Shown: positions 1 to 64,000 of the stretch, one piece after another
Position numbering within the stretch: position 1 is the stretch's first letter
Layout of the letters: each line of letters opens with the position of its first letter
Sequence record: LR756501.1
Strand: one strand, 5' to 3'
DNA: 64,000 nucleotides
Made by a program: the position numbers and the translations under genes
Notes under the pieces: model-generated
Seen by the model: the letters and a program-made list of their open reading frames with translations, nothing else
Databases searched by the model: none
What the model was told of the DNA's origin: nothing

Positions 1-1440
1 ATGATAAAGATTTAATCCGTACCTATCCAATAGAGTTCTATATTTATTTCTCATTGAGGATATAGTGTTCTCGTAGAAATAAGTAGATGTGCCTGATGGC
101 ACAATATCTTGTGTTAATGTAATAAGGTTACTTGTTGAATAACAGACGGTATATCCACTAAATGTTGTTGGTGGAAGTACTGCTGATTGTTGGCAATATA
201 ATTTCCTTACTTTCTTTTGATTAATAACTTTATTAATAGTATATGTATAACCAGTTTCGGGAATAATATATTCTCTTACTTGTATTTTATTATCTGTAAC
301 ATTTAAAATTTGAAATTGACGTTTATCGTGTAGAGTACCACCTGTAATATAAGGTGTTGCAAGCACTTCAATATAATCGTTATAAGTTAATCCTGTATAT
401 GTTATAGCAGAATACGTTTGTATTGTATTTATATTTTGATTTAAATAAAAACTAACAGTATCAGTTGTAACTAATTCTCTATCAATAAATCCTGTAATAG
501 TGAAAGTTGGATCGTTAGCGTCGATTGGGCTACCGTCTGCTTTTTCAAATATAATAGTTTGGCCTGTTGTTGTGAAATCAATATTAGTATTAATGTAATT
601 ATAAAATTCAATTACTGTGCCTGTTGGTGTATAATCTGTATATGTTATTTTAATGTCGCCTTCGTATAATTCTGGTCTCTGAGTCATTAAAAGGAAATCC
701 AATTCTATTGTTGAACCTGTTGTATAAGTTGGATTTTGAGGTAATGTGAAATCGTAAACTTTTGTTTTCAATATATTATAATCATCGTATGTATAGACCC
801 CGTCGTTATACGAGCTACCAGCAACACTAACTTTTTTACCATTATAATAGTTTAAGTTATTCATATCCACTAAACCTTGATGTCCGTAGTCTGGTGATTT
901 AAAAACATTCACAGAAGAAACCGTGCCACCAGAGAACACAAAATTAAAATCTCTATTATTGGTATAAGTAGTTATAAGGAAAGCACCTTTTTTAGTACCA
1001 AGGACGTTGTAATATGTTGTACCGCTTCCGTGAAAATTATTAAGATTTATATTTGTGGAACCTGTAATATCGTTAAAACAAACTGAAGTACCAACTGGGA
1101 ATTTTCTATCGAAATTATCGCCATATACCCATTTAGAATAAAAAAGTGGACTACTATTTACTTTCTGTATATTTGTAATTGTCTGACCTGTATATGTTGA
1201 AGGTACAAATGTTATACCACTATAATTGAATAGTTGAGATGCTCTAAGATCGAATATATCTGTAAAGCTGTAGGCTGGTACGTTTTCGAACACGTAGAGA
1301 CATACTGTACGGAATGTATCGCTAGAGTTTTCGTCGAAATAAAGTTTTCCTCCCCATTCGTCGTTTGTAGCGTTATATGTTAAATTATATGGATAACCTT
1401 CTTTATCGAAAAAAAGCAATTTGTTAGTTGGTGTGCTCAA
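1..1440 (-). CDS. Large putative virion structural protein, N-terminal part (runs off the window start; TTG start; absent from ORF track)
   Basis: Manual translation gives 480 open codons from TTG at 1440 (MSTPTNKLLFFDKEGYPYNLTYNATNDEWGGKLYFDENSSDTF...) to position 1. Thr/Asn/Tyr-rich, with a TTAATATATA motif just upstream (1461-1470). The structural role is inferred from composition and context. Confidence 0.75.
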   Translation of the reverse strand, partial: MSTPTNKLLFFDKEGYPYNLTYNATNDEWGGKLYFDENSSDTFRTVCLYVFENVPAYSFTDIFDLRASQLFNYSGITFVPSTYTGQTITNIQKVNSSPLFYSKWVYGDNFDRKFPVGTSVCFNDITGSTNINLNNFHGSGTTYYNVLGTKKGAFLITTYTNNRDFNFVFSGGTVSSVNVFKSPDYGHQGLVDMNNLNYYNGKKVSVAGSSYNDGVYTYDDYNILKTKVYDFTLPQNPTYTTGSTIELDFLLMTQRPELYEGDIKITYTDYTPTGTVIEFYNYINTNIDFTTTGQTIIFEKADGSPIDANDPTFTITGFIDRELVTTDTVSFYLNQNINTIQTYSAITYTGLTYNDYIEVLATPYITGGTLHDKRQFQILNVTDNKIQVREYIIPETGYTYTINKVINQKKVRKLYCQQSAVLPPTTFSGYTVCYSTSNLITLTQDIVPSGTSTYFYENTISSMRNKYRTLLDRYGLNLYH

Positions 1441-1486
1441 TTCTTATTTCTTTTTATTTTTATATATTAAATAAGCGGCGTTCAAG

Positions 1487-2206
1487 TTATATTATTTGAG
1501 TACACGACTTCAATAAACCGTAAACGTAAACAAATTCCCATGTTCCATCAGCCAGATCCACAGCGATACTTGGTGAAATTAAAGCGTTCATTATAAATGT
1601 ACCTGTCCAACCATATGTGCCTTCACCGCTACTACCACTTGTTCCAGTTCCACCGCCACTTGTACCGCTAGCTATACTCATACCACTTGTTCCATCTGGT
1701 CCTGTGTAACCACAATTACCTGATGTTCCAGATGTTCCTGGCATGCCTCTAACACCGCTTGATCCCGTTGTACCACTTGTACCACTAGTGCCAGCTGTTC
1801 CACTAAAAACACCGCTGGTTCCAGATTCACCTGTTATTCCTGATGTTCCTTTAGTTCCAGATATACCTGATGTTCCAACCTTTCCACTAGTACCACTACT
1901 ACCTGATCTATTACTTGTTCCGTCTTTTCCACTACTACCACTATTACTTGATGGTGATACTCCACTCGAACCACTTAATCCTCCTGTTCCAGATGATCCA
2001 GATACTCCGCTATATCCACTTGTTCCAGAGTCACCTGTTGCTCCTTTACTACCTATTCCTGAAGTACCAGTAAATGAAATATTGGTGGTTCCAGAAGCAG
2101 TTAAAAATGGTGTTCCTCCTGAATTAGTATATCCTAATAATATCCATCCCTCTCTTGGTGGATCTTGTTCGTTAAAGTCAACTATTTCTAAATTTAAGAT
2201 ACTCAT
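1487..2206 (-). CDS. Gly-X-Ser/Thr triplet-repeat protein (collagen/polyglycine-II-like fibre), paralog of 2221..2931
   Basis: Long (GTS/GSS/GVS)n tract. N-terminal MSILxLxxxDFNxxxxPREGWxLLGY and C-terminal WxFxxxxGLL are shared with the neighbouring gene. Confidence 0.85.
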   Translation of the reverse strand: MSILNLEIVDFNEQDPPREGWILLGYTNSGGTPFLTASGTTNISFTGTSGIGSKGATGDSGTSGYSGVSGSSGTGGLSGSSGVSPSSNSGSSGKDGTSNRSGSSGTSGKVGTSGISGTKGTSGITGESGTSGVFSGTAGTSGTSGTTGSSGVRGMPGTSGTSGNCGYTGPDGTSGMSIASGTSGGGTGTSGSSGEGTYGWTGTFIMNALISPSIAVDLADGTWEFVYVYGLLKSCTQII

Positions 2207-2220
2207 TAAATATTATTATT

Positions 2221-2931
2221 TTATATTACTGTTACTAATAATCCGTTATTAAATTCAAATTGCCAAATTTTTGTTCCTGGACTTGGTACTCCTGAAGTAA
2301 CATTTGCCGTCCATTGTCCAATCCCACTAAATAAGAAAGGATTTGGCACGTACCCACTACTACCACTCGTTCCCGATATACCACTAGTACCACTGGTGCC
2401 AGTCCCACTAGTTCCTGAAGTCCCATCAGCACCAGAAGTTCCACTTGTTCCTGTTGTTCCACTAGTTCCCGTTATACCACTCGTTCCACTTGTACCATTC
2501 GTTCCGCTCGTTCCCGAAGTGCCCATTCCTGTTGCACTAACACCAGATGAACCAGAAGTTCCAGAAGTTCCAGATGTACCAGAAGTTCCAGACGATCCAC
2601 CTAATCCACTTGTACCACTACTACCACTAACACCACCTGTACCATCAATACCACTTGAACCACTTGTAGATGAAGGAGATATACCACTTGTTCCACTAAT
2701 ACCAGATGTGCCTGATTGACCGTGGCTACCTGCTTTACCGCTAGTACCAGATGAACCAGGATTTCCTGTTGGTCCTGTTACTCCTGATATTGGGTAAGAT
2801 ATATTTCCGTATTCGTCTTTTTGGGTTAGGTATGATGTGCCACTCACATCACTATAACCAAGTAATACCCATCCCTCTCTTGGGTTCTCAACGTTGTTGA
2901 AATCTTGTACTTGTAATTTTAAGATACTCAT
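2221..2931 (-). CDS. Gly-X-Ser/Thr triplet-repeat protein, paralog of 1487..2206
   Basis: Same architecture. CTATATATTAAAA (plus-strand reading of the late-type motif) lies at 2952-2964 upstream. Confidence 0.85.
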   Translation of the reverse strand: MSILKLQVQDFNNVENPREGWVLLGYSDVSGTSYLTQKDEYGNISYPISGVTGPTGNPGSSGTSGKAGSHGQSGTSGISGTSGISPSSTSGSSGIDGTGGVSGSSGTSGLGGSSGTSGTSGTSGTSGSSGVSATGMGTSGTSGTNGTSGTSGITGTSGTTGTSGTSGADGTSGTSGTGTSGTSGISGTSGSSGYVPNPFLFSGIGQWTANVTSGVPSPGTKIWQFEFNNGLLVTVI

Positions 2932-3012
2932 GGTAAGTGTTTTCTTTTTCTCTATATATTAAAATTTAAAACCTTTAAATAAACTCTACATATAATAAAA
3001 TAAAAACTAACT

Positions 3013-3648
3013 ATGCTTGTAATTATATGTAATGGTGCCAACAACAGCGGGAAGGATCAGTTTGTAGAGTTCTTCGCTAAACATTATAAATTTAAGACTG
3101 TGAACTTGTCTACGATAGATAGAGTTAAAGAATTATCCGAACAGTATTTCGGTTGGAACGGTAAGAAAACAGAAGAGGCTAGGAAGTTTCTAGCTGAAAT
3201 GAAGAGAGTGTGGGCTGAGTTTAATAACGGTCCTTTTTTATATACTGTTAAAAAGATTAAATCTCATTACGCTAAGCTGAATAAGAAGAATAAAGATAAT
3301 ATTGTTTATTTTGTTCATTGTAGAGAGCCCGAAGAAATACAAAAATTCAAAGATAAATACAAGGATAAATGTTTAGCAATTCTTCTTGAAAGAAATGAAA
3401 GACCAGAATCAAAAAAGATAGCAAATAATCACGCAGATATGGGAGTAGATAATTATGATTACGATGTGATTATATCAAATAACGGTAGTAAGATTGATTT
3501 AGAATTAGAGTCCGTAAAATTCATCGAAGAAATTAAAAACAAATCATATCCTAAAGAGTATATTAGTAGAAGAAGTATCGGTAAAATTGTTGATGGTTTA
3601 GTTACAGAAGAAACATGGATAGAAGATTGTCCTATAACAAAAAAATAG
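3013..3648 (+). CDS. P-loop NTPase, probably deoxynucleoside-monophosphate-kinase-like
   Basis: N-terminal hydrophobic strand plus NGANNSGKD (Walker A ending GKD, as in phage dNMP kinases). Confidence 0.55.
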   Translation: MLVIICNGANNSGKDQFVEFFAKHYKFKTVNLSTIDRVKELSEQYFGWNGKKTEEARKFLAEMKRVWAEFNNGPFLYTVKKIKSHYAKLNKKNKDNIVYFVHCREPEEIQKFKDKYKDKCLAILLERNERPESKKIANNHADMGVDNYDYDVIISNNGSKIDLELESVKFIEEIKNKSYPKEYISRRSIGKIVDGLVTEETWIEDCPITKK

Positions 3649-3995
3649 ATTTAATTATGAGATTTGGAAAAAGAAGAGAAAAAGAGACGGTAGTTTCGAT
3701 TTCAGAAATAACAACAATAGAATCAGTATATTATGATGCTGACGATAAAGAAATTATTAATTATGGAGGATCGTGGTCCATTTGTGGATTAACTTATTCG
3801 AGAATGGGGTACAAAAAAGTAAAAAAATATAGAGTGGACAGTATGAAATATTATAATAGCGGACACCCTTGTTCTTTATTTACAAGTCTGTTTCTCAACA
3901 AAGAAGAAGCCGAAGAAATTTATAATGAATTATTAAATTTAAACGGTGAAAAATATATTGAAACACTCATTGATAAAATAACATTTAAAAAATAA
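3615..3995 (+). CDS. Hypothetical protein (true start probably the internal ATG near 3657)
   Basis: ORF track; co-oriented operon member. Confidence 0.6.
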   Translation: MDRRLSYNKKIDLIMRFGKRREKETVVSISEITTIESVYYDADDKEIINYGGSWSICGLTYSRMGYKKVKKYRVDSMKYYNSGHPCSLFTSLFLNKEEAEEIYNELLNLNGEKYIETLIDKITFKK

Positions 3996-4005
3996 ATTTA
4001 AAATT

Positions 4006-4308
4006 ATGCCAAAGTCGAAATTAAGAAAAGACCATAAGAAGAAAGCAAATGCTTTTAGAAAAAGAGTAGAAGATAGAAAGAAATCATTTGAAAAACAAAT
4101 GCGTTCACTATACGAAAGACAACAACAAGAAAATCTTGAAAAACAAATGGCTGCTGGCGATGTTTCTACTCAAGAAATTGAAGGACTCAACGTCGAAGAT
4201 TTCAAGATGGATACAGATGAAATACCAACAATGGGCAACTTTGGTTTACCAACAGAAGAAGCTATGCCAGTTATAGTAGAAGGTGTAACAAGTCCAGACC
4301 AATTATGA
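4006..4308 (+). CDS. Hypothetical protein with basic N-terminus and acidic C-terminus
   Basis: MPKSKLRKDHKKK... ORF; ATGA overlap with the next gene. Confidence 0.7.
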   Translation: MPKSKLRKDHKKKANAFRKRVEDRKKSFEKQMRSLYERQQQENLEKQMAAGDVSTQEIEGLNVEDFKMDTDEIPTMGNFGLPTEEAMPVIVEGVTSPDQL

Positions 4309-4487
4309 GCCAGTTTTCAGATTACTTCGGTTTAAGTAAGCAAAATAAACTATCACCAGACCAACAAACTAATATTGGAAAATATTTATTCTTGGGAGTG
4401 GTGATATTTTGTATTATAATTTTCTTATTCGCTGTAATAGGTGGAATATTTTTCCAAAAAGAAATATCAAATTTTATATTCGTATGA
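4305..4487 (+). CDS. Small single-pass membrane protein
   Basis: Hydrophobic stretch YLFLGVVIFCIIIFLFAVIGGIFF. Confidence 0.65.
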   Translation: MSQFSDYFGLSKQNKLSPDQQTNIGKYLFLGVVIFCIIIFLFAVIGGIFFQKEISNFIFV

Positions 4488-4633
4488 TAGATAGCCCTTG
4501 TAAACATATATGCGTTCTGGAAGAAGGTGTATGTATTGGTTGTTATAGAACCAAAGAAGAAATCTCTAAATGGAGTAAAATGAATGACGAAGAAAAACAA
4601 AAAGTATTAGATAGAATTAAAAAGGAGGAATAA
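4484..4633 (+). CDS. DUF1289-like small Cys-rich (putative Fe-S/Zn) protein
   Basis: MIDSPCKHICVLEEGVCIGCYRTKEEISKW matches the SPCxxxC...CxGCxRTxxEIxxW pattern. The ATG at 4484 overlaps the upstream stop. Confidence 0.75.
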   Translation: MIDSPCKHICVLEEGVCIGCYRTKEEISKWSKMNDEEKQKVLDRIKKEE

Positions 4634-4635
4634 TT

Positions 4636-4821
4636 ATGGAAAGTAAATTATGTAAGTATATCGGTAAGGACTATGATGACGAATATGATAAAGATACAAT
4701 ATATAGATTTGAACACGACGAGAAATACAATGTTACCATCTTCGAAAAAAATGAAGACGTTGGATATTGTTCAGACACTTGGTTCAAAGAAAATTTTAAA
4801 AAAGTTATAAAGGAGGAATAA
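4636..4821 (+). CDS. Hypothetical protein
   Basis: ORF track; AAGGAGG upstream. Confidence 0.65.
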   Translation: MESKLCKYIGKDYDDEYDKDTIYRFEHDEKYNVTIFEKNEDVGYCSDTWFKENFKKVIKEE

Positions 4822-4824
4822 ATT

Positions 4825-5022
4825 ATGTTTCAGACACAAACAGATTACAATAATATTAAAATAAACGAAGAATTGATAAAAACTCTGGATTCAGAAAAAC
4901 AATATCTTCTTAAACAAATGTATAGTATTACAGAAGCCGAATCACCAGGCGATATGTACGATATTGCTGTTGAATCACTTAAAAAGTTTAAATTAAAAGA
5001 AGCTCCACAAAATGAGTACTAA
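4825..5022 (+). CDS. Hypothetical protein
   Basis: ORF track; AGGAGG upstream. Confidence 0.65.
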   Translation: MFQTQTDYNNIKINEELIKTLDSEKQYLLKQMYSITEAESPGDMYDIAVESLKKFKLKEAPQNEY

Positions 5023-5206
5023 ATTACCTGAAGGTTGGATGGATTGGAACACGTTGACTCTTGATCAAATGGTTGATTATTTGAGAGAGAAGCATATGTT
5101 TAGCAGTAGTGGAGAGTCTCTATGTATTCATAAACTAATAGAGTTTTATGATAGGAATAAATGGATCGATAGAGATATAAATCATCCGAGTAGAATAAAG
5201 AAATAA
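5012..5206 (+). CDS. Hypothetical protein
   Basis: ORF track; ends at the terminator hairpin. Confidence 0.65.
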   Translation: MSTKLPEGWMDWNTLTLDQMVDYLREKHMFSSSGESLCIHKLIEFYDRNKWIDRDINHPSRIKK

Positions 5207-5242
5207 CAAAAAACCCAGTCAAATGACTGGGTTTTTTGTTAT
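5203..5242. terminator. Bidirectional intrinsic terminator between convergent genes
   Basis: Perfect 18-bp inverted repeat ATAACAAAAAACCCAGTC-AAAT-GACTGGGTTTTTTGTTAT with a U-tract on each strand. Confidence 0.9.
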
Positions 5243-5652
5243 ACACAACTTAATGCGTTTACTTTTTTACTTCTGATTTGTTTTCTCAAATCTATACCTT
5301 TCATATTGTTGATATTCAAGGTGCTAGATCCGTTTTTTACACTCATCAAAGACACTGGATTAGTAGTGCCTAAACCTATTGAGGTACTATAAGAACCCGA
5401 CGTTGTCGTCATTGTGCTACCAGACCATCCTCCCCAAAGAGTCGATGAATAATCAAAATTAGTGGTGGTTGGTGGCGAGTGGGAACTATCCCAGCTTTTC
5501 ACATTTCCCCAGGCTATTCCTCCTGTTCCGCTTGTACCACTTCTACCACTTGTTCCTGACGATCCACTTATTCCTGAACTGCCTGATGTTCCACTATATC
5601 CAGATTTTCCAGTATGACCTTGTGGTCCTTTCGGTCCACTATATCCTGCCAT
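5239..5652 (-). CDS. Gly-X-Ser repeat protein (frame open upstream to ~5832; possible true start at ATG 5797 via a 1-nt shift)
   Basis: GTSGSSG repeats continue upstream of Met 5652 in the same frame. Confidence 0.7.
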
Positions 5653-5801
5653 TCCGTCGGTACCAGATGTTCCTGAACTACCAGACGTTCCTGATGTTCC
5701 GGACGTCCCAGATCTTCCTTGATTCCTACCAGCTACGTGACCTGCTGTTCGGTATCTTCTGTATTTAAAAAGATCTTGGAGTTCCTTATGTCCCCATTTA
5801 T

Positions 5802-6017
5802 TTAAAAAGGGCGCACTATAACGTCGATCTGGTCAAGTTGATCTTTGTACTCGCCTTGTAGAAGTGAAACTGCCGTCATAAAGACTGCTTTTTCTTCTTT
5901 TGCCAACATACACTTTGGTCCGTCGACGATGGTTGATTTCTTACCTTCTTTTTCTTGTAATTCATTTGGATGCCACACTACTGCATACTCAAATAATGTT
6001 GATTTTGTTGTTGCCAT
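5802..6017 (-). CDS. Hypothetical protein
   Basis: ORF track; plausible composition; operon context. Confidence 0.7.
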
Positions 6018-6053
6018 AATTTTAGTTATTATTTTTTTGGTTAATTTATTGCA

Positions 6054-6563
6054 TTATTTTTGATATCTCGGGTCGTTCTCGTATGTCTTGAGTTCTGATA
6101 ATATCTCATCCATATTTCTTAAACGACATTCAATATTTTCTTCTTTATACTCTGGATGCTCAATTAATTGTTTACTCCAGAAATCGAAATATTTTCTAAT
6201 GTTTTCTCTTCCCTTTTTAGAATATCTCTGTTTATTTGGATCTATAAAATCATTTGGTGAATTATTATATTTATGAAAATCATAATAAACTCCAATCTCA
6301 TTAGCTAGATCTACTCCATCTTTAAAATCTCCTATTTTCTGGTAAACTCTTTTAGGTTTCAGAAAATCAACGAGATATGAAGTATCTTCTTTTTTAAGAC
6401 ATATGATGAAATTTTCACTGAGAGCATTAATATCATATAAATTTGTATAGAATCTATAAGTAAATCTAGCTTTAGGTCCATCTGGAAAATTACAATAACA
6501 ACCACTAAAGGTATCTATATTGTTTTCAAGAAAATATTTCTTTAGTTTATCTATTTTTTTCAT
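6054..6563 (-). CDS. Hypothetical protein
   Basis: ORF track; ATGA overlap with the upstream gene. Confidence 0.7.
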   Translation of the reverse strand: MKKIDKLKKYFLENNIDTFSGCYCNFPDGPKARFTYRFYTNLYDINALSENFIICLKKEDTSYLVDFLKPKRVYQKIGDFKDGVDLANEIGVYYDFHKYNNSPNDFIDPNKQRYSKKGRENIRKYFDFWSKQLIEHPEYKEENIECRLRNMDEILSELKTYENDPRYQK

Positions 6564-7795
6564 CTTTTCCTTCTATTCTTTACTTTTTTAGATTTTAGTC
6601 CAACGTTTATTGCTTTCATAACAATATCATCACGATACCACTTGTGACTATTTTTTTCTTGCCACATCGGCTCGGACTGTGAACCTAAATTCTTTATTGT
6701 ATCATCTAAGATTAAATTAGGATTTGGTTTAACTGGGCCGTCATTATAATTCATAGCATTAGATCTATCATAATTAGACATAGAAAATAAATTTTCGTAA
6801 TCAGCGTGATATTCTTCTGAGAACTGGTAAGGACCAGTATCCTTCTTGTAACCAAATTCAATTGGTTTATTATCATCTGTTCCTTTTTCAGCGATAATTC
6901 TTTCAAAACTAGGAATCATATAACCGTCCTCTACTACCGAAGAGAGTAAACCTGTTACTGTAACATAAGTTATGTTGGTTGATAACTCTTCTGCCTCTAC
7001 TTGAGATAAATGAGCGTTCCAGTAAGCTCCTTTGTTAAAGAATTTTTTGATCCACCCGTCTATTCTATCTCCACCGTAACCAGCACTTGTCCATAAAATA
7101 CTTCTCCAAAAAGCGTCATTTTTCCAATTATCAATTATACCTTGAACGGCTTCTTTAGCCCTAGCAATATATTCTTGTAAAGGAACTACTCTGTTAAATC
7201 TATCTAAAGCATCTAACATAAGCTCATAATCAACTTTCTTTCCAAGTATCTTAATTTTATTGTAATCACATCCGTACCAAGTATATGTGTAGAAATTTGA
7301 TACCATTTCTAAAAATGTTGTAGAAAAGGCAAATCTACTATCTGCGTCTGATGTTGTGAAAGGTGGAAGTATATCATCTCTTTGTAAATCCATAGGTACT
7401 TTTTCAAGTACCAGATCAATGAATTGATCTACTGGCATGTGTATTAGTGAATTATTATGTCCTTCAATTACTATTTTACCCCTCTTTTTGTAAGTAAAAT
7501 ATTTTCTACATTCTTCGGGATTAGCATTCACTATATTAGATAGTTCACATAATATTGTGTACCATATAAAATCTGGTTTTATAACAATACCGTAATCCAT
7601 ATTGTAAGCAATCTTTAAATAACTTACAAAATTATTGTGAGGCACGATGCCTTTAATATTGTTATACACTATCTTTGTGTGGTACAAATCTTTAGGACAA
7701 CCTCTATGTTTTGTAAAAATGTCTAATGGGTTCAGTCCTTTAAGTACTTCCCTGAAATCTTTCAGAGGAGTATTCTTTACTAATATCTCTCTCAT
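6560..7795 (-). CDS. DUF4419-like protein
   Basis: HNNFV...AYN...IVIKPDFIWYTIL.ELS..VNANPE..RKYF and ...C....IKILG...DY pattern typical of DUF4419 (recognised by eye). Confidence 0.65.
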   Translation of the reverse strand: MREILVKNTPLKDFREVLKGLNPLDIFTKHRGCPKDLYHTKIVYNNIKGIVPHNNFVSYLKIAYNMDYGIVIKPDFIWYTILCELSNIVNANPEECRKYFTYKKRGKIVIEGHNNSLIHMPVDQFIDLVLEKVPMDLQRDDILPPFTTSDADSRFAFSTTFLEMVSNFYTYTWYGCDYNKIKILGKKVDYELMLDALDRFNRVVPLQEYIARAKEAVQGIIDNWKNDAFWRSILWTSAGYGGDRIDGWIKKFFNKGAYWNAHLSQVEAEELSTNITYVTVTGLLSSVVEDGYMIPSFERIIAEKGTDDNKPIEFGYKKDTGPYQFSEEYHADYENLFSMSNYDRSNAMNYNDGPVKPNPNLILDDTIKNLGSQSEPMWQEKNSHKWYRDDIVMKAINVGLKSKKVKNRRKR

Positions 7796-7804
7796 TTTAT
7801 TACC

Positions 7805-9058
7805 TTATTTTTTCACTTTTCTGCCACATATTGGGCAGAAACTCCAACCGCCTTTACCTCTGCTTACTCTATAACCACATTTACAATATTCACGGATAGC
7901 AGATTCGTTCTTAACGTAAGTATTTGTCTGTGTTCCGTCTATGATATTCTTTATGGTATCAGAATCGTAGAGTTTTTTTTTGACTGGTTTAAGTGAAAAA
8001 GGTAATAATTTGAATTTAACTCTATAAAATGGTTCACCCACTTCGAAGGTTATTGGTGAGAAATATTGATTAGAAACACCGCCTTTTTCAATACGTCCTG
8101 TTTCTATTCTCTTCCTCGCTAGTTTGGTTTGTCCTGGTGTTCCATTTGGTCCTATTGGTCCATTTGGTCCATTCATAGTTATGCCTCTACTCATTTCTTG
8201 AGGAGCGTAATCTATTGAATCAAAACTGGTATAATTTGTATTAGAAGCACCAATAAAGTTTGGTACGCCTCCAGCGTAACCTCTAGTTCCAGCTTTTCCG
8301 TCGTATCCTGATGTACCAGATGTACCAGACACACCAGACTTACCAGATGTACCAGAAGACCCCGATGTACCACTGGTACCGCTGAAACCGCTAACTCGGC
8401 CATTATTTATAGTAGCATTACTAACTATTAATTGACCGTTGTTAATATCAAGAGTACCATTTATTTTTAAATTACCGTTAATAACAACATCAGTTCCACT
8501 AACAGATAAGTTAGTAGTTAGATTTGATGTTCCTATGCCACCTGCTGTTCCTGATGTTGCGGTGGTACTTCCACTATACGAAAAATTAGTATAAAGTGGT
8601 TGTGTGTACCAATTAGGATTAATAGTAATCCAATTTGGATCACTGTAAGTGGTTGTAGTTGTGTTATATACTGGTGGAGCTTTTTTCTCGTTCCAGAATA
8701 CTACTTCTAGTACACCATTTTTCTCAATAGCTTTGATAGCTTGTTGTACTCTTTCTTCCGACATACCTTTGGTATCGATATCGTAAGCGTTAAAAGTTAA
8801 TTTGCGATTAGTACCAATGTATCTCTCAATGGTAATTTCTTGACCGGGATTGAGTACAAGTAGGTCGTTATCTACTTTAATACCGTTCATGCATAGTTGA
8901 ACACCGATGCGTTCTTGAAGTGGGTTAAAAAATTTTAGTTGAAAATTGTCTCCGTTGCGGAGGTAAACTTTATTTTTCTTCTTTCCGTAAAGTTTACGTT
9001 GTTGACCGTTGACGCAGATTTCACACGTCGGCAAGGTCATGCCGTGCAGATCATTCAT
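7805..9058 (-). CDS. Phage protein with N-terminal beta-rich domain, Thr-rich and GTS-repeat insert, C-terminal zinc ribbon
   Basis: C-terminal YCKCG...FCPICG; central [10 protein letters not shown] tract. Confidence 0.8.
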   Translation of the reverse strand: MNDLHGMTLPTCEICVNGQQRKLYGKKKNKVYLRNGDNFQLKFFNPLQERIGVQLCMNGIKVDNDLLVLNPGQEITIERYIGTNRKLTFNAYDIDTKGMSEERVQQAIKAIEKNGVLEVVFWNEKKAPPVYNTTTTTYSDPNWITINPNWYTQPLYTNFSYSGSTTATSGTAGGIGTSNLTTNLSVSGTDVVINGNLKINGTLDINNGQLIVSNATINNGRVSGFSGTSGTSGSSGTSGKSGVSGTSGTSGYDGKAGTRGYAGGVPNFIGASNTNYTSFDSIDYAPQEMSRGITMNGPNGPIGPNGTPGQTKLARKRIETGRIEKGGVSNQYFSPITFEVGEPFYRVKFKLLPFSLKPVKKKLYDSDTIKNIIDGTQTNTYVKNESAIREYCKCGYRVSRGKGGWSFCPICGRKVKK

Positions 9059-9230
9059 AATGTCCTCCTTTTTTCATTTTTTATTTCTGAAATACTAATT
9101 TTTTCATTGCTCTTCACAATTCAAAAGTGGAATACACTCAAAATCAGTATGACCAAAAAGTATCTCTCGTTTGAGATAATATTATATATTTAATCACTAC
9201 GGTCCGAAACTAGTCTTTTTGAAAATAAAT

Positions 9231-9243
9231 TTTTAATATATAG
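9231..9243 (+). promoter_or_regulatory. Putative late-promoter motif TTTTAATATATAG (representative copy)
   Basis: Near-identical copies lie just upstream of starts at 9248, 11908(-), 27159, 35031, 42574, 34125(-), 29840(-), 2931(-), 13370, 15336 and others. Confidence 0.65.
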
Positions 9244-9247
9244 CATT

Positions 9248-10654
9248 ATGGTTATAAATTTTGAAGAATATTCTCTAAATGAGAAGTTTGGATTCCCAGA
9301 TTCCCTTGAACCTGTTGTATCCGTCTTAACTGAATATATGATTGATAAAATGAATTGGTGGACGAATAGAAAAGGCGTGGCCAATTATACAGATAGTCAC
9401 CATTTCGATATGAGAGATTTTGATCCATCGATAATTTCAAATAAAGATTTTCCTCTCGCACACATAAATTTGAAATTCTCAATAGTTAAAGGGGGAGCAA
9501 CAAGAACAGGTATAGCAGGATTTGCTTATCCATTTAAACCCAAACGATATAATGATGTTGATTACGACTATTCAAGAATTTATAGAGGTAAAATAAATAT
9601 GTTCTTAGAGTTTAAGACACATATACTTGGCAAATCTATACAAATAGGTAAACTCAGAGAAGAAGCACATACAGTTATAAGACACGAATTACAACATATG
9701 TATGAGACTTATCAAAAACTTATACGTGGTGTAGATATGAATCAAGATTCAACTGTTACAAATTTTAATTGGGTTTTATTGTTTGATGTTTACGATCGTT
9801 ATAAAAAATGTATAACTTTTAGAAGATTTTTCTATCTATTTTATTCCATTTCACACGAAAAAGAATTCAACGCTTTTATGTCTGAGTTCACATCAGGTAA
9901 AGTGAAGACAATTGAGGAAATAACAGCAGGAAATAAGGCTATGGTTATTTTAAAATACGATAATTTTGATAAGTTATATGATGAAATATTAAAGGAATTT
10001 GAAAAATATTATCCAAATGTTGACGTAGAATCATTACCCAAATATATTATTGAAGAAACGACTAAAAGCATTAAGGATCTAAAAGTTGGAATTCCAAATT
10101 GGTTAAAAGAATACGACAAAGATTTTAAAGGATTCCTCTACCAAATGTGGAAAAGAATCCAACTGAAAAAAGAAAAATTCATCAAGAAGTCCAGTAAAAT
10201 ATTTAACTCAAGAAAATTATTAGAATTCTCTCAATTTGCTGAAAGAGACGCTCTTGATCCATACGGCGAAGAAGATTGGGAAGGCGATGAAATAAACGCT
10301 AGAAAACTAGATGAAGAAGATGAAAGAAGAAGAATAGAAGAGGAAGAAATCGAAAGAAGATTACACATGGTTAGAGCCTTTATACATCTAATAGATTGGA
10401 ACTTCGATAGAGAAAATCTAAGTAGGGTCATTATTAAAAATAATAAAATAATCACAAGGGTAGAAGGTAGAGGCGATTATAACGATACATTCAACTATAC
10501 TTATCTAGGTGATACCCTAGTAGTGAGAAAAACATGGGGACCAATGATGAAAGAAGGTCTTTGGATATTTCTTAATGGTATATATGAACCTGAATTCCCT
10601 ATGCAAGAGGCAAATTTATTATACCTTTTCTTTAGAAATAAATGGGAAAATTAA
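9248..10654 (+). CDS. Putative head-packaged protein with HExxH zinc-metallopeptidase motif and DPYGEEDW tag
   Basis: N-terminal MVINFEEYSLNE; IRHELQHMYE; LDPYGEEDW. Confidence 0.75.
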   Translation: MVINFEEYSLNEKFGFPDSLEPVVSVLTEYMIDKMNWWTNRKGVANYTDSHHFDMRDFDPSIISNKDFPLAHINLKFSIVKGGATRTGIAGFAYPFKPKRYNDVDYDYSRIYRGKINMFLEFKTHILGKSIQIGKLREEAHTVIRHELQHMYETYQKLIRGVDMNQDSTVTNFNWVLLFDVYDRYKKCITFRRFFYLFYSISHEKEFNAFMSEFTSGKVKTIEEITAGNKAMVILKYDNFDKLYDEILKEFEKYYPNVDVESLPKYIIEETTKSIKDLKVGIPNWLKEYDKDFKGFLYQMWKRIQLKKEKFIKKSSKIFNSRKLLEFSQFAERDALDPYGEEDWEGDEINARKLDEEDERRRIEEEEIERRLHMVRAFIHLIDWNFDRENLSRVIIKNNKIITRVEGRGDYNDTFNYTYLGDTLVVRKTWGPMMKEGLWIFLNGIYEPEFPMQEANLLYLFFRNKWEN

Positions 10655-11211
10655 CCCCTCTTATATTTTGATTTACCTACTGTATAATACTTCCTGTAAT
10701 TTTTAAACATTTCACCCTTTTGTTCAAAGAATATTTTAAACGCTCTTTTAGATAAATCAGCGTCGTCATTACGCATTATCTTAACTCTTAAAAATTGTTT
10801 AGTCTCGGGATCAAGATCAAATATAGTATTCAAATAATCTTCTTTATTGTAATAAACACCTATACCCTTTATTTTATATTTCAAAAACATTGGATTATCT
10901 ACTCTTCTTCTATGTGATTCCTTTGCCCTATCTGATACATTAGCAGAAGGAACTATAGGACCAAATTTAGCAATAGCCAAAGCATATAATAAATCCCCAT
11001 ATCCTGGTCCCCATATAGAACCTATACAATGAATTCCTCTGTCTTCCATTGTTGTAGTTTGGAAACCTTCATTTACAAACCCAACTATTTCATTGTCCTT
11101 AACAAGAAAAATGATTTTATAGCCGCTCTCATCACTATCGTCATAGAAGATTTCTACGTCGTTCATTTTGCCTATTTGAGCAACTTCAAATATTTTAAAT
11201 GTCTTTATCAT
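10651..11211 (-). CDS. Putative head-packaged protein, possible GNAT-like fold
   Basis: N-terminal MIKTFKIFE; GPGYGDLLY resembles the acetyl-CoA-binding GxGxG motif (weak). Confidence 0.55.
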   Translation of the reverse strand: MIKTFKIFEVAQIGKMNDVEIFYDDSDESGYKIIFLVKDNEIVGFVNEGFQTTTMEDRGIHCIGSIWGPGYGDLLYALAIAKFGPIVPSANVSDRAKESHRRRVDNPMFLKYKIKGIGVYYNKEDYLNTIFDLDPETKQFLRVKIMRNDDADLSKRAFKIFFEQKGEMFKNYRKYYTVGKSKYKRG

Positions 11212-11212
11212 A

Positions 11213-11908
11213 TTATTTCATTATATAAAATACTCCGTCCTTATCCTCATAACTTATCATCTTTTGATTATAAGTGACGTTTTCAAAATGTTTGGACAAT
11301 TCTCTCAAAAGATAATCCGGGTTATAACTATTACAATGTGCCTTACCTAATCTCATCTTAAACACTTTATCCTCACATCTCGTTGGTAAGATATTGAAAG
11401 CCATCCCTTTATTACATTTATTAAATGCCTTAATTAAAATGTTTATAATATCTTCTATTTCGAAGGAATATGTGAAAGTTCCACTAGCGATGAACCAGTC
11501 TGTTTTTTCTTTAACATCTTCTATTGTATTTATCGTGTAGAATTTTGGATTTAATTTAAAACCAAGTAAGTGTTTCATTCTTGTTCCAAATTGACCAATA
11601 GCGTCTCTTATGAAATTTCTATTTATATCAACACCAATATAGTTAACATTTAATCCAATATCTTTTGTGTAACTATATAAATCACCAAACCCACAACCGA
11701 AGTCTAAAATAGAATCGTTATTTTTAACTCCAATTTCTAAAAGATTTTTGAATCTGGTTTTTTGTTCGTTGGGCCCATGTTCCCAATAAACCTTATAAGC
11801 ATTGAACCCTTTGTCCAATTTTTTAGTGGATGTTTTATAACGCTTTCTTTGATTGTTATAAACATCTAAAGTGGCACTCTTATCAAATTCATATAGTTTA
11901 TTGAACAT
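11213..11908 (-). CDS. Class I SAM-dependent methyltransferase
   Basis: ILDFGCGFGDLY (motif I), YIGVDIN, DWFIASGTF. Confidence 0.85.
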   Translation of the reverse strand: MFNKLYEFDKSATLDVYNNQRKRYKTSTKKLDKGFNAYKVYWEHGPNEQKTRFKNLLEIGVKNNDSILDFGCGFGDLYSYTKDIGLNVNYIGVDINRNFIRDAIGQFGTRMKHLLGFKLNPKFYTINTIEDVKEKTDWFIASGTFTYSFEIEDIINILIKAFNKCNKGMAFNILPTRCEDKVFKMRLGKAHCNSYNPDYLLRELSKHFENVTYNQKMISYEDKDGVFYIMK

Positions 11909-11929
11909 AAAACTATATATTAAAATAAA

Positions 11930-13291
11930 TTATTGAGGTTTCTTACCCTCCATACCTTTAGTTGGTATTGGTCTCCCACGTGATTTACTCTTTTTACTCT
12001 TACCCTTCTTTTCACCACCACCCTCTACTTCTCTAAACTTATTATATACGTCTGGGTAAAGTCTTTTATCCGCGTCAATGTTAAAACTTAATTTGAAATA
12101 ATCATTGAAGTTAAGTAAATCAGATTTCTGTAAATTATACTCTCTATTAATATTTAATAACTTATCAACGTGAGCATTTAATTTATCTACAAAATTGTTA
12201 AAGATTTCTACCGTTTGATCATTAAATACACCTACTGGTTTCTTTCTTCTTCTATTAAATGTACCAAGAATAACCTTGAAAATATACTCTATCTTCTTAT
12301 CAGATTTAATATGTTCAATAGTCTTTTTATTATTTAATAAATCAACATTAATCTTAAACTTCTCGTCCTTAAAGAACTGTGGTATGTTAATTTCCCATTC
12401 GTCAATATGCTTCTTCACGTTCTCCATATATTCGTTAAATAATTGGCAAATCAAATCTATATAAATCTCGTCTTTAATATTTGCTTTAACTTTATAAGAC
12501 TTTATATCTATTAATTGGCAGTACTCCAAGAAGTTAAGTATAATCAAACTATACATTTCAACGTACTCTGCTGTGTTTTGATAAGACATTCTTTTATAAA
12601 GTGGATTGAGTACTTCAAAAGACACGTCGTCGTTTCCGTCAACTTTGATGACTATCTTTTCTAAATTGTCGTTGAACTCGTCGTTGTGCATTAAAAATGA
12701 GTTCTTTAACTGGGGATTTAATATATCGTAAAAGAATTTGGCGAAGTTTGCCTCTCCAAAAACGAATTCCAAGTCTTCTTCTGATGTGTGTAAATAAAGA
12801 TTGATAACCTCTAATTGTTTCTGATTCAATTTACCCATAAAAATAACAGGAAGACAATCACAATCAAAAAGATTGGCGTACTCTTGTAACTCAGCGTAAT
12901 CATATTTATATTTATTACCCTTCACAATACAGGTGAGAATAAGATTATTCTTTGGATTTTTAGCGTACTCTATGTTAGCGGGGCAAGCATCGTATGGTGG
13001 GAAATATTCAAAACAGAACCACCAGTTCTTTGATAATAAATCAGTTACATATGAGGGTAACGAGTTAAAGTAATTAAATGCTTGGTTATAAAATTTTTGT
13101 ACGGTAAGGTCGATAAAGTTAAGAGGATCGTTTTTAGTTGATTTTGGTTTAACTATAAATTTATCACCGTCGTATTTAACGAAGATTTTGCTTCCTTGTA
13201 TATCTTCGAAAATAACTAAATTGTTGTTTGTAACTAAATTTAGGAAGTCTTGGGTGTTTTCAACACCAGTTAATTTAATAATTTGCGTCAT
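11930..13291 (-). CDS. RNA-ligase-2-like nucleotidyltransferase fold, apparently lacking the catalytic lysine
   Basis: FEDIQGSKI aligns with EKxxG[ST] motif I; FEYFP, LPVIFMG and EKIVIK echo motifs III, IIIa and IV. Confidence 0.45.
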   Translation of the reverse strand: MTQIIKLTGVENTQDFLNLVTNNNLVIFEDIQGSKIFVKYDGDKFIVKPKSTKNDPLNFIDLTVQKFYNQAFNYFNSLPSYVTDLLSKNWWFCFEYFPPYDACPANIEYAKNPKNNLILTCIVKGNKYKYDYAELQEYANLFDCDCLPVIFMGKLNQKQLEVINLYLHTSEEDLEFVFGEANFAKFFYDILNPQLKNSFLMHNDEFNDNLEKIVIKVDGNDDVSFEVLNPLYKRMSYQNTAEYVEMYSLIILNFLEYCQLIDIKSYKVKANIKDEIYIDLICQLFNEYMENVKKHIDEWEINIPQFFKDEKFKINVDLLNNKKTIEHIKSDKKIEYIFKVILGTFNRRRKKPVGVFNDQTVEIFNNFVDKLNAHVDKLLNINREYNLQKSDLLNFNDYFKLSFNIDADKRLYPDVYNKFREVEGGGEKKGKSKKSKSRGRPIPTKGMEGKKPQ

Positions 13292-13369
13292 AAGAAATTC
13301 TTTTGTTTTTTGAATTTGTAAAGTTATATATTAAAATTCGAGGACCAGAATTTTATATATAGTTGCAAT

Positions 13370-14458
13370 ATGAAAAAATTTAGTCAATATATCAATGAAC
13401 AAAAATATAACGGTGAAGATAACAAGACATTTTTAATTACTAATGATTTGATTAAAAAATTAAGACTTCAATTTAGTAATGATAATTTATGTGTTGATAC
13501 TTTTCCAACGTGGTCACTTCTGCCTAACGGTTCAAAAAATATTGATATGGCTCTTTATATGTTATTCAATGATCTTTTCGAAGATAATACATGTACTTTT
13601 GACGCATATCTTTTAGATGAAGATTATAAATTAATAGAACATCAAACAATTGAAAGAGGGATAATTAGAGAAGCAAATTATATTCAAAGAGCTTTGTATT
13701 TAAGGAAAAATAAATGGGTTTATCGACAAGATTTGATTTTTAAAATAGTAGGTTCTAGATCGGAATATGTTGTTGATAGAAAAAAAGAGATTACAATTCA
13801 TGGAACAAAAAGGGTTGTATCTCTATTCGACCCTTATGGTGAAGAGGTTTGGGAAAGTTTAATTAATGAGAAACTTGGTGTATCTGATGTTGTTTATAGA
13901 ACAGCGGAAAAAATTTACGAACAAAGAAATTTAAAAAAGTGGGAAACAAAATTCAGTAGATCCAATTTAAAAGGTAAAATGACCCTTGATACTAAAGACT
14001 ACGAAGCACCTTTTAACGAAATGAATCTTGTTATACATTTTACCAATAACGAACGACCAAAGAATAGACACGGTGGTATGGATAGAATTGATCAAAACAC
14101 ATACGATATTTACATATATCACCATTGTAACAACGTATTTAGAACACTTGCTCACGAGTTAGATCACGTATATCAAGTTTATTTAAAGAAGGAAAGATAT
14201 AAAACTAATTTTGCTAAGCCTTCTGTATTAAGGAAATCTGAGCAGAGTCCAATTATGATGTCTGTTTACACTCAATTGAAACAAAGAGGCGTAAAGTCAA
14301 AAGAGGAGTTTATAGAGAAGTTAATGAAGTTACCAAAATATAAGAAGTACGTGGAAATACTTGATGATCCAAAAGAAAGTAATAAGAATAAGGCTGTAGC
14401 TGATAAAATGATAAAGAAGATGCATAAGTTGTACGCTGTATTCGCTGATGAAAAATAA
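13370..14458 (+). CDS. Putative head-packaged two-module protein; second module has an HExxH metallopeptidase motif
   Basis: MKKFSQYINE; FDPYGEEVWESLINE|KLG; TLAHELDHVYQ. Confidence 0.75.
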   Translation: MKKFSQYINEQKYNGEDNKTFLITNDLIKKLRLQFSNDNLCVDTFPTWSLLPNGSKNIDMALYMLFNDLFEDNTCTFDAYLLDEDYKLIEHQTIERGIIREANYIQRALYLRKNKWVYRQDLIFKIVGSRSEYVVDRKKEITIHGTKRVVSLFDPYGEEVWESLINEKLGVSDVVYRTAEKIYEQRNLKKWETKFSRSNLKGKMTLDTKDYEAPFNEMNLVIHFTNNERPKNRHGGMDRIDQNTYDIYIYHHCNNVFRTLAHELDHVYQVYLKKERYKTNFAKPSVLRKSEQSPIMMSVYTQLKQRGVKSKEEFIEKLMKLPKYKKYVEILDDPKESNKNKAVADKMIKKMHKLYAVFADEK

Positions 14459-14466
14459 GTTAAAAA

Positions 14467-15264
14467 ATGATGCTTAATTATATGCAATACATAAAAGAAA
14501 CAGAAGATACTTTATCTGGTACAACATCAGATATAAAGATCAAAGTAGAAGGTAAGAACTCTCTAGTTCAAACCCTTATAGATAATCTTTCTTTGGTTGT
14601 TAAGAAAAGAAAATTAAAGAGTGTTCGTATAAAAAGCATTAATGGTTATATCAATAGACAAACCTTTACACATCATGGTAATTTCTACGACACTTATTTA
14701 GAAGTAACTCTTACTAATAAAGACGTTATAGTTGGCGAGTACAAATCTTCTAGTAATAGTGTTCTTGTTAGAGTTAACGATGATATAGTTTACGATATGG
14801 ATAACAGAGCATTTGATAACGAAGTCTTAATTGATAAGATGGTAAATGAATATATTAAATATTTAAAAGAGAAGAGATTCACTATAAATGAAGCAGTTGA
14901 TGAAAAAGAAAATGGTGATAAGGTTTACGATTTTAATAGTATTATAGAACACGGTCACAGGATAGGTGCAAGTGAACAAACACTTAATGACGCTATAAGA
15001 AGAATGTTATTAAACAAAAACGTTACCTTCTGGTCACTTTTAGATGACGACCAAGTTGGATCTTTCGAAAAGACTTCTATCATTAAAGACGTATCTTACC
15101 AGTACGATATGATTCTCGTAACTACTAAGAATAACATGGAAGGATTTATTGATTTAAGTAAACCTGTTACGGTTCACCCTAGTTTTTTTAAAGAGGGGGA
15201 CGCTCTTAGAGGAAAGAAACCAGTAGAAAGAGTGAGATGGTATCATAAAGGAAAATTAAATTAA
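14467..15264 (+). CDS. Putative head-packaged protein ending in VRWYHKGKLN
   Basis: MMLNYMQYIKE; internal FTINE|A; C-terminal tag. Confidence 0.75.
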   Translation: MMLNYMQYIKETEDTLSGTTSDIKIKVEGKNSLVQTLIDNLSLVVKKRKLKSVRIKSINGYINRQTFTHHGNFYDTYLEVTLTNKDVIVGEYKSSSNSVLVRVNDDIVYDMDNRAFDNEVLIDKMVNEYIKYLKEKRFTINEAVDEKENGDKVYDFNSIIEHGHRIGASEQTLNDAIRRMLLNKNVTFWSLLDDDQVGSFEKTSIIKDVSYQYDMILVTTKNNMEGFIDLSKPVTVHPSFFKEGDALRGKKPVERVRWYHKGKLN

Positions 15265-15335
15265 GTTTTGTAATGTAATATTTTTTTATTAAATTTGCCG
15301 ATCAATATATAGAATTAAGAATTATAAAGATAAAC

Positions 15336-16181
15336 ATGAGTCTAAAAGGTTATAAGAAATTCAACGAAGCACGTAGGCACAAACCGAAAGGAAGGCACAG
15401 AGGGGGAAATATGAACACTATCCCTCAACAGCGTTTCCCAAATTCTTCGTGGAAAGAAGACGTGCCAAGGTTCACCAATAAGATTGAACCTCGCGGTATG
15501 AATATGACCTTTTCTGAAAGATTCAAATACATACTTACCAAAATAAGTAAAAAAGGAAATAAAATAGCAAAAGAACTACTTGATCTTCCTAATAAACCTG
15601 AAGCAAAATTCGAATACTCTTATCTCGACCTAACAGGAAGACAAGATACAATGTCTTATTTACCTAATGGAGCAAGAGATATTCCAGAGGAAGAAAGATA
15701 TAAGTCAAATAAAAGACAACATTCCAAGATTTATAAAACCATAAAAACTATATTTGGTAGTAAGTACACAAAGAACGAAGTTACTAAATTTGTTTCCATT
15801 TATAACGAGGTTTATAAACAAGGACCAGATAAAACAGATACGACAAAACCAAAACAATCTGACGAGCAATTACTTAAAAAGATAATTGAAGATACAAAGA
15901 GTGATAAATTAAAATGGAAAAAAGAGACAGGTGCTGGTAATATGGCTAGATATGAAGCCAAAGTTACTATCACAGAAAAGAAATACCTTGTGTTTTGTTT
16001 CTTTCATTTTGATCAGTCTATAAAAGAGGAGGCTATGTCTTTTATAACTATTAATCTTTATAATGATTTAGGTAAGACAAAGGATGATAAGACAATGTGG
16101 ATAAACACTTTACAATTTAAAGATATAACAGATTTCTTACCAGTTTTCAAAGAGAAATTTAAAATAGAAGTAGAAGCCTAA
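15336..16181 (+). CDS. Putative head-packaged protein
   Basis: MSLKGYKKFNE. The DTKSDKLKW segment is shared with the DTENDKIKW segment of the next gene. Confidence 0.7.
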   Translation: MSLKGYKKFNEARRHKPKGRHRGGNMNTIPQQRFPNSSWKEDVPRFTNKIEPRGMNMTFSERFKYILTKISKKGNKIAKELLDLPNKPEAKFEYSYLDLTGRQDTMSYLPNGARDIPEEERYKSNKRQHSKIYKTIKTIFGSKYTKNEVTKFVSIYNEVYKQGPDKTDTTKPKQSDEQLLKKIIEDTKSDKLKWKKETGAGNMARYEAKVTITEKKYLVFCFFHFDQSIKEEAMSFITINLYNDLGKTKDDKTMWINTLQFKDITDFLPVFKEKFKIEVEA

Positions 16182-16783
16182 TGGATCTAAATAAGCCAAA
16201 AGACGTATTAAAAGATTTACTTAGAGATACTGAGAACGATAAAATAAAATGGGACGTTTCCATTGAAGAACAGTTCATTAAGGCTACTCATTATATTGAC
16301 GTGACCAAAAATAAAAAGGTTACTTTTAAATTAGTATATTTCCTCAATCACCCAAAAGGTTCAAAATTAACTATCATCTACGATGTTAGAACAGACTTCT
16401 CAAAAAGATCTGCCACACTAATGGATTTAGGTGGTAAGAATAAAAAATCAGAAGTCAAAGATATATCTTATCTCCTTCATAAAATATTATTAAAAGAAGA
16501 AAGATATAAAGACGTTGAAATCTTCATTGAAGATAAATTCGATATTGGTGATAGAGTGGTTGTTACAAAGGTGCAAGAATTTAACGGTGACGAGCTAGGT
16601 CAAAAGGGAACAATCCTAGCAGAGTTATCAGGAAGAGATAAAGAAGTTCTTTTCTTAATCAAATTTGATAATAAGTTTAGTGATATTATGGTTGACGGGG
16701 AGTTTGCTTTAAACACAGGACAAACAAGAGATGGTAACGCTTGGTCGTTTAAACCTGAAAATATTAAAAGAATTAAGGATTAA
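16181..16783 (+). CDS. Hypothetical protein with C-terminal KOW/SH3-like module
   Basis: FDIGDRVVV...GQKGTI...FLIKFD pattern. Confidence 0.7.
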   Translation: MDLNKPKDVLKDLLRDTENDKIKWDVSIEEQFIKATHYIDVTKNKKVTFKLVYFLNHPKGSKLTIIYDVRTDFSKRSATLMDLGGKNKKSEVKDISYLLHKILLKEERYKDVEIFIEDKFDIGDRVVVTKVQEFNGDELGQKGTILAELSGRDKEVLFLIKFDNKFSDIMVDGEFALNTGQTRDGNAWSFKPENIKRIKD

Positions 16784-17604
16784 CTTATTCTAATAAAATC
16801 GTAATCTTTCACTTTATTAAAAGGAACTATAAATCTAGATCCAGCATTTGTAACAAAGGTGATTTTATTAAAGTTGTCCATATCTATATCAGTAACTTTA
16901 TAACTATTAGACCTAACTCCAATATCTGATCTAGGTGTATAAACTTGATCTAATCTAACGTCATTTGGATCAGAAGGGAAATCATCACCTATTCCAACAG
17001 GATCGTAGTCTTCAATGATATCGTCTTCTAAGGATTTAATCAATTTACCTTTTGAGTACCATTTAACCCCTTCTTTCACTGGTTCTTTAATTGACTTTAT
17101 TACATGTTCTAAAATTAAAAATACTCCTTCTTTACCATTTACTATGTCCACATTGCCTTCTTGGTACCTATGTTGACCTGTTTTAGCTCTATTTGGATTA
17201 CCTTTTACGTAATATCTAGCGTATAGATTACCAACTAGACCGTCTACAAATAAAGCAAAATAATTACTTTTATCTTCTATTAATTCATCGTCTTCTTCCT
17301 TCAATAACTCAATACCAAGTGGATCTTCGGCGTAAATTAATTCGTAACCAAAATCAAAATCACCAACTCTTTCTATCAACCAATCGTATAATTCTTTAAC
17401 CTTATTACGTTCGTCCCATATCTCTTCCCCGTAAGGATCTAAATCTTCGTGTCCTTCTCTCATCAAACAATATTGTTCGTAAGTGGCAATCTTTCTAGCT
17501 GATGGATCACTACCGCCTGCATCCTTATTAGTTTTGGCTTTACCTGATTTCTTCATCAGTTTCTTAAACTGTTTAACGGTGGATTTTCTTGGTAACCCTG
17601 GCAT
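16780..17604 (-). CDS. Modular protein carrying both DPYGEEIW and VKWYSKGKL tags
   Basis: ORF track; both motifs seen in translation. Confidence 0.75.
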   Translation of the reverse strand: MPGLPRKSTVKQFKKLMKKSGKAKTNKDAGGSDPSARKIATYEQYCLMREGHEDLDPYGEEIWDERNKVKELYDWLIERVGDFDFGYELIYAEDPLGIELLKEEDDELIEDKSNYFALFVDGLVGNLYARYYVKGNPNRAKTGQHRYQEGNVDIVNGKEGVFLILEHVIKSIKEPVKEGVKWYSKGKLIKSLEDDIIEDYDPVGIGDDFPSDPNDVRLDQVYTPRSDIGVRSNSYKVTDIDMDNFNKITFVTNAGSRFIVPFNKVKDYDFIRIS

Positions 17605-18674
17605 TAGAAATCATTAATTTTTGGACGTTGACCAGTACCACTTAAAGATTCCCATTCTTTTAAATAACCAGCCAATCCTATATTTCTATAAAACATTATA
17701 ACGTCTCTTCTTTCAACGTGATAATATTTAACAAGGATAAGATTTAATTGATCTATTTTAGCCAGAAATTCATTGAACTCAACGTCTTTATCTACTGATG
17801 TTTTAGCTTGTAAACTATCTACTATTCCAACTAAACTCCTAAGAGAAGTATCTTTTATAAATGAACTCCAACTTTTATATTTATTGAGATAACTATCAAC
17901 TATGTTAAGATTCTCCTTAGTTTCAGGTGGAACGTCGTCTACTTCTCTTTTAGGATTTACTTTTTTAACAGATGGTTTAGGCGGTCTTGTTAGATCGTAA
18001 TTTATTCTACGATGTCCTTCTTCACCAGCATAAAATTCAGTTTTAACTGATTCTGGAGCTAGTTTAAACCAACCTTTAGGTCTATCTAATTTGTTTTGTT
18101 TACCTATTAACATCATAAGTTTCCAACAGTTATCATAGGTGTTATCGTACTTCTTTTGAAAGATAACGTCACTATAAATAAGTTTCATTATATCTGCTGA
18201 ATCCTCTGGTTTCTGTAATATTAAAGATTGTTTGATAACTTCTTCTGAGAAGGATAAATCTTTCATACCAGCTTTATAAGCGTCATCAAGTCTTTTCTTT
18301 TCTTCGTTAACAAAAAGTTGTCTTTTATGTTTGGTTAAATTTGGTTTAAGATAGTGAAGATTATTACGCATCTCTTTTGTGCCTTTAATGTCTCTAACTC
18401 CTAACCAACGAGTATCTTCTTTTTTAAAAAATGTTCTGGCTTTTTGATCTCCTCTTTTCCATCTTTTCATAAAATCATCTAAGAATTTATCTAAAAAGGA
18501 TGGGCTAATAGTAATTTTAAAATCACTCATGAGGACGTTGGACATTTCTTCAACGTCTATGGTTTCTTTGGGTTCGAGCGAAACTATGACGTCGTGCATT
18601 GCGTCTCTTAATTTTCTACTGGAAATCATAGCCATGTCCTCGTTTAAAAAGTCGTTGTAATTTAATTCTAGCAT
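17604..18674 (-). CDS. Putative head-packaged protein
   Basis: MLELNYNDFLNE; late-type motif at 18721-18733. Confidence 0.7.
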   Translation of the reverse strand: MLELNYNDFLNEDMAMISSRKLRDAMHDVIVSLEPKETIDVEEMSNVLMSDFKITISPSFLDKFLDDFMKRWKRGDQKARTFFKKEDTRWLGVRDIKGTKEMRNNLHYLKPNLTKHKRQLFVNEEKKRLDDAYKAGMKDLSFSEEVIKQSLILQKPEDSADIMKLIYSDVIFQKKYDNTYDNCWKLMMLIGKQNKLDRPKGWFKLAPESVKTEFYAGEEGHRRINYDLTRPPKPSVKKVNPKREVDDVPPETKENLNIVDSYLNKYKSWSSFIKDTSLRSLVGIVDSLQAKTSVDKDVEFNEFLAKIDQLNLILVKYYHVERRDVIMFYRNIGLAGYLKEWESLSGTGQRPKINDF

Positions 18675-18790
18675 AATATAATTATATTTTGGAGGAACTA
18701 ACCCCTTTTTTAATATATAACTATATATAAAAATAATTTGTTAAAAAAATCAAACTTTACCTGTAAATAAAAATAAAACAATAAAATAAT

Positions 18791-19066
18791 ATGCCCACTG
18801 TGAAATTAAACCTTAAAGAAAAAATAGCCTATCGATCTTTCGATAGCCAAGATAAATTGAACGAGTTTATGGTAGAATACATATTCAACGCCAAGACTGA
18901 TAAAATTATTTTTAAAGGAGATCCTTGGGAAATAAACCTTAAACTCTTAAAGAAACTTATTGATAAGGAAAATCCACTTGTTGAGAACAACGACATAAGA
19001 GGAGCTTTTAGAAAGATTATACAATTAACTATGAATGAACCTTATTGTGTTATTTACAAAGAGTAG
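18791..19066 (+). CDS. Hypothetical protein
   Basis: ORF track; A-rich leader. Confidence 0.65.
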   Translation: MPTVKLNLKEKIAYRSFDSQDKLNEFMVEYIFNAKTDKIIFKGDPWEINLKLLKKLIDKENPLVENNDIRGAFRKIIQLTMNEPYCVIYKE

Positions 19067-19312
19067 TTAACTTATATAGTCACCAGGACCACTTTGACGA
19101 TCAAAATCACTACTAAAAGATTGGTCTTTTAATATTTTATTCTTATATTCAAGAAAAGCCTTTTGTATTACTCTAACTGACTCTTCCACGTCGCAAGGCT
19201 TTTTCAAATCCACTTTCATCAGAAGATTTACTATTCTTGTAGCGTAAACAAACTCCTCTGGGAGATTCATCTCTTTTGCTGTTGGTTTATTTTCGTCTAA
19301 TATTTCTTTCAT
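19067..19312 (-). CDS. Hypothetical protein
   Basis: ORF track; ATGA overlap. Confidence 0.65.
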   Translation of the reverse strand: MKEILDENKPTAKEMNLPEEFVYATRIVNLLMKVDLKKPCDVEESVRVIQKAFLEYKNKILKDQSFSSDFDRQSGPGDYIS

Positions 19313-19536
19313 AACATTTCATCTATTAATCTTGATCTCATCCAATTTTTTAATTCATCTTCTTTGAAATAAACCAAGAAAGTTCCATCGTTCATTTTAT
19401 GTCCGTCAAGATTATACTTTTCATTTTCTTCTTGGGTTACAAATGTAACAATTTCTTTGGTATCTTCGTCCATACGACTATACCACGCATTTGCGCCAAT
19501 CACCCAACCTTTTTTAGTAATTTTATCAAGACTCAT
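19309..19536 (-). CDS. Small protein with C-terminal RSRLIDEML tail
   Basis: Shared C-terminal motif. Confidence 0.7.
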   Translation of the reverse strand: MSLDKITKKGWVIGANAWYSRMDEDTKEIVTFVTQEENEKYNLDGHKMNDGTFLVYFKEDELKNWMRSRLIDEML

Positions 19537-19732
19537 GTTTATTAGTCATTTCATCTATTAAATTTGTTCTAACTAAATTCTTCATTTCGTTCTTCATTAA
19601 AACAGCCTTTTCGTACATATCATTAATTTTATCTGAATCCATAAACTTTCGGGTTCTATCAAAAGAATTTAATAATTTATCTATACATTCTTTCTCAAAT
19701 GCCACTTGTTCAAATAAATCTTTATCCATCAC
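19526..19732 (-). CDS. Small protein with C-terminal RTNLIDEM tail
   Basis: Shared C-terminal motif. Confidence 0.7.
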   Translation of the reverse strand: MMDKDLFEQVAFEKECIDKLLNSFDRTRKFMDSDKINDMYEKAVLMKNEMKNLVRTNLIDEMTNKHES

Positions 19733-20007
19733 TTATTAGTCATTTCATCTATTAATTTCGTTCTTCTGAAATTTTGATATTCTTCTGTATCATGTCTCCT
19801 ACCTTCAACGTAAAACTGGTGACCTATTCCGTCAAAAAATTCTATAGCTGGTCCGTCTTCTCTATGTAGTTTATTGTTAAGTTTATATTCAAATCTATCT
19901 CCGAATCTGATCTTTTGAGGTTCGTTACATTTAAGCCAACTTAGTACACCAACCTCTTCTGTGTAAAATTCTATATCTAGTTTTGCGTCTTTAGTTTTTA
20001 TGGGCAT
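19729..20007 (-). CDS. Small protein with LHREDGPA motif and RTKLIDEM tail
   Basis: LHREDGPAIEF is a common phage repeat unit; shared C-terminal motif. Confidence 0.75.
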   Translation of the reverse strand: MPIKTKDAKLDIEFYTEEVGVLSWLKCNEPQKIRFGDRFEYKLNNKLHREDGPAIEFFDGIGHQFYVEGRRHDTEEYQNFRRTKLIDEMTNK

Positions 20008-20261
20008 AATTCATCTATTAGTTTTGTTCTGTGATAATTCTTAAACTCTTCTAATGAGAGAAAGAGATCGAAGATTTTACCTTCCCATTCACATTTATCA
20101 CAAATATAGTTTCTGTCTTTCATATCGGCCATGAAGTCATCTATTTCACCAGTATTATTACCACATTGGGGACAGTGTAGAGTAGATGGCCAACCACTTC
20201 TACCAACCCAACCATATGAGTTAGGAACAACTCTAGTTACATATCCATTTTCGTTGTACAT
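19998..20261 (-). CDS. Zinc-ribbon protein with RTKLIDEL tail
   Basis: CPQC...CDKC; shared C-terminal motif. Confidence 0.75.
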   Translation of the reverse strand: MYNENGYVTRVVPNSYGWVGRSGWPSTLHCPQCGNNTGEIDDFMADMKDRNYICDKCEWEGKIFDLFLSLEEFKNYHRTKLIDELCP

Positions 20262-20476
20262 TAAATAGTCTTGACTATATTGATTATTGTTCCAAGGAAA
20301 TCTTTAATCCAGTTACCAATGAGGGAACCGCTCCAAAGTGGGAAAAACAAAATTACAATAATTAAAATGAAAAGCAAAAACTTTTTTATATTTTTTCTAT
20401 TATTGTGCCAAAACAAGATGAGATTAAATGGTCTCTTAGCTGGATCTTTTATTTTTCTACCATCGTGAATATTCAT
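20261..20476 (-). CDS. Small membrane protein
   Basis: FLLFILIIVILFFPLW hydrophobic helix. Confidence 0.65.
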   Translation of the reverse strand: MNIHDGRKIKDPAKRPFNLILFWHNNRKNIKKFLLFILIIVILFFPLWSGSLIGNWIKDFLGTIINIVKTI

Positions 20477-20502
20477 AAGATTCTGGTTTTATTGATTATA
20501 TA

Positions 20503-21000
20503 TTAAAAGACGAAATAAGTTTTCAAAATATCACCTAAACATTTTCTATTAATCACTTGGCACATTGTGAATATACATTTCTTACCGTTAAGTTCTATAA
20601 CAGAACCACTAAATAAACCTCTGAGCTTCTTACCTTTTATAGACTTAAATGGTATCGTAACATTTTTAAATAAAACACCTTCTTTTATAACACCATACAT
20701 TTTATTTTTAACCTCTTTATCTATTATACCGTGATTGAGATCAGAAGTATCGTGACCAATTACCTGATATTTATTATCCAATTCTATTATTTTAACAAAA
20801 GCTTCGTTAACGTCTAATATAACATTAGTATTAGCGTCAGCTATAGCCATAGGACAAGGATTAAGATCAAAGATTTTAAAGAATTTTTCCTCCACTATTC
20901 GTAGTTCTTCAGTAGTACATTTTAGTTCTCTTTCTACGTAATCTTGTTCAATAACAATACCAGACGTATTAGGCTCTTCACAATGATGAATTAATTTCAT
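20503..21000 (-). CDS. Stand-alone PAS-domain protein
   Basis: IFDLNPCPMAIAD....ILDVNEAF.......QVIG is a classic PAS N-terminal signature. Confidence 0.75.
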   Translation of the reverse strand: MKLIHHCEEPNTSGIVIEQDYVERELKCTTEELRIVEEKFFKIFDLNPCPMAIADANTNVILDVNEAFVKIIELDNKYQVIGHDTSDLNHGIIDKEVKNKMYGVIKEGVLFKNVTIPFKSIKGKKLRGLFSGSVIELNGKKCIFTMCQVINRKCLGDILKTYFVF

Positions 21001-21062
21001 TATTAAGCGGTTTTTTACTCGTGTATATATTTAAAATCAAAAATGGAAATCGTCAAATTTTT

Positions 21063-21278
21063 TTACAATCCTCTTTCTATGAGATGTTCCCGTATAGATT
21101 GAAATTTACCGTCTTTATCTAGTTCTACTATATCCCACACTTCTTTTGGATCTACTTTTGTAATTGATTTGGATTTAAAATCTATAACTAAGTACCAAGA
21201 ATTTCCATTAGATACGATGGTATCAAGTATTCTACAATACGTTCTTCCGTCTTTTAATAAGACAATTTTATTTTTCAT
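21063..21278 (-). CDS. Hypothetical protein
   Basis: ORF track. Confidence 0.65.
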   Translation of the reverse strand: MKNKIVLLKDGRTYCRILDTIVSNGNSWYLVIDFKSKSITKVDPKEVWDIVELDKDGKFQSIREHLIERGL

Positions 21279-21281
21279 ATT

Positions 21282-21872
21282 TTAAATTATTTTATATCTA
21301 CTACTCATTAACATCTTTGGTGTAAATTCCTCCATCGCTAGCAATGAAATAGACTTAACAAGTATATCGATATATATCGTGTTTTTAGTTTCAAGTTGTC
21401 GATTTATATCAGTTACTAAAGCGTCAACTAATTTATTCTCCATCTTTTGAACAATATCCATACCTGTAGCAGCCCTTATATCTTGCTTATCTTCGTGAGA
21501 CATAGTTATACCATATTCCTTCTGCTCAAGTTTAGGCATTATTTCAAAAGTCTTACCACTCAAATTAAGCTTAGATAATATCTTCATACTCATAGGTAAA
21601 AGATTTTGTCCTATATCCCTGGTTGGTGGATCAGCGTTCGGAAACCATCCTCCCATACCTCTACCATGTGAATCATAATCATAACTTTCTATTTGATGAT
21701 ACTCAGCGTAAACACACATAAATTGTCTAACTTCGGGATCTATGACCTTCAACGCGTCCAAAATTGGAGTCCATTTTCTTAAAGCTTTCTCACTATCTAT
21801 CTTGTAGTTTTTGCCTTTTATTTCATATTCTTTTTCCATGTTACTCTTCCTTATTTTTTTCAGCGTACTCAT
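21282..21872 (-). CDS. Truncated/internally deleted paralog of a gp23-type major capsid protein (likely start at ATG 21839)
   Basis: QDIRAATGMDIVQKMENKLVDALVTDINRQL resembles T4 gp23 QDLRAVHGMDADAELSGILATEIMLEINREV (recalled sequence). N-terminal KWTPIL..YAEYH..GQNLLP resembles capsid-protein N-termini. Confidence 0.6.
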   Translation of the reverse strand: MSTLKKIRKSNMEKEYEIKGKNYKIDSEKALRKWTPILDALKVIDPEVRQFMCVYAEYHQIESYDYDSHGRGMGGWFPNADPPTRDIGQNLLPMSMKILSKLNLSGKTFEIMPKLEQKEYGITMSHEDKQDIRAATGMDIVQKMENKLVDALVTDINRQLETKNTIYIDILVKSISLLAMEEFTPKMLMSSRYKII

Positions 21873-22098
21873 TTATCCACTTTTGACGCTCAATTTTTTC
21901 AAGTCTTTCCATCTCATCGTAATCTGGTAAAATACCTGTACTATAAGATTCTAGACACTCAAGACAACCAGCCCCGTGCAATTCCTTCTGATTCTTTAGT
22001 TTTGGATCACTATTACTTACATGTATCCATTTACCACATCTAGCCCTACTAATAGAACTGTGGTAAAACAACTTATCTTTGTTTATTATAAAATTCAT
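21841..22098 (-). CDS. Hypothetical Cys-containing protein
   Basis: ORF track; RCG...CLEC. Confidence 0.65.
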   Translation of the reverse strand: MNFIINKDKLFYHSSISRARCGKWIHVSNSDPKLKNQKELHGAGCLECLESYSTGILPDYDEMERLEKIERQKWINEYAEKNKEE

Positions 22099-22142
22099 AA
22101 TCTTTTTTATTTGTATATATTATATAAATATTGTCATTTTTA

Positions 22143-22469
22143 TCATTTCTGACAATTAAGCATTTTATCCATTAGAACCATTCTTCTAAAATTTTTGAAT
22201 TCGTCTTCTGTAAAGTTTACGGCCACTGGAAAATCTATTTCTTCTTTGTTTCTAATTGATTTGGCTAGTTCCAATGAGAATTCGTCTATATCTTCTTTTT
22301 TGCCTAGTTCTTCTATTTCTTTCATGTCGAGATATAGTTTATATTCTTCTGGAAGCCAACCCATCCATTTAGTATAATCGTAGTCGAATAATCTTCCTTC
22401 TATAAAACCTCCCCAAGAGCTTTTGGGGCATCTATGTTTAGTTTTAAATTTTAGTTTTCTTCTTCCCAT
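22143..22469 (-). CDS. Small protein with RRMVLMDKML tail
   Basis: Variant of the shared C-terminal motif. Confidence 0.65.
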   Translation of the reverse strand: MGRRKLKFKTKHRCPKSSWGGFIEGRLFDYDYTKWMGWLPEEYKLYLDMKEIEELGKKEDIDEFSLELAKSIRNKEEIDFPVAVNFTEDEFKNFRRMVLMDKMLNCQK

Positions 22470-22686
22470 ATAGTACGTCGTCGATTAATTTATTTCTCTT
22501 GATATTAATTCTCTCACATAAAATGTCTGCAACAAAAGAATTTGTATCTTCGTCAAAGATGCCTTTATGAAATATTAATTCAACCCCAGCCATTCCAAAA
22601 TTTGAACCACTACCAATAGATCTTGCACCATCAGATACTTCAATTACTAATTCTTCGCCTTTGTATATTGTTTCTATTCTTTGCAC
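22444..22686 (-). CDS. Small protein with KRNKLIDDVL tail
   Basis: Variant of the shared C-terminal motif. Confidence 0.65.
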   Translation of the reverse strand: MQRIETIYKGEELVIEVSDGARSIGSGSNFGMAGVELIFHKGIFDEDTNSFVADILCERINIKRNKLIDDVLYGKKKTKI

Positions 22687-22937
22687 ATTTTATCTATTAA
22701 TTCTGTTCTCTTTATTGCTTTAAATTCATGTGGTTCTAATAAATATTTACTAAGTCCTCTCCAGTTACATTTTTCACACCTTATAAAAGCCATACCACTT
22801 CTAAATCCCCTATCATCCTTACCTTTACAAATTAGATGAAACATTTCGTGTTTCCCACATATAGGACAACATTGTTGCCTATCGCCAATTGTAATGCTAT
22901 AACCAGCTTTTTCTTCGTATGTATCAGTTATTATCAT
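22674..22937 (-). CDS. Zinc-ribbon protein with KRTELIDKM tail
   Basis: CPIC...CEKC; shared motif. Confidence 0.75.
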   Translation of the reverse strand: MIITDTYEEKAGYSITIGDRQQCCPICGKHEMFHLICKGKDDRGFRSGMAFIRCEKCNWRGLSKYLLEPHEFKAIKRTELIDKMCKE

Positions 22938-23124
22938 TTAATATTTTATCTATTAATTCTGTTCTTTCTTTACTAAGAAGATATTGATAAAATCTACTAT
23001 CCATAAGATATTCCTTACTTAATAAACATTTGATCCATTTTTCCCAATTTTCTGGTATATCTTCTTCAAATTTGAAAAATTCTTTTTGTAGTTCGTCCCT
23101 AGTTAATTTATCTATGTTTAACAT
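22924..23124 (-). CDS. Small protein with ERTELIDKIL tail
   Basis: Shared motif. Confidence 0.7.
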   Translation of the reverse strand: MLNIDKLTRDELQKEFFKFEEDIPENWEKWIKCLLSKEYLMDSRFYQYLLSKERTELIDKILNDNN

Positions 23125-23468
23125 AATATTTTATCTATCAATTCTGTTCTCTTTATATTCTTAATCTCATTATCACTTAATAAATCTTTACCGTCACCGT
23201 CCCACCTACACTTCTTACATATTATATGTAACCACACATTATAATCACCTAATACGTTAATATGTTCTATATTAATATGATCCCAAGGCCATTTTGGAAA
23301 CCAATCGGTTAAATCCCCATCTGGCAATTCAGGCAGTTCATGAATTGCCTTTCCGAAAATATCGTTACCATATACTTTCTTACCATTACAAACAGATCCT
23401 CCAACTGATTCATTTATAAAATGACCAGTCCATCCACAATTAGGACAATATTTTTTAAACTCTATCAT
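23118..23468 (-). CDS. Zinc-ribbon protein with KRTELIDKIL tail
   Basis: CPNC...CKKC; shared motif. Confidence 0.75.
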   Translation of the reverse strand: MIEFKKYCPNCGWTGHFINESVGGSVCNGKKVYGNDIFGKAIHELPELPDGDLTDWFPKWPWDHINIEHINVLGDYNVWLHIICKKCRWDGDGKDLLSDNEIKNIKRTELIDKILC

Positions 23469-26400
23469 ATTATTTCAAAACTACTTATACCATTTTCATC
23501 TTTAACTACATTGATAATCATATCACTAGCTATTTCATTATCGTGTTCTATAACTATTAATTTATCAATCTTATTTTTCAACACTTCTAATAACTCCATG
23601 AATTTATCTACTGATTTATTCACAAGTCTATTAATAACTTCATCTAAAAACATAAAGTTTGGTTTACTCTTAAAGTTTATAATTCTAAGTACCATCTTTA
23701 AAATAATAGCACTGAAAGTTCTTTCCATACCACTAGTTTCAATAACATTAATAATATCATCTAACCCATCGTGTTGTAATTTCAAATTCAAATCTTCGTC
23801 GAAGAATAATGTGAAATTAATGTTTGTTAGCAAGGAGTTCAACTCTTCATTTAATATATCAATGTTCTTTGTTAAAAGATAAGTTGGGAGACCAGTTCTG
23901 TGCATTAGTTTTAAATAAACGTTGTGAAGTTCTTCTCTCTTTTCCTGCTCAATATAACGCTCTAATTTATCCTTTAAATCCACTATAACCTTCTTAGACA
24001 GAGTGATCTCGTTAGAATAGGACAGTTTATCATCTAAAAGTTCGCCCCTCTTAGAAGTGAGCGTATCTATCTGTTCTTTAATAGATTTTAGTGAGGTATT
24101 GATACGTTCGTTCTCAGTTATAAGATCTTCGTTTTTAAGATATTCGTTTAACAATTTTGTGTTGTCTTCAAAGGATCTCTGAGCGTCTTTGTACTGTGAA
24201 GTCAACAGATCTCTCTTGTGGGTTAAGGTTCTACATTTTTCAAAAAGAGCTTTATCTACTTTAAGACTGGTGATGGTGAGGGATAGTCTTTTTATTTCAG
24301 TATCTAGTTTTGAAATATATTTCTTTCTCTCTTCTATTTTAGTATCGTATGAAGCGTTTTCTGTCTCAGCTTTCTCTTTATTCTTCATGACTTCTTCAAT
24401 TCTATCTTGAATATAAGCGACGTTGAAGTTATCTACCTTGTTTTGAATTTCTTTTATTTTATCATTGAACTCAATAGTTTTTTCTTCAACTAATCTTTCT
24501 GTTAGTTCTTTAAGTGATTCTAATTTTGTTTTACAATCATTTAAGGAATCTATCTTTTCTTTACCGTCTTTTGTTATATCTTCTATTTTCTTTTTACTTT
24601 CGTTAATAAGACCGTTTATATGTTCTTCGTCCTTAGTAACAATGGGTTGATTACAAGTAACACAAATCTGGTTTTCACCGTAAAGCATATTTGTATAGTC
24701 ATTGATCTTGTTTTTTTCATTTAAACCATTCTGTTTTAGATTATCAAGATCCATTTTATGACGATTTCTGGTTTTTTCAATATCATTTCTTTTGTTATTG
24801 GAATTATTAACTATTTCGTTAATGGTTTCCCTTAACTCAATTCTAAACCCAGCAATATTATTTCTAAGATAATCAATATACTTTGTCTTCTCGATGTTAA
24901 TATCCTTATCAACGTTAAGTATTTTCTCTTCGTTTTGTTTGAAGACGTTCTTTAATTGCAACAGTTCAATATCTCTTTTATTCTTCTCAGTAACGTATTT
25001 TTCGTGTTGACCTGTTAATTTTTCAAAGTTATCGTAATCAAACTCCTCGGGTAAAAGAGTTATATCTTTTTCAAGTTCATCAATCTCTTTACGTATCTCT
25101 TCCTTTTCAGTTTTAGATACCCTTATTTGTGTTTTAACTTCATTCACATTAATGTTCATTACTGTTTCGTCCATTTTGTGTAATCTTCTTAAACAGTCTT
25201 CTTTTTCGTTAATACTATCTAATATTTGTTTATCTATATCTTCTATATCAACATTAGTATCAGATAAGAAGTCTTCCTTGTCTTTTAAATCATCAGATAT
25301 TTTTTTGATTTCGTTTTGTAGTTCGATCTGGTTAACATTTATCTTCTCGAGATTTAATTCTTTTTTATATTCTTTAAACTCAGTCAATTTTTTATCAAAT
25401 ATATCGTAACCAGCGTCCTTTATAATAGAATCAATGAAAACACTTCTATCCATAGAAAGAAGAGAGTTCAGATTATCTGCGTTAGTAAGAGCCAATCTCA
25501 CAAAATCGTCAAAATTACCAAGTACTTCATCTAGTAATTTTTGTGTAGACGCTTTTCTTTCACCAGTTAATTTATTCTCATTAGACATTTCAGTGCCCTT
25601 GTAATAATCAAGAGTCATTGGTACAGATTTAATTTCTCTACCTTTCTTAAATTCTCTTTCTACCTTTCTGTACATTATATACTTCTCACCGTTCACATCT
25701 ATAACAGCACCACCGTCACAAGCGTTCTTATTCCTATTCTTATTTATATATCTGTTATTACCATTCTTCTCTGTTTTTTGTGTTGATATTGTAGTGCCGT
25801 AAAGTATAAAACATATAGCATCAATTATAGTAGTCTTACCTTGTTGATTTTCACCACCAATTTGAATAACCCCATTAACGTTATCCCATTCAATTATATT
25901 ATCGTCACCGTAAGATTTGAAATTACTAAACCAAAACTTATCAATGTTCCAGATAATATTTCTAGTATCACTTAATTGTAATCTATCATTTATAACATTA
26001 TCTATTTCAATTACTTGATTTATAAAATCTTCTTTAAATTTATTTTCTTTGAGGTATTGTTTTATAATGCCTTGTTGTACGTCTTTATCGTTTATATCAA
26101 TAATTTCGGACAACATTTTACCGTCTTTGATGTCTGTATAGATTCTGTTAGGTTTAATTTCAATATCTTCTGCTCCGTATTTTTCTTTAAGATATTTTCT
26201 TATTTTAGTTTCGTTTTCGTTTGTAATGAAGGCAGCGTGTTCGTTCCATTCGACTCTAAACTTGTTGTATTTACCAACGTATTTAGAAATCAGATGTAAT
26301 TTATCGTAATCTGTATTTGGATTGATTTCGAATTTAATGAAACGATGTTCGTTATCAATATTAATATCTTGGACTGTGCCTTCTTCTATATTCCAAAGGA

Positions 26401-27073
26401 GATAGCCGTGACCGAATGGATCTTCACCGAAGTTTTGTTGAATGAGAGAACTTGGATAAGCCNNNNNNNNNNNNNNNNNNNNNTGTCTTAGGTGAATATC
26501 ACCAAAGAAACCAAATTCTCCTTTGAAATCTGATGGGCCAGGAAAAGTTCTGTTACCTGGATTGTAACCGTTATGATATACACAACCATCAATAGGGTCG
26601 TGATATAAGTCGATATAAGTAAGTTTCTTATCTCTTGTGTGGTTTATATTTTTCCAAGGATTGATGCCGTTATATCTATGGTCGACGTGGTCCCACACTA
26701 CCCACATGACGTTATCGTCTGGGTAAAAACCAGATTGGTTATAATAAGTAACTCTAGGATTTTGAAGAAGATCTGTAACAGTTTTAACTGTATCTATTCT
26801 ACTTCTATTTTTCTTTCTGATTTCGTGGTTGCCGCGTGTAATGATAACGGGGGCAATTTTAGAGAAGCGATTGAGTATCTCACCGATAAGAATAAGGGCT
26901 TCGCCTTCGAGGTCGATATAGTCGCTATATGTATCTCCAGCGACAACTATTCTATCGGGTTTTTGTTCTTCTAATTTCTTGTAAACTTGTTGTAAGACTT
27001 TTCTGTATTCATCGTGTCTATCCAAAGACTTATAAACGTGTATGTCCGCGAAGTGGGCAATTGTTTTGATCAT
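23465..27073 (-). CDS. sbcCD: Fused Mre11/SbcD nuclease - Rad50/SbcC ATPase (T4 gp47-gp46-like) recombination/repair protein
   Basis: Phosphoesterase motifs FADIH, VAGD, RGNHE, GDIH; Walker A GENQQGKTT; coiled coil with CVTC zinc hook; signature TSGMERT; Walker B FLDE; H-loop VIEH. Contains a 21-N assembly gap. Confidence 0.92.
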   Translation of the reverse strand: MIKTIAHFADIHVYKSLDRHDEYRKVLQQVYKKLEEQKPDRIVVAGDTYSDYIDLEGEALILIGEILNRFSKIAPVIITRGNHEIRKKNRSRIDTVKTVTDLLQNPRVTYYNQSGFYPDDNVMWVVWDHVDHRYNGINPWKNINHTRDKKLTYIDLYHDPIDGCVYHNGYNPGNRTFPGPSDFKGEFGFFGDIHLRXXXXXXXXAYPSSLIQQNFGEDPFGHGYLLWNIEEGTVQDINIDNEHRFIKFEINPNTDYDKLHLISKYVGKYNKFRVEWNEHAAFITNENETKIRKYLKEKYGAEDIEIKPNRIYTDIKDGKMLSEIIDINDKDVQQGIIKQYLKENKFKEDFINQVIEIDNVINDRLQLSDTRNIIWNIDKFWFSNFKSYGDDNIIEWDNVNGVIQIGGENQQGKTTIIDAICFILYGTTISTQKTEKNGNNRYINKNRNKNACDGGAVIDVNGEKYIMYRKVEREFKKGREIKSVPMTLDYYKGTEMSNENKLTGERKASTQKLLDEVLGNFDDFVRLALTNADNLNSLLSMDRSVFIDSIIKDAGYDIFDKKLTEFKEYKKELNLEKINVNQIELQNEIKKISDDLKDKEDFLSDTNVDIEDIDKQILDSINEKEDCLRRLHKMDETVMNINVNEVKTQIRVSKTEKEEIRKEIDELEKDITLLPEEFDYDNFEKLTGQHEKYVTEKNKRDIELLQLKNVFKQNEEKILNVDKDINIEKTKYIDYLRNNIAGFRIELRETINEIVNNSNNKRNDIEKTRNRHKMDLDNLKQNGLNEKNKINDYTNMLYGENQICVTCNQPIVTKDEEHINGLINESKKKIEDITKDGKEKIDSLNDCKTKLESLKELTERLVEEKTIEFNDKIKEIQNKVDNFNVAYIQDRIEEVMKNKEKAETENASYDTKIEERKKYISKLDTEIKRLSLTITSLKVDKALFEKCRTLTHKRDLLTSQYKDAQRSFEDNTKLLNEYLKNEDLITENERINTSLKSIKEQIDTLTSKRGELLDDKLSYSNEITLSKKVIVDLKDKLERYIEQEKREELHNVYLKLMHRTGLPTYLLTKNIDILNEELNSLLTNINFTLFFDEDLNLKLQHDGLDDIINVIETSGMERTFSAIILKMVLRIINFKSKPNFMFLDEVINRLVNKSVDKFMELLEVLKNKIDKLIVIEHDNEIASDMIINVVKDENGISSFEII
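26463..26483. other. Assembly gap (21 N)
   Basis: Run of n characters; the frame is preserved across it. Confidence 0.99.
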
Positions 27074-27096
27074 TCATAGGCTATTATTTTTTAAGG
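27073..27096 (-). repeat. 24-bp leader element, copy 1 (CCTTAAAAAATAATAGCCTATGAA)
   Basis: Identical to 42493-42516; abuts the sbcCD start codon. Confidence 0.9.
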
Positions 27097-27158
27097 TTAA
27101 TATACTATATAAACTAAAACTAGGAAATTGTTTTTAATTTTTAATATATAGTCGAGTT

Positions 27159-28595
27159 ATGCGTATAAGTAAATTCACACCCGAAGGATATGTTATTAGA
27201 GAGATTGTTCCTCTTAATATTCTAAACGATATTCAAAGAATAGATAGAATAAGAGACGGTAAAGCAATATGGGAAGCTTTTGTAAAATATCTTAAAAAGA
27301 GATTAATAGGTAAGGTTTGTAGTTTTCCAGTACTTGGTAAAGATAAAAATGGTAACAATGAGGTACATGGTGCTGGTCATTGGAATATCGAAGATATTTA
27401 TTTAGACGAAGAATTCAAAGTTCATATGGTTGAATCAAAAAATAAATATGATGTAATTCTTCATATTGGTAGTGGTGTTACAAATAAAATATATTACGAA
27501 GATAAGGCTGACCCAGTATCACCTTGGGACCCTTACGGTGAAGAAGAATGGGAATATGAGAGTGTATTCAATGAAAGTAAAAGAGACCTATATGTTGGAG
27601 ACGATGTTGAAATTATACATGGAAACGTAGATAGATATAATAGTAGAGTAGGAGTTATCACAGATTTCAGGCATGATAGAACACAATTTAAAGTTGTTCT
27701 GGGACCAAATAATGATAGATATTGGAAAGTAGATGGTATTTGGTTCGATAGAGAAAATTTGAAAAAAATAGATAAAATTAGAAAGACTAAAAAGGAAATA
27801 AGAAGACTAAAACAACTATACCTTAAAACCAAAGACGTTGATCCTTACGGGGAAGAAGATTGGGAGAATGAGAATAAAATAAATGAAGGTTATCTAGGTA
27901 TAGACAGTCTTTACGTGAAAGTAGATTCTAAAATTAAATATCACGAATTAATTAATTTTCTTAAAAGAAATTGGTTTGTTTGGGGAGGCGGTGGAGAAGA
28001 GCTTGATAGATGGTTTCCATCTTGGTATCAAGATGGAACTTATAGAGGTTATTTATGCCCTCATTATAATGTAGGATTCGGATTAGATAACGATGGAAAA
28101 AGAATTTACCAGAGTAGAACAGCGGATAATGATGTAACTGTTGTTACGGTTGATGAATTTATTGAGAATTTTAAAGACCTTGAAAATTACGTGAAAGATA
28201 AACCAAATTTATTGAGAGCGAAGAGGGAAGAGTTAAATAAATTACATTTACATCACGATCCTTACTGTGAAGAAGATTGGTTAGAAGAGAGTAAACTAAA
28301 TGAGGACAAAGGAGACGTCTTTAATGTTGGTGATATTCTTATTTATAAGGGTAAGAATTACGGTGATAGAGTGGGTGAAGAAGTTATAATAACTAGACCA
28401 CAAAGAGATGCTGAGACAGCCCATTATAGATTTTTATCTGATAATGAGTGGAACGACCATCCATGTGACGTTAGATTTTTAACAAGAAAAAAAGAAGAAA
28501 AAGAAGATGAAGTTGGTAAGGTAAGATGGTACAAGAAAGGAAAATTATATAGTGAATCTATGATAACCTCATTTCACGCTTTTCGTAATCTATAA
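27159..28595 (+). CDS. Modular polyprotein: four modules separated by DPY[GC]EExW...NE linkers, ending with VRWYKKGKL
   Basis: WDPYGEEEWEYESVFNE|S, VDPYGEEDWENENKINE|G, HDPYCEEDWLEESKLNE|D; KOW/SH3-like modules (VGDDVEI, VGDILIY). Confidence 0.8.
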   Translation: MRISKFTPEGYVIREIVPLNILNDIQRIDRIRDGKAIWEAFVKYLKKRLIGKVCSFPVLGKDKNGNNEVHGAGHWNIEDIYLDEEFKVHMVESKNKYDVILHIGSGVTNKIYYEDKADPVSPWDPYGEEEWEYESVFNESKRDLYVGDDVEIIHGNVDRYNSRVGVITDFRHDRTQFKVVLGPNNDRYWKVDGIWFDRENLKKIDKIRKTKKEIRRLKQLYLKTKDVDPYGEEDWENENKINEGYLGIDSLYVKVDSKIKYHELINFLKRNWFVWGGGGEELDRWFPSWYQDGTYRGYLCPHYNVGFGLDNDGKRIYQSRTADNDVTVVTVDEFIENFKDLENYVKDKPNLLRAKREELNKLHLHHDPYCEEDWLEESKLNEDKGDVFNVGDILIYKGKNYGDRVGEEVIITRPQRDAETAHYRFLSDNEWNDHPCDVRFLTRKKEEKEDEVGKVRWYKKGKLYSESMITSFHAFRNL

Positions 28596-28977
28596 CAGCT
28601 TTATAATCAGCTAATATATCACCACCAATTATACCATCAATAGTAGGATTACCATTAGTCCTAAAATGTTCGTTAATGAATTCCAGATTCAGTAACATAG
28701 TTTTGTAATCTCTTATGATTACGTTTCCTATTCTCATTTCGTCTATAACGATATATTTACTTTTAATATTACCACTGCCAACAGCAACTATTTGTTGATC
28801 ATTACTTTCTGCTTCGTACTGACTTATTTCCTTTTGTTTTTTTATATCAAATAAAGTCATAGAAGAACCAGTATCTACAAGCATTCTGAACTCTTTACCG
28901 TTAATGTGAACACGGCATAGAATATGATAACCATTTCTGAGGTTATCTTCGATTTTTAGAATTTCAATAGGTATCAT
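28558..28977 (-). CDS. Retropepsin-like (clan AA) aspartic protease
   Basis: MLVDTGSS catalytic motif and IDGIIGGDIL C-terminal motif. Confidence 0.85.
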   Translation of the reverse strand: MIPIEILKIEDNLRNGYHILCRVHINGKEFRMLVDTGSSMTLFDIKKQKEISQYEAESNDQQIVAVGSGNIKSKYIVIDEMRIGNVIIRDYKTMLLNLEFINEHFRTNGNPTIDGIIGGDILADYKAVIDYEKREMRLS

Positions 28978-29840
28978 AAAAGTTTTTTAGCGTCCTTCTT
29001 CTTTAATTGTGGCATATCTTTTCTATCACTAAATAACTCCTTTGGTTTGGGAATTTGTTTCATATTTCCTCTTATATGTTTAAGAGGGTGATTTTCTAAC
29101 TTTAATTTCTTTCTAAGTTTCTTATAAAACGGTTTAGTAACATCAGTACTTATATTATCTAAACCTTCAATTGTTTTCGGATATTTATCAGATTTCTTCT
29201 TCTCTTCACCTATACCAACACCACTCTTTATAGCCTTCTTAATAATCGAATTCATTTTCTTAAATAACTTATCCTTCTTCCAATCCATAGCGTCAAAAAT
29301 ATTAATTTTATAAGTATCTTTTAACGTATCTGTTTCTTTTTCAGATGCTTCTATTATGGCGTTTATAACTGGCAGAGCGTATTCTATTGGTATTTCTATT
29401 TCAGTGCAATCTAACTCACATTCTGGATTTAATATAAAGGCACATAACCATCTATGGTGTCCATCTATAATGTGACCATCAGAGCTGATAAGAATATCGT
29501 GATCTTTAAATCCGCCTTTAAGTATTTGTTTTCTATCACCGTCATTTACAACTAATCTGGAAAGAACATGATCAAGGAATATTTCTGTTTGACTAGGTTT
29601 TAAGTCACAGGCTTTAAATTTTTCGTTCTTCACTTTAACGTCAGGAGAAATCTTATCATCGTAATCTTTCATAAATTTATCCTTGTTACCGTCTTTAGAA
29701 AGAAACTGATTAATCTTCTCAGTCATGTCCTTGAGATTGATATCTCCTTTATCGTCCATAACGCCAAGATTCTTAAGCATATTGTTATACTTTTTATATT
29801 TCTTGGATTCAAATAATGAGTATTTTATTACATTTATCAT
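28974..29840 (-). CDS. ParB/Srx-like nuclease-domain protein with putative capsid-targeting N-terminus
   Basis: LKPSQTEI...ILISSDGHIIDGHHRW; N-terminal MINVIKYSLFE. Confidence 0.75.
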   Translation of the reverse strand: MINVIKYSLFESKKYKKYNNMLKNLGVMDDKGDINLKDMTEKINQFLSKDGNKDKFMKDYDDKISPDVKVKNEKFKACDLKPSQTEIFLDHVLSRLVVNDGDRKQILKGGFKDHDILISSDGHIIDGHHRWLCAFILNPECELDCTEIEIPIEYALPVINAIIEASEKETDTLKDTYKINIFDAMDWKKDKLFKKMNSIIKKAIKSGVGIGEEKKKSDKYPKTIEGLDNISTDVTKPFYKKLRKKLKLENHPLKHIRGNMKQIPKPKELFSDRKDMPQLKKKDAKKLL

Positions 29841-29991
29841 ACCATCCTATATATAAAAAATTGATTTGGAAAAAAATGACTTTTTTAATTGAATATATAA
29901 AATCGTTAAAAAATGTTAAAATTTTTTTAAACTTTGATAAGATTGGGGGATAAGAAATATAACATTTTTAAAAAATAAATAAAGAAGTAGT

Positions 29992-30240
29992 ATGAAAAAA
30001 TTATTTGGTATTTTGGTAATCGCAGCCGTTACATTTTTGGCTGTATCTTGTGGTCCATCCGCTAAGGAAATTGAAGCTAAGAGAATTCAGGATTCTACAT
30101 TTGTAGCTGACTCTTGTGCAAAAGTTGCGGCCGCTCAACAATTAGTAGCTGATTCAATTGCAAAAGCTGATTCAATTAAGAAGGCTGATTCAATCGCAAA
30201 GTTACCTGTTAAGAAAGCAAAATTAGGAAAGAAAAAGTAA
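29992..30240 (+). CDS. Lipoprotein with ADSI repeats and Lys-rich tail
   Basis: Signal peptide II (..LAVS-C), repeated xADS[IC], KKAKLGKKK end. Confidence 0.8.
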   Translation: MKKLFGILVIAAVTFLAVSCGPSAKEIEAKRIQDSTFVADSCAKVAAAQQLVADSIAKADSIKKADSIAKLPVKKAKLGKKK

Positions 30241-30262
30241 GTTAAAAACTCACTTTAAACAG

Positions 30263-30290
30263 AAAATCCCGATTTAACGGGATTTTTTTT
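30263..30290 (+). terminator. Intrinsic terminator (probably bidirectional)
   Basis: AAAATCCCG-ATTTAA-CGGGATTTT followed by a T-run. Confidence 0.85.
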
Positions 30291-30292
30291 GC

Positions 30293-30391
30293 TTAAAAGA
30301 TTATAGAAAGAATGCCTAAGGTCGCTATTAAAGCCAATATCCATATTCTAATCTGGTAATCTAAACTCTGAAAATTAAAATTTGTATCCAT
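30293..30391 (-). CDS. 32-aa single-TM peptide (below ORF-track cutoff)
   Basis: MDTNFNFQSLDYQIRIWILALIATLGILSIIF*; preceded by TTAATATATA and AAGGA. Confidence 0.6.
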   Translation of the reverse strand: MDTNFNFQSLDYQIRIWILALIATLGILSIIF

Positions 30392-30455
30392 TTTTCCTTT
30401 ATATATTAAGGAAAACTGGTTAAAGTTGATGTTTTCAGATTAACAAATTGTTAAA

Positions 30456-30647
30456 TTAAGAGTACCTAATAAACTGAATTACAACAATTATAGCAGATAC
30501 AAATGCACTAAAAATAGCAAGGGCCGCTCTAGCTCCTTCAGTCCACATTGATAAATAGAAGGTTCCGTTCCCCAATGAGAATAATACGTAAACCAAAGCA
30601 ATAAAACAAGCGATTGCTGTAAATGTCTCTTTTAAAAACTGGTTCAT
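30456..30647 (-). CDS. Two-TM membrane protein
   Basis: Two hydrophobic helices. Confidence 0.7.
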   Translation of the reverse strand: MNQFLKETFTAIACFIALVYVLFSLGNGTFYLSMWTEGARAALAIFSAFVSAIIVVIQFIRYS

Positions 30648-30649
30648 AA

Positions 30650-30958
30650 TTATTTATTTTTTCTGATTAAAATTACACTATCATTCTGATAAACAACATC
30701 TTTCATCATATATGTTATATGATACTTTCTTTTATCTGTTAATTTAACAATATCAGTTGGAGTCATAATATCTCCTTCCATTTTTTTAGCAAGGTTGGTA
30801 GAGTCAGCCATACGAATAGAGTCAGCCCTGAATATAGAATCAGCTATGGCTTTCATATATAACTCTCTAGCACTTGGCCCACAGGAAGTCCATGTTAAAG
30901 ATACAAATCCAAATAGGAATATCATTGGAAAAATCCAGGGACGATTAAGTTTTTTCAT
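30650..30958 (-). CDS. Lipoprotein
   Basis: ..TWTS-CGPSAREL with ADSI repeats similar to 29992; C-terminal NDSVILIRK. Confidence 0.75.
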   Translation of the reverse strand: MKKLNRPWIFPMIFLFGFVSLTWTSCGPSARELYMKAIADSIFRADSIRMADSTNLAKKMEGDIMTPTDIVKLTDKRKYHITYMMKDVVYQNDSVILIRKNK

Positions 30959-31146
30959 TATTCAGTTTTATTATCTTTAACGTATTTAATATCATAGAGA
31001 ACCATAAGAATTGACGCAACTATCACAATTATACCAAATGGTTTAGCAAAACCGTCATTTGTTCCGAAGATTAAGACAAATAACCCCATTCCTAAAAGGC
31101 AAGCGTCAATGAAGAATGTAAAATATTTGAATAATAGGTGTATCAT
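30958..31146 (-). CDS. Two-TM membrane protein
   Basis: Two hydrophobic helices. Confidence 0.7.
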   Translation of the reverse strand: MIHLLFKYFTFFIDACLLGMGLFVLIFGTNDGFAKPFGIIVIVASILMVLYDIKYVKDNKTE

Positions 31147-31147
31147 A

Positions 31148-31489
31148 TTATTTCTTTTTAATTACAATAATACTATCGTTTTCTGATAAAATACTCCCTG
31201 TAACAACTTTACTAGTTGATTTATCTTTATCTACTATGATAATAGAATTATCTGCTTTTCCTTCTGTATAAGTCAAAGAAGTAACAGTTTTCGATGAATT
31301 CCTCACCTTAGCAATATAGATACTCCTCATTGAACTTGGCCAGTAGACATAGAGATCAACGGTATCTCCACCAATAACACAAGGCTGATTTGATGTTGCT
31401 TGGGATTCTCTTAAAGTCCCCTGTGATTCACAACCAAAGAGTAAGAATAATCCAAGGATAATTGCGATAACTATTAAAATCTTTTTCAT
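31148..31489 (-). CDS. Lipoprotein, paralog of 31491..31850
   Basis: LLFG-C lipobox; PCVIGGDTVDLY...ENDSIIVIKK. Confidence 0.8.
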   Translation of the reverse strand: MKKILIVIAIILGLFLLFGCESQGTLRESQATSNQPCVIGGDTVDLYVYWPSSMRSIYIAKVRNSSKTVTSLTYTEGKADNSIIIVDKDKSTSKVVTGSILSENDSIIVIKKK

Positions 31490-31490
31490 A

Positions 31491-31850
31491 TTAGAGTTTT
31501 TTCTTGATTAAAACCATACTATCATTTTCCATAACAACAGTTCCCTGAATTCTCCTGTAAGGATCACCGTTCAGAACAATAACTGATTCGTCGTGTTTAC
31601 CAACTCTATACGTAAGATTTGTGGTGGAATAGTTTTTGGATTTAGCGATCCAAATCGCTGAACCTTCGTATGTATAATACTGATAAAGGTCCAATGTGTC
31701 GCCATTTATAACACAAGGTTTATATTTAGTGCTATCGGGACCCGCAAATTTCTCAGTTGTGCCAGCGTCTGTACACGATGTGAATACACCAAACATTGAA
31801 AGGGCAATGAGTCCCAAAAATACTAAATTACAAAATTTAATTCTTTTCAT
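31491..31850 (-). CDS. Lipoprotein, paralog of 31148..31489
   Basis: VFTS-C lipobox; PCVINGDTLDLY...ENDSMVLIKK. Confidence 0.8.
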   Translation of the reverse strand: MKRIKFCNLVFLGLIALSMFGVFTSCTDAGTTEKFAGPDSTKYKPCVINGDTLDLYQYYTYEGSAIWIAKSKNYSTTNLTYRVGKHDESVIVLNGDPYRRIQGTVVMENDSMVLIKKKL

Positions 31851-32020
31851 TTTTCTAAAGTCTTTAATTGTTTTTCCATTCTTTTTGCCACCTTCTTATA
31901 TGTAATCATATCCTTGTGCTGTTCTATAAGAAGATTATATACTGCTTTCATTTCGTCAGCACTCATAACAAACTCAAGACGAATTACATCGTCACCAGGT
32001 TTAATTTTAATATATTCCAT
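31847..32020 (-). CDS. 57-aa hypothetical protein (below track cutoff)
   Basis: MEYIKIKPGDDVIRLEF...QLKTLEK*; TAATG overlap upstream and ATGA overlap downstream. Confidence 0.65.
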   Translation of the reverse strand: MEYIKIKPGDDVIRLEFVMSADEMKAVYNLLIEQHKDMITYKKVAKRMEKQLKTLEK

Positions 32021-32136
32021 TAATCTTCGTCTGTATAATCAGAATTTGCCCAACGGACCACATCGTCCATATCGTAACCAGGATTCAAAAAGATAACTTC
32101 ACCATCAATCTCGATGTAAACATTTTCGTTTGCCAT
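32020..32136 (-). CDS. 38-aa acidic peptide (below track cutoff)
   Basis: MANENVYIEIDGEVIFLNPGYDMDDVVRWANSDYTDED*; translationally coupled to the next ORF. Confidence 0.55.
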   Translation of the reverse strand: MANENVYIEIDGEVIFLNPGYDMDDVVRWANSDYTDED

Positions 32137-32161
32137 TTTCTTTAAGTATTAAAGGGTTAAA

Positions 32162-32479
32162 TTAATCTGTTTCAGTTGTATATGGTTCGTAATAATTATC
32201 GAATTCAACAATTATATAATCACAACCTTCTGATTCTTTGAGAATTTTAGTCATAAAGTTAATATCACCGTCGTAGTCAGGAATCCATGTCCTACCAGCA
32301 CAGTCCATAACTTCTTCACCCGTGTTTAAATCGTTGGTAATTTCTAAACATTCTTTAATGTCTGATACCTTTACGGCGAAAGAGGATTCCGCGTTGAATG
32401 CTCCACAAACATTTGTGAGTAATTCGTATTCTGAATCCACAAGGATTTCTTTCTTAATAATATAGGATTGTACTTTCAT
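32162..32479 (-). CDS. Hypothetical protein
   Basis: ORF track; upstream TATCTTTG. Confidence 0.7.
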   Translation of the reverse strand: MKVQSYIIKKEILVDSEYELLTNVCGAFNAESSFAVKVSDIKECLEITNDLNTGEEVMDCAGRTWIPDYDGDINFMTKILKESEGCDYIIVEFDNYYEPYTTETD

Positions 32480-32496
32480 TTTCGTATTTTTCTAAC

Positions 32497-32515
32497 ACAA
32501 AGATATGAAAGTTTT
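32497..32515 (-). promoter_or_regulatory. Possible Bacteroidota housekeeping-type promoter element (TAnnTTTG)
   Basis: Minus strand reads AAACTTTCATATCTTTGTG upstream of 32479; TAnnTTTG is the known Bacteroidota -7 consensus. Confidence 0.4.
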
Positions 32516-32533
32516 ATTTACTAAAAAAATATT

Positions 32534-33535
32534 TTAGTATAAATTTCCGTTTACAACTTCTACTCTAAATCCTCTCTCCTGTAGCTCTATGTGTAATTCT
32601 TCTATATCAAGATCTCCGTGATAAAGTAAATCACCTTCAGCGGGCTCTTCAAATCCCATTCTTTGTAACTCAGGATATTGATTTAAAATATGTTCGTCAT
32701 ACATTTCACCACTATCAAGGAAAACACCAGCCCCTATCTTAGCGTCCTCTGGTACAGTTCCTAATCTTAAAATAAAATCTTCTTTTGGTAACGCAATTGA
32801 TTGAGGTACAACGTTCTTAGGGTTACATGAAAGTTTACCACCGTCATCAAATCTAATTGATATTTTACCGTCTTCTTTTTCTTCTACAAATTTAGCACTT
32901 TTATTGTTGTGTTCGGATTTAGCGTTTTTATAAACAACTTTATCGCCTTTTTTGAAATTTGATTTTGCTGGGGCTTTACCACCGTAGAATGTATCTGGTA
33001 CATCAAATGTGCCTGGTCCCCATTCTGCTCTACCTAATCTTTCCTCGGGAATCTCTTGATATCCTTCAGGAACTTTCTTCTTTGGTTTTGGTTTAGGTGT
33101 ACCAGCGGCGTAAACATTTTTAGCGTTGGCTGCTAATTTTTTCTTATCGTCAAAGACTATTCTATATTTACCGTCATCTTCTCTTATACCAACAAAAACA
33201 CCTGTTTTACCATCGTGCTCTGATCCTTCTTTATAATAAACAATTCTATCACCTGCTGTTGGTACATCACCATCGTTATCATTTACAGGTTTAGCTGGTT
33301 CAACTTCTTTATCAACATGAACATTTAACATCTTATTCAGATAATCTAAATCATCGTCGTCTTGATGAACAGGACTATTACCTGGTTTATTATCAGGATC
33401 GCCACCTTTACTAAGTTTATCTAGGAGAACTTTTTCATCTGGTGTTAAATTTTCCAAACCTTTATCAAGGAGTTCGTCAATTTTAGCTTGATCTTCAACC
33501 CCTTCATTGATGAATTGTTTATATCTTTTTACCAT
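32534..33535 (-). CDS. Putative head-packaged protein with two KOW/SH3-like repeats
   Basis: MVKRYKQFINE; GDRIVY..GSEHDGKTG..IVFDD and GDKVVY..KSEHNNKSA..IRFDD. Confidence 0.75.
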   Translation of the reverse strand: MVKRYKQFINEGVEDQAKIDELLDKGLENLTPDEKVLLDKLSKGGDPDNKPGNSPVHQDDDDLDYLNKMLNVHVDKEVEPAKPVNDNDGDVPTAGDRIVYYKEGSEHDGKTGVFVGIREDDGKYRIVFDDKKKLAANAKNVYAAGTPKPKPKKKVPEGYQEIPEERLGRAEWGPGTFDVPDTFYGGKAPAKSNFKKGDKVVYKNAKSEHNNKSAKFVEEKEDGKISIRFDDGGKLSCNPKNVVPQSIALPKEDFILRLGTVPEDAKIGAGVFLDSGEMYDEHILNQYPELQRMGFEEPAEGDLLYHGDLDIEELHIELQERGFRVEVVNGNLY

Positions 33536-34125
33536 TATTCTTTTTTATTTTTTTCCCACCATCTTGCACCAGTTGCTGGTGGTGGATTCTTTTTAGCTTC
33601 TTCTTCTTGTGCTAATCTCTTAGCCTCTTTTTCAGATCTTTTAGCTTTTCTTTCTTGTTTTTTTATTTCCAAATCGGCTTTTTTCTTAGCAATCTCTTCT
33701 TCTCCGAGTTTATGTCTTAAATGTGGTTTACTTACAGCAACAAGTTTCTTATCATCAAATCTAACTACAATTTTACCGTCTTCTCTTAATTTGTGAACCA
33801 TTCCTAGTTGATAACGTCTGCCCCCAGTATTACCGAGATAAACCACTTCTTCCCCAACATTTATTGGTGTTTTAGGATCTTCATCTCTATCAAAATCCAT
33901 ATCTAAATCTAGTTCTCTTTCTTCTATATCTTCATCTGGTTCTCTACCGTATTCATCTGGATCACCGTCGTCATCGTAGTAATCACCGCCGTCACCATCA
34001 CCTGGTTCACCGCCATCATAATCGTGATAACCACTAAAACTATTTCTACGTTCTTCAGCGTCTAATTCCTCAGGACTACTATACCATTTAGCAGCTTCAA
34101 CAAAGGATTTGTAATTCTTGGTCAT
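33535..34125 (-). CDS. Putative head-packaged acidic protein with one KOW/SH3-like repeat
   Basis: MTKNYKSFVE; D/E/G-rich tract; GEEVVY..REDGKIVVRFDD. Confidence 0.75.
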   Translation of the reverse strand: MTKNYKSFVEAAKWYSSPEELDAEERRNSFSGYHDYDGGEPGDGDGGDYYDDDGDPDEYGREPDEDIEERELDLDMDFDRDEDPKTPINVGEEVVYLGNTGGRRYQLGMVHKLREDGKIVVRFDDKKLVAVSKPHLRHKLGEEEIAKKKADLEIKKQERKAKRSEKEAKRLAQEEEAKKNPPPATGARWWEKNKKE

Positions 34126-34172
34126 AACTCTAACTTATTTTCTTCTATATATTAATATGGAAAAATGAAAAT

Positions 34173-34955
34173 TTAAATTGTTGTTTCTAAAATAATCATG
34201 AGATTGTAATCGTCATACTTAGCCAGTATGAAATCCTCAAATACATATATCTGTATGTACTCTGATGGATTTATTGTATTAAAATATGCCTTAGGGAAAG
34301 ACAGTATAATATCTTCACTTTCAACTTCTTCCGTGATGTTTAAATGCCACTTGGTTTCACCGATAGTTAAAGCCTTATTAACTACATTAATGTAGAGAAC
34401 ACTCTTAGGTTCGTTTTCTATGAGTCCTCTTTTCTTAATCTGTAAGAAATCAGCCCTATCTAATCTGAAATTGAATTTGGAATTATCAATATTCATAAGG
34501 AAATTAATATCATCAATACTGATTTGAGATCCAATAGCGATAGGGTCACTACCAATAACTTTTTCACTCATCTTCTTAGTATCAAAACTAATATAATTAA
34601 CGTAGTTTTCGTCGTTGGCTGATATTTTACATTTTATTTCTTCTTTGTATATAAGGAAGTTCTCTAATATTCTGTATAGTTTTTTACCGTCACGTGCTAT
34701 AAAGAATAGAGGTTCTTCTAGTTCGCCTTTTTTAATAGTAAAAACTTCTTCAAGAGAGAAGATATAACTTTTGAAAGCATGTATATTTTTGAAAGTCTCA
34801 CCCACAAAAGAAAATAATAGGACGTTGGTAGCGTCTATTTTCATAACTACTCGTTGGTCAATTGAAGTCAAATCCTTTATTTTCTTTAAAAGATTTGATA
34901 ATTGATCAACTGATGATGTGAATGTTATATTTGTGTTTCTATCTACGACAGGCAT
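34173..34955 (-). CDS. Probable DNA sliding clamp (gp45/PCNA-like)
   Basis: 260 aa with a two-repeat beta-alpha-beta pattern (LSNLLKKIKDLTSID..; FNFRLDRADFLQIKK..; FPKAYFNTI..IQIYV). Fold inferred by eye. Confidence 0.5.
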   Translation of the reverse strand: MPVVDRNTNITFTSSVDQLSNLLKKIKDLTSIDQRVVMKIDATNVLLFSFVGETFKNIHAFKSYIFSLEEVFTIKKGELEEPLFFIARDGKKLYRILENFLIYKEEIKCKISANDENYVNYISFDTKKMSEKVIGSDPIAIGSQISIDDINFLMNIDNSKFNFRLDRADFLQIKKRGLIENEPKSVLYINVVNKALTIGETKWHLNITEEVESEDIILSFPKAYFNTINPSEYIQIYVFEDFILAKYDDYNLMIILETTI

Positions 34956-35030
34956 ATCAATAATTAATGTTTTATTTTATACGATTTTATTCTTTAAAAG
35001 TTTTGTTTAAATATTTTAATATATAGCGTT

Positions 35031-36497
35031 ATGTTGAAAAACTATTGGACATATATTAAAGAATCAGCAGATGGTTTAACAAAATTAATAATTTGTATTC
35101 ACAATATAGAAGACTATAACGTTATAGCTGAATTTTTGGATTTTGAAGGGTTCAAATGGGGCAACGAAAGAGTAATCACATTAAATAGAGATTATAATTG
35201 TTTTAAAAATGAATCTCCAGATTTTTGTTTCATTTTACACGAACCAGGGGCTTTGGGATACGGTAGAAAACACGGTTTAATGGGCCCAGGTTGTGATTAT
35301 AACAGTTACAGTTTTATGGAAGGAGTAGATTTCATTGATGAATATATTAATGATAACAAAAAACCAGCAAGAGTAAGATGGTATAAAAAAGGTAAACTAA
35401 ATGAGTCTAAAGAAGATATTGGTAGGAAAGTTAAAATGAGAGATGATTCTCGTTATTACGACGAAGCTTACGGTAAGTCTGGGGATGGTTACGGTGTAAT
35501 TTACGAATGGACTCCTTGTCCAGATTACGCTAATATGGAAAATTACCATTCGTACTCAATAGAATGGAGTAACGGTGTTAAAGACGGTTATCAAAAAATA
35601 GATTTTGATTTTATAGAAGATTTAGAACCAGAACAACCAGTAAAAGTAAGATGGTACAAAAAGGGGAAATTGGTGAATGAAAAAGATAGTTGGGAAGAAG
35701 AAGAGGTCGGTCGCACTTTAGTTGGAAAAAGAGTAAGAATTAGAAAAGATTCGCAATTTTACAATCAAGCTTTTAGAGAAGGGAACGGTAAAAAAGGAAT
35801 AGGAACAGGTATAATCACACATTACGTATATAGTGACGATTACCCTTTTAGTATTAAATGGGACGAAAGTGGAATATCGTTTGGTTATCAAAAAAGAGAT
35901 TTTGATATTATAGAAGACACAGATGAACCAGTTAGAGTAAGATGGTACAAAAAAGGTAAATTAAATGAATCTAAAGAGTATATTGGAAAAAGAGTGAAGA
36001 TGAGAGAAGATTCAGCGTATATTAATCAGGCCTACGGTTATCATAACGAAGATAACGGTGAAGGTATAATAACTGATTACATTAGCGAAGAAGAAAGAGT
36101 AGCAGGCGGACTCCCATATAGAATTACTTGGGATAATAAACACAGCAATTCTTACAATAGAAGAGATTTTGATTTTTTAGACGATTTAAAACCAGGAAAG
36201 ATTAGATGGTATAAAAAGGGTAAATTGTTAAATGAAGGTAAGAAATATATGTACGGTGATATTTGCACTCTTATTGGCACTGATGAAGATGTTAAAATTC
36301 TAGCATTTAAAGATTTTATACATGTAACAGAATATCAAATTGAATATCAAAATGGTAACATAAAATGGGTGCCAGAAGCGTGGTTACAATTTAAAGGGAA
36401 AACTATATCCAAACCAAAACCAGTAGATCGAATAAGATGGTACTCGAATGGTAAGTTAAGAAATGAAAATAAAAAATTTATATATAACAAAAAATAA
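35031..36497 (+). CDS. Five-module polyprotein with [VI]RWYxxGKL(x)NE linkers; modules 2-4 are paralogous SH3-like domains
   Basis: MLKNYWTYIKE; five linker copies; repeated G[RK][KR]V[KR][MI]R.DS.[YF]...A...G.G.I...Y.I.W...DFD. Confidence 0.85.
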   Translation: MLKNYWTYIKESADGLTKLIICIHNIEDYNVIAEFLDFEGFKWGNERVITLNRDYNCFKNESPDFCFILHEPGALGYGRKHGLMGPGCDYNSYSFMEGVDFIDEYINDNKKPARVRWYKKGKLNESKEDIGRKVKMRDDSRYYDEAYGKSGDGYGVIYEWTPCPDYANMENYHSYSIEWSNGVKDGYQKIDFDFIEDLEPEQPVKVRWYKKGKLVNEKDSWEEEEVGRTLVGKRVRIRKDSQFYNQAFREGNGKKGIGTGIITHYVYSDDYPFSIKWDESGISFGYQKRDFDIIEDTDEPVRVRWYKKGKLNESKEYIGKRVKMREDSAYINQAYGYHNEDNGEGIITDYISEEERVAGGLPYRITWDNKHSNSYNRRDFDFLDDLKPGKIRWYKKGKLLNEGKKYMYGDICTLIGTDEDVKILAFKDFIHVTEYQIEYQNGNIKWVPEAWLQFKGKTISKPKPVDRIRWYSNGKLRNENKKFIYNKK

Positions 36498-36506
36498 TAC
36501 TTTTAA

Positions 36507-37955
36507 TTGATAAAAGAATTTCATAATTTTGCGTTAAACGAGGAAGCATCTATAAGATTCCCTGATAGTCTTGAATACTGGACCAAAAAGGGTAAAAAGG
36601 GTAAAGATGTTATAATCTATACCCACGACGATATGGACGGTATCTTTAGTGGAATCGCTATGAAAGAATACCTTCAAGCTCACGGTTTTACTGTAGCTGG
36701 TTACGGTGTTGTTAATTATACAGATGGTTGGAAAGTATTTACTTTAGATAAAACTTATATCAACGTTTGTGTTGATTACGCCGAGGATAACGCTGATCTT
36801 GATCTCTACATCGATCACCACATGGAAGAAGGTGATTTATACAAGAAGAGTGAATTTTCTATTAAAATGAAAAGTGATTCTTGTTACGGTTTAATAACAA
36901 GAGTATTAGGAATGCCAACAGATAAATATATTATATCTGTTATATCTATGATTGACGCAGCAAAATATGACGAATATAACGTTGATATTAAAACAATTTT
37001 AAATTTCAATCTTAGAGATATAATGAAAGAAAAAGACCCAAGACTTGTATTCGCTGGGGCTTTCAATCAATTAGTTAAAAGAAGTGATTATAGAACTATT
37101 ATAGAAGTTGTAGCCAACGGTACACTATCTATATACAAGATATTCAAATTATTTAAAATTCTTTACCCTCTAAATAATTTATCAGTAAAAAGAGGAGCGG
37201 ATAAAGAAGATATAAGACATAGAGTACTAAATAGATTACCATTAGAAGACGACGAAGAATTAAAAGCAATACCCGAGTTTGTACCAGATTCAAAGGAAAG
37301 AATGGGTAAAATGATGGGTAAAACACTTGGTCAATACGATAAACCTACAATATATAATATTGAAGATTTTGAAACATTCTACTGGAACATGGAAGAAAAT
37401 AAATTCAAATTCGACGGTTTCGTTGTTATAAAGAATTTAGTATATGTACCAGTTGGAACTTGGGCTAACGCTTTAAGAGCCAGAGCTTTAATTGAAACAG
37501 CACTTGGTAAACACGATAAAAATATTCAGTTTATTCTTCTTGATTACGGTGCTTCTTTACAATTGGCTGCTTACAGAAACATTGATGGTATGGAGAAATT
37601 ACCTGTATTGAAGGGTGGTGAAGTGTTGGATGATTTGGATAAATATACAAGATTCTTGATGAATTTTGTTTTACCAAGACAATTTGATTTTAAGTACGCT
37701 GGGGCTAAAGCTGGTGGGCATAAGGGAATTGGCAATTTGAGTAATATACTTGGTAAATGTGAGAAGCAAGGACCTTTTTACGGTCTTAAGTTTATGGATT
37801 TAATGAAGAACTGGATTATACATGATATAACTGGTATTAAATGGAAATTGAATCTTATTTGGAACGAGAATCCTCCAGTTGAAGCTAAGGTTAAAGATAA
37901 AGTAATGAATCAGAAATTGATGATGACTGGTGATATAAGGAAAATAAATTTATAA
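36507..37955 (+). CDS. DHH-family phosphoesterase with putative capsid-targeting N-terminus (TTG start)
   Basis: YTHDDMDG (HxxxDxDG), CVDY, YIDHH; C-terminal GGHKG (DHHA1-like GGH); N-terminal IKEFHNFALNE. Confidence 0.8.
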   Translation: MIKEFHNFALNEEASIRFPDSLEYWTKKGKKGKDVIIYTHDDMDGIFSGIAMKEYLQAHGFTVAGYGVVNYTDGWKVFTLDKTYINVCVDYAEDNADLDLYIDHHMEEGDLYKKSEFSIKMKSDSCYGLITRVLGMPTDKYIISVISMIDAAKYDEYNVDIKTILNFNLRDIMKEKDPRLVFAGAFNQLVKRSDYRTIIEVVANGTLSIYKIFKLFKILYPLNNLSVKRGADKEDIRHRVLNRLPLEDDEELKAIPEFVPDSKERMGKMMGKTLGQYDKPTIYNIEDFETFYWNMEENKFKFDGFVVIKNLVYVPVGTWANALRARALIETALGKHDKNIQFILLDYGASLQLAAYRNIDGMEKLPVLKGGEVLDDLDKYTRFLMNFVLPRQFDFKYAGAKAGGHKGIGNLSNILGKCEKQGPFYGLKFMDLMKNWIIHDITGIKWKLNLIWNENPPVEAKVKDKVMNQKLMMTGDIRKINL

Positions 37956-37957
37956 GC

Positions 37958-39184
37958 ATGTTAAGATATTTTGATTATATAAAAGAATCCACAGAAGACT
38001 CTAAATTTAAAAAAGGAGATAAAGTTATATTTACGCCTTTATCAAATAGGTCTTATTATAATATACATAAAGGAGCTTTATGTGACGTGTCTTTTGTTTT
38101 CTCCACTAATAAAGGTGAGTACAGTATTAAAACTCCATCTGGTGCTTCTATTATGGCCTTAGAGGAAGAATTGAGATACGAAAACGAGCCAGCTCCAGTT
38201 GAAACAGAGGCTAAAAAACAATCAAATTATATCGAAAATCAATTTAAACCTAAAGAAGAAACTAAACCTGAAACACCAACAGGTGATGATATTAGTATAG
38301 GTAAAAGAGTTCTTGTTAATGGTACTGAAGGAAAGACTGAATGGAAAGACGCTAAAGGAACTGTTAAGAAAGTAAACAAAGGCGCCTATCTTATTGAATT
38401 TGATGAAGATGATTCTAAAAATCAAAGTAAGCACTCTATGTTAGTTAAGAAAGAATTTGTTACATCATCTGATGAGCCTTCCGCTGATGTTATTTTTAAC
38501 ATGGGTGATAAGGTCACTTGTGTGGACCAAGCAAGTGAATATTATAATAAAGTAGGTGAAGTGACTAATGTTTGGGATAATGATAATAGTTGTATGGTAG
38601 ATTTTCTTGAAGCTGACGGAACTACCACAAGTATATACATGGGGCCTGGTGAAATTAAAATATCTGAATACGCTAAAAAGAAAGCTGGATTTAATATACC
38701 AGTAAATGGTCCAAAAGAAGGCGACACTAAAGTAGAAATCAGTGAAGAAGAAGACGATGACGATGATGTTGTTATAGCAAAGAACGTCGTACCTTTCAAG
38801 AAAGAGGATCTTTTAGAATTTTCATATAAAGATTTCTTATTAGAAGAAAAAATATCTACACACGAAGATTTATTAGCAAATAAAACTAAATACGAGAAAG
38901 CTCTCGAAAATCCAGATTACCCAAAAATGAAAAAAGCTTTCTTGGAAAGAAGTTTGGGAACATTAGAAATAATAGAATCCTATTACCAATTCCTTATTAA
39001 TAAGATAGGAAAGGAACTACCAGTATATAGAACAGTTGAACAAATTGAAAACGTAGATTTGTTGAAAACCAAAACCAAAGTGAGAGCGTCAGACTCCAAG
39101 GAATTGACTAGTAAATATTCTTTTGATCAGGGTATTATAGCTTATTGGAAATTCAAGGACGCTGTAGTTTTCAGGACAATTTAA
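37958..39184 (+). CDS. Putative head-packaged protein with three KOW/SH3-like modules
   Basis: MLRYFDYIKE; FKKGDKVI, IGKRVLV, FNMGDKVT. Confidence 0.75.
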   Translation: MLRYFDYIKESTEDSKFKKGDKVIFTPLSNRSYYNIHKGALCDVSFVFSTNKGEYSIKTPSGASIMALEEELRYENEPAPVETEAKKQSNYIENQFKPKEETKPETPTGDDISIGKRVLVNGTEGKTEWKDAKGTVKKVNKGAYLIEFDEDDSKNQSKHSMLVKKEFVTSSDEPSADVIFNMGDKVTCVDQASEYYNKVGEVTNVWDNDNSCMVDFLEADGTTTSIYMGPGEIKISEYAKKKAGFNIPVNGPKEGDTKVEISEEEDDDDDVVIAKNVVPFKKEDLLEFSYKDFLLEEKISTHEDLLANKTKYEKALENPDYPKMKKAFLERSLGTLEIIESYYQFLINKIGKELPVYRTVEQIENVDLLKTKTKVRASDSKELTSKYSFDQGIIAYWKFKDAVVFRTI

Positions 39185-39507
39185 AAAGCGTAATCATCTT
39201 TATATTTATCGTTGTTCTTGACGTAAGTTTCAACTGTAACGTCGTTATCTGTTTTTAGTGTATATCTGAAATAGTTTTTCTCGTAATTATCTAGAATTTT
39301 TATATCTTCGTCTGTTAAGTCTAATATTTTACCGAATACTATTCCACTTGGTTGACTGGCTAACTGTAAATAGTATTTACCCTTATCAAAATCGTTAAGT
39401 ACCATCCAGTTACTAATACTATCAAATGTTCCAGGAATTTCTTTACCTAAAATTTTAATCTGAACATCAGACCTTTGTAATTCACCGTATGTAAAAAGTT
39501 TAGCCAT
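39181..39507 (-). CDS. Gamma-glutamylcyclotransferase-like (AIG2/GGACT) protein
   Basis: LFTYGEL N-terminal motif; LDNYE...Y.R. Confidence 0.75.
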   Translation of the reverse strand: MAKLFTYGELQRSDVQIKILGKEIPGTFDSISNWMVLNDFDKGKYYLQLASQPSGIVFGKILDLTDEDIKILDNYEKNYFRYTLKTDNDVTVETYVKNNDKYKDDYAF

Positions 39508-40034
39508 TATAATATTTTTTCAACCTTATCTTTCTCTTTTTCCTTATCCTTTTCATCCACTATGTTCTTAACGCTATTAGAAGAAACATATGTGTAAGTC
39601 TTATCACCGTTCTGGAAAGTTTGAGTTGGTAATTTATCTACTTCCCCGTAAATTTTTTCAGAGAAAACTTTTAAATCTTCTATACCCTTCTTGTACTCAA
39701 ATGGTGCTTTAAAACCTTCTGGGAATCTTTGAACAAATTGTCCTATCTCTTTTAAAGCTACTGATTTTATAATGAACAACTTATTATTAAAAATATTACT
39801 TCTTATTTTTAAGACTTCATCCATGTGCTCTTTTAGTCTATGAACTAGGTTAGGCGTTTCTACGATCTTTAATAAACCTATCACATAGGCGTCGTCTTCC
39901 TTTAAAGCAACTGGTTTATTTTCTTCTATAACTTTTCTGAGTTCTTCTTCACCTTTTTCCTTTAGACAAAATCTTTTATAGTCTAACCATAAGCAACGTC
40001 TTATAATGTCTTCAGGTGTAATGAGTATTTGCAT
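39507..40034 (-). CDS. Hypothetical protein
   Basis: ORF track; coupled to the GGCT gene. Confidence 0.7.
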   Translation of the reverse strand: MQILITPEDIIRRCLWLDYKRFCLKEKGEEELRKVIEENKPVALKEDDAYVIGLLKIVETPNLVHRLKEHMDEVLKIRSNIFNNKLFIIKSVALKEIGQFVQRFPEGFKAPFEYKKGIEDLKVFSEKIYGEVDKLPTQTFQNGDKTYTYVSSNSVKNIVDEKDKEKEKDKVEKIL

Positions 40035-40092
40035 AAAATAATATTCTTTTTTATTTATACGTGAATATAAATTTTAAGTTTAAAAATTCGAA

Positions 40093-40524
40093 TTATGTTA
40101 GTTTATCATATTCTTTTCCATCATTAGAATAAAGAATATCATCATAGATAAAATTTATAGATAGTGTCTTCTGACTTCCTCTGAAATCTGATTCACCAAA
40201 ATCAAAATCTATTAAGTTATTTATTTCAGTGACTTTCAACGTTTTAAATTTAAAAACACCAAGTATATGATCGTCCTTGTCCTTCATCTTAACTAAAACG
40301 TCACCTGTTAATTTATTGTTCTTTAATCTTATTAATATGTCTAAAGGTTGAACAGTCTTATCAACAGACATAAGTTCAAACTCCATCATATTATCAGTTA
40401 TCTTATTTATGTAATCCTTCAATAATTGCTTCTCAATACTATTCAAATCATCAAATTCAAAATCAACATCAAATAAATTCTTGTTGATGTTCTCCTTCGT
40501 TAAATTCTCGTAAACCTTTTTCAT
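40093..40524 (-). CDS. Hypothetical protein (start re-assigned to ATG 40524)
   Basis: The track start (40662) overlaps the upstream gene. The in-frame ATG at 40524 (MKKVYENLTKE) follows a TTTATATATAG motif. Confidence 0.65.
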   Translation of the reverse strand: MKKVYENLTKENINKNLFDVDFEFDDLNSIEKQLLKDYINKITDNMMEFELMSVDKTVQPLDILIRLKNNKLTGDVLVKMKDKDDHILGVFKFKTLKVTEINNLIDFDFGESDFRGSQKTLSINFIYDDILYSNDGKEYDKLT

Positions 40525-40585
40525 TTCCGTATTGTATTTTTTACCTATATATAAATTTTTTATATTGCTATTTGTAATCAGTTGA

Positions 40586-41452
40586 TTATGAATCCATTGG
40601 TAAAGAAATACTTTCTTTTTTATGAATCCATGATAATCTATTTTGTGTAATATTTTCTCCAAATATTTCGTTCACAGCTTTTTGAACGTCGTAAGAGTTA
40701 TAATAGTCGTGACCAGCGATTGTTCCGCCTATTTTCACTTTTGGGTACCATTCTGTTATATCTTTTTTAGCTATTTCGTAACTATGATCAGCGTCAATGA
40801 AAACAAAATCTAAGGACAGATCTTCGTAATATTTTGGAGCTATATAAGAACATTCTACTATTGGGTTTATGTATTCTTTTAACGGTGATATGTTTTTTAA
40901 AAAATTATCGTATAAATTATTATTTTTTAAATATTCTTCGTGATATATTTCACCTGAACCTTGCCAAGTATCTACACAATCAAATTTTATTTTCTTACCT
41001 GAATTTTTTATCTCGGTTGCCATAAATGAACCAGAACGTCCTAACCAAGAGCCTATCTCCACAAAATGATCACCGTCTTTCCCGTCTTGAACAGCCTTTT
41101 TATAAACACTTTGAAAGTCAAACCAACCGTCTATTTTATTATAAATATGATTACCGTATAATTTATCTATTTTTATATCAAATAGAAATGAGGAACCGTC
41201 GTAGAAATTTAAAGTTAAATCGTCATTATCATTAGAATACGCGTCTGGTTTTACCCAATGATTTGTACCTGGATAAGAAAAATTATCAGTAAGTGAGTAA
41301 CAAACATTACCATTTAAAACAAAATCTATTTTTAGTATTTTATTTAAATGTTCACTGCCACCAGCGTCATTCAAATTAACTGAACTAATAATAATTTTAT
41401 TTGGGTCATTTTCTATTCTAACATAGAAATCATTTTCAGTTGGATTTTTCAT
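40586..41452 (-). CDS. Class I SAM methyltransferase (Methyltransf_24-like) with N-terminal extension
   Basis: [11 protein letters not shown]; [10 protein letters not shown]; GGTIAGHDY. Confidence 0.88.
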
Positions 41453-42492
41453 CTTTTAAAAAATTTTTGCCATATATTTTTTTCACCATATTTATCTAAA
41501 TCACTTTCCATCATTAATTTAACCAAATCTTTAAATTTAGTTTTAGCTTCCCAACCAAGAATTTCTTTCGCCTTTGTTGGATCACCAAGTAAAAGATCAA
41601 CCTCTGCTGGTCTGAAATATTTTGGATCCACTTGTATTACAATAGTGTTATTTGTATTTCTATCTACTCCTATTTCATTTACACCTTCACCACGCCATAA
41701 TATATCAATATTAACATATTTACAAGCCTCTTCTACAAATTCTTTATTTGAATGTGCTTCACCTGTGGCTAAAACGAAATCATCTGGTTTATCTTGCTGT
41801 AACATAAGATACATACCATATACAAAATCTTTCGCGTAACCCCAATCCCTTTTGGCGTTTAAATTACCTAAATGTATTGGTGTTTTCGTTTTTGTCCAAT
41901 TAACTAAACCTTTTGTAATTTTTCTCGTTACAAAAGTTTCTCCTCTACGTTCACCTTCGTGATTGAACAATATACCGTTAGAAATGAATAAGTTATAAGC
42001 GTCTCTGTAATTTTTACAAATCCAGTAAGCGTAAAGTTTAGCTACACCGTAAGGTGATCTTGGGTGAAATGGCGTAGTTTCTTTTTGTGGTACTTCTTGT
42101 ACTTTACCAAACAATTCTGATGTAGATGCTTGGTAAATTTTTGTATGTGGTGAGTAACGTCTAACTGTTTCTAGGATTCTAAGTACCCCTAAAGCGTCTA
42201 CTTGTCCTGTATATTCAGGGAGTTCAAAAGAAACTGCAACGTGGGATTGGGCTGCTAGGTTATATAGTTCATCAGGTTTAATATCTTGTATAACGTGCTC
42301 TATTGATAGAGTATCTGTAACGTCACCGTAATGAAGTTTTAGTTGTGGATAAATATGATCAATTCTACCTGTATTAAAGGAGCTAGATCTTCTAATTATA
42401 CCGTGTACTTCGTAACCTTTTTCTAAAAGAAGCTCAGCTAAATGGCTTCCGTCCTGTCCCGTGATCCCTGTGATCAGTGCTTTTTTACTCAT
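41449..42492 (-). CDS. gmd: GDP-mannose 4,6-dehydratase
   Basis: [66 protein letters not shown]. Confidence 0.98.
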
Positions 42493-42516
42493 TTCATAGG
42501 CTATTATTTTTTAAGG
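42493..42516 (-). repeat. 24-bp leader element, copy 2
   Basis: Identical to 27073-27096; abuts the gmd start codon. Confidence 0.9.
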
Positions 42517-42573
42517 CGTTATGATATTTATAGATAAAAAATCTAAAAGTTTATTTTAATATATACAGTTACT

Positions 42574-42885
42574 ATGATAAAGAGTTTTAAATTATTTGAA
42601 TCTGAAATAAATGAAATAGATCCTTATGGTGAAGAAAATTGGGAAGGGATAGAAGAATTAACACCAGATACCCCTATAAATATTGGTGATACTATTTATT
42701 GGAGTGATGGAATTGAATTATGCACAATAACAAGAATTGAAAAAGATGACGAAGACGATTGGATATGGGGGATTACATCACCAGAATCGATTCAAAAAGG
42801 TTTTGTAAAAGAAACAGGAAATAAAGAACTACCATACGGAAGAAGGAATTTAACTCATAGTAAATTAAAAATAAAACACGTGTAG
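42574..42885 (+). CDS. Putative head-packaged small protein with DPYGEENW tag
   Basis: MIKSFKLFESEINEIDPYGEENWE; KOW/SH3-like remainder (IGDTIYW). Confidence 0.75.
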   Translation: MIKSFKLFESEINEIDPYGEENWEGIEELTPDTPINIGDTIYWSDGIELCTITRIEKDDEDDWIWGITSPESIQKGFVKETGNKELPYGRRNLTHSKLKIKHV

Positions 42886-43634
42886 TGATAAAGAGTTTTA
42901 AATTATTTGAAGAACTAAAAAGAAAAGTACCAGCAGACTTCTCAGTTGATTTCACACCCGAAACAGAAGACTTTGCTAAGTTTGAAAGTGATTTTCTATT
43001 AAAAGACGATTTTGTTATAGATAAAAACGTTGCTGTATGTAAAGAAAAACTTTGTTCTTTTGAAATTAAAAAAATCAATGAAGACGATTTAATTATATAT
43101 GAATTAACTATTAAAGATAAAGACGGCGTCGTAAAAAACGAGAAGAAATTTAGAGCACATCAATATATTCCAAAAGAAAGAATCAACTTATTAGATACTA
43201 TACTCAATGTGTGTGCTTTTATAAAAGATAAAGTAACAAGAGAAATTCATGCTGACGTTGATCCTTACGGGGAAGAAGTATGGGACGGTCCAGAAGAAAT
43301 TAAGAAACCAGAAAGAGATCCAATAGAAGCAGCCTACGGTGAAGAAGACTGGGACCCTGATAATGTTGACGTTGGAGTAAGAGCAAGAATGGCGAATCGT
43401 CATATACCACCAGCAGATATATTGGCTATATTACAAAGAGACCAACAACGCAGAGATAGAGAATTTGAAAGGGGCAGAGAAGCTAATATTGAAAGGCACG
43501 CAGCTGATATGCGTAGGCGAGCAGAAGAACAAAGAGCCGCGGCTGATGCAGCACCTAAAAAGAAAGGTTTTTATAAAACAATTGGAGATTTCCTTAAAAA
43601 ATCGGGACCTCCATCGATGCACCGTAGAGGATAA
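42885..43634 (+). CDS. Putative head-packaged protein with two DPYGEE-type tags (GTG start)
   Basis: MIKSFKLFE, with the same 5' DNA as 42574; VDPYGEEVWD and AYGEEDWD. Confidence 0.75.
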   Translation: MIKSFKLFEELKRKVPADFSVDFTPETEDFAKFESDFLLKDDFVIDKNVAVCKEKLCSFEIKKINEDDLIIYELTIKDKDGVVKNEKKFRAHQYIPKERINLLDTILNVCAFIKDKVTREIHADVDPYGEEVWDGPEEIKKPERDPIEAAYGEEDWDPDNVDVGVRARMANRHIPPADILAILQRDQQRRDREFERGREANIERHAADMRRRAEEQRAAADAAPKKKGFYKTIGDFLKKSGPPSMHRRG

Positions 43635-43673
43635 TTCAATAAACTTTTCAATCTTTTCTCGTTATATTAATCA

Positions 43674-44408
43674 ATGAGAAAATTCCTTTTAATCACGGAT
43701 AAAATAGAATTATTAGCAAGATTCAATCAAATAGTAGTATCTAAAAAACTTAGAGATGACTTTGATTACGGATGGAGCTATAATAACTACGACTTTTGTG
43801 CTGATTATCATAAATCTTTTAACTCTTGGATGTACAAACCTGTTGAACCAATTGACGTTAGAGATAAAAATTTATATAACTACGAAATAATCTTTTCTTT
43901 ACATTGTAAACAATTATTCCCAAAAGAACTTATAGAAAAAGTAAGATGTATTAATATTCATCCGGGTTATAATCCTTATAATAGAGGATGGTACCCACAA
44001 GTGTTTTCCATTTTAAATGGACTACCTTTTGGTGTAACAATACACGAAATAGATAATAAAATTGATCACGGTCCCATTATAACCCAAGAGCGAATATATA
44101 TAGAACCACACGACACTTCTCTTTCAGTTTACGAAAAAGTTGTTGACGTTGAAATGAAACTTCTTGATAGAAATTTAATTGATATAATTAATAAGAACTA
44201 CTCTTTTGTTAGAATACCAGATGAAGGGAACATAAATTACAAGAAAGATTTTAGTAATCTTGGAAAAATTGATAAAGATGACGAAGATACTTTTATTAAT
44301 CATATAACTAAATTAAGGGCTTTATCTCACGGTAATTTTAAAAATGCTTATTTTATTGACGAAAACGGAAATAAGATATTCATCAAAATTGAATTAACAA
44401 AACAATGA
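43674..44408 (+). CDS. NDP-4-amino-4,6-dideoxyhexose N-formyltransferase (VioF/Rv3404c-like)
   Basis: FSLHCKQLFP, CINIHPGYNPYNRGWYPQVFSI, TIHEID..IDHGPII (formyltransferase N-H-D motifs). Confidence 0.88.
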   Translation: MRKFLLITDKIELLARFNQIVVSKKLRDDFDYGWSYNNYDFCADYHKSFNSWMYKPVEPIDVRDKNLYNYEIIFSLHCKQLFPKELIEKVRCINIHPGYNPYNRGWYPQVFSILNGLPFGVTIHEIDNKIDHGPIITQERIYIEPHDTSLSVYEKVVDVEMKLLDRNLIDIINKNYSFVRIPDEGNINYKKDFSNLGKIDKDDEDTFINHITKLRALSHGNFKNAYFIDENGNKIFIKIELTKQ

Positions 44409-45121
44409 AATTCGGAATAGTACTACCTACTTATTATAGAAAAGACGGACAAACATTAGTCTTCTTATATAAAGCGATACAAAATATAATGCTTCAATCT
44501 CATTCTGATTGGAAACTTTTTCTAATTGGTGACGACTACGATAAACCAGACGAACTAGAATTCATAGCTTCACACGTGCCATCAATCATGATAACATATG
44601 TGAATTTACCAGTGGCTGATGAAAGAAGTAGATATACTGGTAACGATCTATGGTTGTGTAGTGGCACAAACGCTCTCAATAAAGGAATAGAATTATTAGA
44701 AAAAGAAGGAATAGATTATTACGCTCATTTTGATTACGAAGATAAATGGGAAGTAAATCATCTCGAACTACACAATAAAGCTTATCTTAAATATCCAACC
44801 GTATCTTTTGTTTATTCAAAGGCTCATTACGTTAGACCTAAAAATCTTTTTCCTCCTAATTTAACTGACGATGTAGTTAATAATTTACCACCAAAAGGTA
44901 GACAGGTTATTCATCAGACAGTAACTTTTAACGTGAGTAAGATGAAACATAGATATATTAATATGATAGATAAAGGGGAGAAGAAAGCATCTGACGCCGA
45001 TCTTTGGGACAGAATATATAAAGACGTAAAAGAAGGAAAATTAGATACTTACCACATACCTAAAGCCACTGCTTATCATTTAGCCGAAGGATATTGTGCA
45101 ACAATAGACTGGACAAAATGA
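44405..45121 (+). CDS. GT2-family glycosyltransferase
   Basis: IVLPTY, LFLIGDD, YAHFDYED, DADLW. Confidence 0.85.
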   Translation: MKFGIVLPTYYRKDGQTLVFLYKAIQNIMLQSHSDWKLFLIGDDYDKPDELEFIASHVPSIMITYVNLPVADERSRYTGNDLWLCSGTNALNKGIELLEKEGIDYYAHFDYEDKWEVNHLELHNKAYLKYPTVSFVYSKAHYVRPKNLFPPNLTDDVVNNLPPKGRQVIHQTVTFNVSKMKHRYINMIDKGEKKASDADLWDRIYKDVKEGKLDTYHIPKATAYHLAEGYCATIDWTK

Positions 45122-46143
45122 AAATAAACTGGGTAAATAAGAAAGATATTAACTGGGATAGAGTTAAACACTATATGGATTTTTCTATTAAAGAAAATCA
45201 ATTTAGTAACGACGGACCTCTACAAAAAATGCTAAGCGATAGACTTAGATCTATATTAAAAATTAGTTCCAGTAAAGTTATAATTCCAACTTGTAGCGGA
45301 ACTGCTGCTCTCCACGCTCTTGTTTCTGGCATAAATAGTAAACTCGGCGTTGAAACACGATGGGCAACCCAAGATTATACATTCCCAGTTTCAGCTCAAG
45401 GTGTACTGAGAAATTCAGTTATAGTGGATATAGATTATAACGACATTTCACCAGACTTAAATTCTTTAGAACATATTAAAGATAATATCAATGGAGTTAT
45501 AGTTACTAATATGTTTGGATTTGCCAGTGATGTTGAGAAATTCATTAAATGGAGTGTAGATAACGATAAATTTCTTATTTTTGATAGTGCCACTGCTCCA
45601 TATACATTCTACAATTTTTTAAATGTGAATAATTTCGGAGTTGGTTCTATAATTAGTTTGCATCACACGAAACCACTAGGATTCGGTGAAGGCGGAGTTA
45701 TTATAGTTGATAGAGAATACGAAGCCGATGTTAGAAAATCTATAAATTTCGGCTATACTAAATCAGTTAAGAAGTGGTCTGTACACGGATCTAACTGGAG
45801 AATGAGTGATATATCTGCAGCTTTCATTCTTCAACATTTAGATAATTTCTACGCTATTGATCATATTCATAAAGAATTAGCAAAATATTTTGAAAATAAA
45901 TTGAAAGAAACAAGATTTGAATTTATTAAACAGTACGATAATAGTTTAATATCATGTTTACCAATCAAATCATTTGAAGGCGAGATAGATATAAAAGACG
46001 TTGAATACAAGAAATATTACGAACCTCTTATAGGTTACGCCAACTCAAATAAATTATACAATGAAATAGTCTGTTTCCCTCTAAATACTGATATGACTAA
46101 TGAAGATTTAGACTATATAATAAAATACTTAAAGACAAAATGA
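45094..46143 (+). CDS. DegT/DnrJ/EryC1/StrS PLP-dependent sugar aminotransferase (likely start at MKINW, ~45118)
   Basis: CSGTAALHAL, LIFDSA, SLHHTKPLGFGEGG (PLP lysine), NWRMSDISAA. Confidence 0.92.
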   Translation: MCNNRLDKMKINWVNKKDINWDRVKHYMDFSIKENQFSNDGPLQKMLSDRLRSILKISSSKVIIPTCSGTAALHALVSGINSKLGVETRWATQDYTFPVSAQGVLRNSVIVDIDYNDISPDLNSLEHIKDNINGVIVTNMFGFASDVEKFIKWSVDNDKFLIFDSATAPYTFYNFLNVNNFGVGSIISLHHTKPLGFGEGGVIIVDREYEADVRKSINFGYTKSVKKWSVHGSNWRMSDISAAFILQHLDNFYAIDHIHKELAKYFENKLKETRFEFIKQYDNSLISCLPIKSFEGEIDIKDVEYKKYYEPLIGYANSNKLYNEIVCFPLNTDMTNEDLDYIIKYLKTK

Positions 46144-46775
46144 ACAAAGAAGAACAACAATATTATTTAGATAAATTACAACCATACGTTGAAGATTTTG
46201 AAGGAGAACGTTTTCACGAACATTATTTCATTCTACACTATCTCATAGATCAATTAGATAGAGACGTGAGATATTTAGAAGTTGGATTATGGGACGGTGC
46301 CAGTTTTTGTTACGTTGCTCAACATCCTAAAGTAAAAGAAGTATATGGTATAGATATTAAAGTAAGAGAACTCCTCTATAAAAACCTAGATAAATATCAA
46401 ATCAATGCTGGTATATTTCAAACAAATTCAAATGATAAATCAATTTTAGAATTAATAAAAGGTAAATTTGATTTAATATTCATAGATGGTAGTCATAATT
46501 ATTTTGACGTTATTAAAGATTATACAGTATATAAAGAACTTGTAGAAGTTGGTGGATATTTAGTGTTTGACGATTATATGGATAAATTTTCACCTGATGT
46601 TAAGAAAGCTGTAGATTACATGAGAAATATAGATAATTTCAAAGGTTTTGAAATAATTGGTAGTCTGGAACAACATATACCTATTTACTACGATTATAAA
46701 ATGGTTGAAGGTAAAGTAGTGAAAATATACGATTCACTCGGCACTCTTAATAATTACATCTTGAAGAAGTTATAA
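46140..46775 (+). CDS. Class I SAM methyltransferase (Methyltransf_24-like)
   Basis: YLEVGLWDGAS; FIDGSHNY; GGYLVFDDY. Confidence 0.88.
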   Translation: MNKEEQQYYLDKLQPYVEDFEGERFHEHYFILHYLIDQLDRDVRYLEVGLWDGASFCYVAQHPKVKEVYGIDIKVRELLYKNLDKYQINAGIFQTNSNDKSILELIKGKFDLIFIDGSHNYFDVIKDYTVYKELVEVGGYLVFDDYMDKFSPDVKKAVDYMRNIDNFKGFEIIGSLEQHIPIYYDYKMVEGKVVKIYDSLGTLNNYILKKL

Positions 46776-47879
46776 ATCTAAAAAGAATAATAAATTTTTA
46801 GATGTTCTGAATTCCATTCTTACGCGGTTGGCTTCACAATTATAACTATGATAGGGAATGTACCAACTTTCCATACCAGCTAAAGCTGTATAGTTTTTAT
46901 GTTCCCAATTCTTTTTATCTCCAGTATAGAAATAAAAACTCACATCGTGTTCAGGTGTAATATCTATATTTGGTCTCACAAATATTCTATCAACCTCACA
47001 TCTAATTGTGAAATCATTTATAGTTATAGGTGATAGAAATTTTAGTTCGTCCTTAACTATATTATAAATTTCATTATAATCTTCGATCCAAACATTTTTA
47101 CAATTAGATTTTGTTCCCCAAGTAATATGTCTCAATTTAGAAGAAGCACAAATATATGTTTTTTGTGTATTTTTCAAATTCTTTTCCATCCAACTGAAAA
47201 CATAAGGACCTGTCGACCTTCCAAATATCACGTCACAAAACAAAGATAAATAAGATATATCTATCAACTCTGGGGCTATGTCCGATGTGAATAAAACGTT
47301 AGGCTTATCTAAAGCTATTCTCTCTGTTAAAAGAAATTGAACATACGGATAATCATCTGATAATCTATTGATTATATCTAAAAAATTAATTTCCTTTATA
47401 GACTGGTAGGCAAACACGGGTCCATTCACAACAAGAACTTTTGGGTATTTATTAATTTCGATAAAGGCGTCAACCTTAGTTTTATCGATTGTATCAAAGT
47501 CTATGAATGGTACGTAGTCTCTTTCGTCTCCAAGTTTTATTCCTAATTTTTCGTATATGTGTGTAAATAATCTATAAAAAACACCAGATACAGTACGATC
47601 GGGTGAATCAACTTCTTCGTTAAATAAAGAATTATAAAATCCTATCCAAACATTTATATACAAATCGTTATTAACTCTTAATACAATAGTGGAATCTTGG
47701 CAATATTCGTTTGTTTTACCATATACCAAATTAGGAATATCACTTAATACTCCAGGATTATTGTTGTGTAAATATTGATATTCATCAAAATGTGTTTTCT
47801 TCATTATATCTCTAATATACGACCTTGTGAAATGAATATCACCATTATGCCATAAATTATAAAATATTAATTTACCCAT
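46770..47879 (-). CDS. GT-B/GT9-like putative glycosyltransferase, paralog of 55462..56571
   Basis: HNGDIHFTR N-terminus and IFGRSTGPY (GT9-like IGxDSGP); neighbour of a GT9 gene. Confidence 0.55.
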   Translation of the reverse strand: MGKLIFYNLWHNGDIHFTRSYIRDIMKKTHFDEYQYLHNNNPGVLSDIPNLVYGKTNEYCQDSTIVLRVNNDLYINVWIGFYNSLFNEEVDSPDRTVSGVFYRLFTHIYEKLGIKLGDERDYVPFIDFDTIDKTKVDAFIEINKYPKVLVVNGPVFAYQSIKEINFLDIINRLSDDYPYVQFLLTERIALDKPNVLFTSDIAPELIDISYLSLFCDVIFGRSTGPYVFSWMEKNLKNTQKTYICASSKLRHITWGTKSNCKNVWIEDYNEIYNIVKDELKFLSPITINDFTIRCEVDRIFVRPNIDITPEHDVSFYFYTGDKKNWEHKNYTALAGMESWYIPYHSYNCEANRVRMEFRTSKNLLFFLDL

Positions 47880-48723
47880 AAAATTCTTTTATTTTTTTAT
47901 AAACGTAACTAACATTAATAGAATCACATAATTCTTCATTGTAATCTTTAGTGTAGAAGTACTTATCCTGTAACGGACTTGTTATCTTTATAGTTCTTCC
48001 GTAATCATATATCTCGTGAGGTGAAGTACTATTAAATAAAGCTATCACCTTCTTTTTAAGAGCTATAGCTATATGCATTCCAAATGTATCTGGACAAACT
48101 ATTAAACCACAGTTGTTTATATCATCTATATGTTCTTTAACGGTTGGTTTTATATCTAAGAAACTAACGTCGTAATCTTTTTTAAGTAAATTATATAATT
48201 CATCAAATCCGTTCCATTGTTTACTCTTCCATACACCGTTAACTGTTTTTATTAATCCTATTTTATTTGATTTAATTGTTTCGTAATCAAATACATATTC
48301 TTGTTCTTCCCATTTTCCGCCAACCATTTCTATAAGAATTTGGTTATAGGATATTCTATTTTCTTTTTTCAATTTATTAGCGATACATTCACCGTAGTTA
48401 CTTATAAGGGACATATTGAACCAGTATTTACTTTCTACTGTATATGTTTTATGTTTATCAATTCCAACAAGTTTATCGTAAGAAGGACGCTCGTCGAAAG
48501 GATATTCTTCATTAAGGCTGATAACTAAATCGTAGTTTATTGTGCTGTAATAAGGTGATAAATCTTCTATAAAAAATAGTTCTTTAATGAGTTTTGAGTT
48601 AAGAATATCTATGTTACGGACTGATGTTAACCAATATATATTGTCGTGTTTAAACTGATTAAGGAGAATAGTAGTCCTCAATACGTCACCATGCGGTCCT
48701 ATGTTAATTATTAAAACATTCAT
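47872..48723 (-). CDS. GT9-family (heptosyltransferase-like) glycosyltransferase
   Basis: GPHGDVLRTT; IVCPDTFGMHIAIALKKKVIALF. Confidence 0.85.
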   Translation of the reverse strand: MNVLIINIGPHGDVLRTTILLNQFKHDNIYWLTSVRNIDILNSKLIKELFFIEDLSPYYSTINYDLVISLNEEYPFDERPSYDKLVGIDKHKTYTVESKYWFNMSLISNYGECIANKLKKENRISYNQILIEMVGGKWEEQEYVFDYETIKSNKIGLIKTVNGVWKSKQWNGFDELYNLLKKDYDVSFLDIKPTVKEHIDDINNCGLIVCPDTFGMHIAIALKKKVIALFNSTSPHEIYDYGRTIKITSPLQDKYFYTKDYNEELCDSINVSYVYKKIKEFYG

Positions 48724-48753
48724 ACTAAAACATAATATAACGAAAAAACAAAA

Positions 48754-49488
48754 TTGTTTATGAAAAGATTACCTATTGACTATGTTTCATCTAGAGATAA
48801 GCATTATTTTCTTTTTAAACAAGATATAGGTTTAACAAGCTGTATAAGGGAAGGAAGATTATGGGAGCCACACTTATACGAAGCAATTAAAGATTACGAT
48901 TTAAAAGGTACCAACATAATAGATATTGGTGCAAATTTAGGTGCTCACACTCTCGAATTTGCAGAAATAGTTGGCGATGAAGGTAAAGTCTACGCATTTG
49001 AGCCACAGAGAATAGTTTATTATCAACTATGTGCCAATATAATAGCAAATGGATTCGATAACGTCATCGCTATTAATAAGGCTTTATCTAATAGGAATGG
49101 AGTAACACATATAGAAAAACAAAATTTTTATTTAGACGGATTATTAAATATAGGTGATACTCACATATCAAATGAAGGCGAATTAGTAGATGAAATAAGA
49201 TTAGATGATTTGCGTTACGATAATGTTAGTTTAATAAAGATGGACGTGCAGGGTTACGAACCATTTGTTCTTGATGGGGCGATAGATACAATATGGAGAA
49301 ACAAACCAATTATTTTAATTGAAATAGAAGAAAGCCAATTAGTTGGGTTTAATAAGTCTACAAGTGATGTGATTAATTTTTTCAAAAGTATTTCTTACGA
49401 TGTTAAAAAAATACACGATATAGATTATATAGCGACACCAAAAAATAATAGCAGTTTTGTAGTTTATGCAACCAAAAATAGATTATGA
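48754..49488 (+). CDS. FkbM-family methyltransferase
   Basis: [33 protein letters not shown]. Confidence 0.92.
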
Positions 49489-52400
49489 ATACGGTGATTA
49501 CACTTACGGTGTACCAAAGACTAACGGTGAGGGCGAATTAAAAATAGGTAAATTTTGCTCTATCGCTGAAGATGTTAAATTCATATTGTGGGGGCATAAA
49601 ATAAATTTATTTTCTACGTACCCATTTGGTCATACGGAACAAACAAAAGATATGTCTCCGTCTAATGATCATTTAGTAAAAGGTAAAATCGTAGTTGGTA
49701 ACGATGTTTGGATAGGTGATGGAGCAACAATAACTTATGGTGTTACAATAGGCGATGGAGCCGTTATATCAGCTAAATCTTACGTAACTAAGAATGTAAA
49801 ACCATATACTGTTGTAGGTGGAAATCCAGCAGAGTTCTTATTTACAAGATTCAGTAAAGATGTAGTCGATATTTTATTGAAATTGAAATGGTGGGATTTG
49901 CCACACGATGTGATAAAAAATAATATAAATATAATGACGTCAAATAACGTAGAAGAACTAAAAGCATTTTATAAAATTTCTAAAATAGATGAAATAGTAA
50001 ATAAATCATTTGACTACCACCAAACTCAACAAAATAAATGGGAATACGGTGAATTACTTAAAAAGTTGATCCAATATAGAAAAACGGAAAGTATTCTAGA
50101 GATTGGAGCGAAATATGGTGGCACAACTTACGGATTTTGCAACACATTTGATAAGGTCGTATCTATTGATATTTTTAAAGAGGAACAAATTAACGAATTA
50201 GAAAAGACATATAACAATTTAACTTTTATTTTAGGTGATTCACACGCCCAATCTACAAAAGATAAATTGAATGGAATGAAATTCGACGTTATTTATATAG
50301 ACGCCGAACATAATTACGACGGTGTGAAACAAGATTATTTAGATTATAAAGAATTTATAAAAGACGACGGTATAATAGTATTTCACGACATTAAAAGAAC
50401 TTCGTGGACTGATGATATAGGCATTCAAGTACCTTTATTATGGGAAGAAATTAAAAATGATTATAACTACGAAGAATTAATTAATAACGATAATGATTGT
50501 TACGGAATAGGTTTATTGTTTAAAAAAAACATAGAAAGAGAAATGAAAATATTAGTTTTTTCCTGTTGTTTTAACGAGGAACACATGTTACCATTCTATC
50601 TTGACTACTACTCCAACTTCATAGGAGCAGATAAAATCGTTATAGTTGACGGTGGAAGCTCAGATAGATCTCAAGATATAATTAAAGCAAATTCAAAAAC
50701 TGAATTAATTATTGACGTACAAGAAAAACTAGACGATAGACATTTAAACGATCTTAGAAACGACGGCTGGAAACCATATAGAGATCAATATGACTGGGTT
50801 ATAGTTTGTGATATAGACGAATTTATATACCACCCTAATCTCAAGGAAAAACTTAAAGAATATGACGAAAATGGTATAACTATACCATTAACAGAAGGTT
50901 ACGATATGATTAGTAAAAAGTTTCCAAAATTCGAAGAAGGCAAATATTTACCAGATATAGTAAATAGAGGAGTAAGAGATTCTGTTTTTTTAGATAAAAA
51001 ATCAATATTTAAATCATCTATTGATATTAATTATCATATAGGTAGTCACGGTTGTGATCCCATAGGATCAGTTAAATACAGCGATACAAGAGATATAAAA
51101 CATTTACATTTTAAATGGGTAGCACATAAATACATGACTAGAAGATCAGCTGGTGTAGCAGATAGATTAAGTGATTGGAATTTATCAGGTGGTTGTGGAT
51201 CACATAATCGTCCTTTCAGTTTAACTTCTATATCTGATTTCAATAAAAGATGCGACTTTCAATCTGTACAGGTTATAGGGGAAGAAAATAAAACTACACC
51301 TCTTTACGCTTTCTCACATAATTACCTTGTAAATAATTGGAACTATATACTGGATAACCAACTTAGAATATTAAAAGAAAGCGGATTATACGATGAAATT
51401 ACTACTTTATTTATGTACGTACATGGTGACGATAAAGAGTTTAATAAATTTCAAGGAAAAGTGAATTCTTACGATAATTTATTCAGAATTAATATAGTCA
51501 GAATAGAAGAAAATTTCTTTGAATATCCCACTCTTCAAGCTTTATATGAATTTGTTAAAATAGAAAATGCTTACATTTTATATTTTCATTTGAAAGGAGT
51601 GTGGAGTGTTTATAATAGTACTGGAAACCGTCTAGCTATAGATAGTTGGAGAGAATGCCTTGAATATTTCAACATAGAAAAATGGAGAGACTGTGTAAAA
51701 AAATTAGACGAAGGCTACGAAGTAGTTGGCGCTCTTTATAATTACAACGAAAAAGAACCACTCTTTAGTGGTAATTTTTGGTGGGCTAACTCTAAATATA
51801 TCAAGAAGTTACCAAAATTGGAATACGTTAAAGAGAACGATCCTGATCCAGATGAAGAAGCTAAAACTTGGTGTAGAGTTGAATGTGAAAAATGGATAAA
51901 TAGAATACCAAATAAATTCTACAATTTTTATATTCCAAAAGATTACGGATTTTATTATATGCCAATAGATACAAAAGATTACAAAGAAAAATCTTATTAC
52001 AAGATAAGTGTTTTAATACCAACATATAATAGATTTAATCTTTTAAAAGATGCTATACAATCTGTGTTGGATCAGAATTACGATAATTTTGAAATTCTTG
52101 TTTGCCACGACGGTCCTTCAGATGAATATAATAAATTTAAAGAAGATAATAAAAACGATAAAATATTTTATTACGAAGTGCCAAGAAGAAATAACTACGG
52201 TGCCGCCCAAAGAAACTTTATGTTAGAAAAGGTAACAGGTGATTATATTCTACACTTAGACGATGATAATATAATCTATCCTGGTTATTTTGATAAAATG
52301 ATCGCTCAAATTGATAACAAGACTGGAATGGTTATTTGTAGAATTCATTATAACGATAAAGAATGGACTAACTACGTACTACCATTAGCTGATAGAATAC

Positions 52401-54733
52401 AAGATTGTGAAATAGATCAACTAGGAATATTGTTTAAGGCAGATATTGGTAAAATGTTTACGTGGGACGATTATTTTGGACACGACCATAGATATATTAA
52501 AGCCTGTGAGAATGTTATCAACGCACAAAATTTGAAAATTAAATACATACCCGATGTTTTAGCAAGTCATAGATTCTTCGGTGAGGTAATACCTAGAATT
52601 GTAATAGTTCATCATTGTTATTTAAGATACGGCTGGAAAGATATATTAGAAGAACAAATATTCTTAATGAAGAATAACGGTTTATACGAAGGGTGTACAG
52701 AAATATTTGCTACAATTTACGCTGACGATAAAAATAATATTAAAGAATTTAGAAGCATTATAGAACAAGAAGACACACTCAAAAAATGGAAAATAATAGA
52801 ATTACAACAAAATAATTACGAGTACGACGCTCTTAAACATCTTAAAAAATATAGTGAAGATAAACACGCTTATATTTGTTATTTCCACTTGAAAGGTGTT
52901 ATAAGTAAAGAGATCGATCCGAATGTGGGTATTCCAACTTGGAGAAAGTACCTCAATTATTTTACTATAAATAAATGGAAAGAAAATATTGAACACTTAA
53001 AAGATAACGATATAGTTTGTGTTGATTGGAATTTTAACGATATGCACCAAAAATATGTTTTAGGCGGACATTTCTTCTGGACTAAATCAGCGTACATAAG
53101 AACTCTTCGTGAACCAGAAAATAACGAAAATAGATTTCTTTCTGAAATATGGATAACTAGTAATCCAAATGTTAAAATACACGAGAATTTCAATTACGAA
53201 AAAATAGGATATAAGAATCTTTATTTACAATGGTTTCAACCTTTAATCTATAGGACAGATCACGAGGAATACGCCAACGAATTAGTATCTTGGTCTTTTA
53301 GAAAATACGGTGAACAAGAAAATAAATATGAATATAAAGACTTTATTAAAGGTTTAATGATCAATAGTTTAAATCAAAGTATTTTAGAAATTGGTTCAAA
53401 ATATTACGGATCGACTTATTGTTTTTGTAACATGTTCGATAAAATTGTATTAATTGATAAATATGAAACAGAACAAATTAAAAAATTAAATAAAGAATAT
53501 AATAATTTCAGTTTTATTCTTGAAGATAAAGACGCTAAAGATAAAGTAAAGGGGATGAAATTCGACGTTTTATATTTACGAAACGAATATAAAGATTGTC
53601 TAAAAGAAGATACAGCCTTAATTTTTCACGATTTTAAATATAAAGAGGAGGAGCCAGTTGTGATTGAACCAGTTGCTGAACCAATTAAATTCGTAAAACC
53701 AAAAACTGTTTATATTATTACTTCTCATCCTAATTATAAAATGTCTGAGGACATAACTAAAAAGACTTTAGAAAATATTAGAACGTTCGGCGAAAAGGTC
53801 ATACTTTCGGCTCATTGTCCTGTATCACCTGATATACAAAGATTGGCAGATTATTTTGTTTACGATAAGAATAATCCTCTTATAAAACACGACTTCTATA
53901 CAAACAGTTGGTTTCCACACGATGACTACCACGCACATTTGAATATAACAAAAGAAGACAATAATTTCAATCACGCTCTTGGTGTTTTTTTGAATTATTA
54001 CAACAGTTTAATTTTAGCCAAGTCACAAGGATTTAATACTGCGGTTTGTACTAATTTTGATATGGTATTCAGTGCAGAAGACAAGAAAATTATAGACGAA
54101 AGAATATACAAAATGAGAATGGAAGGCAAAAAAGCTTTCTTTATGAGGTCCAAACCAGCAGAAGGAGTACATTATAAAACAATATTCTTTATAACAGATG
54201 TTGATTATTTTATTAATACCTTTAAGTATATAGCCAACGAAAAATTATACACAGAAGAAATGCAGAAAGTTGGTTCAAATACTAATTGTCTTGAAAACTT
54301 TGTATATCATTCTTTGAAGAATAAAACAAATGATCTTTTACTTGAGGAAATAAATGAGGAACAATTATTCCCAACAAGTCAAATCAATTTATTCTCTTTA
54401 ATTGAATATAATACTATATTACCAGTTGAGAACGAACCAGATAAATTTATTATATGGTTTAGTTCGGCAAACTCACTTGATAGTAGAGATTTCAATATAG
54501 CTGTGAGAAAGAACGGTAATATCATATTAACTGATCTTAAACCAATTGATAAAAAGTTTATATATTACAAGAAAGTTAAATTCACTAAGGGAGATAATTT
54601 TGAAATTAATTTCAGAGTTATTAACGGCAACGAAGTGTTAAAGAATAAAATTATAAGAGTTAACGACGAAGTGTTTAATGATATTAAATCTTACGGTAAT
54701 TTTATAGATAGAAAAAACATAGAAAGCATATGA
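49466..54733 (+). CDS. 1755-aa multi-enzyme glycan-modifying polypeptide: hexapeptide acetyltransferase, methyltransferase, two GT-A domains, two copies of an unknown domain, degenerate methyltransferase, C-terminal GT-like domain
   Basis: [22 protein letters not shown]; [21 protein letters not shown]; CCFNEE..VCDIDEF; [14 protein letters not shown]; two FHLKGV..W..F.I.KW..G.F.W repeats. Confidence 0.9.
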
Positions 54734-55446
54734 GAGATAAAGAATATACTGTCTTATCACCAGAAGGGGTTTACGTTAAAAGAATATTCAGAGAAGATAA
54801 TATAATTTTTGACGAATATAATTTGATTTACTCAGAGATGTGGAAAAATGCAGATTATGATTCTAATGGATGTATATATCAAAGACACGGATGTGTGATA
54901 GAGAAAGGGGATATAGTTTTAGATATTGGTGCTAACGTTGGATTATTTACTAATAGGGCTGCTTACGATGGTGCTTCAAAAATAATAAGTGTGGAACCAT
55001 CTAAATTATCTTTTAGATGTTTACTTGATAATTTACCAGATAACGCTGAAGCCTATAAATTTGCTATATCTGATAAAAGAGGTTTCGAAACTATCACTAC
55101 ACCGAATATAAATCATTTGGGGTGTGCTACAGTATCTAATATAGACGAATGTTATTCGACAGAGAAAATTTATACAACAACCATTGATGATTTATACGAA
55201 TGCGGTATAATAGAAAAGGTAGATTTTTTAAAAATTGATACGGAGGGATGTGAAGTTAAAATATTTAAGGGAATTTCTGATACAACGATTGAGAAATTAG
55301 GCATTAAAAAAATAGCTTTTGAATTTCACGATAATCTTGATCAATCTTTAATGGAAGATATAATCCATAAAAGATTTGTTCCTTTGGGGTTTAAATTCTT
55401 TGTTCTATTTTGCACAATGAATAAAATAGTGAACCTTTGGAAATAA
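54730..55446 (+). CDS. FkbM-family methyltransferase
   Basis: [30 protein letters not shown]. Confidence 0.92.
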
Positions 55447-55461
55447 AAATATAGAAAGCAT

Positions 55462-56571
55462 ATGATAAACAAACTTATTTTTTACAACAATCATAACAAC
55501 GGTGATATACATTTCACTAGGGAATTCGTTAGAGACATAGTTCAAAAAACTAATTACGATGAATATTATTTTCTTCATAAAAGAAGTCCTAAATTATTAA
55601 TGGATATTCCTAACTTAAAACACGGTCCATTAAATGAAAATTGTAAAATTGATTCACCATTTCATATAATCAATAACGAAACATATGTTAATACACATCT
55701 TGGTGTTTACGAAATATTTGTTGATAAAGTGAACGATGTTAGTTTACCTATATTCTACGATTACTTTCAGATAATATTCAATAAGCTGAGAGTACCTATG
55801 GAAAAGAAAAAACATTACTTGCCAGTAATAGATTATAAACAATTTGAAATATCAGCAATTAACGAATATATCGAAAACAATAGAGCTTTTTCTAAAGTAA
55901 TTGTTTGTAACGGTGACGTGTATTCAAATCAATCCCTTCCCATCGATTTTAAAGTTTTGATTGAAAGACTGGCTAATGAATATCCAAAAACACATTTTAT
56001 ATTAACAGATAAGAAAGACGTTATAGAAAAAGAAAACGTTTTATATACATCTGATATTATTAAAGCTGGATCAGATCTAAACGAAATATCTTATTTATCT
56101 ACTTTTTGTTCGGTTATTATAGGTAGAGCTTCCGGTCCTTATTCATTTACAGAAGTGAAAGAGAATTTTAATGACGTTGATAAAACTTTCATATTTATTT
56201 GTAACATATATAGTGACGGTGCTTGGTACGACCAAACATTATGCTCAAAAGTGTGGATAAACAATTACGATTTTGAAAACATATACGAAACAATAAACGG
56301 TGAACTCAAAAAACAAAACAACTATAATAATTTAGTTGACGCAGTTAGTAAAGATAACAGAATAGTAATCACACCATTTGAAGACGTATCACATAAAGTA
56401 AGAATTGATTTCTATCAAGATAAAGAATTATTATATAGTTATAAAACAGATTTTAAAAAAGGCATATTCCACTGGATAATGCCTCACGGTTATTATAGAA
56501 CAGGAAACATTGTAAGGTGTAAATTTTATAACGACGAAACTAATCAATATTTATTTCAAAAGATAGTTTAA
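55462..56571 (+). CDS. GT-B/GT9-like putative glycosyltransferase, paralog of 46770..47879
   Basis: HNNGDIHFTR; IIGRASGPY; same length (369 aa) as its paralog. Confidence 0.55.
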   Translation: MINKLIFYNNHNNGDIHFTREFVRDIVQKTNYDEYYFLHKRSPKLLMDIPNLKHGPLNENCKIDSPFHIINNETYVNTHLGVYEIFVDKVNDVSLPIFYDYFQIIFNKLRVPMEKKKHYLPVIDYKQFEISAINEYIENNRAFSKVIVCNGDVYSNQSLPIDFKVLIERLANEYPKTHFILTDKKDVIEKENVLYTSDIIKAGSDLNEISYLSTFCSVIIGRASGPYSFTEVKENFNDVDKTFIFICNIYSDGAWYDQTLCSKVWINNYDFENIYETINGELKKQNNYNNLVDAVSKDNRIVITPFEDVSHKVRIDFYQDKELLYSYKTDFKKGIFHWIMPHGYYRTGNIVRCKFYNDETNQYLFQKIV

Positions 56572-57564
56572 ATCCATTACCCAATTCTTAATGGAAAGAA
56601 GTTCGTATTTAGAAACTATATCTTCGTCAAATAACTTATGATATACTAAACATAAATCAGTAGTCATACTTATTCCAGATAATTTAACACTATTTAGAAT
56701 ATCTATTAATCTTGGAACAACTAGATACATAGACATCTCGTCCTTAAAATCATTTAAATAATTGTGCTGATTTCTCACCTGATGAGTATCAGGACTGTGG
56801 AATCCTAAATTATAACCATATTCCCACATTATTCTTTGTGCTACATAACCTCTCAGAATATCAGTAAATCTAAAATTAACAGACATAGGTAAATACATCA
56901 ACGGGAAACATTCTTTTCTCCATAAAGTATTCTGTGTGTTAAACGGGCTATACAGTCCACTATTTAAAGAAATTTCTTTACCTTCTTCGAATTTTATATT
57001 TACCTTCTTATTCGTTAATCTATATATGGCGTCAACGTCAGTATCTCCATTTATTAAACCCTGCCATACTCCTATTTTAGATGTGGATCTTTCCTCTTTA
57101 TATTCTATGTCTTCGTTTATCTTTGTTATATCAAAACCACGATGCCATATATTCTCTTTGGTAAACAGCTTATAAATATTAATTACCCTAGATGGCGACG
57201 TTATTTTATTATCACATTCAAACTTAAAATCTTTGAGAAAATTATTATCATTTATAAATGTGTCGTCATCAGATTCATATATAACCTCAGCCCCATTAAC
57301 CATAGCGTAAATATAACCAATATTCTTTCTGGAATAATGGTTCTCTGGAGTAGTAGATATAGACCTATATTTAAAATCTAATTGATCATCTAACGATAAG
57401 AATATCAAATCTTTATAACTATAAGTTTCACTTTTATCGTCGCCAACTATAATTGTTTTAAAGTTATCTACTTGTGTAAATTGTTTAATATTATCGTTTA
57501 GTGGGTTTATTGTTGTTATTACTATATTATTCATATTTCTTTCTCCATAATCTATTATGCCCAC
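56551..57564 (-). CDS. STELLO/DUF288-like glycosyltransferase
   Basis: IVITTINP, IVGDDKS, NHYSRKNIGYIYA, IYESDDD, DTDVDAIYRL, FNTQNTLW, RFTDILRGY. Confidence 0.85.
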   Translation of the reverse strand: MGIIDYGERNMNNIVITTINPLNDNIKQFTQVDNFKTIIVGDDKSETYSYKDLIFLSLDDQLDFKYRSISTTPENHYSRKNIGYIYAMVNGAEVIYESDDDTFINDNNFLKDFKFECDNKITSPSRVINIYKLFTKENIWHRGFDITKINEDIEYKEERSTSKIGVWQGLINGDTDVDAIYRLTNKKVNIKFEEGKEISLNSGLYSPFNTQNTLWRKECFPLMYLPMSVNFRFTDILRGYVAQRIMWEYGYNLGFHSPDTHQVRNQHNYLNDFKDEMSMYLVVPRLIDILNSVKLSGISMTTDLCLVYHKLFDEDIVSKYELLSIKNWVMDLNYLLK

Positions 57565-59071
57565 AGGCGAACAAATGTGTATAATTTTCGTTATTATCTA
57601 TGTAATCTTTTACGGCTCTAGCTACGTCTGGGTGTCCGTTAAATCTCCCTTCTCTACCAGATAGTTTCAGATCGCTTGAAGAGTCGTCTAATATTAAAAA
57701 TCCACCAGGTTTTAATTCTTTTTCAGCTATTAACAGATCGTTAACAACTGTTTCGTAATCGTGTCCACCATCTATGTACATACAATCATATGTTCCGTAA
57801 TTGTGAATATTTGTTTTCACGTCTTCGCTTGTAGATAATCCTTTTATTAACGTGAGATTACTAATATTCAATCCAAGTAAAGAATATAAATTTTTAATGT
57901 CTTGTAGATAGTTGGTATTATCGTAGGATCCGTATTTATCACCAGTTGGATCTAAAGGTGTTGCTCCGTATATTTTAAATGATTTATTTAATTTATCACT
58001 AATTAATTGCATTAAAGCGAGAATGGACCCTTTATAAACTCCTATTTCCAGGAATTTGCTATTTGGTCGCATCATAGCACCTATTAAAAGCCAAAAATAC
58101 CTGAAAGCTCTTTCCCCGTATCCCAGTCCTCTACCAGAAACTACTTGATGATGATTAGATAAGAAATCGTAAGAATCTACTTTAGATAGGTACCAATCGT
58201 AAATAAAATTATTATAATAATATGTATCTACCCACTCTTTTGATTTTTCGTATTCCAACAATAAATCTTTTAATTGAGTTCTATTTTTAAAATAGTTTGC
58301 GTGTTTTTTTGTTAAATATTGATTATTTCTTACGATAATTCTATCGTGATCTGGTCGACTGTGTTCTCTTGTACCTCCCCACGATAATAAACTTTTAAAT
58401 TTAACACCTTTTACAACGTTCTGGTAACCTAGCATATTTAATCTTATACATAAATCTGTATCGTCGTGACCAAATGGTGCAAGTTTTTCATCAAAATAAC
58501 CAACGTGATTTAAGACATCTCTTTTAATAGAAGTTGGACTTTTTATAAGACTTTCACAGAATATCATCTCACCTTGTTTTAATTCTCTGAAATTTGTAGA
58601 TCCCATTTGTTTCCAATGACCAAATTCAGATTCTACAAATTCGTATTCATCAATAGAAGTGCCATTAGATTTTAAAGTCATTCCACATCTAAAAGAAATA
58701 TAACCAACAGTAGGATATTCTTTATATATCTCTCTTGTTGGTTTTTCAAAATTTTCTTCTAGTATAACATCGTCTTGTAATAAATAATAAATATCATCTG
58801 GTTCTTGTGGAAAATTATCATCAATATATTTAAAAGCAGCGTTCAAAGATAATAACTCGTGCACGTCATTTGCCTTTAATTTAATAATGTTCGCTAAATT
58901 TTTAGAAGCAATTTCATCTATTATATTTTCTGTGTTGTCTTTACAACCATCTAGCACACAAATGATGTAATTCTTTGAGTCTTCACTTAAATTGTTTATA
59001 ACTCCGTAAACTACATCAGATATTAATTTTTCTTTATTGAAAATTGTAATAATATAAAAATTTCTATTCAT
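57527..59071 (-). CDS. GT2 glycosyltransferase fused to a class I methyltransferase
   Basis: ITIFNKE..VLDGCKD..LQDD..GHDDTDLC; FLEIGVYKGS..YIDGGHDY..LILDD. Confidence 0.88.
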   Translation of the reverse strand: MNRNFYIITIFNKEKLISDVVYGVINNLSEDSKNYIICVLDGCKDNTENIIDEIASKNLANIIKLKANDVHELLSLNAAFKYIDDNFPQEPDDIYYLLQDDVILEENFEKPTREIYKEYPTVGYISFRCGMTLKSNGTSIDEYEFVESEFGHWKQMGSTNFRELKQGEMIFCESLIKSPTSIKRDVLNHVGYFDEKLAPFGHDDTDLCIRLNMLGYQNVVKGVKFKSLLSWGGTREHSRPDHDRIIVRNNQYLTKKHANYFKNRTQLKDLLLEYEKSKEWVDTYYYNNFIYDWYLSKVDSYDFLSNHHQVVSGRGLGYGERAFRYFWLLIGAMMRPNSKFLEIGVYKGSILALMQLISDKLNKSFKIYGATPLDPTGDKYGSYDNTNYLQDIKNLYSLLGLNISNLTLIKGLSTSEDVKTNIHNYGTYDCMYIDGGHDYETVVNDLLIAEKELKPGGFLILDDSSSDLKLSGREGRFNGHPDVARAVKDYIDNNENYTHLFACGHNRLWRKKYE

Positions 59072-59074
59072 ATG

Positions 59075-59302
59075 TTATCTCCTTAATTGTTTTAGTCTTT
59101 CGTCCTGTATGATTTTCTCTTTTGATGTTTCTACCCCATTTCTAAAGTAATAAGTTCTAATAGTTATCTCATCAATCGTTAAAACAACCTTACAAAATCC
59201 CCCTTTAACAAAATCTATAATATCATAAGGATCGTAACTACTTACATCGGCTCTAACCACATTAAATAATATGCCATCTTCTTCCTGAATACTATCCGTC
59301 AT
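59075..59302 (-). CDS. Hypothetical protein
   Basis: ORF track. Confidence 0.6.
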   Translation of the reverse strand: MTDSIQEEDGILFNVVRADVSSYDPYDIIDFVKGGFCKVVLTIDEITIRTYYFRNGVETSKEKIIQDERLKQLRR

Positions 59303-59304
59303 AA

Positions 59305-59511
59305 TTATTCGTTATTTTTTAAATCCATAAACTTATCTATCTCATCTTTAGGATGATCGTTATTAAATATAGCGTACTTTCTAATGCCTTCTTTATCAGG
59401 CATTTCTGTTAAATGTCCAGCTACTGTTTTTCGCATTTCGTCATCTGAAAAGATGAGCATTATGGGTTCGTCTTTACTGTCGTAAATTTTATTACCTATT
59501 TTTACTTTCAT
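59305..59511 (-). CDS. Hypothetical protein
   Basis: ORF track. Confidence 0.65.
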   Translation of the reverse strand: MKVKIGNKIYDSKDEPIMLIFSDDEMRKTVAGHLTEMPDKEGIRKYAIFNNDHPKDEIDKFMDLKNNE

Positions 59512-59520
59512 ATTATTTAA

Positions 59521-59865
59521 TTAGTTTTTATAATCTATATAAACTTTAATAAATTTCTTTGTGCATCCGTCAGGGTGTTCACAGTAAGCTACGTTGTTAT
59601 TACCATAGTGATATATACTATCACCATTCAAACAGAACACTATATAATTATCACCCAACGTTTTAAGAAAATCTTCAAGTGTATGGGTATCATTTATTTC
59701 CACGTCTTTTGTGTGAGCTCTAGTAAAGCTATTGGAAAAAAATTGATCAAAAGAATCGTTTGGAATAATTTTACCAAATGGTTCTTTATGAATCACGTTC
59801 CAATAGAATTCGTCGCGATCTACAAAAAAGTACCTTTTTCCTGTTAATTCTTCAAAATATTTCAT
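59521..59865 (-). CDS. Hypothetical protein
   Basis: ORF track. Confidence 0.6.
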   Translation of the reverse strand: MKYFEELTGKRYFFVDRDEFYWNVIHKEPFGKIIPNDSFDQFFSNSFTRAHTKDVEINDTHTLEDFLKTLGDNYIVFCLNGDSIYHYGNNNVAYCEHPDGCTKKFIKVYIDYKN

Positions 59866-59869
59866 AATT

Positions 59870-60418
59870 TTAATTTTTAATTACTTGTGCAAAATCTAAT
59901 TCAACTGGTGTCTTTCTACCAAAAATCTTAATACTAACTTTAAGACGTTTCTTTTCCTCGTTAATTTCTTCTATACAACCGTTAAAATTAGCGAAAGGGC
60001 CGTCTGATATTACTATATTTTCACCTGTAACAAAATCAATCTTGGCACTATCACCAGCCTCAGCTAAAGCGTCAATCTTACCAAGAATCTTCTTAACTTC
60101 CTCTGGTCGAATAGCGTCCGGTACGTCTTTACCATTCTTGTCTTTTCCTCCTAATATACTTATAACCCCAGATGTTTCTTTTATAACGTGTTGAATCTCA
60201 CCCCTTAGGTCTGCTTCAATAAGAATATAACCTGGGTAATAATTAACTTCTCTATTAACTTTCTTTCCATTTTTGACGTAGACTTCTTTTCTAGTAGGTA
60301 TAACCATTCTAGTAACATATTCTTTTAAATTTTGTTTTTCAAACTCTTTTTCTATATGTTTGTAAGCCTTCTTTTCTTGCCCACTCGAGCATCTAATCAC
60401 GTACCATTTATTTTCCAT
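59870..60418 (-). CDS. nusG: Transcription elongation/antitermination factor NusG
   Basis: KWYVIR..SGQEKK, YYPGYILIE, DGPFANFNG, VSIKIFGRKTPVELDF.QV (NGN plus KOW domains). Confidence 0.97.
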   Translation of the reverse strand: MENKWYVIRCSSGQEKKAYKHIEKEFEKQNLKEYVTRMVIPTRKEVYVKNGKKVNREVNYYPGYILIEADLRGEIQHVIKETSGVISILGGKDKNGKDVPDAIRPEEVKKILGKIDALAEAGDSAKIDFVTGENIVISDGPFANFNGCIEEINEEKKRLKVSIKIFGRKTPVELDFAQVIKN

Positions 60419-60420
60419 AT

Positions 60421-60777
60421 TTATTCATTTACTTTTTTATATTCGGGTAATTTTTCAAACAGATCTTTATCCACAATAATGTTATTTTCATATCCCTCAT
60501 CTTCATTTAGATATGTATGTACTAACTGATTAACAGTAATATAATCTGTATCTATATCAGCGTTGTGAAGATAATGTAATGTTTCTTCTAATTCTTTTTT
60601 ATCTTTTTGTGTAGGAACGATAATTTTAAACTTTGTCCAATCAACAGTTGAAAATTCTTCATTAGTCAACTCATCAGACATCCTTCTCTTTTTATCATAT
60701 TTTGGATCTTTATAATCTTCATATCTTTTAAGAGTCCAACCGTCCATAAGGCTTTTATATTTCTTTATCTTTACCAT
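60421..60777 (-). CDS. Hypothetical protein
   Basis: ORF track. Confidence 0.65.
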   Translation of the reverse strand: MVKIKKYKSLMDGWTLKRYEDYKDPKYDKKRRMSDELTNEEFSTVDWTKFKIIVPTQKDKKELEETLHYLHNADIDTDYITVNQLVHTYLNEDEGYENNIIVDKDLFEKLPEYKKVNE

Positions 60778-60782
60778 TTTAT

Positions 60783-61592
60783 TTATACTTTATTTTTTTC
60801 TAATTGTTTAATTCTATTTTCTATATCCTCAATAGTGTCCATTAATAACATATCGTAAGTGTAGATATTTTCTTGATAAGAATAGAACAATTTTTCTGAA
60901 TGTCTACTCTTAGTTACGTTATTATCTTTAACGTATTTATTATAATCCATGCCAAAATACTTAAATAAGTCCTTAATGAAATCGTTAACGAAAAACAATC
61001 TTCCACTTCCAACCATTTCGTCACCTGTGGCTTTTATAGATCTTTCTACCATATATTTAGTGTGAACCAAATCCCTGTAAAAATATGTGTTACCTATCTC
61101 TATTGGTGTTTTATTAATCAAACAATCAAATATTTTACCAAATAGAAATTCCTTCTTCCTATAAGTAGAATTGAAATTAAATGGATGAATTATAATCACA
61201 TTCTTCCACCATCCGTTATCTTTTCTGTCCCAAATATATTTTATTAACTTTTCTTTGGAAAGACAATAATCATTTGAGTAGGAGTAGAAAAACTCTTCAC
61301 CTGGATAAACACAACCAATTCTATTGTTCCAAAGATCACAAGTTCCGTATATAACTATTTTATTTGAAGAACCTACAAGATTTTCTATAATATCTCTCGT
61401 ATATATAAAATTTGGAGTAATATAATCTATATCACTCATATAGACACGTTGCTCAGCAAATGTAATATAAACAGAATCCCATTTATTGTATCTGAGATAA
61501 CTCACATCAATATTCCTTGATGGTATTCTTTCGTAATCATCTGGGAAAAAATGTGATAACTGTGACGACTCACCTATTATTAAATTTTTCAT
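60783..61592 (-). CDS. Atypical SDR-family NAD-dependent epimerase/reductase
   Basis: Degenerate nucleotide-binding loop LIIGESSQL; YCLSK (YxxxK); RDLVH. Confidence 0.7.
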   Translation of the reverse strand: MKNLIIGESSQLSHFFPDDYERIPSRNIDVSYLRYNKWDSVYITFAEQRVYMSDIDYITPNFIYTRDIIENLVGSSNKIVIYGTCDLWNNRIGCVYPGEEFFYSYSNDYCLSKEKLIKYIWDRKDNGWWKNVIIIHPFNFNSTYRKKEFLFGKIFDCLINKTPIEIGNTYFYRDLVHTKYMVERSIKATGDEMVGSGRLFFVNDFIKDLFKYFGMDYNKYVKDNNVTKSRHSEKLFYSYQENIYTYDMLLMDTIEDIENRIKQLEKNKV

Positions 61593-62551
61593 GTAAAATA
61601 ATGTTCTTTATATTTTTTATAAAAATCGTAAGTTTTAAATATACCTTCTTCAAAAGTTATCTTAGGGTACCAACCAGTTCTTATTAATTTACGATTATCT
61701 ATTTCAAAATTACCAGTTTCTATTTTCTCGTAATTCACTGGCCACTCAACGTATTTAACTTCACCACATTTAACTATACTTACTATTTTTTCTACCATAT
61801 CCTTAAATCTAATCGAATGACCGTAACCCAAATTGTAAATATTATTATAATAACTTTCATTCATGAGATTTAAAATAGCTGAGATAATATCATCTATATA
61901 AATATAATCCCTATTCTGATTACCGTCACCAAATATACTGATAGTCTTCCCTTCCATGGCCTGTCTTATAAACCAACCAACCATAGAATATTTACTGTGT
62001 TTCATTTGCTGTTTAATACCGTAAGGATTAGCTAATCTCAATATAACATATGGAATTCCAAAATTCCTGTGATATATTTCTAAATATCTTTCAGACGTTA
62101 ATTTATGCGTTCCATATATAGATGTTGGGACTGTAGCGTATTCCTCATTAACCATAACATCAACCTTACCGTAAACTAATCTTGAACTAGTGAAGAAAAC
62201 AAGAATATTAGGGTTTATTTTCTTAATACTTTCAAGTATGTTTAATGTGGAAACAGAATTAACGTCAGCGTCTTCATATACCATATTCAAACTATCAATA
62301 TAACTAACTTGAGCAGCAAAATGAAAAACAACATCTATATCTTTAATTAGTTCATTCAATAATTCCTTATTTCTAACGTCTCCTTTAACAACTTTAATAT
62401 TATCTTTATTAGCGTCGTGTAAATTAAATTCGTTACCCCCGTAAAGAGGATTCAAATTATCTATTATAGTAACTTTATTATCTGTGTTAGAAAGAATTGT
62501 AGCTAGGTTTGAACCTATAAAACCTAAACCTCCTGTTATTAATACTCTCAT
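61589..62551 (-). CDS. NAD-dependent sugar epimerase/dehydratase
   Basis: VLITGGLGFIGS, VFHFAA, YGTHK, LRLANPYG, GDGNQNRDYIYIDD. Confidence 0.95.
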   Translation of the reverse strand: MRVLITGGLGFIGSNLATILSNTDNKVTIIDNLNPLYGGNEFNLHDANKDNIKVVKGDVRNKELLNELIKDIDVVFHFAAQVSYIDSLNMVYEDADVNSVSTLNILESIKKINPNILVFFTSSRLVYGKVDVMVNEEYATVPTSIYGTHKLTSERYLEIYHRNFGIPYVILRLANPYGIKQQMKHSKYSMVGWFIRQAMEGKTISIFGDGNQNRDYIYIDDIISAILNLMNESYYNNIYNLGYGHSIRFKDMVEKIVSIVKCGEVKYVEWPVNYEKIETGNFEIDNRKLIRTGWYPKITFEEGIFKTYDFYKKYKEHYFT

Positions 62552-62565
62552 TAAATTTCATTTTT

Positions 62566-63246
62566 TTATCCTGGTATATTATGTTGAATAAAAGGTAATA
62601 TCGAAAAAATAGATACCGTCTTAATATCATATTTTAATTTCAAATTAGTTAAAACAGATTGATCTGCCCTGTTATCACCACAATATTCTACGTGATTTTC
62701 GTTAATATTATTCTTGGTTAAAATATTTTCGTTTCTACAAAACATTAACCATTCCTCAACAAATTTAATAGTTTCATCAGTTTTCTTAAATCCTATAGCA
62801 CCAGCCTCTAATTGATTGGCTTCCCAGTATTTAGGTTCGTCACACCCCATAAAAACGAAACAATCTTTAGTTGTCCAAGTTTTATTTGAATGAGTAGATT
62901 GAACTAAAAAGAAGCCGTTGTTTTCTTCTATAATACTTAACAGAAAACCTTTTATGTTATGATGTAATATATCACCAACGTCCATATAAAAAAGAACGTC
63001 ACCGTATTCCATTTCCATTAATTTCTTGTGAATATAAAAAGGTTTCCAAAGACACCAACCAGCGTACCTTGTTTGGTCTAATATTCCCCTATTTTCTTCG
63101 TAAAATGGTTCTTTAATAAGAGTATCTCTATTATAAACAGTAACACTATCAAAAAATTTAACAGCACTATTTTTCGTTCTATTAGCTTCTCTTAAATATC
63201 TACTATCACCTTTATCATCGTAGTATGTTATAAAATTTGTAGTCAT
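62566..63246 (-). CDS. Putative GT-A glycosyltransferase-like protein
   Basis: GWCLWKP..LFYMDVG..DNRADQSVL pattern. Confidence 0.6.
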   Translation of the reverse strand: MTTNFITYYDDKGDSRYLREANRTKNSAVKFFDSVTVYNRDTLIKEPFYEENRGILDQTRYAGWCLWKPFYIHKKLMEMEYGDVLFYMDVGDILHHNIKGFLLSIIEENNGFFLVQSTHSNKTWTTKDCFVFMGCDEPKYWEANQLEAGAIGFKKTDETIKFVEEWLMFCRNENILTKNNINENHVEYCGDNRADQSVLTNLKLKYDIKTVSIFSILPFIQHNIPG

Positions 63247-63494
63247 TTCTTACCGTAGCTTTTTGTATCACCCTGTTTATAATTTTTGAATGATATTTTA
63301 CCTTTAGAAGCTTCAATCAACATTTCGTCTAACTCTTGTATTAAATCTGTTCTTTGCTGATTTAAGATATTTGTTTTTCTAGTGGCGTCAGCTATCTCAG
63401 CGTCATCTTTAGAGTCTCTTTTAATATCTTCGTATTTCCATATTTTGAGATTTACTATTGTGAGTTTGTCCACTAAATTTCCAAATGTTTCCAT
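63243..63494 (-). CDS. DUF4254-like helical protein
   Basis: LVDKLTIVNLKIWKYED..R...LNQQRTDLIQELD. Confidence 0.55.
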   Translation of the reverse strand: METFGNLVDKLTIVNLKIWKYEDIKRDSKDDAEIADATRKTNILNQQRTDLIQELDEMLIEASKGKISFKNYKQGDTKSYGKK

Positions 63495-63498
63495 CCAA

Positions 63499-64000
63499 TT
63501 AATCTTGTTTTTTAATATAAAAATCGTTCACAGCTAACCTCTGATCTTTAATGTAACCAAAACTGTTCATATAATCCTCTATATTCTTATCTTCATAATT
63601 GTTCTCAATTATAAATAATTTAGGTTGCCATTTATTAATATCAAACCCTTTTAAAACATCCAACTCTGTCCCCTCAGTATCTATACTTACAAAATCAATT
63701 GAATCATATTCATAATGATTTTCGATACAATAATCAAGAGTTCTTATATCACACGTAATAGGTATTATTTTTATATCAAATTGTGAATGCTCTTTTATTA
63801 ACCTATCATCAATCTTCAAACTACTAATGGCGTCTTCTATCTGATTATTTAAAACAACTATATTAAATGTGGCAAAATCCTCGTTATAATTAGATACAGC
63901 TAAATTTAAAGCGTTCTTTCTATTATTCTTTAAATTATTATAAAATTTAGGATTTGGCTCAACACACATGCAATACCAACCTTCCTGTTCAAAGTGTAAA
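63499..64000 (-). CDS. FkbM-family methyltransferase (5' end beyond the window)
   Basis: Frame open to 64000 (LHFEQEGWYCMCVEPNP); FVSIDTEGTELDVL; FIIENN. Confidence 0.9.
   Translation of the reverse strand, partial: LHFEQEGWYCMCVEPNPKFYNNLKNNRKNALNLAVSNYNEDFATFNIVVLNNQIEDAISSLKIDDRLIKEHSQFDIKIIPITCDIRTLDYCIENHYEYDSIDFVSIDTEGTELDVLKGFDINKWQPKLFIIENNYEDKNIEDYMNSFGYIKDQRLAVNDFYIKKQD

What the first reader, a model, noticed from the sequence alone, without database searches (positions are those of the whole stretch)
21282..21872. Miniature, internally deleted copy of a gp23-type major capsid protein among accessory genes
Seen: ~185-196 aa joining a capsid-like N-terminal part (IDSEKALRKWTPILD..MCVYAEYH..GQNLLPMSMKI) almost directly to QDIRAATGMDIVQKMENKLVDALVTDINRQL. 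Known (recalled): T4 gp23 has QDLRAVHGMDADAELSGILATEIMLEINREV in its backbone-helix region, and several defence systems (Lit, CapRel) are triggered by major capsid proteins. Inference: too short to be the real capsid protein and far from any head operon. It may be a decoy for capsid-sensing immunity, a dominant-negative inhibitor of competing phages' assembly, or a capsid size/assembly modulator.
Basis: partly seen in the sequence, partly recalled or inferred. Interest (0 to 1): 0.72.

Follow-up and report, generated by a model that had tools for sequence, protein, structure and literature searches.

The report
Stand-alone P-domain copy of capsid protein
A 735-kb phage carries a small, well-conserved gene that keeps only the inward-facing third of its own major capsid protein; it belongs to a large, unnamed family in related huge phages, and its function is still unknown.

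Summary
ORF 21282..21872(-) is real; the likely start is M12 at 21839, giving 185 aa. It is a true derivative of the phage's gp23-type major capsid protein (MCP).

- **Genome:** the window is part of a 735,411-bp uncultured phage. Its real head module (portal, S77 protease-scaffold fusion, 583-608 aa MCP) lies about 200 kb away.
- **What is kept:** the mini protein keeps the MCP's N-terminal helices, N-arm helix, base of the E-loop, spine helix and C-terminal beta-hairpin.
- **What is lost:** the distal E-loop with the insertion domain, the whole A-domain and the C-terminal tail.
- **Fold:** AlphaFold gives a compact model (pLDDT 89). Its best structural matches are Gp23-family models (TM 0.68) and HK97-fold capsid proteins.
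- **Not a pseudogene:** dN/dS is 0.15. About 128 of 163 hits among 50%-identity representatives have the same 130-270 aa size.
- **Accessory:** three genomes of the clade searched whole, two rated complete, show no copy, and it sits among small genes next to replication and recombination genes.
- **Other pieces:** the genome also holds a conserved A-domain-only MCP paralogue and further MCP fragments.

Function is untested. My best guess (about 0.3) is a mimic of unassembled pro-MCP that engages the phage's own prohead assembly partners. An immune decoy remains a live rival.

The parts
21285..21839 (-). Mini-MCP coding sequence from the likely start M12 (185 aa; stop codon 21282-21284)
   Evidence: homologues and gene calls begin at MEKEYEIKG; dN/dS 0.149 against the 86%-identical orthologue
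21840..21872 (-). Possible 11-codon N-terminal extension (the ORF from its first ATG); overlaps the upstream ORF and is probably not translated
21660..21809 (-). Residues 11-60: two N-terminal helices carrying the KKWxPILDAL and YAExH motifs, shared with the MCP N-terminal (propeptide-like) region
   Evidence: alignment A1; hhalign 99.2%; model helices 16-29 and 35-60
21624..21659 (-). Residues 61-72: variable, low-confidence linker
   Evidence: pLDDT 58-63; variable in A1 and A2
21540..21623 (-). Residues 73-100: NLLPxSMKILSKLNL helix plus first strand (N-arm and base of E-loop); aligns with T4 gp23 residues about 91-122
21387..21539 (-). Residues 101-151: return strand, short helix and the long spine helix of the HK97 P-domain (QDIRAATGMDIVQKMENKLV...)
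21285..21386 (-). Residues 152-185: C-terminal beta-hairpin of the P-domain (…FTPKMLMSSRYKII), ending where the MCP continues for about 25 more residues
21841..22098 (-). 85-aa ORF whose stop lies 1 nt before the mini-MCP start; probably the first gene of the same transcription unit
22114..22131 (-). Promoter-like TTTATATAATATATA element about 15 nt upstream of the 85-aa ORF. The same ATATATA-type element precedes many genes of this genome, head genes included
21063..21278 (-). 71-aa ORF, conserved immediately downstream of the mini-MCP in relatives (97% and 47% identity; dN/dS 0.03)
20503..21000 (-). 165-aa ORF (its homologue has a weak PAS_8 hit), part of the conserved block after the mini-MCP
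20261..20476 (-). 71-aa ORF with a long hydrophobic stretch (putative membrane protein, judged by eye from the sequence); last member of the conserved block

Best explanation
Shown: the gene encodes a free-standing copy of the inward-facing module of the phage's own gp23-type capsid protein. It keeps the N-terminal helices, N-arm helix, stub of the E-loop, spine helix and C-terminal hairpin (the HK97 P-domain). The distal E-loop, insertion domain, A-domain and C-terminal tail are cleanly removed. It is under purifying selection, belongs to a large family of the same size, and is accessory (absent from some complete relatives). Inferred: without an A-domain and a full E-loop it cannot close a capsomer, so it is not a lattice subunit. 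It does keep exactly the residues that are invariant in the MCP N-terminus and P-domain. I therefore take it to be a mimic of unassembled pro-MCP that binds the same phage-encoded partner as the MCP's N-terminal/P-domain face. The most likely partner is the protease-scaffold core of the prohead. On this view it rides into, or acts on, the assembling prohead as an optional minor or internal head protein or assembly modulator. Unlike the MCP it would mostly not be trimmed at the MCP's putative maturation site.
For: Homology: E 1.4e-13 and 4e-5 to its own MCP; hhalign 99.2%; own MCP to T4 gp23, E 5e-5. Fold: pLDDT 88.9, pTM 0.84; the best ESM-Atlas match is a PF07068 Gp23 cluster, TM 0.68 over 159 residues; nearly all of the top 50 matches among PDB representative chains (VIA-align) are HK97-fold capsid or encapsulin proteins, Z 5-7.8, including T4 gp24. 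The paralogue P0008 folds the same way, pLDDT 90.8. Selection: dN/dS 0.149 at dS 0.52. Family: 163 representatives at E<=1e-3, about 128 of them 130-270 aa. Residues invariant in both minis and MCPs: K, W, P of KKWxP; YAE; LLP; a spine-helix E. The N-terminus resembles its own genome's MCP type most in W01a, W02 and W03a, including a shared one-residue deletion in the W02/W03 lineage. The rest of the protein shows no such preference. Precedent: N-terminal propeptides target proteins into T4 and giant-phage proheads (PMC5694885).
Against: There is no direct evidence of binding, and the one complex prediction gave no verdict. The MCP-type candidate cleavage motif (H-x-[ILMVF]-x-E) is in 5 of 6 MCPs but only 7 of 76 minis, and is absent here. 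The gene is not in the head module. It lies among small accessory genes beside Mre11-Rad50, or beside primase in relatives. It was not found in three genomes of the clade searched whole, two of them rated complete, so it cannot be an essential assembly factor. The N-terminal match to the own-genome MCP type fails for 3 of 8 minis. A conserved A-domain-only paralogue, which lacks the N-terminal region, is not explained by N-terminal targeting.
Confidence: 0.3

Rival explanations
1. Immune decoy or sponge. The mini-MCP, together with the A-domain-only and insertion-domain pieces elsewhere in the genome, mimics parts of the capsid protein that host sensors recognise (CapRel-, Lit- or Avs-like). 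It would soak up or blunt those sensors.
For: Accessory and patchy distribution. Location in a block of small genes typical of host-interaction regions. Several separate MCP-domain paralogues in one genome, at least two of them conserved. The segment aligned with T4 gp23 residues about 91-122 is retained and conserved; from my recollection this is the Gol region sensed by Lit. Bacterial Avs sensors bind conserved MCP core folds (bioRxiv 10.64898/2026.01.04.697583).
Against: No sensor is known for this phage or its host, and no test was possible. The part most conserved with the MCP is the N-terminal region, which by homology with T4 is an assembly-stage element. In my literature searches I found no described phage-encoded capsid-fragment decoy. 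A fragment that binds a sensor might trigger it rather than block it.
Confidence: 0.22
2. Assembly capper or dominant-negative. The free P-domain accepts the E-loop or N-arm of full-length MCP and blocks lattice growth. It would act either as a holdase for the phage's own MCP or as a poison for a co-infecting relative's capsid.
For: In HK97-fold lattices the P-domain is the docking surface for neighbouring subunits (established structural knowledge). The mini keeps it but lacks the elements needed to propagate the lattice. Satellites use MCP or scaffold mimics to redirect capsids (PDB 7rwz Ccm, 8g1r, both listed).
Against: The N-terminus is most like its own MCP type in several genomes, so a poison would hit the phage's own assembly. 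Purifying selection with 1-2 copies per genome does not look like an arms-race weapon. No binding was tested.
Confidence: 0.15
3. Exapted fold with an unrelated function. The P-domain and helical bundle serve only as a stable scaffold for a new activity, for example displaying short linear motifs or binding a host protein.
For: Family members carry lineage-specific inserts with short motifs (RTxLIDKM in P0008 and P0129; DPYGEEDW-like in P0006, P0015, P0017, P0020) that also occur on unrelated small proteins nearby. The conserved neighbours are a 71-aa ORF, a weakly PAS-like ORF and a hydrophobic 71-aa ORF, not head genes.
Against: The residues conserved in the family are the same ones conserved in the MCP. 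That is not expected if only the fold mattered.
Confidence: 0.2
4. Decaying remnant of a duplicated capsid gene with no function.
For: Some other MCP pieces in this genome are interrupted by stop codons.
Against: dN/dS 0.149. The same architecture is kept in homologues down to about 30% identity. The fold prediction is confident. The operon arrangement is tight.
Confidence: 0.03

Closest known systems
T4 gp23-type major capsid protein (Pfam PF07068; PDB 5vf3, 6uzc)
   Same: Homologous sequence in the N-terminal region, N-arm, spine helix and C-terminal P-domain strands. The model superposes on Gp23-family models (TM 0.68).
   Different: About one third of the length. No A-domain, insertion domain, distal E-loop or C-terminal tail. 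Not in the head module and not universal in the clade.
T4 gp24 vertex protein (PDB 1yue), the classical MCP paralogue
   Same: A second, diverged copy of the capsid gene kept by the phage; structural match Z 6.7 over 108 residues.
   Different: gp24 is a full HK97-fold subunit that forms pentamers. This protein lacks the parts needed to form any capsomer.
Satellite capsid redirectors that mimic helper head proteins (SaPIbov5 Ccm, PDB 7rwz; SaPI CpmB; P4 Sid; PLE TcaP, PDB 8g1r)
   Same: Small or MCP-like proteins that act on capsid assembly by mimicking or binding head proteins.
   Different: Those are encoded by satellites and act on a helper phage. Ccm has a complete HK97 fold. Here the gene is in the phage itself and is a P-domain-only fragment.
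T4 internal proteins and giant-phage ejection proteins with N-terminal capsid-targeting propeptides
   Same: Accessory, variable, located outside the head module, with an N-terminal element shared with head proteins.
   Different: The T4 targeting sequence is a short peptide followed by an (L/I)xE cleavage site. Here the N-terminus is a folded 50-residue helical pair packed on the P-domain, and the MCP-type cleavage motif is not conserved.
Truncated, presumably inactive prohead-protease paralogue of SPN3US-like giant phages (PMC5694885)
   Same: A precedent for truncated paralogues of head-assembly genes kept in very large phage genomes.
   Different: Different parent protein; its function is also unknown.

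Membership tests
gp23-type HK97-fold major capsid protein | Significant sequence homology to gp23-type MCPs | tested here: met
   E 1.4e-13 and 4e-5 to own MCP; hhalign 99.2%; own MCP matches phrog_138 at 1e-22 and T4 gp23 at 5e-5. On its own the mini gives only a weak phrog_138 hit, E 0.032.
gp23-type HK97-fold major capsid protein | Complete HK97 fold: N-arm, E-loop, P-domain and A-domain | tested here: not met
   Alignment A1 shows three clean deletions: roughly MCP profile positions 100-340, 380-530 and the last ~25 residues. The model contains only helices plus a 4-stranded sheet, and structural matches span the capsid chains but align only about 90-113 residues, leaving the A-domain unmatched.
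gp23-type HK97-fold major capsid protein | Encoded in the head module beside portal and protease/scaffold, and present in every genome of the clade | tested here: not met
   The head module is at record 72-78 kb and this gene at 276 kb. None of 68 MCP loci has a mini adjacent to the MCP; in L026 and L028 one lies 7-8 kb away. G001, G004 and W04 have the MCP but no mini.
gp24-like vertex paralogue | Full-length HK97 subunit able to form pentamers | tested here: not met
   Same deletions as above. The MCP-profile search of the genome found no second full-length MCP paralogue.
Capsid-targeted internal proteins (T4 CTS type) | N-terminal targeting element followed by a prohead-protease site ((L/I)xE for the S77/gp21 family) | tested here: not met
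   The phage protease is S77/gp21-like (PF03420, phrog_207). The MCP-type motif H-x-[ILMVF]-x-E is in 5 of 6 MCPs, 7 of 76 minis, and not in this protein.
Capsid-targeted internal proteins (T4 CTS type) | Physical presence in proheads or virions | not testable with these tools
   Uncultured phage; no proteome is available.
Anti-defence decoy of capsid sensors | Binds or neutralises a host capsid-sensing defence protein | not testable with these tools
   Host and its defences are unknown. There is only an analogy through the retained segment aligned with T4 gp23 residues ~91-122 plus my recollection of the Gol coordinates.
Mini-MCP family (defined here) | 130-270 aa; KKWxPILDAL...YAExH N-terminus, NLLPxSxKILSxLNL, spine helix, C-terminal ...SRYxI within 3 residues of the end | tested here: met
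   this protein was the query and is the first row of alignment A2.

The most novel reading that the evidence does not exclude
Huge phages of this clade encode a domain-dissected set of capsid-protein mimics: a P-domain module (this gene and a paralogue), an A-domain module, and insertion-domain and N-terminal pieces. These would act together as decoys or sponges for host immune sensors that recognise the major capsid protein. That would be an anti-defence strategy not described so far.
Probability: 0.15. Interest if true: 0.85.

Novelty: new variant of a known kind. Interest (0 to 1): 0.64.

Why it matters
HK97-fold capsid proteins are among the most studied viral proteins. I found no described stand-alone P-domain derivative kept under selection, and none of the hits carries a Pfam or PHROG assignment. 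The family is large: about 128 small proteins among the 50%-identity representatives. It gives a natural minimal construct of the face of gp23-type capsid proteins that meets the scaffold and neighbouring subunits. If it engages the prohead, it bears on how very large capsids are built or loaded. If it is a decoy, it would be a new class of counter-defence against capsid-sensing immunity. Either way it gives a name and a testable hypothesis to a recurrent 'hypothetical protein' of huge phages.

Tried and rejected
- **Direct family and structure searches with the mini alone:**
  - PHROGs gave only a weak phrog_138 hit (E 0.032).
  - PDB phmmer and hmmsearch found nothing meaningful.
  - Foldseek against PDB gave no hit at E<=1e-3.
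  - BFVD gave only weak matches to small uncharacterised phage proteins.
  - The language-model atlas search returned unrelated portal fragments at low recognition.
- **Complex prediction:** mini-MCP against the C-terminal 248 residues of the protease-scaffold gave no support (score 0.09, mark 0.32). I do not count this for or against binding.
- **Promoter and terminator scan:** at chance level. An ATATATA-type element precedes this unit, but it also precedes head genes and DNA-metabolism genes, so it gives no expression timing.
- **Metatranscriptome contigs:** contigs of a ~90% identical relative cover flanking genes but not the mini-MCP. Contigs cannot show absence, so I draw no conclusion.
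- **The search for related loci:** the 85-row alignment had no stretch conserved enough, so I repeated the scan with a 12-row alignment.
- **Short metagenome contigs** of three homologues gave no useful context.
- **Pseudogene hypothesis:** rejected (dN/dS 0.149).
- **Being the real MCP or a vertex protein:** rejected (missing domains; the real MCP was found).
- **Shared MCP-type maturation cleavage site:** tested and not supported.

Full report
**Observation**

All homologues and the public gene call begin at M12 (MEKEYEIKG...). That ATG (21839) lies one base after the stop of an upstream 85-aa ORF. The product is therefore most likely 185 aa and translationally coupled to its neighbour.

**Which genome, and where the real head genes are**

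The window is identical to part of two 735,411-bp 'uncultured phage' records, LR756501 and LR756503; window position equals record position minus 255,060. These records belong to the huge-phage collection of PMC7162821.

The real head module sits at record 72-78 kb. It comprises:
- a portal (phrog_213, E 2e-66);
- an 807-aa head-maturation protease (T4 gp21/S77 family, PF03420) fused to a scaffold-like region;
- directly after it, a 583-608-aa MCP.

That MCP matches phrog_138 (E 1e-22) and T4 gp23 in the PDB (5vf3, E 5e-5). The gene under study is about 200 kb from this module.

**It is derived from the capsid protein**

- *Own genome.* A search of the genome with the small protein finds the MCP at E 1.4e-13 (N-terminus) and 4e-5 (spine helix), plus a second small paralogue at 565 kb.
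- *Profiles.* A profile of 85 small homologues against a profile of 8 full MCPs gives 99.2% probability, E 1.8e-19.
- *Fold.* AlphaFold2 with the family alignment gives a compact model (pLDDT 88.9, pTM 0.84). The paralogue folds the same way (pLDDT 90.8).
- *Structural matches.* Foldseek against PDB finds nothing. The exhaustive aligner returns nearly only HK97-fold capsid and encapsulin proteins among its top 50 (Z 5-7.8, about 90-113 residues, model residues ~73/89-185), T4 gp24 among them. Each Z is middling; the uniformity of the list carries the argument.
- *ESM Atlas.* The best match is a Gp23 (PF07068) cluster at TM 0.68 over 159 residues, N-terminal helices included.

**What is kept and what is lost**

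The alignment with four full MCPs, the profile coordinates and the model agree.

Kept:
- the two N-terminal helices (KKWxPILDAL, YAExH);
- a variable linker;
- the NLLPxSMKI helix and first strand;
- a very short hairpin where the E-loop would be;
- the spine helix;
- the C-terminal beta-hairpin ending ...SRYKII.

Lost:
- the distal E-loop with the insertion domain (about 230 residues);
- the A-domain (about 145 residues);
- the last ~25 residues.

The protein is thus the N-terminal region plus the P-domain. It is a coherent structural module, not a random fragment.

**A family under selection, but accessory**

- *Size of the family.* A full HMMER scan of 1.84 billion representatives finds 163 proteins at E<=1e-3. 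About 128 are 130-270 aa with the same ends, and only about 8 are full-length MCPs. None has a Pfam or PHROG assignment.
- *Selection.* Against the 86%-identical orthologue, dN/dS is 0.149 at dS 0.52.
- *Synteny.* The block mini-MCP, ~72-aa ORF, ORF with a weak PAS_8 hit, hydrophobic 71-aa ORF is conserved down to 42% identity.
- *Patchy distribution.* No copy in the rated-complete 640-kb (G001) and 243-kb (G004) genomes, nor in W04; one copy in W02, G002, G003 and G005; two copies in W01 (this genome) and W03.
- *Position.* None of 68 MCP loci (±10 kb) has a mini adjacent to the MCP. In two smaller relatives it lies 7-8 kb from the MCP, divergent from a DNA primase gene.
- *Here.* The gene sits in a run of small genes downstream of a fused Mre11-Rad50 gene.

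**Tests that bear on mechanism**

1. *Cleavage site.* By homology with T4, the S77 protease should cut after (L/I)xE. The candidate site H-x-[ILMVF]-x-E just after YAExH is present in 5 of 6 MCPs but only 7 of 76 minis, and not in this protein. The mini does not look like a protein processed in the same way as the MCP.
2. *Co-variation.* The N-terminal 40 residues of this mini are 58% identical to its own MCP type and 42-48% to other types. The W02 and W03 minis likewise share lineage-specific features of the W02/W03 MCPs, including a one-residue deletion. The P-domain part shows no such preference. Three of eight minis do not follow the pattern. This points to a shared, lineage-specific partner or to N-terminal gene conversion, but the evidence is modest.
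3. *Binding.* A complex prediction with the scaffold C-terminus gave no verdict.
4. *Timing.* Promoter-like elements and metatranscriptome contigs gave no information on expression timing.

**Interpretation**

Without an A-domain and E-loop the protein cannot be a lattice subunit. It conserves the same residues that are invariant in the MCP's N-terminus and P-domain, so it most simply binds what those residues bind in the pro-MCP.

I therefore favour a mimic of unassembled pro-MCP that engages the phage's own prohead machinery as an optional minor or internal head protein or modulator, at about 0.3. Precedent exists: N-terminal propeptides target proteins into T4 and giant-phage proheads (PMC5694885).

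Against this stand the accessory distribution, the gene's neighbourhood and the missing cleavage motif.

The rivals:
- *Immune decoy (0.22).* It gains from the neighbourhood, the patchiness and the presence of other MCP-domain paralogues.
- *Capper or dominant-negative (0.15).* It is weakened by the resemblance to the phage's own MCP.
- *Unrelated exaptation (0.2).* It cannot be excluded.
- *Dead remnant (0.03).* It is excluded by the conservation data.

**Other findings**

- *More MCP pieces.* The same genome holds further MCP pieces:
  - a conserved 188-aa protein made of a coiled coil, the A-domain and the extreme C-terminal tail, with orthologues at 85%, 53% and 52% identity;
  - an insertion-domain piece;
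  - N-terminal-only ORFs;
  - some pieces interrupted by stop codons.

  Several of these cluster at 542-566 kb, near the second mini-MCP.
- *A short C-terminal motif.* The mini-MCP block is flanked by nine small genes that all end in R-[TS]-x-L-I-D-[EK]-M (expected by chance 0.1). A strict DNA form of the motif occurs 13 times in the genome against 0 in the control, once inside the second mini-MCP.

**Comparison with known systems, and novelty**

The protein is homologous to gp23-type MCPs but fails three of the four defining features tested: complete fold, head-module position and universality. It is not a gp24-type vertex protein, not a satellite redirector, and not a typical targeting-sequence internal protein.

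I rate it a new variant of a known kind: an HK97 capsid-protein paralogue reduced to the P-domain. I rate its interest at about 0.64. The object is real, widespread and unnamed, but its function remains inferred.

Noticed in passing
window 19309-20303 and 22143-23474 (minus strand): Nine small ORFs (66-116 aa, several with CxxC...CxxC pairs) all end in the motif [FY]-K-N-x-[KR]-R-T-x-L-I-D-[EK]-M, 1-9 residues from the C-terminus (9 hits against 0.1 expected). Synonymous variation shows it is selected at the protein level. A strict DNA form occurs 13 times in the 735-kb genome (control 0), in clusters at about 216, 223, 275-278, 565.6 and 673 kb.
   Followed up: partly
L007 1474-2043 (record ~565.3 kb) and L007 1142-1477: A second mini-MCP paralogue (189 aa, P0008) carries the RTDLIDKML motif as an internal helix where the E-loop and insertion domain were deleted. 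The 111-aa ORF just upstream resembles the MCP N-terminus only.
   Followed up: partly
L015 818-1390 (record ~542.3 kb); L016 913-1422 (~552.6 kb); L017, L018, L019, L020: Further MCP-derived pieces in the same genome. One is a 188-aa coiled coil + A-domain + extreme C-terminal tail protein with conserved orthologues (85/53/52% identity). Another is an insertion-domain piece ending in DPYGEELWEDN. Others are embedded in 107-459-aa ORFs or broken by stop codons.
   Followed up: partly
proteins P0006, P0015, P0017, P0020 (mini-MCP homologues) and L016 913-1422: A second short acidic-aromatic motif, DPYGEE[DN]W, recurs in lineage-specific inserts of mini-MCPs and at the C-terminus of the insertion-domain fragment. 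In P0006 and P0008 it follows an LxxELVD / LIDKMLDEVDP element.
   Followed up: no
window 19309-19727 and 23132-23467: In a ~90% identical relative (lake metagenome and metatranscriptome contigs) exactly these stretches are missing. Whole small genes drop out between copies of the repeated C-terminal motif, which suggests cassette-like gain and loss by recombination at the motif.
   Followed up: no
window 23465-27073 (minus strand): A 1202-aa ORF whose 62%-identical homologue hits Metallophos (PF00149) and, weakly, SMC_N (PF02463), so it is an apparent single-chain Mre11-Rad50 (T4 gp47-gp46-like) fusion. It contains a short masked N run, which I left untouched.
   Followed up: no
window 9236, 13355, 27144, 35019, 42559 (+); 11920, 2959, 20503, 21030, 22120 (-); L014 upstream of portal, protease and MCP: A recurrent TTTTAATATATA(G) element precedes many genes. 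In several cases the ATG follows only 5-8 nt later (near-leaderless). In others, including the head genes and the mini-MCP unit, an A-rich 20-30-nt leader follows.
   Followed up: partly
L014 756-6170 (record ~60.7-66.2 kb): Five tandem ORFs of 341-361 aa lie just upstream of the head module and look like a paralogous array (judged from their similar size and tandem order only; similarity was not tested); the one scanned has no PHROG match.
   Followed up: no
W02 record 207503-207697 and W03 record 234705-234998: ORFs of 243-263 aa, 5-6 kb downstream of the MCP in two related huge phages, contain a distant A-domain-like segment (E 3e-6 and 6e-5 to the A-domain paralogue).
   Followed up: no

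Follow-up and report, generated by a model that had tools for sequence, protein, structure and literature searches.

Described glycosylation systems and the phage locus

In Mimivirus, the fibril cluster comprises the R141 dehydratase, the L136 aminotransferase, the L142 N-acetyltransferase/glycosyltransferase (GT) and the L137-L140 GTs; R141, L136 and L142 provide viosamine for the fibrils, a methylated viosamine derivative is found on the virion fibrils, and the viral genome has genes for collagen-like proteins as well (PMC9614988). Chlorovirus capsids are glycosylated by soluble multi-domain GT-methyltransferase enzymes. The capsid set of PBCV-1 (GMD A118R, A064R, A061L, A075L and A111/114R) consists of cytoplasmic enzymes without signal peptides, among them an exostosin-like GT and multi-domain proteins with two GTs fused to a methyltransferase, and the glycans contain methylated 6-deoxyhexoses (PMC9614988). 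In the exosporium nap of Bacillus anthracis, O-glycans with an anthrose cap decorate the collagen-like Gly-Pro-Thr region of BclA; the cap is an O-methylated, N-acylated 4-amino-4,6-dideoxyglucose, and the glycans are attached within the cytoplasm of the mother cell, with no export step (PMC9614988; PMC6947953; PMC7157674). Among phages, cyanomyovirus P-SSM2 holds 24 sugar genes, read by the authors as LPS genes for host LPS modification, and Gly-X-Y (Pro/Ser/Thr) fibre ORFs in one genome; the function of its 'LPS' gene clusters was never established (PMC1079782). Mycobacteriophages are reported to encode GTs that glycosylate their own capsid and tail-tube proteins (summarised in PMC12619734). 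The glycans are attached at the C-termini of the subunits; few genes are involved, and sugar-nucleotide tailoring on the scale found here is not known from these phages.

The locus analysed in this study lies in LR756501.1, a curated 735-kb "Mahaphage" bacteriophage genome (PMC7162821), in agreement with the phage origin proposed in the preliminary description. The predicted host belongs to Bacteroidota. The window, the whole stretch of 64,000 nucleotides that was analysed, corresponds to positions 255061-319060 of this record. Our analysis suggests that its island is a self-contained cytoplasmic glycan pathway of a huge phage, most likely coating the phage's own collagen-like fibres, a reading to which we give a probability of roughly 45%.

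By analogy, Mimivirus fibril glycans, chlorovirus capsid glycosylation and the Bacillus BclA/anthrose nap appear to be the closest working analogues. Like Mimivirus, the phage encodes its own pathway to a 4-amino-4,6-dideoxyhexose, which includes an L136-type aminotransferase (244 bits); it also has soluble GTs in a cluster and collagen-like proteins, and would make a counterpart of the viosamine derivative. Unlike Mimivirus, it infects a bacterium, has VioF-type N-formylation in place of N-acetylation, lacks an R141-type dehydratase and encodes far more GT and methyltransferase domains together with C-methyl and branched-sugar enzymes. With PBCV-1 it shares Gmd, soluble enzymes, GT-methyltransferase fusions, an exostosin-like GT and, probably, methylated 6-deoxyhexoses; however, PBCV-1, an algal virus, carries N-linked glycans on its major capsid protein, whereas O-linkage to Ser/Thr of collagen-like fibres is suspected here, and the PBCV-1 enzymes have been tested experimentally, whereas those of the phage are predicted. 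The likeness to BclA and to C. difficile BclA3/SgtA lies in a repeat protein of collagen type whose triplets contain Thr, a similar proposed sugar and proposed glycosylation without export; the phage system differs in its target (a virion rather than a bacterial spore), in the acyl group and in a gene set far larger than that of BclA. The P-SSM2 clusters are smaller than the island, and none of 50,697 GenBank phage records yielded a homologue of the L136 or VioF type.

Extent and integrity of the island

An island of ~24 kb had been proposed earlier. Its start at 40586 was retained, but not its end at 64000, because the minus-strand operon extends to ~82469 (extended coordinate), 18469 nt (~18.5 kb) beyond the window; the island is thus ~42 kb long with ~46 genes. 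It holds ~18-21 GT domains and 12-13 methyltransferase domains, in addition to Gmd, two more SDRs, the aminotransferase, the formyltransferase, an O-acetyltransferase and a branched-sugar module. All items previously inventoried were recovered in place by family-profile, fold and homologue matches.

The island belongs to the phage genome and is not an assembly artefact. The genome was curated manually and circularised (PMC7162821). One 80-kb contig of a public run, which may be the source sample, covers 38500-44400 across the left junction with zero differences, and a second study provided short contigs that are identical to the sequence on either side of this junction. The same left junction is present in a relative at 94% protein identity, and Logan contigs cross the right junction. 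An assembly error that fused host DNA to the phage is accordingly extremely improbable: the island has a GC content of 0.292, the lowest of any 42-kb stretch (0.306-0.399 elsewhere), but its tetranucleotide usage correlates with the rest of the genome at r = 0.977, a value that matches the genome mean, and a promoter-like motif found phage-wide also heads one of its operons.

Sugar-nucleotide enzymes and the amino sugar

Gmd (GDP-mannose 4,6-dehydratase, 347 aa; 41449..42492, minus strand) matched TIGR01472 with 520 bits (cut-off 415). No other 4,6-dehydratase was recognised across the 735-kb genome, which encodes neither RmlA nor RmlB. An extended, epimerase-like SDR (320 aa; 61589..62551, minus) scored 168 bits against TIGR01181 (cut-off 365) and was rejected as a 4,6-dehydratase, Ser-Ser-Arg replacing the Thr-Asp-Glu of RmlB enzymes. 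A short SDR of the NAD-dependent epimerase/reductase type (269 aa; 60783..61592, minus) matched Epimerase-family clusters that include Tll-type reductases (Atlas feature score 0.99). The branched-sugar module just beyond the window consists of two TylC3-like C-methyltransferases, a split E1-alpha/E1-beta thiamine enzyme and a radical-SAM/SPASM enzyme.

The VioF-type sugar N-formyltransferase (244 aa; 43674..44408, plus) exceeded the cut-off of the NCBIfam equivalog model NF005755 (265 bits, cut-off 238). It scored 183-216 bits against six dTDP-4-amino-4,6-dideoxyglucose formyltransferases, with PDB 6V33 (216 bits) and 4YFV (208 bits) among the solved structures, compared with 43 bits for Brucella WbkC. 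The L136-type PLP sugar 4-aminotransferase (DegT, PF01041, 341 aa; 45118..46143, plus) matched Mimivirus L136, a UDP/dTDP-viosamine synthase (PDB 7MFO; E 2e-71, 244 bits), the second-best solved relative reaching 44 bits; no GDP-perosamine synthase occurs among its solved relatives at E <= 1e-5. Relatives with 35-45% identity were found on 114 IMG/VR contigs, many of them giant-virus MAGs, and only 17 prokaryotic loci, at <=33% identity, among 185,579 species. Viral and bacterial sequences separate with 100% support in the aminotransferase tree, where the island protein falls on the viral side as a deep separate branch, outside the giant-virus sequences.

Since the aminotransferase is L136-type and the formyltransferase VioF-type rather than WbkC-type, N-formyl-viosamine, the second option of the preliminary description, is preferred over its lead, GDP-N-formyl-perosamine. 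The amino sugar is probably NDP-4-formamido-4,6-dideoxyglucose (N-formyl-viosamine), for which the host would need to supply the 4-keto precursor. The alternative, in which Gmd supplies both enzymes and GDP-N-formyl-perosamine results whatever the target, is kept alive because Gmd is the only 4,6-dehydratase and directly adjoins the formyltransferase/aminotransferase operon, divergently transcribed; the lack of RmlA and RmlB points the same way. Against the homologue scores given above, we consider it rather improbable.

Glycosyltransferases and methyltransferases

Several island GT domains form giant multi-domain proteins by fusion with methyltransferases, and the GT families of eukaryote/giant-virus type comprise GT10, GT25, GT47, GT77, Fringe and STELLO. 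A divergent GT2-type (GT-A) enzyme (238 aa; 44405..45121, plus) was identified through its homologue P0282, which carries PF00535 (37% identity, E 2e-37). Three GT9-type enzymes are present; GT9, the LPS heptosyltransferase family, classically acts on the LPS core. One of them is a GT9-like GT-B enzyme with a C-terminal beta domain (369 aa; 46770..47879, minus), from a family of 883 representatives without a Pfam entry; its AF2 model (pLDDT 94) gave the GT9 enzymes 3TOV, WaaF, WaaC and TibC as best Foldseek matches (E 1e-7 to 1e-5), a search that does not distinguish LPS-type from TibC-type GT9. Another GT9-like GT-B enzyme (369 aa; 55462..56571, plus) is 36% identical to it over 365 residues, and the remaining one (283 aa; 47872..48723, minus) matched PF01075, with weak heptosyltransferase matches. 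A STELLO-family GT (PF03385, 327 aa; 56551..57534, minus), a GT2 and Methyltransf_24 fusion assigned from domain matches (514 aa; 57527..59071, minus) and, as a lead only, a GT-A-like nucleotide-sugar transferase (226 aa; 62566..63246, minus) complete the separate transferases of the window.

Domain matches in the 1755-aa multi-domain enzyme (49466..54733, plus) follow the order xenobiotic-type (hexapeptide) O-acetyltransferase at the N-terminus, Methyltransf_24, GT2, DUF8361, GT2, a DUF8361-like domain and a C-terminal domain, possibly GT-A plus Ig-like, with a poor fold model (pLDDT 52). The separate SAM methyltransferases include two of the Methyltransf_24 type, namely a 288-aa protein at the left edge of the island (PF13578; 40586..41452, minus), the C-terminal part of which shares 51% identity with an island paralogue of 181 aa, and a 211-aa protein (46140..46775, plus). 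Three are FkbM enzymes: 242 aa (48760..49488, plus; TIGR01444 93 bits, cut-off 38), 238 aa (54730..55446, plus; TIGR01444 80 bits) and 205 aa (63499..64116, minus, crossing the window end at 64000).

Solubility and export components

No TM helix was detected in any island protein by a simple hydropathy filter (no 19-residue Kyte-Doolittle window >= 1.6), which agrees with the solubility proposed earlier. Most O-antigen and capsule GTs lack TM helices and are typically soluble or peripheral; solubility is therefore compatible with the assembly of a lipid-linked glycan on undecaprenyl phosphate of the host. Within the reach of the scan, the absence of export machinery noted for the island holds for all 735 kb: neither a flippase, polymerase or ligase nor an ABC exporter or initiating phosphoglycosyltransferase was recognised, and a phosphoglycosyltransferase model search gave zero matches. 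All ORFs of the whole genome with at least three hydrophobic segments were ion/vitamin transporters (a PitA-like protein, two CDF proteins, an ABC importer permease, PnuC and HsmA), repeat artefacts or proteins without a family match. Family matches were lacking for a 390-aa ORF that has several hydrophobic segments and for a membrane-associated protein of 1691 aa.

Candidate targets of the glycan

The Gly-X-Ser fibres suggested earlier as candidates proved far more extensive than within the window. The genome encodes at least 11 proteins with collagen-like G-[TS]-[ST] repeats, which reach 3,487 aa, 833 triplets and a Ser+Thr content of 56%. Their genes stand among virion structural genes, and genes between the giant fibre genes matched PHROG 8510 'virion structural protein' (E 1e-14 and 6e-11). 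Paralogues of island enzymes adjoin two fibre loci. Residues 1411-1749 of the 1755-aa enzyme are 33% identical (E 2e-49) to a 1140-aa paralogue, the gene of which is head-to-head with a 695-aa collagen-like gene and adjoins a PHROG glycosyltransferase (E 2e-11); only 1.9 kb separates the main fibre array from a paralogue of the GT25 domain of a 1122-aa island enzyme. Overall, two of six out-of-island GT paralogues adjoin fibre genes (p ~0.02-0.16 by a rough estimate), and both the island and the fibre family occur in a single lineage, so that their co-occurrence carries no statistical weight. The promoter-like motif TTAATATATAC, 8 nt upstream of 42574, is enriched at fibre genes (7/14); co-regulation of island and fibres is unsupported because the motif occurs at only 1 of 42 island genes. 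This circumstantial evidence makes the virion fibres the best candidate target.

For a glycan on the fibres, Gmd and the short SDR reductase would form GDP-6-deoxyhexoses from host nucleotide sugars, and the aminotransferase and formyltransferase would retailor a host-supplied 4-keto-6-deoxyglucose nucleotide into N-formyl-viosamine nucleotide; the epimerase-like SDR is a further enzyme for retailoring host nucleotide sugars. The GTs would then assemble a complex hetero-oligosaccharide, heavily O-methylated and partly O-acetylated, directly on a cytoplasmic acceptor, the Gly-Thr-Ser collagen-like fibres, before or during virion assembly. Such a coat may stabilise the proline-poor triple helices and shield or tune adsorption.

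A serious, though unlikely, alternative is host-envelope remodelling, in which the soluble phage enzymes use the host's undecaprenyl-phosphate or lipid A intermediates at the inner membrane face, and the host's initiating transferase, flippase/ABC transporter and ligase complete a novel or modified O-antigen, LPS core or capsule; superinfection could thereby be blocked or surface recognition altered during a long infection. The solubility of O-antigen GTs, the three GT9-type enzymes and the P-SSM2 precedent (PMC1079782) are consistent with this alternative, as are N-formyl-4-amino-6-deoxyhexoses, 6-deoxyhexoses and methyl caps, which are classic O-antigen chemistry, and the origin of the formyltransferase's solved homologues in O-antigen pathways. 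However, initiating, flipping, polymerising, ligating and exporting components were unrecognised in 735 kb, and host exporters and ligases are usually fitted to their own substrates. The many eukaryote/giant-virus-type GT families, the viral L136 group of the aminotransferase and the position of the island paralogues beside fibre rather than membrane genes also argue against this alternative.

Another cytoplasmic target, namely phage DNA (base hypermodification), host proteins or a small-molecule glycoside, is very unlikely. Glycan hypermodification of DNA is reported to occur in phages (bioRxiv 10.1101/2023.12.21.572611). Antibiotic deoxysugar pathways likewise contain DegT enzymes, C-methyltransferases and TPP/radical-SAM enzymes. 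Known phage DNA-glycosylation systems have one to a few transferases, far below the ~20 GT domains and 12-13 methyltransferases of the island, and neither the island nor the sequence beside it showed a base-hydroxymethylating enzyme, a polyketide synthase or an NRPS.

Other genes in the island

The plus-strand sub-operon is headed by genes for two small acidic proteins (103 and 249 aa; 42574..43634, plus) with a common N-terminus and no family matches. Three small ORFs called as genes (75, 68 and 114 aa; 59075..59865, minus) also gave no family matches, and a 118-aa protein is encoded at 60421..60777 (minus). The long minus-strand operon contains a nusG gene, absent from the preliminary description, for a 182-aa homologue (59870..60418, minus; TIGR00922 166.6 bits, cut-off 135.7); the UpxY, RfaH and LoaP models scored under their cut-offs. 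A DUF4254 protein (PF14063, 83 aa; 63243..63494, minus) belongs to a family that a 597-kb contig also carries in its related island.

Extent and integrity of the glycan gene island

Positions 295060-319060 of LR756501.1 were found to be 100% identical to window 40000-64000, so that adding 255060 to a window coordinate gives the record coordinate. The record is titled "uncultured phage" and has 735,411 bp; LR756503.1 is a duplicate of it. The genome was reported by Al-Shayeb et al. 2020 as a manually curated, circularised member of the Mahaphage clade with Bacteroidetes as predicted host; glycosyltransferases (GTs) and polysaccharides do not come up in the main text (PMC7162821). Public runs containing the window stretch are freshwater or lake metagenomes, with no RNA run among them.

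Annotation with NCBIfam and Pfam models recovered, each in its place, all gene classes of the ~24-kb island outlined in the preliminary description, but the end of the island at 64000 did not hold. The minus-strand operon crossing this point runs 18.5 kb further, to extended coordinate 82469 (window numbering carried past 64000), and the island thus comprises ~42 kb and ~46 genes, with ~18-21 GT domains and 12-13 methyltransferase domains in total. The downstream part of the operon begins with a DUF1848 protein, followed by a 336-aa protein without assigned function, a TylC3-like C-methyltransferase (408 aa), a truncated E1-alpha-like TPP subunit (201 aa), a radical-SAM/SPASM enzyme (350 aa), an E1-beta-like subunit (176 aa), further Methyltransf_24 proteins, a second TylC3-like C-methyltransferase (407 aa), a Fringe/DUF8361 protein (490 aa), a GT2, a 1122-aa protein with GT47-exostosin, RXYLT1_C, GT77 and GT25 domains, two additional GT2 proteins and a GT10 fucosyltransferase-like gene, whose start at 82469 is the start of the operon. 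The left flank is a GGACT-family (gamma-glutamyl cyclotransferase-like) gene (window 39181-39507(-)). The right flank is a genuine deoxyribose-phosphate aldolase gene (18568-19359(+) of L002, the stretch downstream of the window; 241 bits against a cut-off of 117), followed by unrelated genes such as RtcB. Neither flanking gene obviously belongs to a glycan pathway.

It is very improbable that the island is an assembly artefact. Its GC content (0.292) is slightly under that of the genome (0.322). In tetranucleotide usage the island agrees with the remainder of the genome (r = 0.977) as closely as random 42-kb pieces do on average. The left junction is crossed without a single difference by one 80-kb contig of a public run, which may be the source sample, and identical short contigs from a second study lie on both sides of it. 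An IMG/VR contig of a relative (94% protein identity) carries the same genes across this junction, and the right junction is spanned by Logan contigs. With contigs crossing both junctions and tetranucleotide usage like that of the genome, the chimeric join considered in the preliminary description was not found. Apparent joints in the read mapping have sides of at most 34 letters and were read as repeats or other organisms rather than rearrangements. A tRNA scan of the window and an Rfam search of the window plus 30 kb downstream gave no match. A run of 21 N occurs at window 26462-26482, within a 1202-aa SbcC-like/metallophosphoesterase ORF (23465-27073).

Probable identity of the amino sugar

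The formyltransferase (43674-44408(+), 244 aa) consists of N-terminal formyltransferase and N_formyltrans_C domains (PF00551 and PF18216) and scored 265 bits against NF005755, the dTDP-4-amino-4,6-dideoxyglucose N-formyltransferase model (curated cut-off 238). Six solved enzymes of this specificity, among them VioF, Rv3404c and a Francisella enzyme, matched with 183-216 bits. Assignment as a WbkC-type GDP-perosamine N-formyltransferase was rejected, as Brucella WbkC (5VYR/5VYS) matched with 43 bits over the catalytic core only. The aminotransferase (45118-46143(+), 341 aa) aligned over residues 2-336 with Mimivirus L136 (7MFO; E 2e-71, 244 bits); the next solved relative scored 44 bits. It carries an HHTK motif (His182, His183, Thr184, Lys185) of which H182, T184 and K185 are invariant in 32 homologues, and K185 is probably the PLP-binding lysine. 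L136 converts UDP- or dTDP-4-keto-6-deoxyglucose to viosamine (PMC9614988). In the preliminary description GDP-N-formyl-perosamine was the leading sugar and N-formyl-viosamine the second option; the L136 and VioF-type scores favour the second, and the WbkC score speaks against the first.

The 320-aa SDR (61589-62551(-)) was considered as the missing NDP-glucose 4,6-dehydratase (RmlB) and rejected, with 168 bits against a cut-off of 365 and Ser-Ser-Arg aligned with the catalytic Thr-Asp-Glu of 6BI4 and 2HUN. Neither RmlA nor RmlB was found in the 735-kb genome. Judging from sequence, the most likely route is conversion of a host-made 4-keto-6-deoxyglucose nucleotide to N-formyl-viosamine. Gmd (41449-42492(-), 347 aa) is a full-length TIGR01472 equivalog (520 bits against 415, residues 3-334) and together with the short SDR would supply GDP-6-deoxyhexoses separately, which would also fit the GT10 fucosyltransferase-like enzyme. 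The alternative that Gmd feeds the amino-sugar branch is favoured by the adjacency of the genes, though we consider it unlikely. A literature search for a virus-encoded sugar N-formyltransferase found none.

Distribution and affinity of the amino-sugar genes

The combination of an L136-type and a VioF-type enzyme is new in this island, since no other record among 50,697 GenBank phages has homologues of the aminotransferase or formyltransferase at E <=1e-10. The amino-sugar genes are absent from the remaining huge phages in GenBank; of the island's genes, LR756504 (636 kb) has no more than a GT9-like one at 28% identity. In IMG/VR, relatives of the aminotransferase at 35-45% identity occur on 114 contigs, many of them named as giant-virus MAGs. 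An alignment-based scan of 185,579 prokaryote species genomes found 17 loci only, at no more than 33% identity and mainly in Thermoanaerobaculia and Acidimicrobiia; bacterial relatives may have escaped the pattern-based searches. The scan of prokaryote genomes with the single aminotransferase sequence gave no match.

A maximum-likelihood tree separated 81 viral from 16 bacterial aminotransferases with 100% SH-aLRT. On the viral side the phage pair splits off deeply and on a long branch; all 19 giant-virus MAG sequences fall into a group with 95% support to which the pair does not belong. Identity searches and tree together place the aminotransferase in the L136 group; the tree topology does not indicate a transfer from giant viruses.

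A related glycan gene set was identified on a 597-kb JGI contig (L137). It includes a 1615-aa DUF8361-methyltransferase-GT2 protein, DUF4254, FkbM, a C-methyltransferase, a GT9-like protein with 58% identity and a Gmd-like SDR, so such islands recur in freshwater huge phages. A few kb from this set, at L137 14971-17394, lies a gene for an 807-aa protein with major-vault-protein domains (Vault_3, MVP_shoulder).

Glycosyltransferases and other enzymes of the island

A pair of 369-aa paralogues (46770-47879 and 55462-56571) shares 36% identity and adopts in the structural model (pLDDT 94) a GT-B glycosyltransferase fold with a small C-terminal beta domain. GT9 enzymes are the best structural matches of this fold: in the fold search 3TOV, WaaF and WaaC ranked above TibC, all with TM ~0.4-0.5, and TibC-like clusters scored only 0.90 in the atlas. 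Clustering at 50% leaves 883 representatives of the family, for which Pfam has no model. The 269-aa protein at 60783-61592 was resolved as a short SDR, which confirms the earlier count of two SDRs besides Gmd. The 238-aa protein at 44405-45121 is a divergent GT2; the GT-A-like character of the 226-aa protein at 62566-63246 is a lead only.

The O-acetyltransferase domain of the 1755-aa enzyme (49466-54733(+)) scored 150 bits to Vat/CatB enzymes, under their cut-off, and is therefore assigned as xenobiotic-type at the family level only. The C-terminal domain of this enzyme gave a poor fold model (pLDDT 52), and its possible matches to glycogenin/cytidylyltransferase and Ig-like folds are a lead only. 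The fused GT-methyltransferase enzymes of the island follow the plan of chlorovirus A064R, in which two GT domains are joined to a methyltransferase.

Past the window, the genes for C-methyltransferases, half-size TPP subunits and the radical-SAM/SPASM enzyme form a branched-sugar module (L002 2259-8180; extended 66259-72180). C-methylated or two-carbon-branched sugars may be implied by this combination of C-methyltransferases, split TPP and radical-SAM enzymes. Two small acidic proteins (103 and 249 aa, window 42574-43634) share a common N-terminus and a repeated Asp-Pro-Tyr-Gly-Glu-Glu-x-Trp motif, with paralogues at record 7451-9568 and 592719-593042.

Export machinery and membrane proteins

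The enzymes of the island are soluble: in none of the 47 island proteins does hydropathy over a 19-residue window reach 1.6. The whole record was rebuilt and ORFs of at least 80 aa were screened for at least three hydrophobic segments. Among the ORFs passing this filter no match to the flippase, Wzy, WaaL, ABC-2 exporter, oligosaccharyltransferase or GtrA families was found, and the phosphoglycosyltransferase model gave a 14-bit match at best. Neither the island nor the 735-kb genome thus has a recognisable initiator, flippase/exporter, polymerase or ligase of a Wzx/Wzy- or ABC-transporter-dependent pathway. The lack of export machinery noted in the preliminary description accordingly extends to the whole genome, the sequence flanking the window included, within the limits of the hydropathy filter.

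The membrane transporters that the phage does encode are a PitA-like phosphate transporter, two CDF cation transporters, an importer-type ABC permease, PnuC (nicotinamide riboside) and an HsmA-family protein (record 514647-515633, 654772-655650, 351262-352179, 648278-649099, 425132-425701 and 373099-373461). A further real match of the screen is an M50-like protein, judged by its HEGGH motif and without a family match; other screened ORFs were antisense artefacts of repeat genes and two unassigned proteins. The largest unassigned candidate membrane protein of the genome has 1691 aa (record 21458-26533(-)), many hydrophobic segments, a coiled-coil N-terminus and no family match; it could be tape-measure-like or membrane-acting.

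Collagen-like fibres as candidate acceptor

Collagen-like proteins made up of Gly-[Thr/Ser]-[Ser/Thr] triplets number at least 11 in this genome. The largest have 3,487 (833 triplets), 2,830, 2,816 (778 triplets; Ser+Thr 56%), 2,372 and 1,664 aa, followed by proteins of 1,196 aa (Gly-Pro-Thr/Gln), 814 aa and 695 aa. Four small genes lie in the window (1487-2206, 2221-2931, 5239-5652 and 7805-9058) and other loci at record 102894-124287, 390335-422930 and 586021-588108. In several of these proteins a conserved N-terminal domain of ~50 aa, which they have in common, precedes a collagen stalk that varies in length and a globular C-terminus. Searches of GenBank phages with the non-repeat parts of the family gave no homologue outside this phage. 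Two genes between the giant fibre genes match PHROG 8510 "virion structural protein" (E 1e-14 and 6e-11).

Paralogues of island proteins elsewhere in the genome number only six, and two of them are at fibre loci. One is a 1140-aa protein whose C-terminal 345 residues match the 1755-aa enzyme (33% identity, E 2e-49) and which has no match in PDB, NCBIfam or PHROG. Its gene stands head-to-head with that of the 695-aa fibre at a distance of 98 bp, and next after the gene for the 1140-aa protein comes a 738-aa PHROG glycosyltransferase (E 2e-11). The other, a GT25-like protein of 220 aa, is a paralogue of the 1122-aa enzyme and is encoded 1.9 kb away from the main array of fibre genes. By a rough estimate such placement has a chance probability of ~0.02-0.16 and is a hint.

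Collagen helices poor in proline are stabilised by O-glycosylated threonine, Riftia cuticle collagen being an example, and Mimivirus fibrils bear 2-O-methyl-N-acetyl-viosamine. Bacillus anthracis BclA carries O-glycans on its collagen-like region that are capped by anthrose, a methylated, N-acylated viosamine (PMC9614988). These three cases show that such an arrangement is workable.

Proposed glycosylation pathway and alternatives

The island combines nucleotide-sugar enzymes with soluble, often multi-domain GT/methyltransferase enzymes, the gene content of autonomous glycosylation of the giant-virus type. In the proposed pathway GDP-mannose of the host and a 4-keto nucleotide sugar derived from glucose would be retailored in the cytoplasm, soluble and often fused GT-methyltransferase enzymes would put the glycan together directly on fibre proteins, and FkbM and Methyltransf_24 enzymes with the xenobiotic-type O-acetyltransferase domain would cap it; sugar structures, order of steps and acceptor are all putative. 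The most far-reaching reading, a tentative one (probability about 0.35), is that the phage builds a giant-virus-style coat on its own particle without host glycosylation machinery: a heavily methylated hetero-oligosaccharide with N-formyl-viosamine and C-branched sugars, O-linked to thousands of Ser/Thr residues in proline-poor Gly-Thr-Ser collagen fibres, its key aminotransferase coming from a gene pool shared with Nucleocytoviricota. The evidence for attachment to virion proteins is circumstantial. The main alternative, a serious if doubtful one, is remodelling of the host envelope through the lipid-carrier machinery of the host: soluble GTs, GT9 enzymes and such sugar chemistry are all typical of LPS, and the 24 sugar genes of P-SSM2 have been interpreted likewise (PMC1079782). 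A glycan on DNA or a small molecule is quite improbable, as transferases are so numerous and associated genes are lacking; for DNA glycan hypermodification, no base-hydroxymethylating or equivalent enzyme was seen in the island annotation.

Virus-encoded autonomous glycosylation in giant viruses, virion glycosylation in mycobacteriophages and large "LPS-like" gene clusters in cyanophages are known already. Besides the amino-sugar branch, the scale of the island is new, as are GT families of eukaryote and giant-virus type sharing a genome with mucin-like collagen fibres. If the glycan is on the virion, this would be by far the most elaborate phage glycosylation system known to us and a bacterial-virus counterpart to the Mimivirus and chlorovirus systems, with a bearing on huge-phage adsorption, protease and grazing resistance and evasion of recognition. 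It would also offer a testable reason for the commonness of proline-poor collagen repeats in phage fibres, and virion "fibril glycocalyces" would become a convergent or shared trait of the largest bacterial and eukaryotic viruses. If the target is the host surface, the phage would be devoting an unusually large set of genes to the rewriting of a Bacteroidota cell envelope. The island is in addition a compact source of uncharacterised enzymes: the Pfam-less GT-B family, DUF8361 and fused GT-methyltransferase-acetyltransferase proteins.

NusG homologue and promoter-like motif

A full-length NusG homologue (window 59870-60418(-); 166.6 bits against a cut-off of 135.7) is encoded amid the ~26-kb minus-strand glycan operon. 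Its candidacy as a glycan-operon antiterminator of the UpxY/RfaH type was rejected on scores of 59.8 against 100 (UpxY), 50.7 against 144.5 (RfaH) and 91.5 against 125 (LoaP). In the 642-kb relative LR756502 nusG lies amid gyrB and exonuclease genes, away from glycan genes, so the linkage is not conserved.

A promoter-like motif, TT[AT]ATATATA[GC], occurs in 104 copies in the record, compared with 15-20 for permuted controls; 89 of the 104 are intergenic, although the genome is 90% coding. A same-strand start codon lies within 120 nt of 87 copies, with distance modes of 5 nt and ~19-23 nt. Just one of 42 island genes has the motif upstream; for collagen-like genes the count is 7 of 14, compared with 78 of 811 for the others (Fisher p = 2e-4). 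Example sites are window 42556-42566 and record 410364, 419696, 422957 and 585993.

Follow-up and report, generated by a model that had tools for sequence, protein, structure and literature searches.

An uncultured 735-kb bacteriophage of the Mahaphage clade was found to encode a 1755-residue enzyme of nine domains: five of sugar-transferase type, an acetyltransferase, an intact methyltransferase (MT1), a degenerate one (MT2) and a beta-sandwich. Two of the five transferase-type domains (GT2_4 and GT2) are canonical and carry DxD motifs, two (X1 and X2) belong to the family DUF8361, and the C-terminal one is divergent. On the observed folds, domain inventory, residue conservation, recurrence and neighbouring pathway genes, we consider it likely that the protein is a soluble cytoplasmic phage multi-enzyme that builds and decorates a short hetero-oligosaccharide stepwise, with DUF8361 acting as a metal-independent transferase. 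The inventory supports the proposal of the initial annotation that this is a multi-domain enzyme for building and tailoring glycans.

The analysed window (64,000 nt) was 100% identical to GenBank LR756501.1 and LR756503.1. The ORF was intact, with no internal stop or frameshift across 5.3 kb, and its stop codon and the start codon of the downstream gene overlap in ATGA. All segments listed in the initial annotation were found in the order given (Table 1). Neither a transmembrane segment nor a signal peptide was predicted, and the protein is predicted to be soluble.

Table 1. Features of the 1755-aa ORF and of the neighbouring genes, in window coordinates
Feature	Position	Strand	Remarks
GDP-mannose 4,6-dehydratase (GMD)	41449..42492	-	TIGR01472, 520 bits vs cutoff 415
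Sugar N-formyltransferase, 4-amino-4,6-dideoxyhexose type	43674..44408	+	NF005755, 265 bits vs cutoff 238
DegT/DnrJ-type nucleotide-sugar aminotransferase	45094..46143	+	
Stand-alone Methyltransf_24 / CmcI-like O-methyltransferase	46140..46775	+	
GT9-family (heptosyltransferase-like) glycosyltransferase	47872..48723	-	
FkbM-family methyltransferase	48754..49488	+	3' end overlaps start of 1755-aa ORF
Whole ORF	49466..54733	+	1755 aa
Hexapeptide-repeat O-acetyltransferase, CatB/Vat (XAT) class	49466..49981	+	aa 1-172; Pfam Hexapep, NCBIfam Vat/CatB-like (aa ~8-170)
MT1, intact Methyltransf_24, SAM-dependent methyltransferase	49982..50530	+	aa 173-355; Pfam match aa 211-309
GT-A glycosyltransferase domain, Glyco_tranf_2_4 / GT92-like	50531..51265	+	aa 356-600; Pfam match aa 370-462
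X1, DUF8361 (PF27674), GT-A fold	51290..51997	+	aa 609-844
Canonical GT2 (Glycos_transf_2)	51992..52585	+	aa 843-1040; Pfam match aa 848-975
X2, second DUF8361 domain	52586..53266	+	aa 1041-1267
MT2, degenerate Methyltransf_24 copy	53270..53674	+	aa 1269-1403
C-terminal GT-A-fold domain	53705..54400	+	aa ~1414-1645
C-terminal beta-sandwich	54404..54709	+	aa ~1647-1748
FkbM-family methyltransferase, weak RfbT-like match	54730..55446	+	Translationally coupled to 1755-aa ORF
STELLO-like glycosyltransferase	56551..57564	-	
GT2 + Methyltransf_24 two-domain protein	57527..59071	-	514 aa

The GenBank record carries no annotation, and in two related phage contigs (L004 and L005) the domains come in another order, with a separate gene of 346 aa for the C-terminal one. 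Both facts would suit a chimera of genes that are really separate, arising through metagenome mis-assembly or through a read-through error; we regard such an origin as very improbable. The same nine-domain order was present in an orthologue of 1756 aa, 94% identical, on a separate 208-kb metagenomic contig (P0096) and in a 93%-identical copy with an open frame of ~1757 aa on a 108-kb IMG/VR contig (L008), both from other samples. The independent assembly of the former excludes an assembly artefact, which the initial annotation had named as a possible refutation. At least 37 relatives lacking annotation (of about 1,000-2,700 aa) also have the core GT2_4-X-GT2-X-(MT)-Cterm in a single ORF, the domain junctions are tight and conserved, and the uninterrupted frame also argues against a chimera.

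The acetyltransferase domain is shorter than CatB/Vat by ~45-55 residues at the N-terminus and scored below curated resistance-gene cutoffs. When the N-terminal and C-terminal halves of the protein were compared by BLASTP, MT1 (175-310) and MT2 (1271-1391) were 46% identical (E 4e-29); the alignment leaves a 12-residue gap on the MT2 side. MT2 keeps the SAM-loop region but has lost both the 'ID-x-x-H...VK-x-DY' segment and the final ~45 residues of the domain, and Pfam no longer detects it. Judged from this alignment, MT2 is a decayed copy of MT1, as had been recognised in the initial annotation, and has lost the catalytic segment. The same comparison aligned X1 (618-816) with X2 (1050-1235) at 32% identity (E 3e-25). 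Both repeats exceed chance by a wide margin, and at the sequence level X1 and X2 are true paralogues. The motifs proposed as common to both were seen in the alignment, with the correction that X1 has FEY where YEY had been read.

Domain X corresponds to Pfam DUF8361 (PF27674, precomputed on P0001), a family of ~3,570 clusters, mostly viral. X1 matched members of ~232-247 aa at E 1e-33 to 1e-14; all source names seen were 'hypothetical protein', and Pfam gives the family no function. Searches of domain X against Pfam, NCBIfam and PHROGs matched no glycosyltransferase family. Among 92 DUF8361 domains, H618, E686, Y706, H708, K710, G711, W728, W773 and E808 were 97-100% conserved, and the polar set H, E, H-x-K, R, E was 91-100% conserved; R729 is also among the conserved residues of X1. 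No DxD metal-binding motif was present in DUF8361. The place where it would be is occupied in X1 by the invariant H708-L-K710-G711 (nt 51587-51598), the counterpart in X2 being H1141-L-K1143-G1144 (nt 52886-52897).

X1-type and X2-type domains formed separate clades, each linked to its own preceding GT domain. The duplication of X is ancient and a common trait of the family rather than something peculiar to the 1755-aa gene. Stand-alone DUF8361 proteins of ~210-250 aa are common, in phages and some bacteria, and share the invariant residues with X1 and X2, both members of the family; tandem arrays of 2-3 copies without GT2 also occur. Unlike the stand-alone proteins, the 1755-aa protein has the domain twice inside a nine-domain fusion. 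In phages as well as in bacteria, DUF8361 recurs in fusion with, or beside, methyltransferases and GT2 domains.

The structure model of X1 was confident (pLDDT 88.8, pTM 0.89). Foldseek matched it to GtrB/ArnC/SpsA (E ~5e-7), and VIA gave Z 12.5 to ArnC and 12.4 to both hyaluronan synthase and mannosylglycerate synthase; 135 chains reached Z>=8. SpsA, GtrB, ArnC and Xenopus hyaluronan synthase share the fold and strand order of X1 (Z 11.5-12.5, rmsd 3.4-4.3 A over 173-179 residues); sequence similarity between X and canonical GT-A enzymes was undetectable. These modelling and Foldseek checks, suggested in the initial annotation, returned the GT-A fold throughout. GT-A enzymes carry DxD directly after beta-4. 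Canonical members (GT2 and relatives) have this motif, whereas in the X1 model H-x-K-G stands immediately after beta-4. This positional assignment is topological; a weak profile alignment also placed H-x-K-G in the DxD register, and the profile-profile alignment to GT2 was not significant (probability 1.6%). According to the model, domain X has a GT-A fold without the usual metal-binding motif. In GT14 enzymes of the core-2 GlcNAc-transferase type, which have a GT-A fold and are metal-independent, basic side chains neutralise the donor diphosphate in place of a DxD-bound cation; these are an analogy only for H-x-K-G, no sequence or specific structural tie to X having been found. The idea that X is a candidate new glycosyltransferase family holds as to the fold and the lack of a known GT match, but Pfam had already defined the family.

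Sugar nucleotidyltransferases came close behind on the X1 fold (VIA; GlmU Z 12.1, IspD ~10.7), and in the fold search GlmU, IspD, GMPP and RmlA-like enzymes came near the level of glycosyltransferases (Z 10-12; also Foldseek). This, with the absence of DxD, would fit a DUF8361 that is a GT-A-fold nucleotidyltransferase and not a glycosyltransferase. It might otherwise be a non-catalytic helper of the upstream GT2-type domain that binds nucleotide sugar or acceptor, as the X2-GT2 joint of 1-3 residues family-wide (~1 residue here) looks like that of a single unit. We consider either role unlikely. Sugar nucleotidyltransferases have a glycine-rich G-x-G-x-R loop after beta-1, which is absent from X1, where beta-1 ends in H-N-Y-L. 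The stand-alone proteins and the tandem arrays without GT2 fit a helper module badly, and the conservation of the polar set argues that DUF8361 is catalytic. The best specific structural relatives of X1 also include a probable orthologue of chlorovirus A064R, in which the matching domain is a proven transferase (PMC9614988).

The model of the C-terminal region (aa ~1410-1750) was moderate (pLDDT 72.6, six sequences). It bears out the GT-like domain of the initial annotation as a fifth GT-A-fold domain (VIA Z 12.5 to B4GALNT1 and 12.4 to BcsA), an orphan by sequence with N1530-F-D1532 after beta-4 at the DxD position. The beta-sandwich that follows it matched GH2-sandwich and FN3-like domains and, by its modelled fold, may bind carbohydrate or acceptor.

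In the scheme that we infer for catalysis by DUF8361 and the C-terminal domain, for the donors and for the order of steps, each of the five GT-A-fold domains would add one sugar. The GT2_4 and GT2 domains would be metal-dependent through D449-I-D451 (nt 50810-50818) and D932-D-D934 (nt 52259-52267), and the beta-sandwich after the N-F-D domain may hold the acceptor. DUF8361 would be a metal-independent nucleotide-sugar transferase in which the Lys of H-x-K-G stands in for the DxD-bound cation and neutralises the donor diphosphate, with a conserved Glu (E808/E1227, or E686/E1119) as base; such a mechanism matches the behaviour published for A064R domain 2 (D2) (PMC9614988). MT1 would O-methylate and the N-terminal CatB/Vat-class domain would O-acetylate the product, and MT2 would be a dead methyltransferase retained as a spacer or scaffold. 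Nothing supports the "processive" synthesis proposed earlier; the presence of five different transferase-type domains points to single sugars added in turn.

By their family matches, the neighbouring genes would make GDP-mannose-derived 6-deoxy and 4-amino-4,6-dideoxy sugars. GMD would provide the GDP-4-keto-6-deoxymannose precursor, and the likely donors are the 6-deoxy- and 4-amino-4,6-dideoxy-hexoses from the adjoining GMD, aminotransferase and N-formyltransferase genes. For the acceptor, a phage structural protein, by analogy with chloroviruses, is our tentative choice, with a chance a little under even. The main alternative, with a smaller though real chance of being correct, is that the same chemistry acts on the envelope of a Bacteroidota host (its LPS, its capsule or some other glycan at the surface), for example for superinfection block or serotype change. 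The adjoining gene of GT9, the LPS-core heptosyltransferase family, could point to LPS-type acceptors, and a GT9 gene also lies beside a stand-alone DUF8361 in another large phage. Bacterial DUF8361 genes occur in loci of polysaccharide type that also contain GT11, cytidylyltransferase and epimerase genes, and the downstream methyltransferase is weakly similar to RfbT, the V. cholerae O-antigen capping enzyme. Huge phages, as Al-Shayeb et al. point out (PMC7162821), also carry genes for proteins with a predicted action at the host surface. However, the 1755-aa enzyme has no membrane anchor, and a scan of ORFs at 39.5-62.5 kb detected no polyprenyl-phosphate (initiating) transferase, flippase, polymerase or ABC exporter. 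The host's own machinery could supply the missing steps, and functions in export or as lipid carriers could be concealed in several unassigned neighbouring ORFs, two 369-aa paralogues among them. Chlorovirus A064R and A111/114R, the nearest analogues that have been characterised, are soluble enzymes of the cytoplasm and glycosylate capsid protein (PMC9614988).

The earlier comparison with A064R was apt. In BFVD the X1 model matched uncultured phage proteins (E 2e-18, TM 0.75-0.85), klosneuvirus, harvfovirus and cedratvirus proteins, and M1IF74 (638 aa; E 5.8e-16, TMq 0.76, 23% identity over 237 columns). M1IF74, among the best named viral matches of the model, is probably a chlorovirus A064R orthologue. 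PBCV-1 A064R has 638 aa and comprises a beta-L-rhamnosyltransferase (D1), an alpha-1,2-L-rhamnosyltransferase (D2) and a 2-O-methyltransferase (D3) that caps the sugar added by D2 (PMC9614988). The solved A64R-D1 structure was absent from the top PDB matches of X1 (Foldseek, VIA), which indicates that X1 matches the 638-aa protein outside D1. X probably belongs to the D2 family, on one structural match to a putative A064R orthologue. D2 (213-438) was shown biochemically to be inverting and cation-independent; homologues of it occur in pithoviruses, annotated GTs show no homology to it, and in 2020-22 it was designated 'a new GT family' (PMC9614988). Lacipirellula parvula, the bacterial homologue cited for it, was absent among 82 DUF8361 genome matches.

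Like DUF8361, D2 matches no annotated GT family, and it is of similar length (~226 aa); the putative kinship is a structural one. Both whole proteins are virus-encoded and soluble and fuse GT-A domains to a product-capping SAM methyltransferase, and in each system the virus encodes GDP-mannose 4,6-dehydratase. They differ in domain number (three against nine, with five GT-type domains, an acetyltransferase, a dead methyltransferase and a beta-sandwich here), in host (an alga against a bacterium) and probably in donor sugars, which to judge by the pathway genes are GDP-mannose-derived and 4-amino sugars here. Chlorovirus A111/114R and Mimivirus enzymes likewise carry several transferases on one chain and build virion glycans, but they are of other domain families, have three domains and not nine, and belong to eukaryotic viruses. 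Viral multi-domain glycosyltransferases are a kind already known.

The 1755-residue frame at 49466-54733 (+) runs without interruption, in a window that is 100% identical to GenBank LR756501.1 and LR756503.1 ('uncultured phage', 735,411 bp), where it lies at positions 304526-309793. The GenBank record carries no annotation. The 735-kb genome belongs to the Mahaphage clade and its predicted host is a Bacteroidetes; glycosylation was not a subject of the study that described it (Al-Shayeb et al. 2020, PMC7162821). No transmembrane segment or signal peptide was predicted in the protein, and its gene is translationally coupled to a downstream methyltransferase gene. The segments and motifs listed in the initial annotation were all real, as Pfam or NCBIfam domains (see the table) and, for both internal repeats, in BLASTP comparison of the N-terminal with the C-terminal half. 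The two methyltransferase copies, MT1 and MT2, share 46% identity (E 4e-29), and the two copies of domain X, X1 and X2, share 32% over about 200 residues (E 3e-25). That so long a frame might be an artefact of assembly was checked against other contigs. The same fusion recurs in P0096, a 94%-identical orthologue of 1756 residues on a 208-kb contig, and in a 93%-identical copy on a 108-kb IMG/VR contig, which leaves an artefact only a negligible chance, and it was rejected.

Features of the 1755-residue protein, its surroundings and related loci (aa, residues of the protein; window, positions in the 64,000-nt stretch)
Feature	Position	Strand	Basis or remark
Hexapeptide acetyltransferase	aa ~8-170		Pfam and NCBIfam
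Methyltransf_24 (MT1)	aa 211-309		Pfam and NCBIfam; 50.5 bits, cutoff 26.3; intact
Glyco_tranf_2_4 (GT-A)	aa 370-462		61 bits, cutoff 27.5; DxD, D449-I-D451
X1	aa 609-844		
Glycos_transf_2 (GT2)	aa 848-975		99.8 bits, gathering cutoff 23.3; DxD, D932-D-D934
X2	aa 1041-1267		
MT2	aa 1269-1403		
Third DUF8361 copy, in 490-aa open frame	LR756501.1 327269-327967	-	E 5e-48
GDP-mannose 4,6-dehydratase	near the gene		TIGR01472, 520 bits, cutoff 415
4-amino-4,6-dideoxyhexose N-formyltransferase	near the gene		NF005755, 265 bits, cutoff 238
DegT aminotransferase	near the gene		
Second SDR dehydratase/epimerase	near the gene		
Methyltransf_24-type methyltransferases	near the gene		three more, one fused to a GT2 domain
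FkbM methyltransferases	near the gene		two, one weakly RfbT-like
GT9, STELLO-like GT, GT2+MT24 protein	near the gene		
Methyltransf_24/TylF-like O-methyltransferase	window 40586-41452	-	just upstream of the GDP-mannose dehydratase gene
Upstream 369-aa paralogue	window 46770-47879	-	
Downstream 369-aa paralogue	window 55462-56571	+	
NusG-like transcription factor	window 59870-60418	-	adjoins the glycan locus
NusG-like transcription factor, phage contig L004	14272-14820	-	adjoins the glycan locus
1202-aa phosphoesterase/AAA ORF	window 23465-27073	-	holds the window's only N run (21 bases, 26463-26483)
Collagen-triple-helix-repeat match	window 7805-9058	-	weak, under the Pfam cutoff
DUF4419 protein	window 6560-7795	-	
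Ig-like matches	window 35031-36497	+	weak; also PHROGs of unknown function
Stand-alone DUF8361 cluster, L001	5443-11721		~291-kb phage-like metagenomic contig
Fusion in Pirellula sp. MAG, L114	2974-5130		DUF8361-methyltransferase-GT2
Fusion in Singulisphaera sp. PoT, L129	2992-5487		DUF8361-methyltransferase-GT2

The structural class of the acetyltransferase domain is that of the CatB/Vat (XAT) O-acetyltransferases. Its alignment begins only at residue ~46-69 of the CatB and Vat chains, so that the N-terminal ~45-55 residues are absent, and its scores lie under the NCBIfam equivalog cutoffs (149.7 versus 300 bits for Vat; 130.8 versus 350 for CatB). An antibiotic-resistance enzyme was therefore rejected, and the domain should not be filed as one; its sequence is read as that of a putative glycan O-acetyltransferase. 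The second methyltransferase had been described as eroded, and alignment with MT1 and with the methyltransferases that precede the C-terminal region in related proteins bears this out. MT2 has kept the SAM-loop region and has lost 12 residues including the conserved ID-x-x-H-x-Y-x-x-VK-x-DY segment, 3 residues of the GDSH loop and its final ~45 residues. Searched in isolation, it had no Pfam match, and its catalytic D-x-x-H ... VK-x-D segment is not intact. The close relatives P0096 and P0097 have the same losses, and P0100, P0103, P0108, P0111 and P0127 have an intact methyltransferase at this position; MT2 thus appears to be a dead domain of one lineage. Its retention in all three variants suggests a structural role.

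Searches of X1, X2 and the C-terminal region (residues ~1410-1750) against Pfam at permissive settings, NCBIfam, PHROGs and PDB sequences gave nothing meaningful. For X, the lack of a Pfam match is explained by the family being newer than the Pfam copy searched: PF27674.1, named DUF8361, is among the precomputed Pfam domains of the protein and most of its relatives, and a search with X1 found stand-alone proteins of ~232-247 residues (E down to 8.8e-33), most of which carry PF27674. The proposal that X is a candidate glycosyltransferase family thus gains a GT-A fold, described below, and loses its novelty as a family. An HMM that we built for the domain finds both X1 and X2, and in all three copies in the phage genome; the third lies ~18 kb downstream of the 1755-residue frame, ~8 kb past the window end. 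Source names were 'hypothetical protein' in every case seen, and literature searches for 'PF27674' and 'DUF8361' found no mention. Starting from a single bacterial member, phmmer reached 3,573 clusters (50% identity) at E <= 1e-3 and 1,788 at E <= 1e-10, and IMG/VR gave at least 569 matches. In the ESM Atlas the clusters are 89-100% viral, mainly Uroviricota. Just 82 of ~185,000 species genomes match two motif patterns, among them Prevotella/Segatella, Chlamydiae, Verrucomicrobia, Planctomycetota and Thermoactinomycetaceae, and the only deposited phages found with it are Synechococcus phage S-SRM01 and one marine single-virus genome. The IMG/VR locus and species-genome searches used a tighter sub-alignment, A3; alignment A1 was too diverse.

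AlphaFold2 modelling of X1 from 24 aligned sequences gave a confident model (pLDDT 88.8, pTM 0.89). Foldseek matched it in the PDB to GtrB, ArnC and SpsA (E ~5e-7), and VIA to ArnC (Z 12.5), hyaluronan synthase (12.4), mannosylglycerate synthase (12.4) and the fucosyltransferase WrtF (12.2, rmsd 3.0). Nearly all of the 135 VIA chains at Z>=8 have GT-A or nucleotidyltransferase folds. X1 is accordingly predicted to have a GT-A fold, a single Rossmann-like alpha/beta/alpha unit with the GT-A strand order. The sugar nucleotidyltransferases GlmU and IspD follow closely behind the GT-A enzymes (Z 10-12), and the fold alone therefore leaves the chemistry of X undecided.

GT-A enzymes carry a DxD after beta-4, and sugar nucleotidyltransferases of the GlmU, IspD or RmlA type have a glycine-rich G-x-G-x-R loop after beta-1. 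No such loop is seen in DUF8361 alignment A1, in which beta-1 ends in the conserved H618 followed by N/x-Y/x-L. Neither a DxD nor an acidic equivalent stands after beta-4 in X; H708-L-K710-G711 in X1 and H1141-L-K1143-G1144 in X2 occupy the place, whereas both the Glyco_tranf_2_4 and the GT2 domain of the same protein have a DxD. In the X1 model H708-x-K710-G711 comes immediately after the fourth strand (model residues 103-108). Across 92 DUF8361 domains K710 and G711 are 100% conserved; the positions conserved at 97-100% are H618, L641, E686, Y706, H708, K710, G711, W728, W740, G769, W773 and E808, and R729 and R804 reach 91-93%. An hhalign comparison of DUF8361 with GT2 placed H-L-K on D-D-D in the same register, but the alignment was non-significant, and the register served solely as a consistency check; nothing significant (probability <=1.6%) came from hhalign against the GT2, Glyco_tranf_2_4 and C-terminal profiles that we built. 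From the motif and the model we infer that DUF8361 would be a metal-independent GT-A transferase with a lysine in place of the cation. A role other than glycosyl transfer, which the nearness of the nucleotidyltransferases in fold would allow, is unlikely.

The C-terminal region had been described as GT-like, and its model, of moderate quality (pLDDT 72.6), agrees in predicting a GT-A domain at residues 14-245 of the segment. The closest VIA matches were B4GALNT1 (Z 12.5), BcsA (12.4) and mannosylglycerate synthase (12.1), and Foldseek matched WrtF and glycogenin (E ~1e-4). N1530-F-D1532 follows beta-4 of this domain and is kept in five of five full-length homologues. Behind it lies a beta-sandwich with Foldseek matches to GH2-sandwich and FN3-like domains. 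A word search found only five homologues of the region, stand-alone proteins of 341-346 residues plus one fused to Methyltransf_24.

With residues 601-1262 as query, about 37 unannotated multi-domain relatives were found, most of 1,300-2,700 residues, in which the DUF8361 partners are GT2, Methyltransf_24, FkbM, GT92, GT1, GT9, hexapeptide and CmcI domains. Our HMMs gave their common core as Glyco_tranf_2_4, DUF8361, GT2, DUF8361, an optional Methyltransf_24 and the C-terminal region; each relative has one to four DUF8361 copies, and the C-terminal region is nearly always last. In a tree of the 92 DUF8361 domains the copies that follow Glyco_tranf_2_4 form one clade, with linkers mostly of ~8-14 residues and some of ~60-280, and those that follow GT2 form the other, with linkers of 1-3 residues. 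The two clades thus define two conserved two-domain modules, and the duplication of X is older than the family. On the related phage contigs L004 and L005 the order is Glyco_tranf_2_4-X-X-...-GT2 and the C-terminal region is a separate gene nearby, which shows domain shuffling together with gene fission or fusion. Tandem arrays of two or three DUF8361 copies are common elsewhere. In the representative library, P0163, P0170, P0176 and P0178 have three in tandem, and some of them consist of hardly anything else; the existence of such proteins suggests that DUF8361 alone can build repeats.

The genes around the frame include those of nucleotide-sugar enzymes, further methyltransferases and further transferases (see the table). 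Seven methyltransferase-type domains, one of them the degenerate MT2, lie between 40 and 59 kb of the window. The 369-aa paralogues on either side of the gene are 36% identical (E 3e-67) and have no match in Pfam, NCBIfam or PHROG; they may be further glycan enzymes. The downstream paralogue shares 66% identity with a 368-aa gene that follows the C-terminal homologue in L004. Contexts in other genomes agree with this glycan setting. The L001 cluster runs epimerase, unknown gene, 2OG-Fe(II) oxygenase, stand-alone DUF8361, GT9, C-methyltransferase-like gene and DUF5672; the contig also encodes Mtd_N and RF-1 domains. Prevotella micans has DUF8361 with cytidylyltransferase, epimerase and GT11 genes, and Croceifilum has two copies, each beside a Methyltransf_24 gene. 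Farther off in the window, the 1202-aa ORF brings together, on a single chain, a calcineurin-like phosphoesterase (Mre11/SbcD-like) and an SbcC/Rad50-like AAA domain. The collagen-repeat, DUF4419 and Ig-like proteins, perhaps surface or structural components, are candidate glycan acceptors.

Taken as a whole, the protein is probably a cytoplasmic assembly line. Its synthesis had been called processive; the best-supported reading is stepwise. Five transferase-type domains would attach sugars supplied by the nucleotide-sugar pathway of the phage itself, the product would be finished by methylation and acetylation, and either the beta-sandwich or the dead MT2 may assist in holding the acceptor. 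Within this assembly-line reading, the chlorovirus precedent, the soluble enzyme and the absence of export genes from the scan point to a virion protein as acceptor, at a little under an even chance; the neighbouring ORFs scanned, several of which have no family, yielded no initiating phosphoglycosyl transferase, flippase, polymerase or exporter. A host envelope glycan, to which the GT9 neighbour and the polysaccharide-locus contexts of bacterial DUF8361 would point instead, is a possibility to be held more tentatively.

The chlorovirus PBCV-1 enzyme A064R has 638 residues. Its D1 (1-212) is a Mn-dependent DxD GT-A domain of solved structure; its D2 (213-438), an inverting alpha-1,2-L-rhamnosyltransferase, is cation-independent, has homologues in pithoviruses and none among annotated GTs, and 'represents a new GT family'; its D3 methylates the sugar added by D2 (PMC9614988). 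Among predicted viral structures (BFVD), X1 matched uncultured phage proteins (E 2e-18, TM 0.75-0.85), the 638-aa entry M1IF74 (E 5.8e-16, TMq 0.76, 23% identity over 237 columns), M1HWA2 (445 aa) and klosneuvirus, harvfovirus and cedratvirus proteins. M1IF74 is probably an A064R orthologue, to judge by its length and the series to which its accession belongs. Since the solved D1 is not among the top PDB matches of X1 in Foldseek or VIA, the M1IF74 match would most simply be to D2. Judged by its sequence, in which H-x-K-G stands for DxD, DUF8361 would be cation-independent as D2 is, and kinship of the two is probable; the link also agrees with the pairing of DUF8361 and methyltransferases throughout the family. 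In the representative library, the best 150 proteins found with a Pirellula DUF8361 domain include none of 638 residues that matches in its centre. Two-domain viral and metagenomic proteins had N-terminal domains that were methyltransferase-like or of no family, none of them resembling D1. The planctomycete fusions may be the kind of 'GT-family protein' cited in the literature as the best bacterial match of D2; Lacipirellula parvula is not among the 82 matching species genomes. GT114 was rejected as the CAZy family founded by D2, as it is that of A075L, a GT-B enzyme.

We tentatively propose, accepting that it may well not hold in full, that DUF8361 is a very large (thousands of clusters), mainly viral family of metal-independent GT-A enzymes with an invariant H-x-K-G for DxD and A064R-D2 as its sole characterised member. 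A toolkit of DUF8361, capping methyltransferase and virus-made 6-deoxy sugars would be common to huge phages and giant eukaryotic viruses, and megaphages would have strung it together into conveyor-like enzymes, 1,300-2,700 residues long, for the glycosylation of their own virions in the cytoplasm of the host bacterium. If so, DUF8361 (~3,570 clusters, mostly phage) gains a function, that of a cation-independent glycosyltransferase whose catalytic motif can be recognised, and is tied to one biochemically studied example, from a chlorovirus. The largest known phages would have packed complete pathways for making, assembling and decorating sugar chains into single giant proteins, which points to bacterial glycosylation under viral direction, at an extent known until now chiefly from the giant viruses of eukaryotes. 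The shuffled, rule-bound architectures, with their Glyco_tranf_2_4-X and GT2-X modules and a C-terminal region almost always last, would be a natural system in which to study the organisation of multi-step glycan synthesis on one polypeptide, and could supply enzymes that act on rare 6-deoxy sugars of the methylated or amino kind.

Viral multi-domain glycosyltransferases are already known from A064R and A111/114R. New here are the nine domains with five GT-type folds, the bacteriophage setting and a whole unannotated family of rule-bound architecture, together with a testable active-site motif for DUF8361 and its probable link to A064R-D2.
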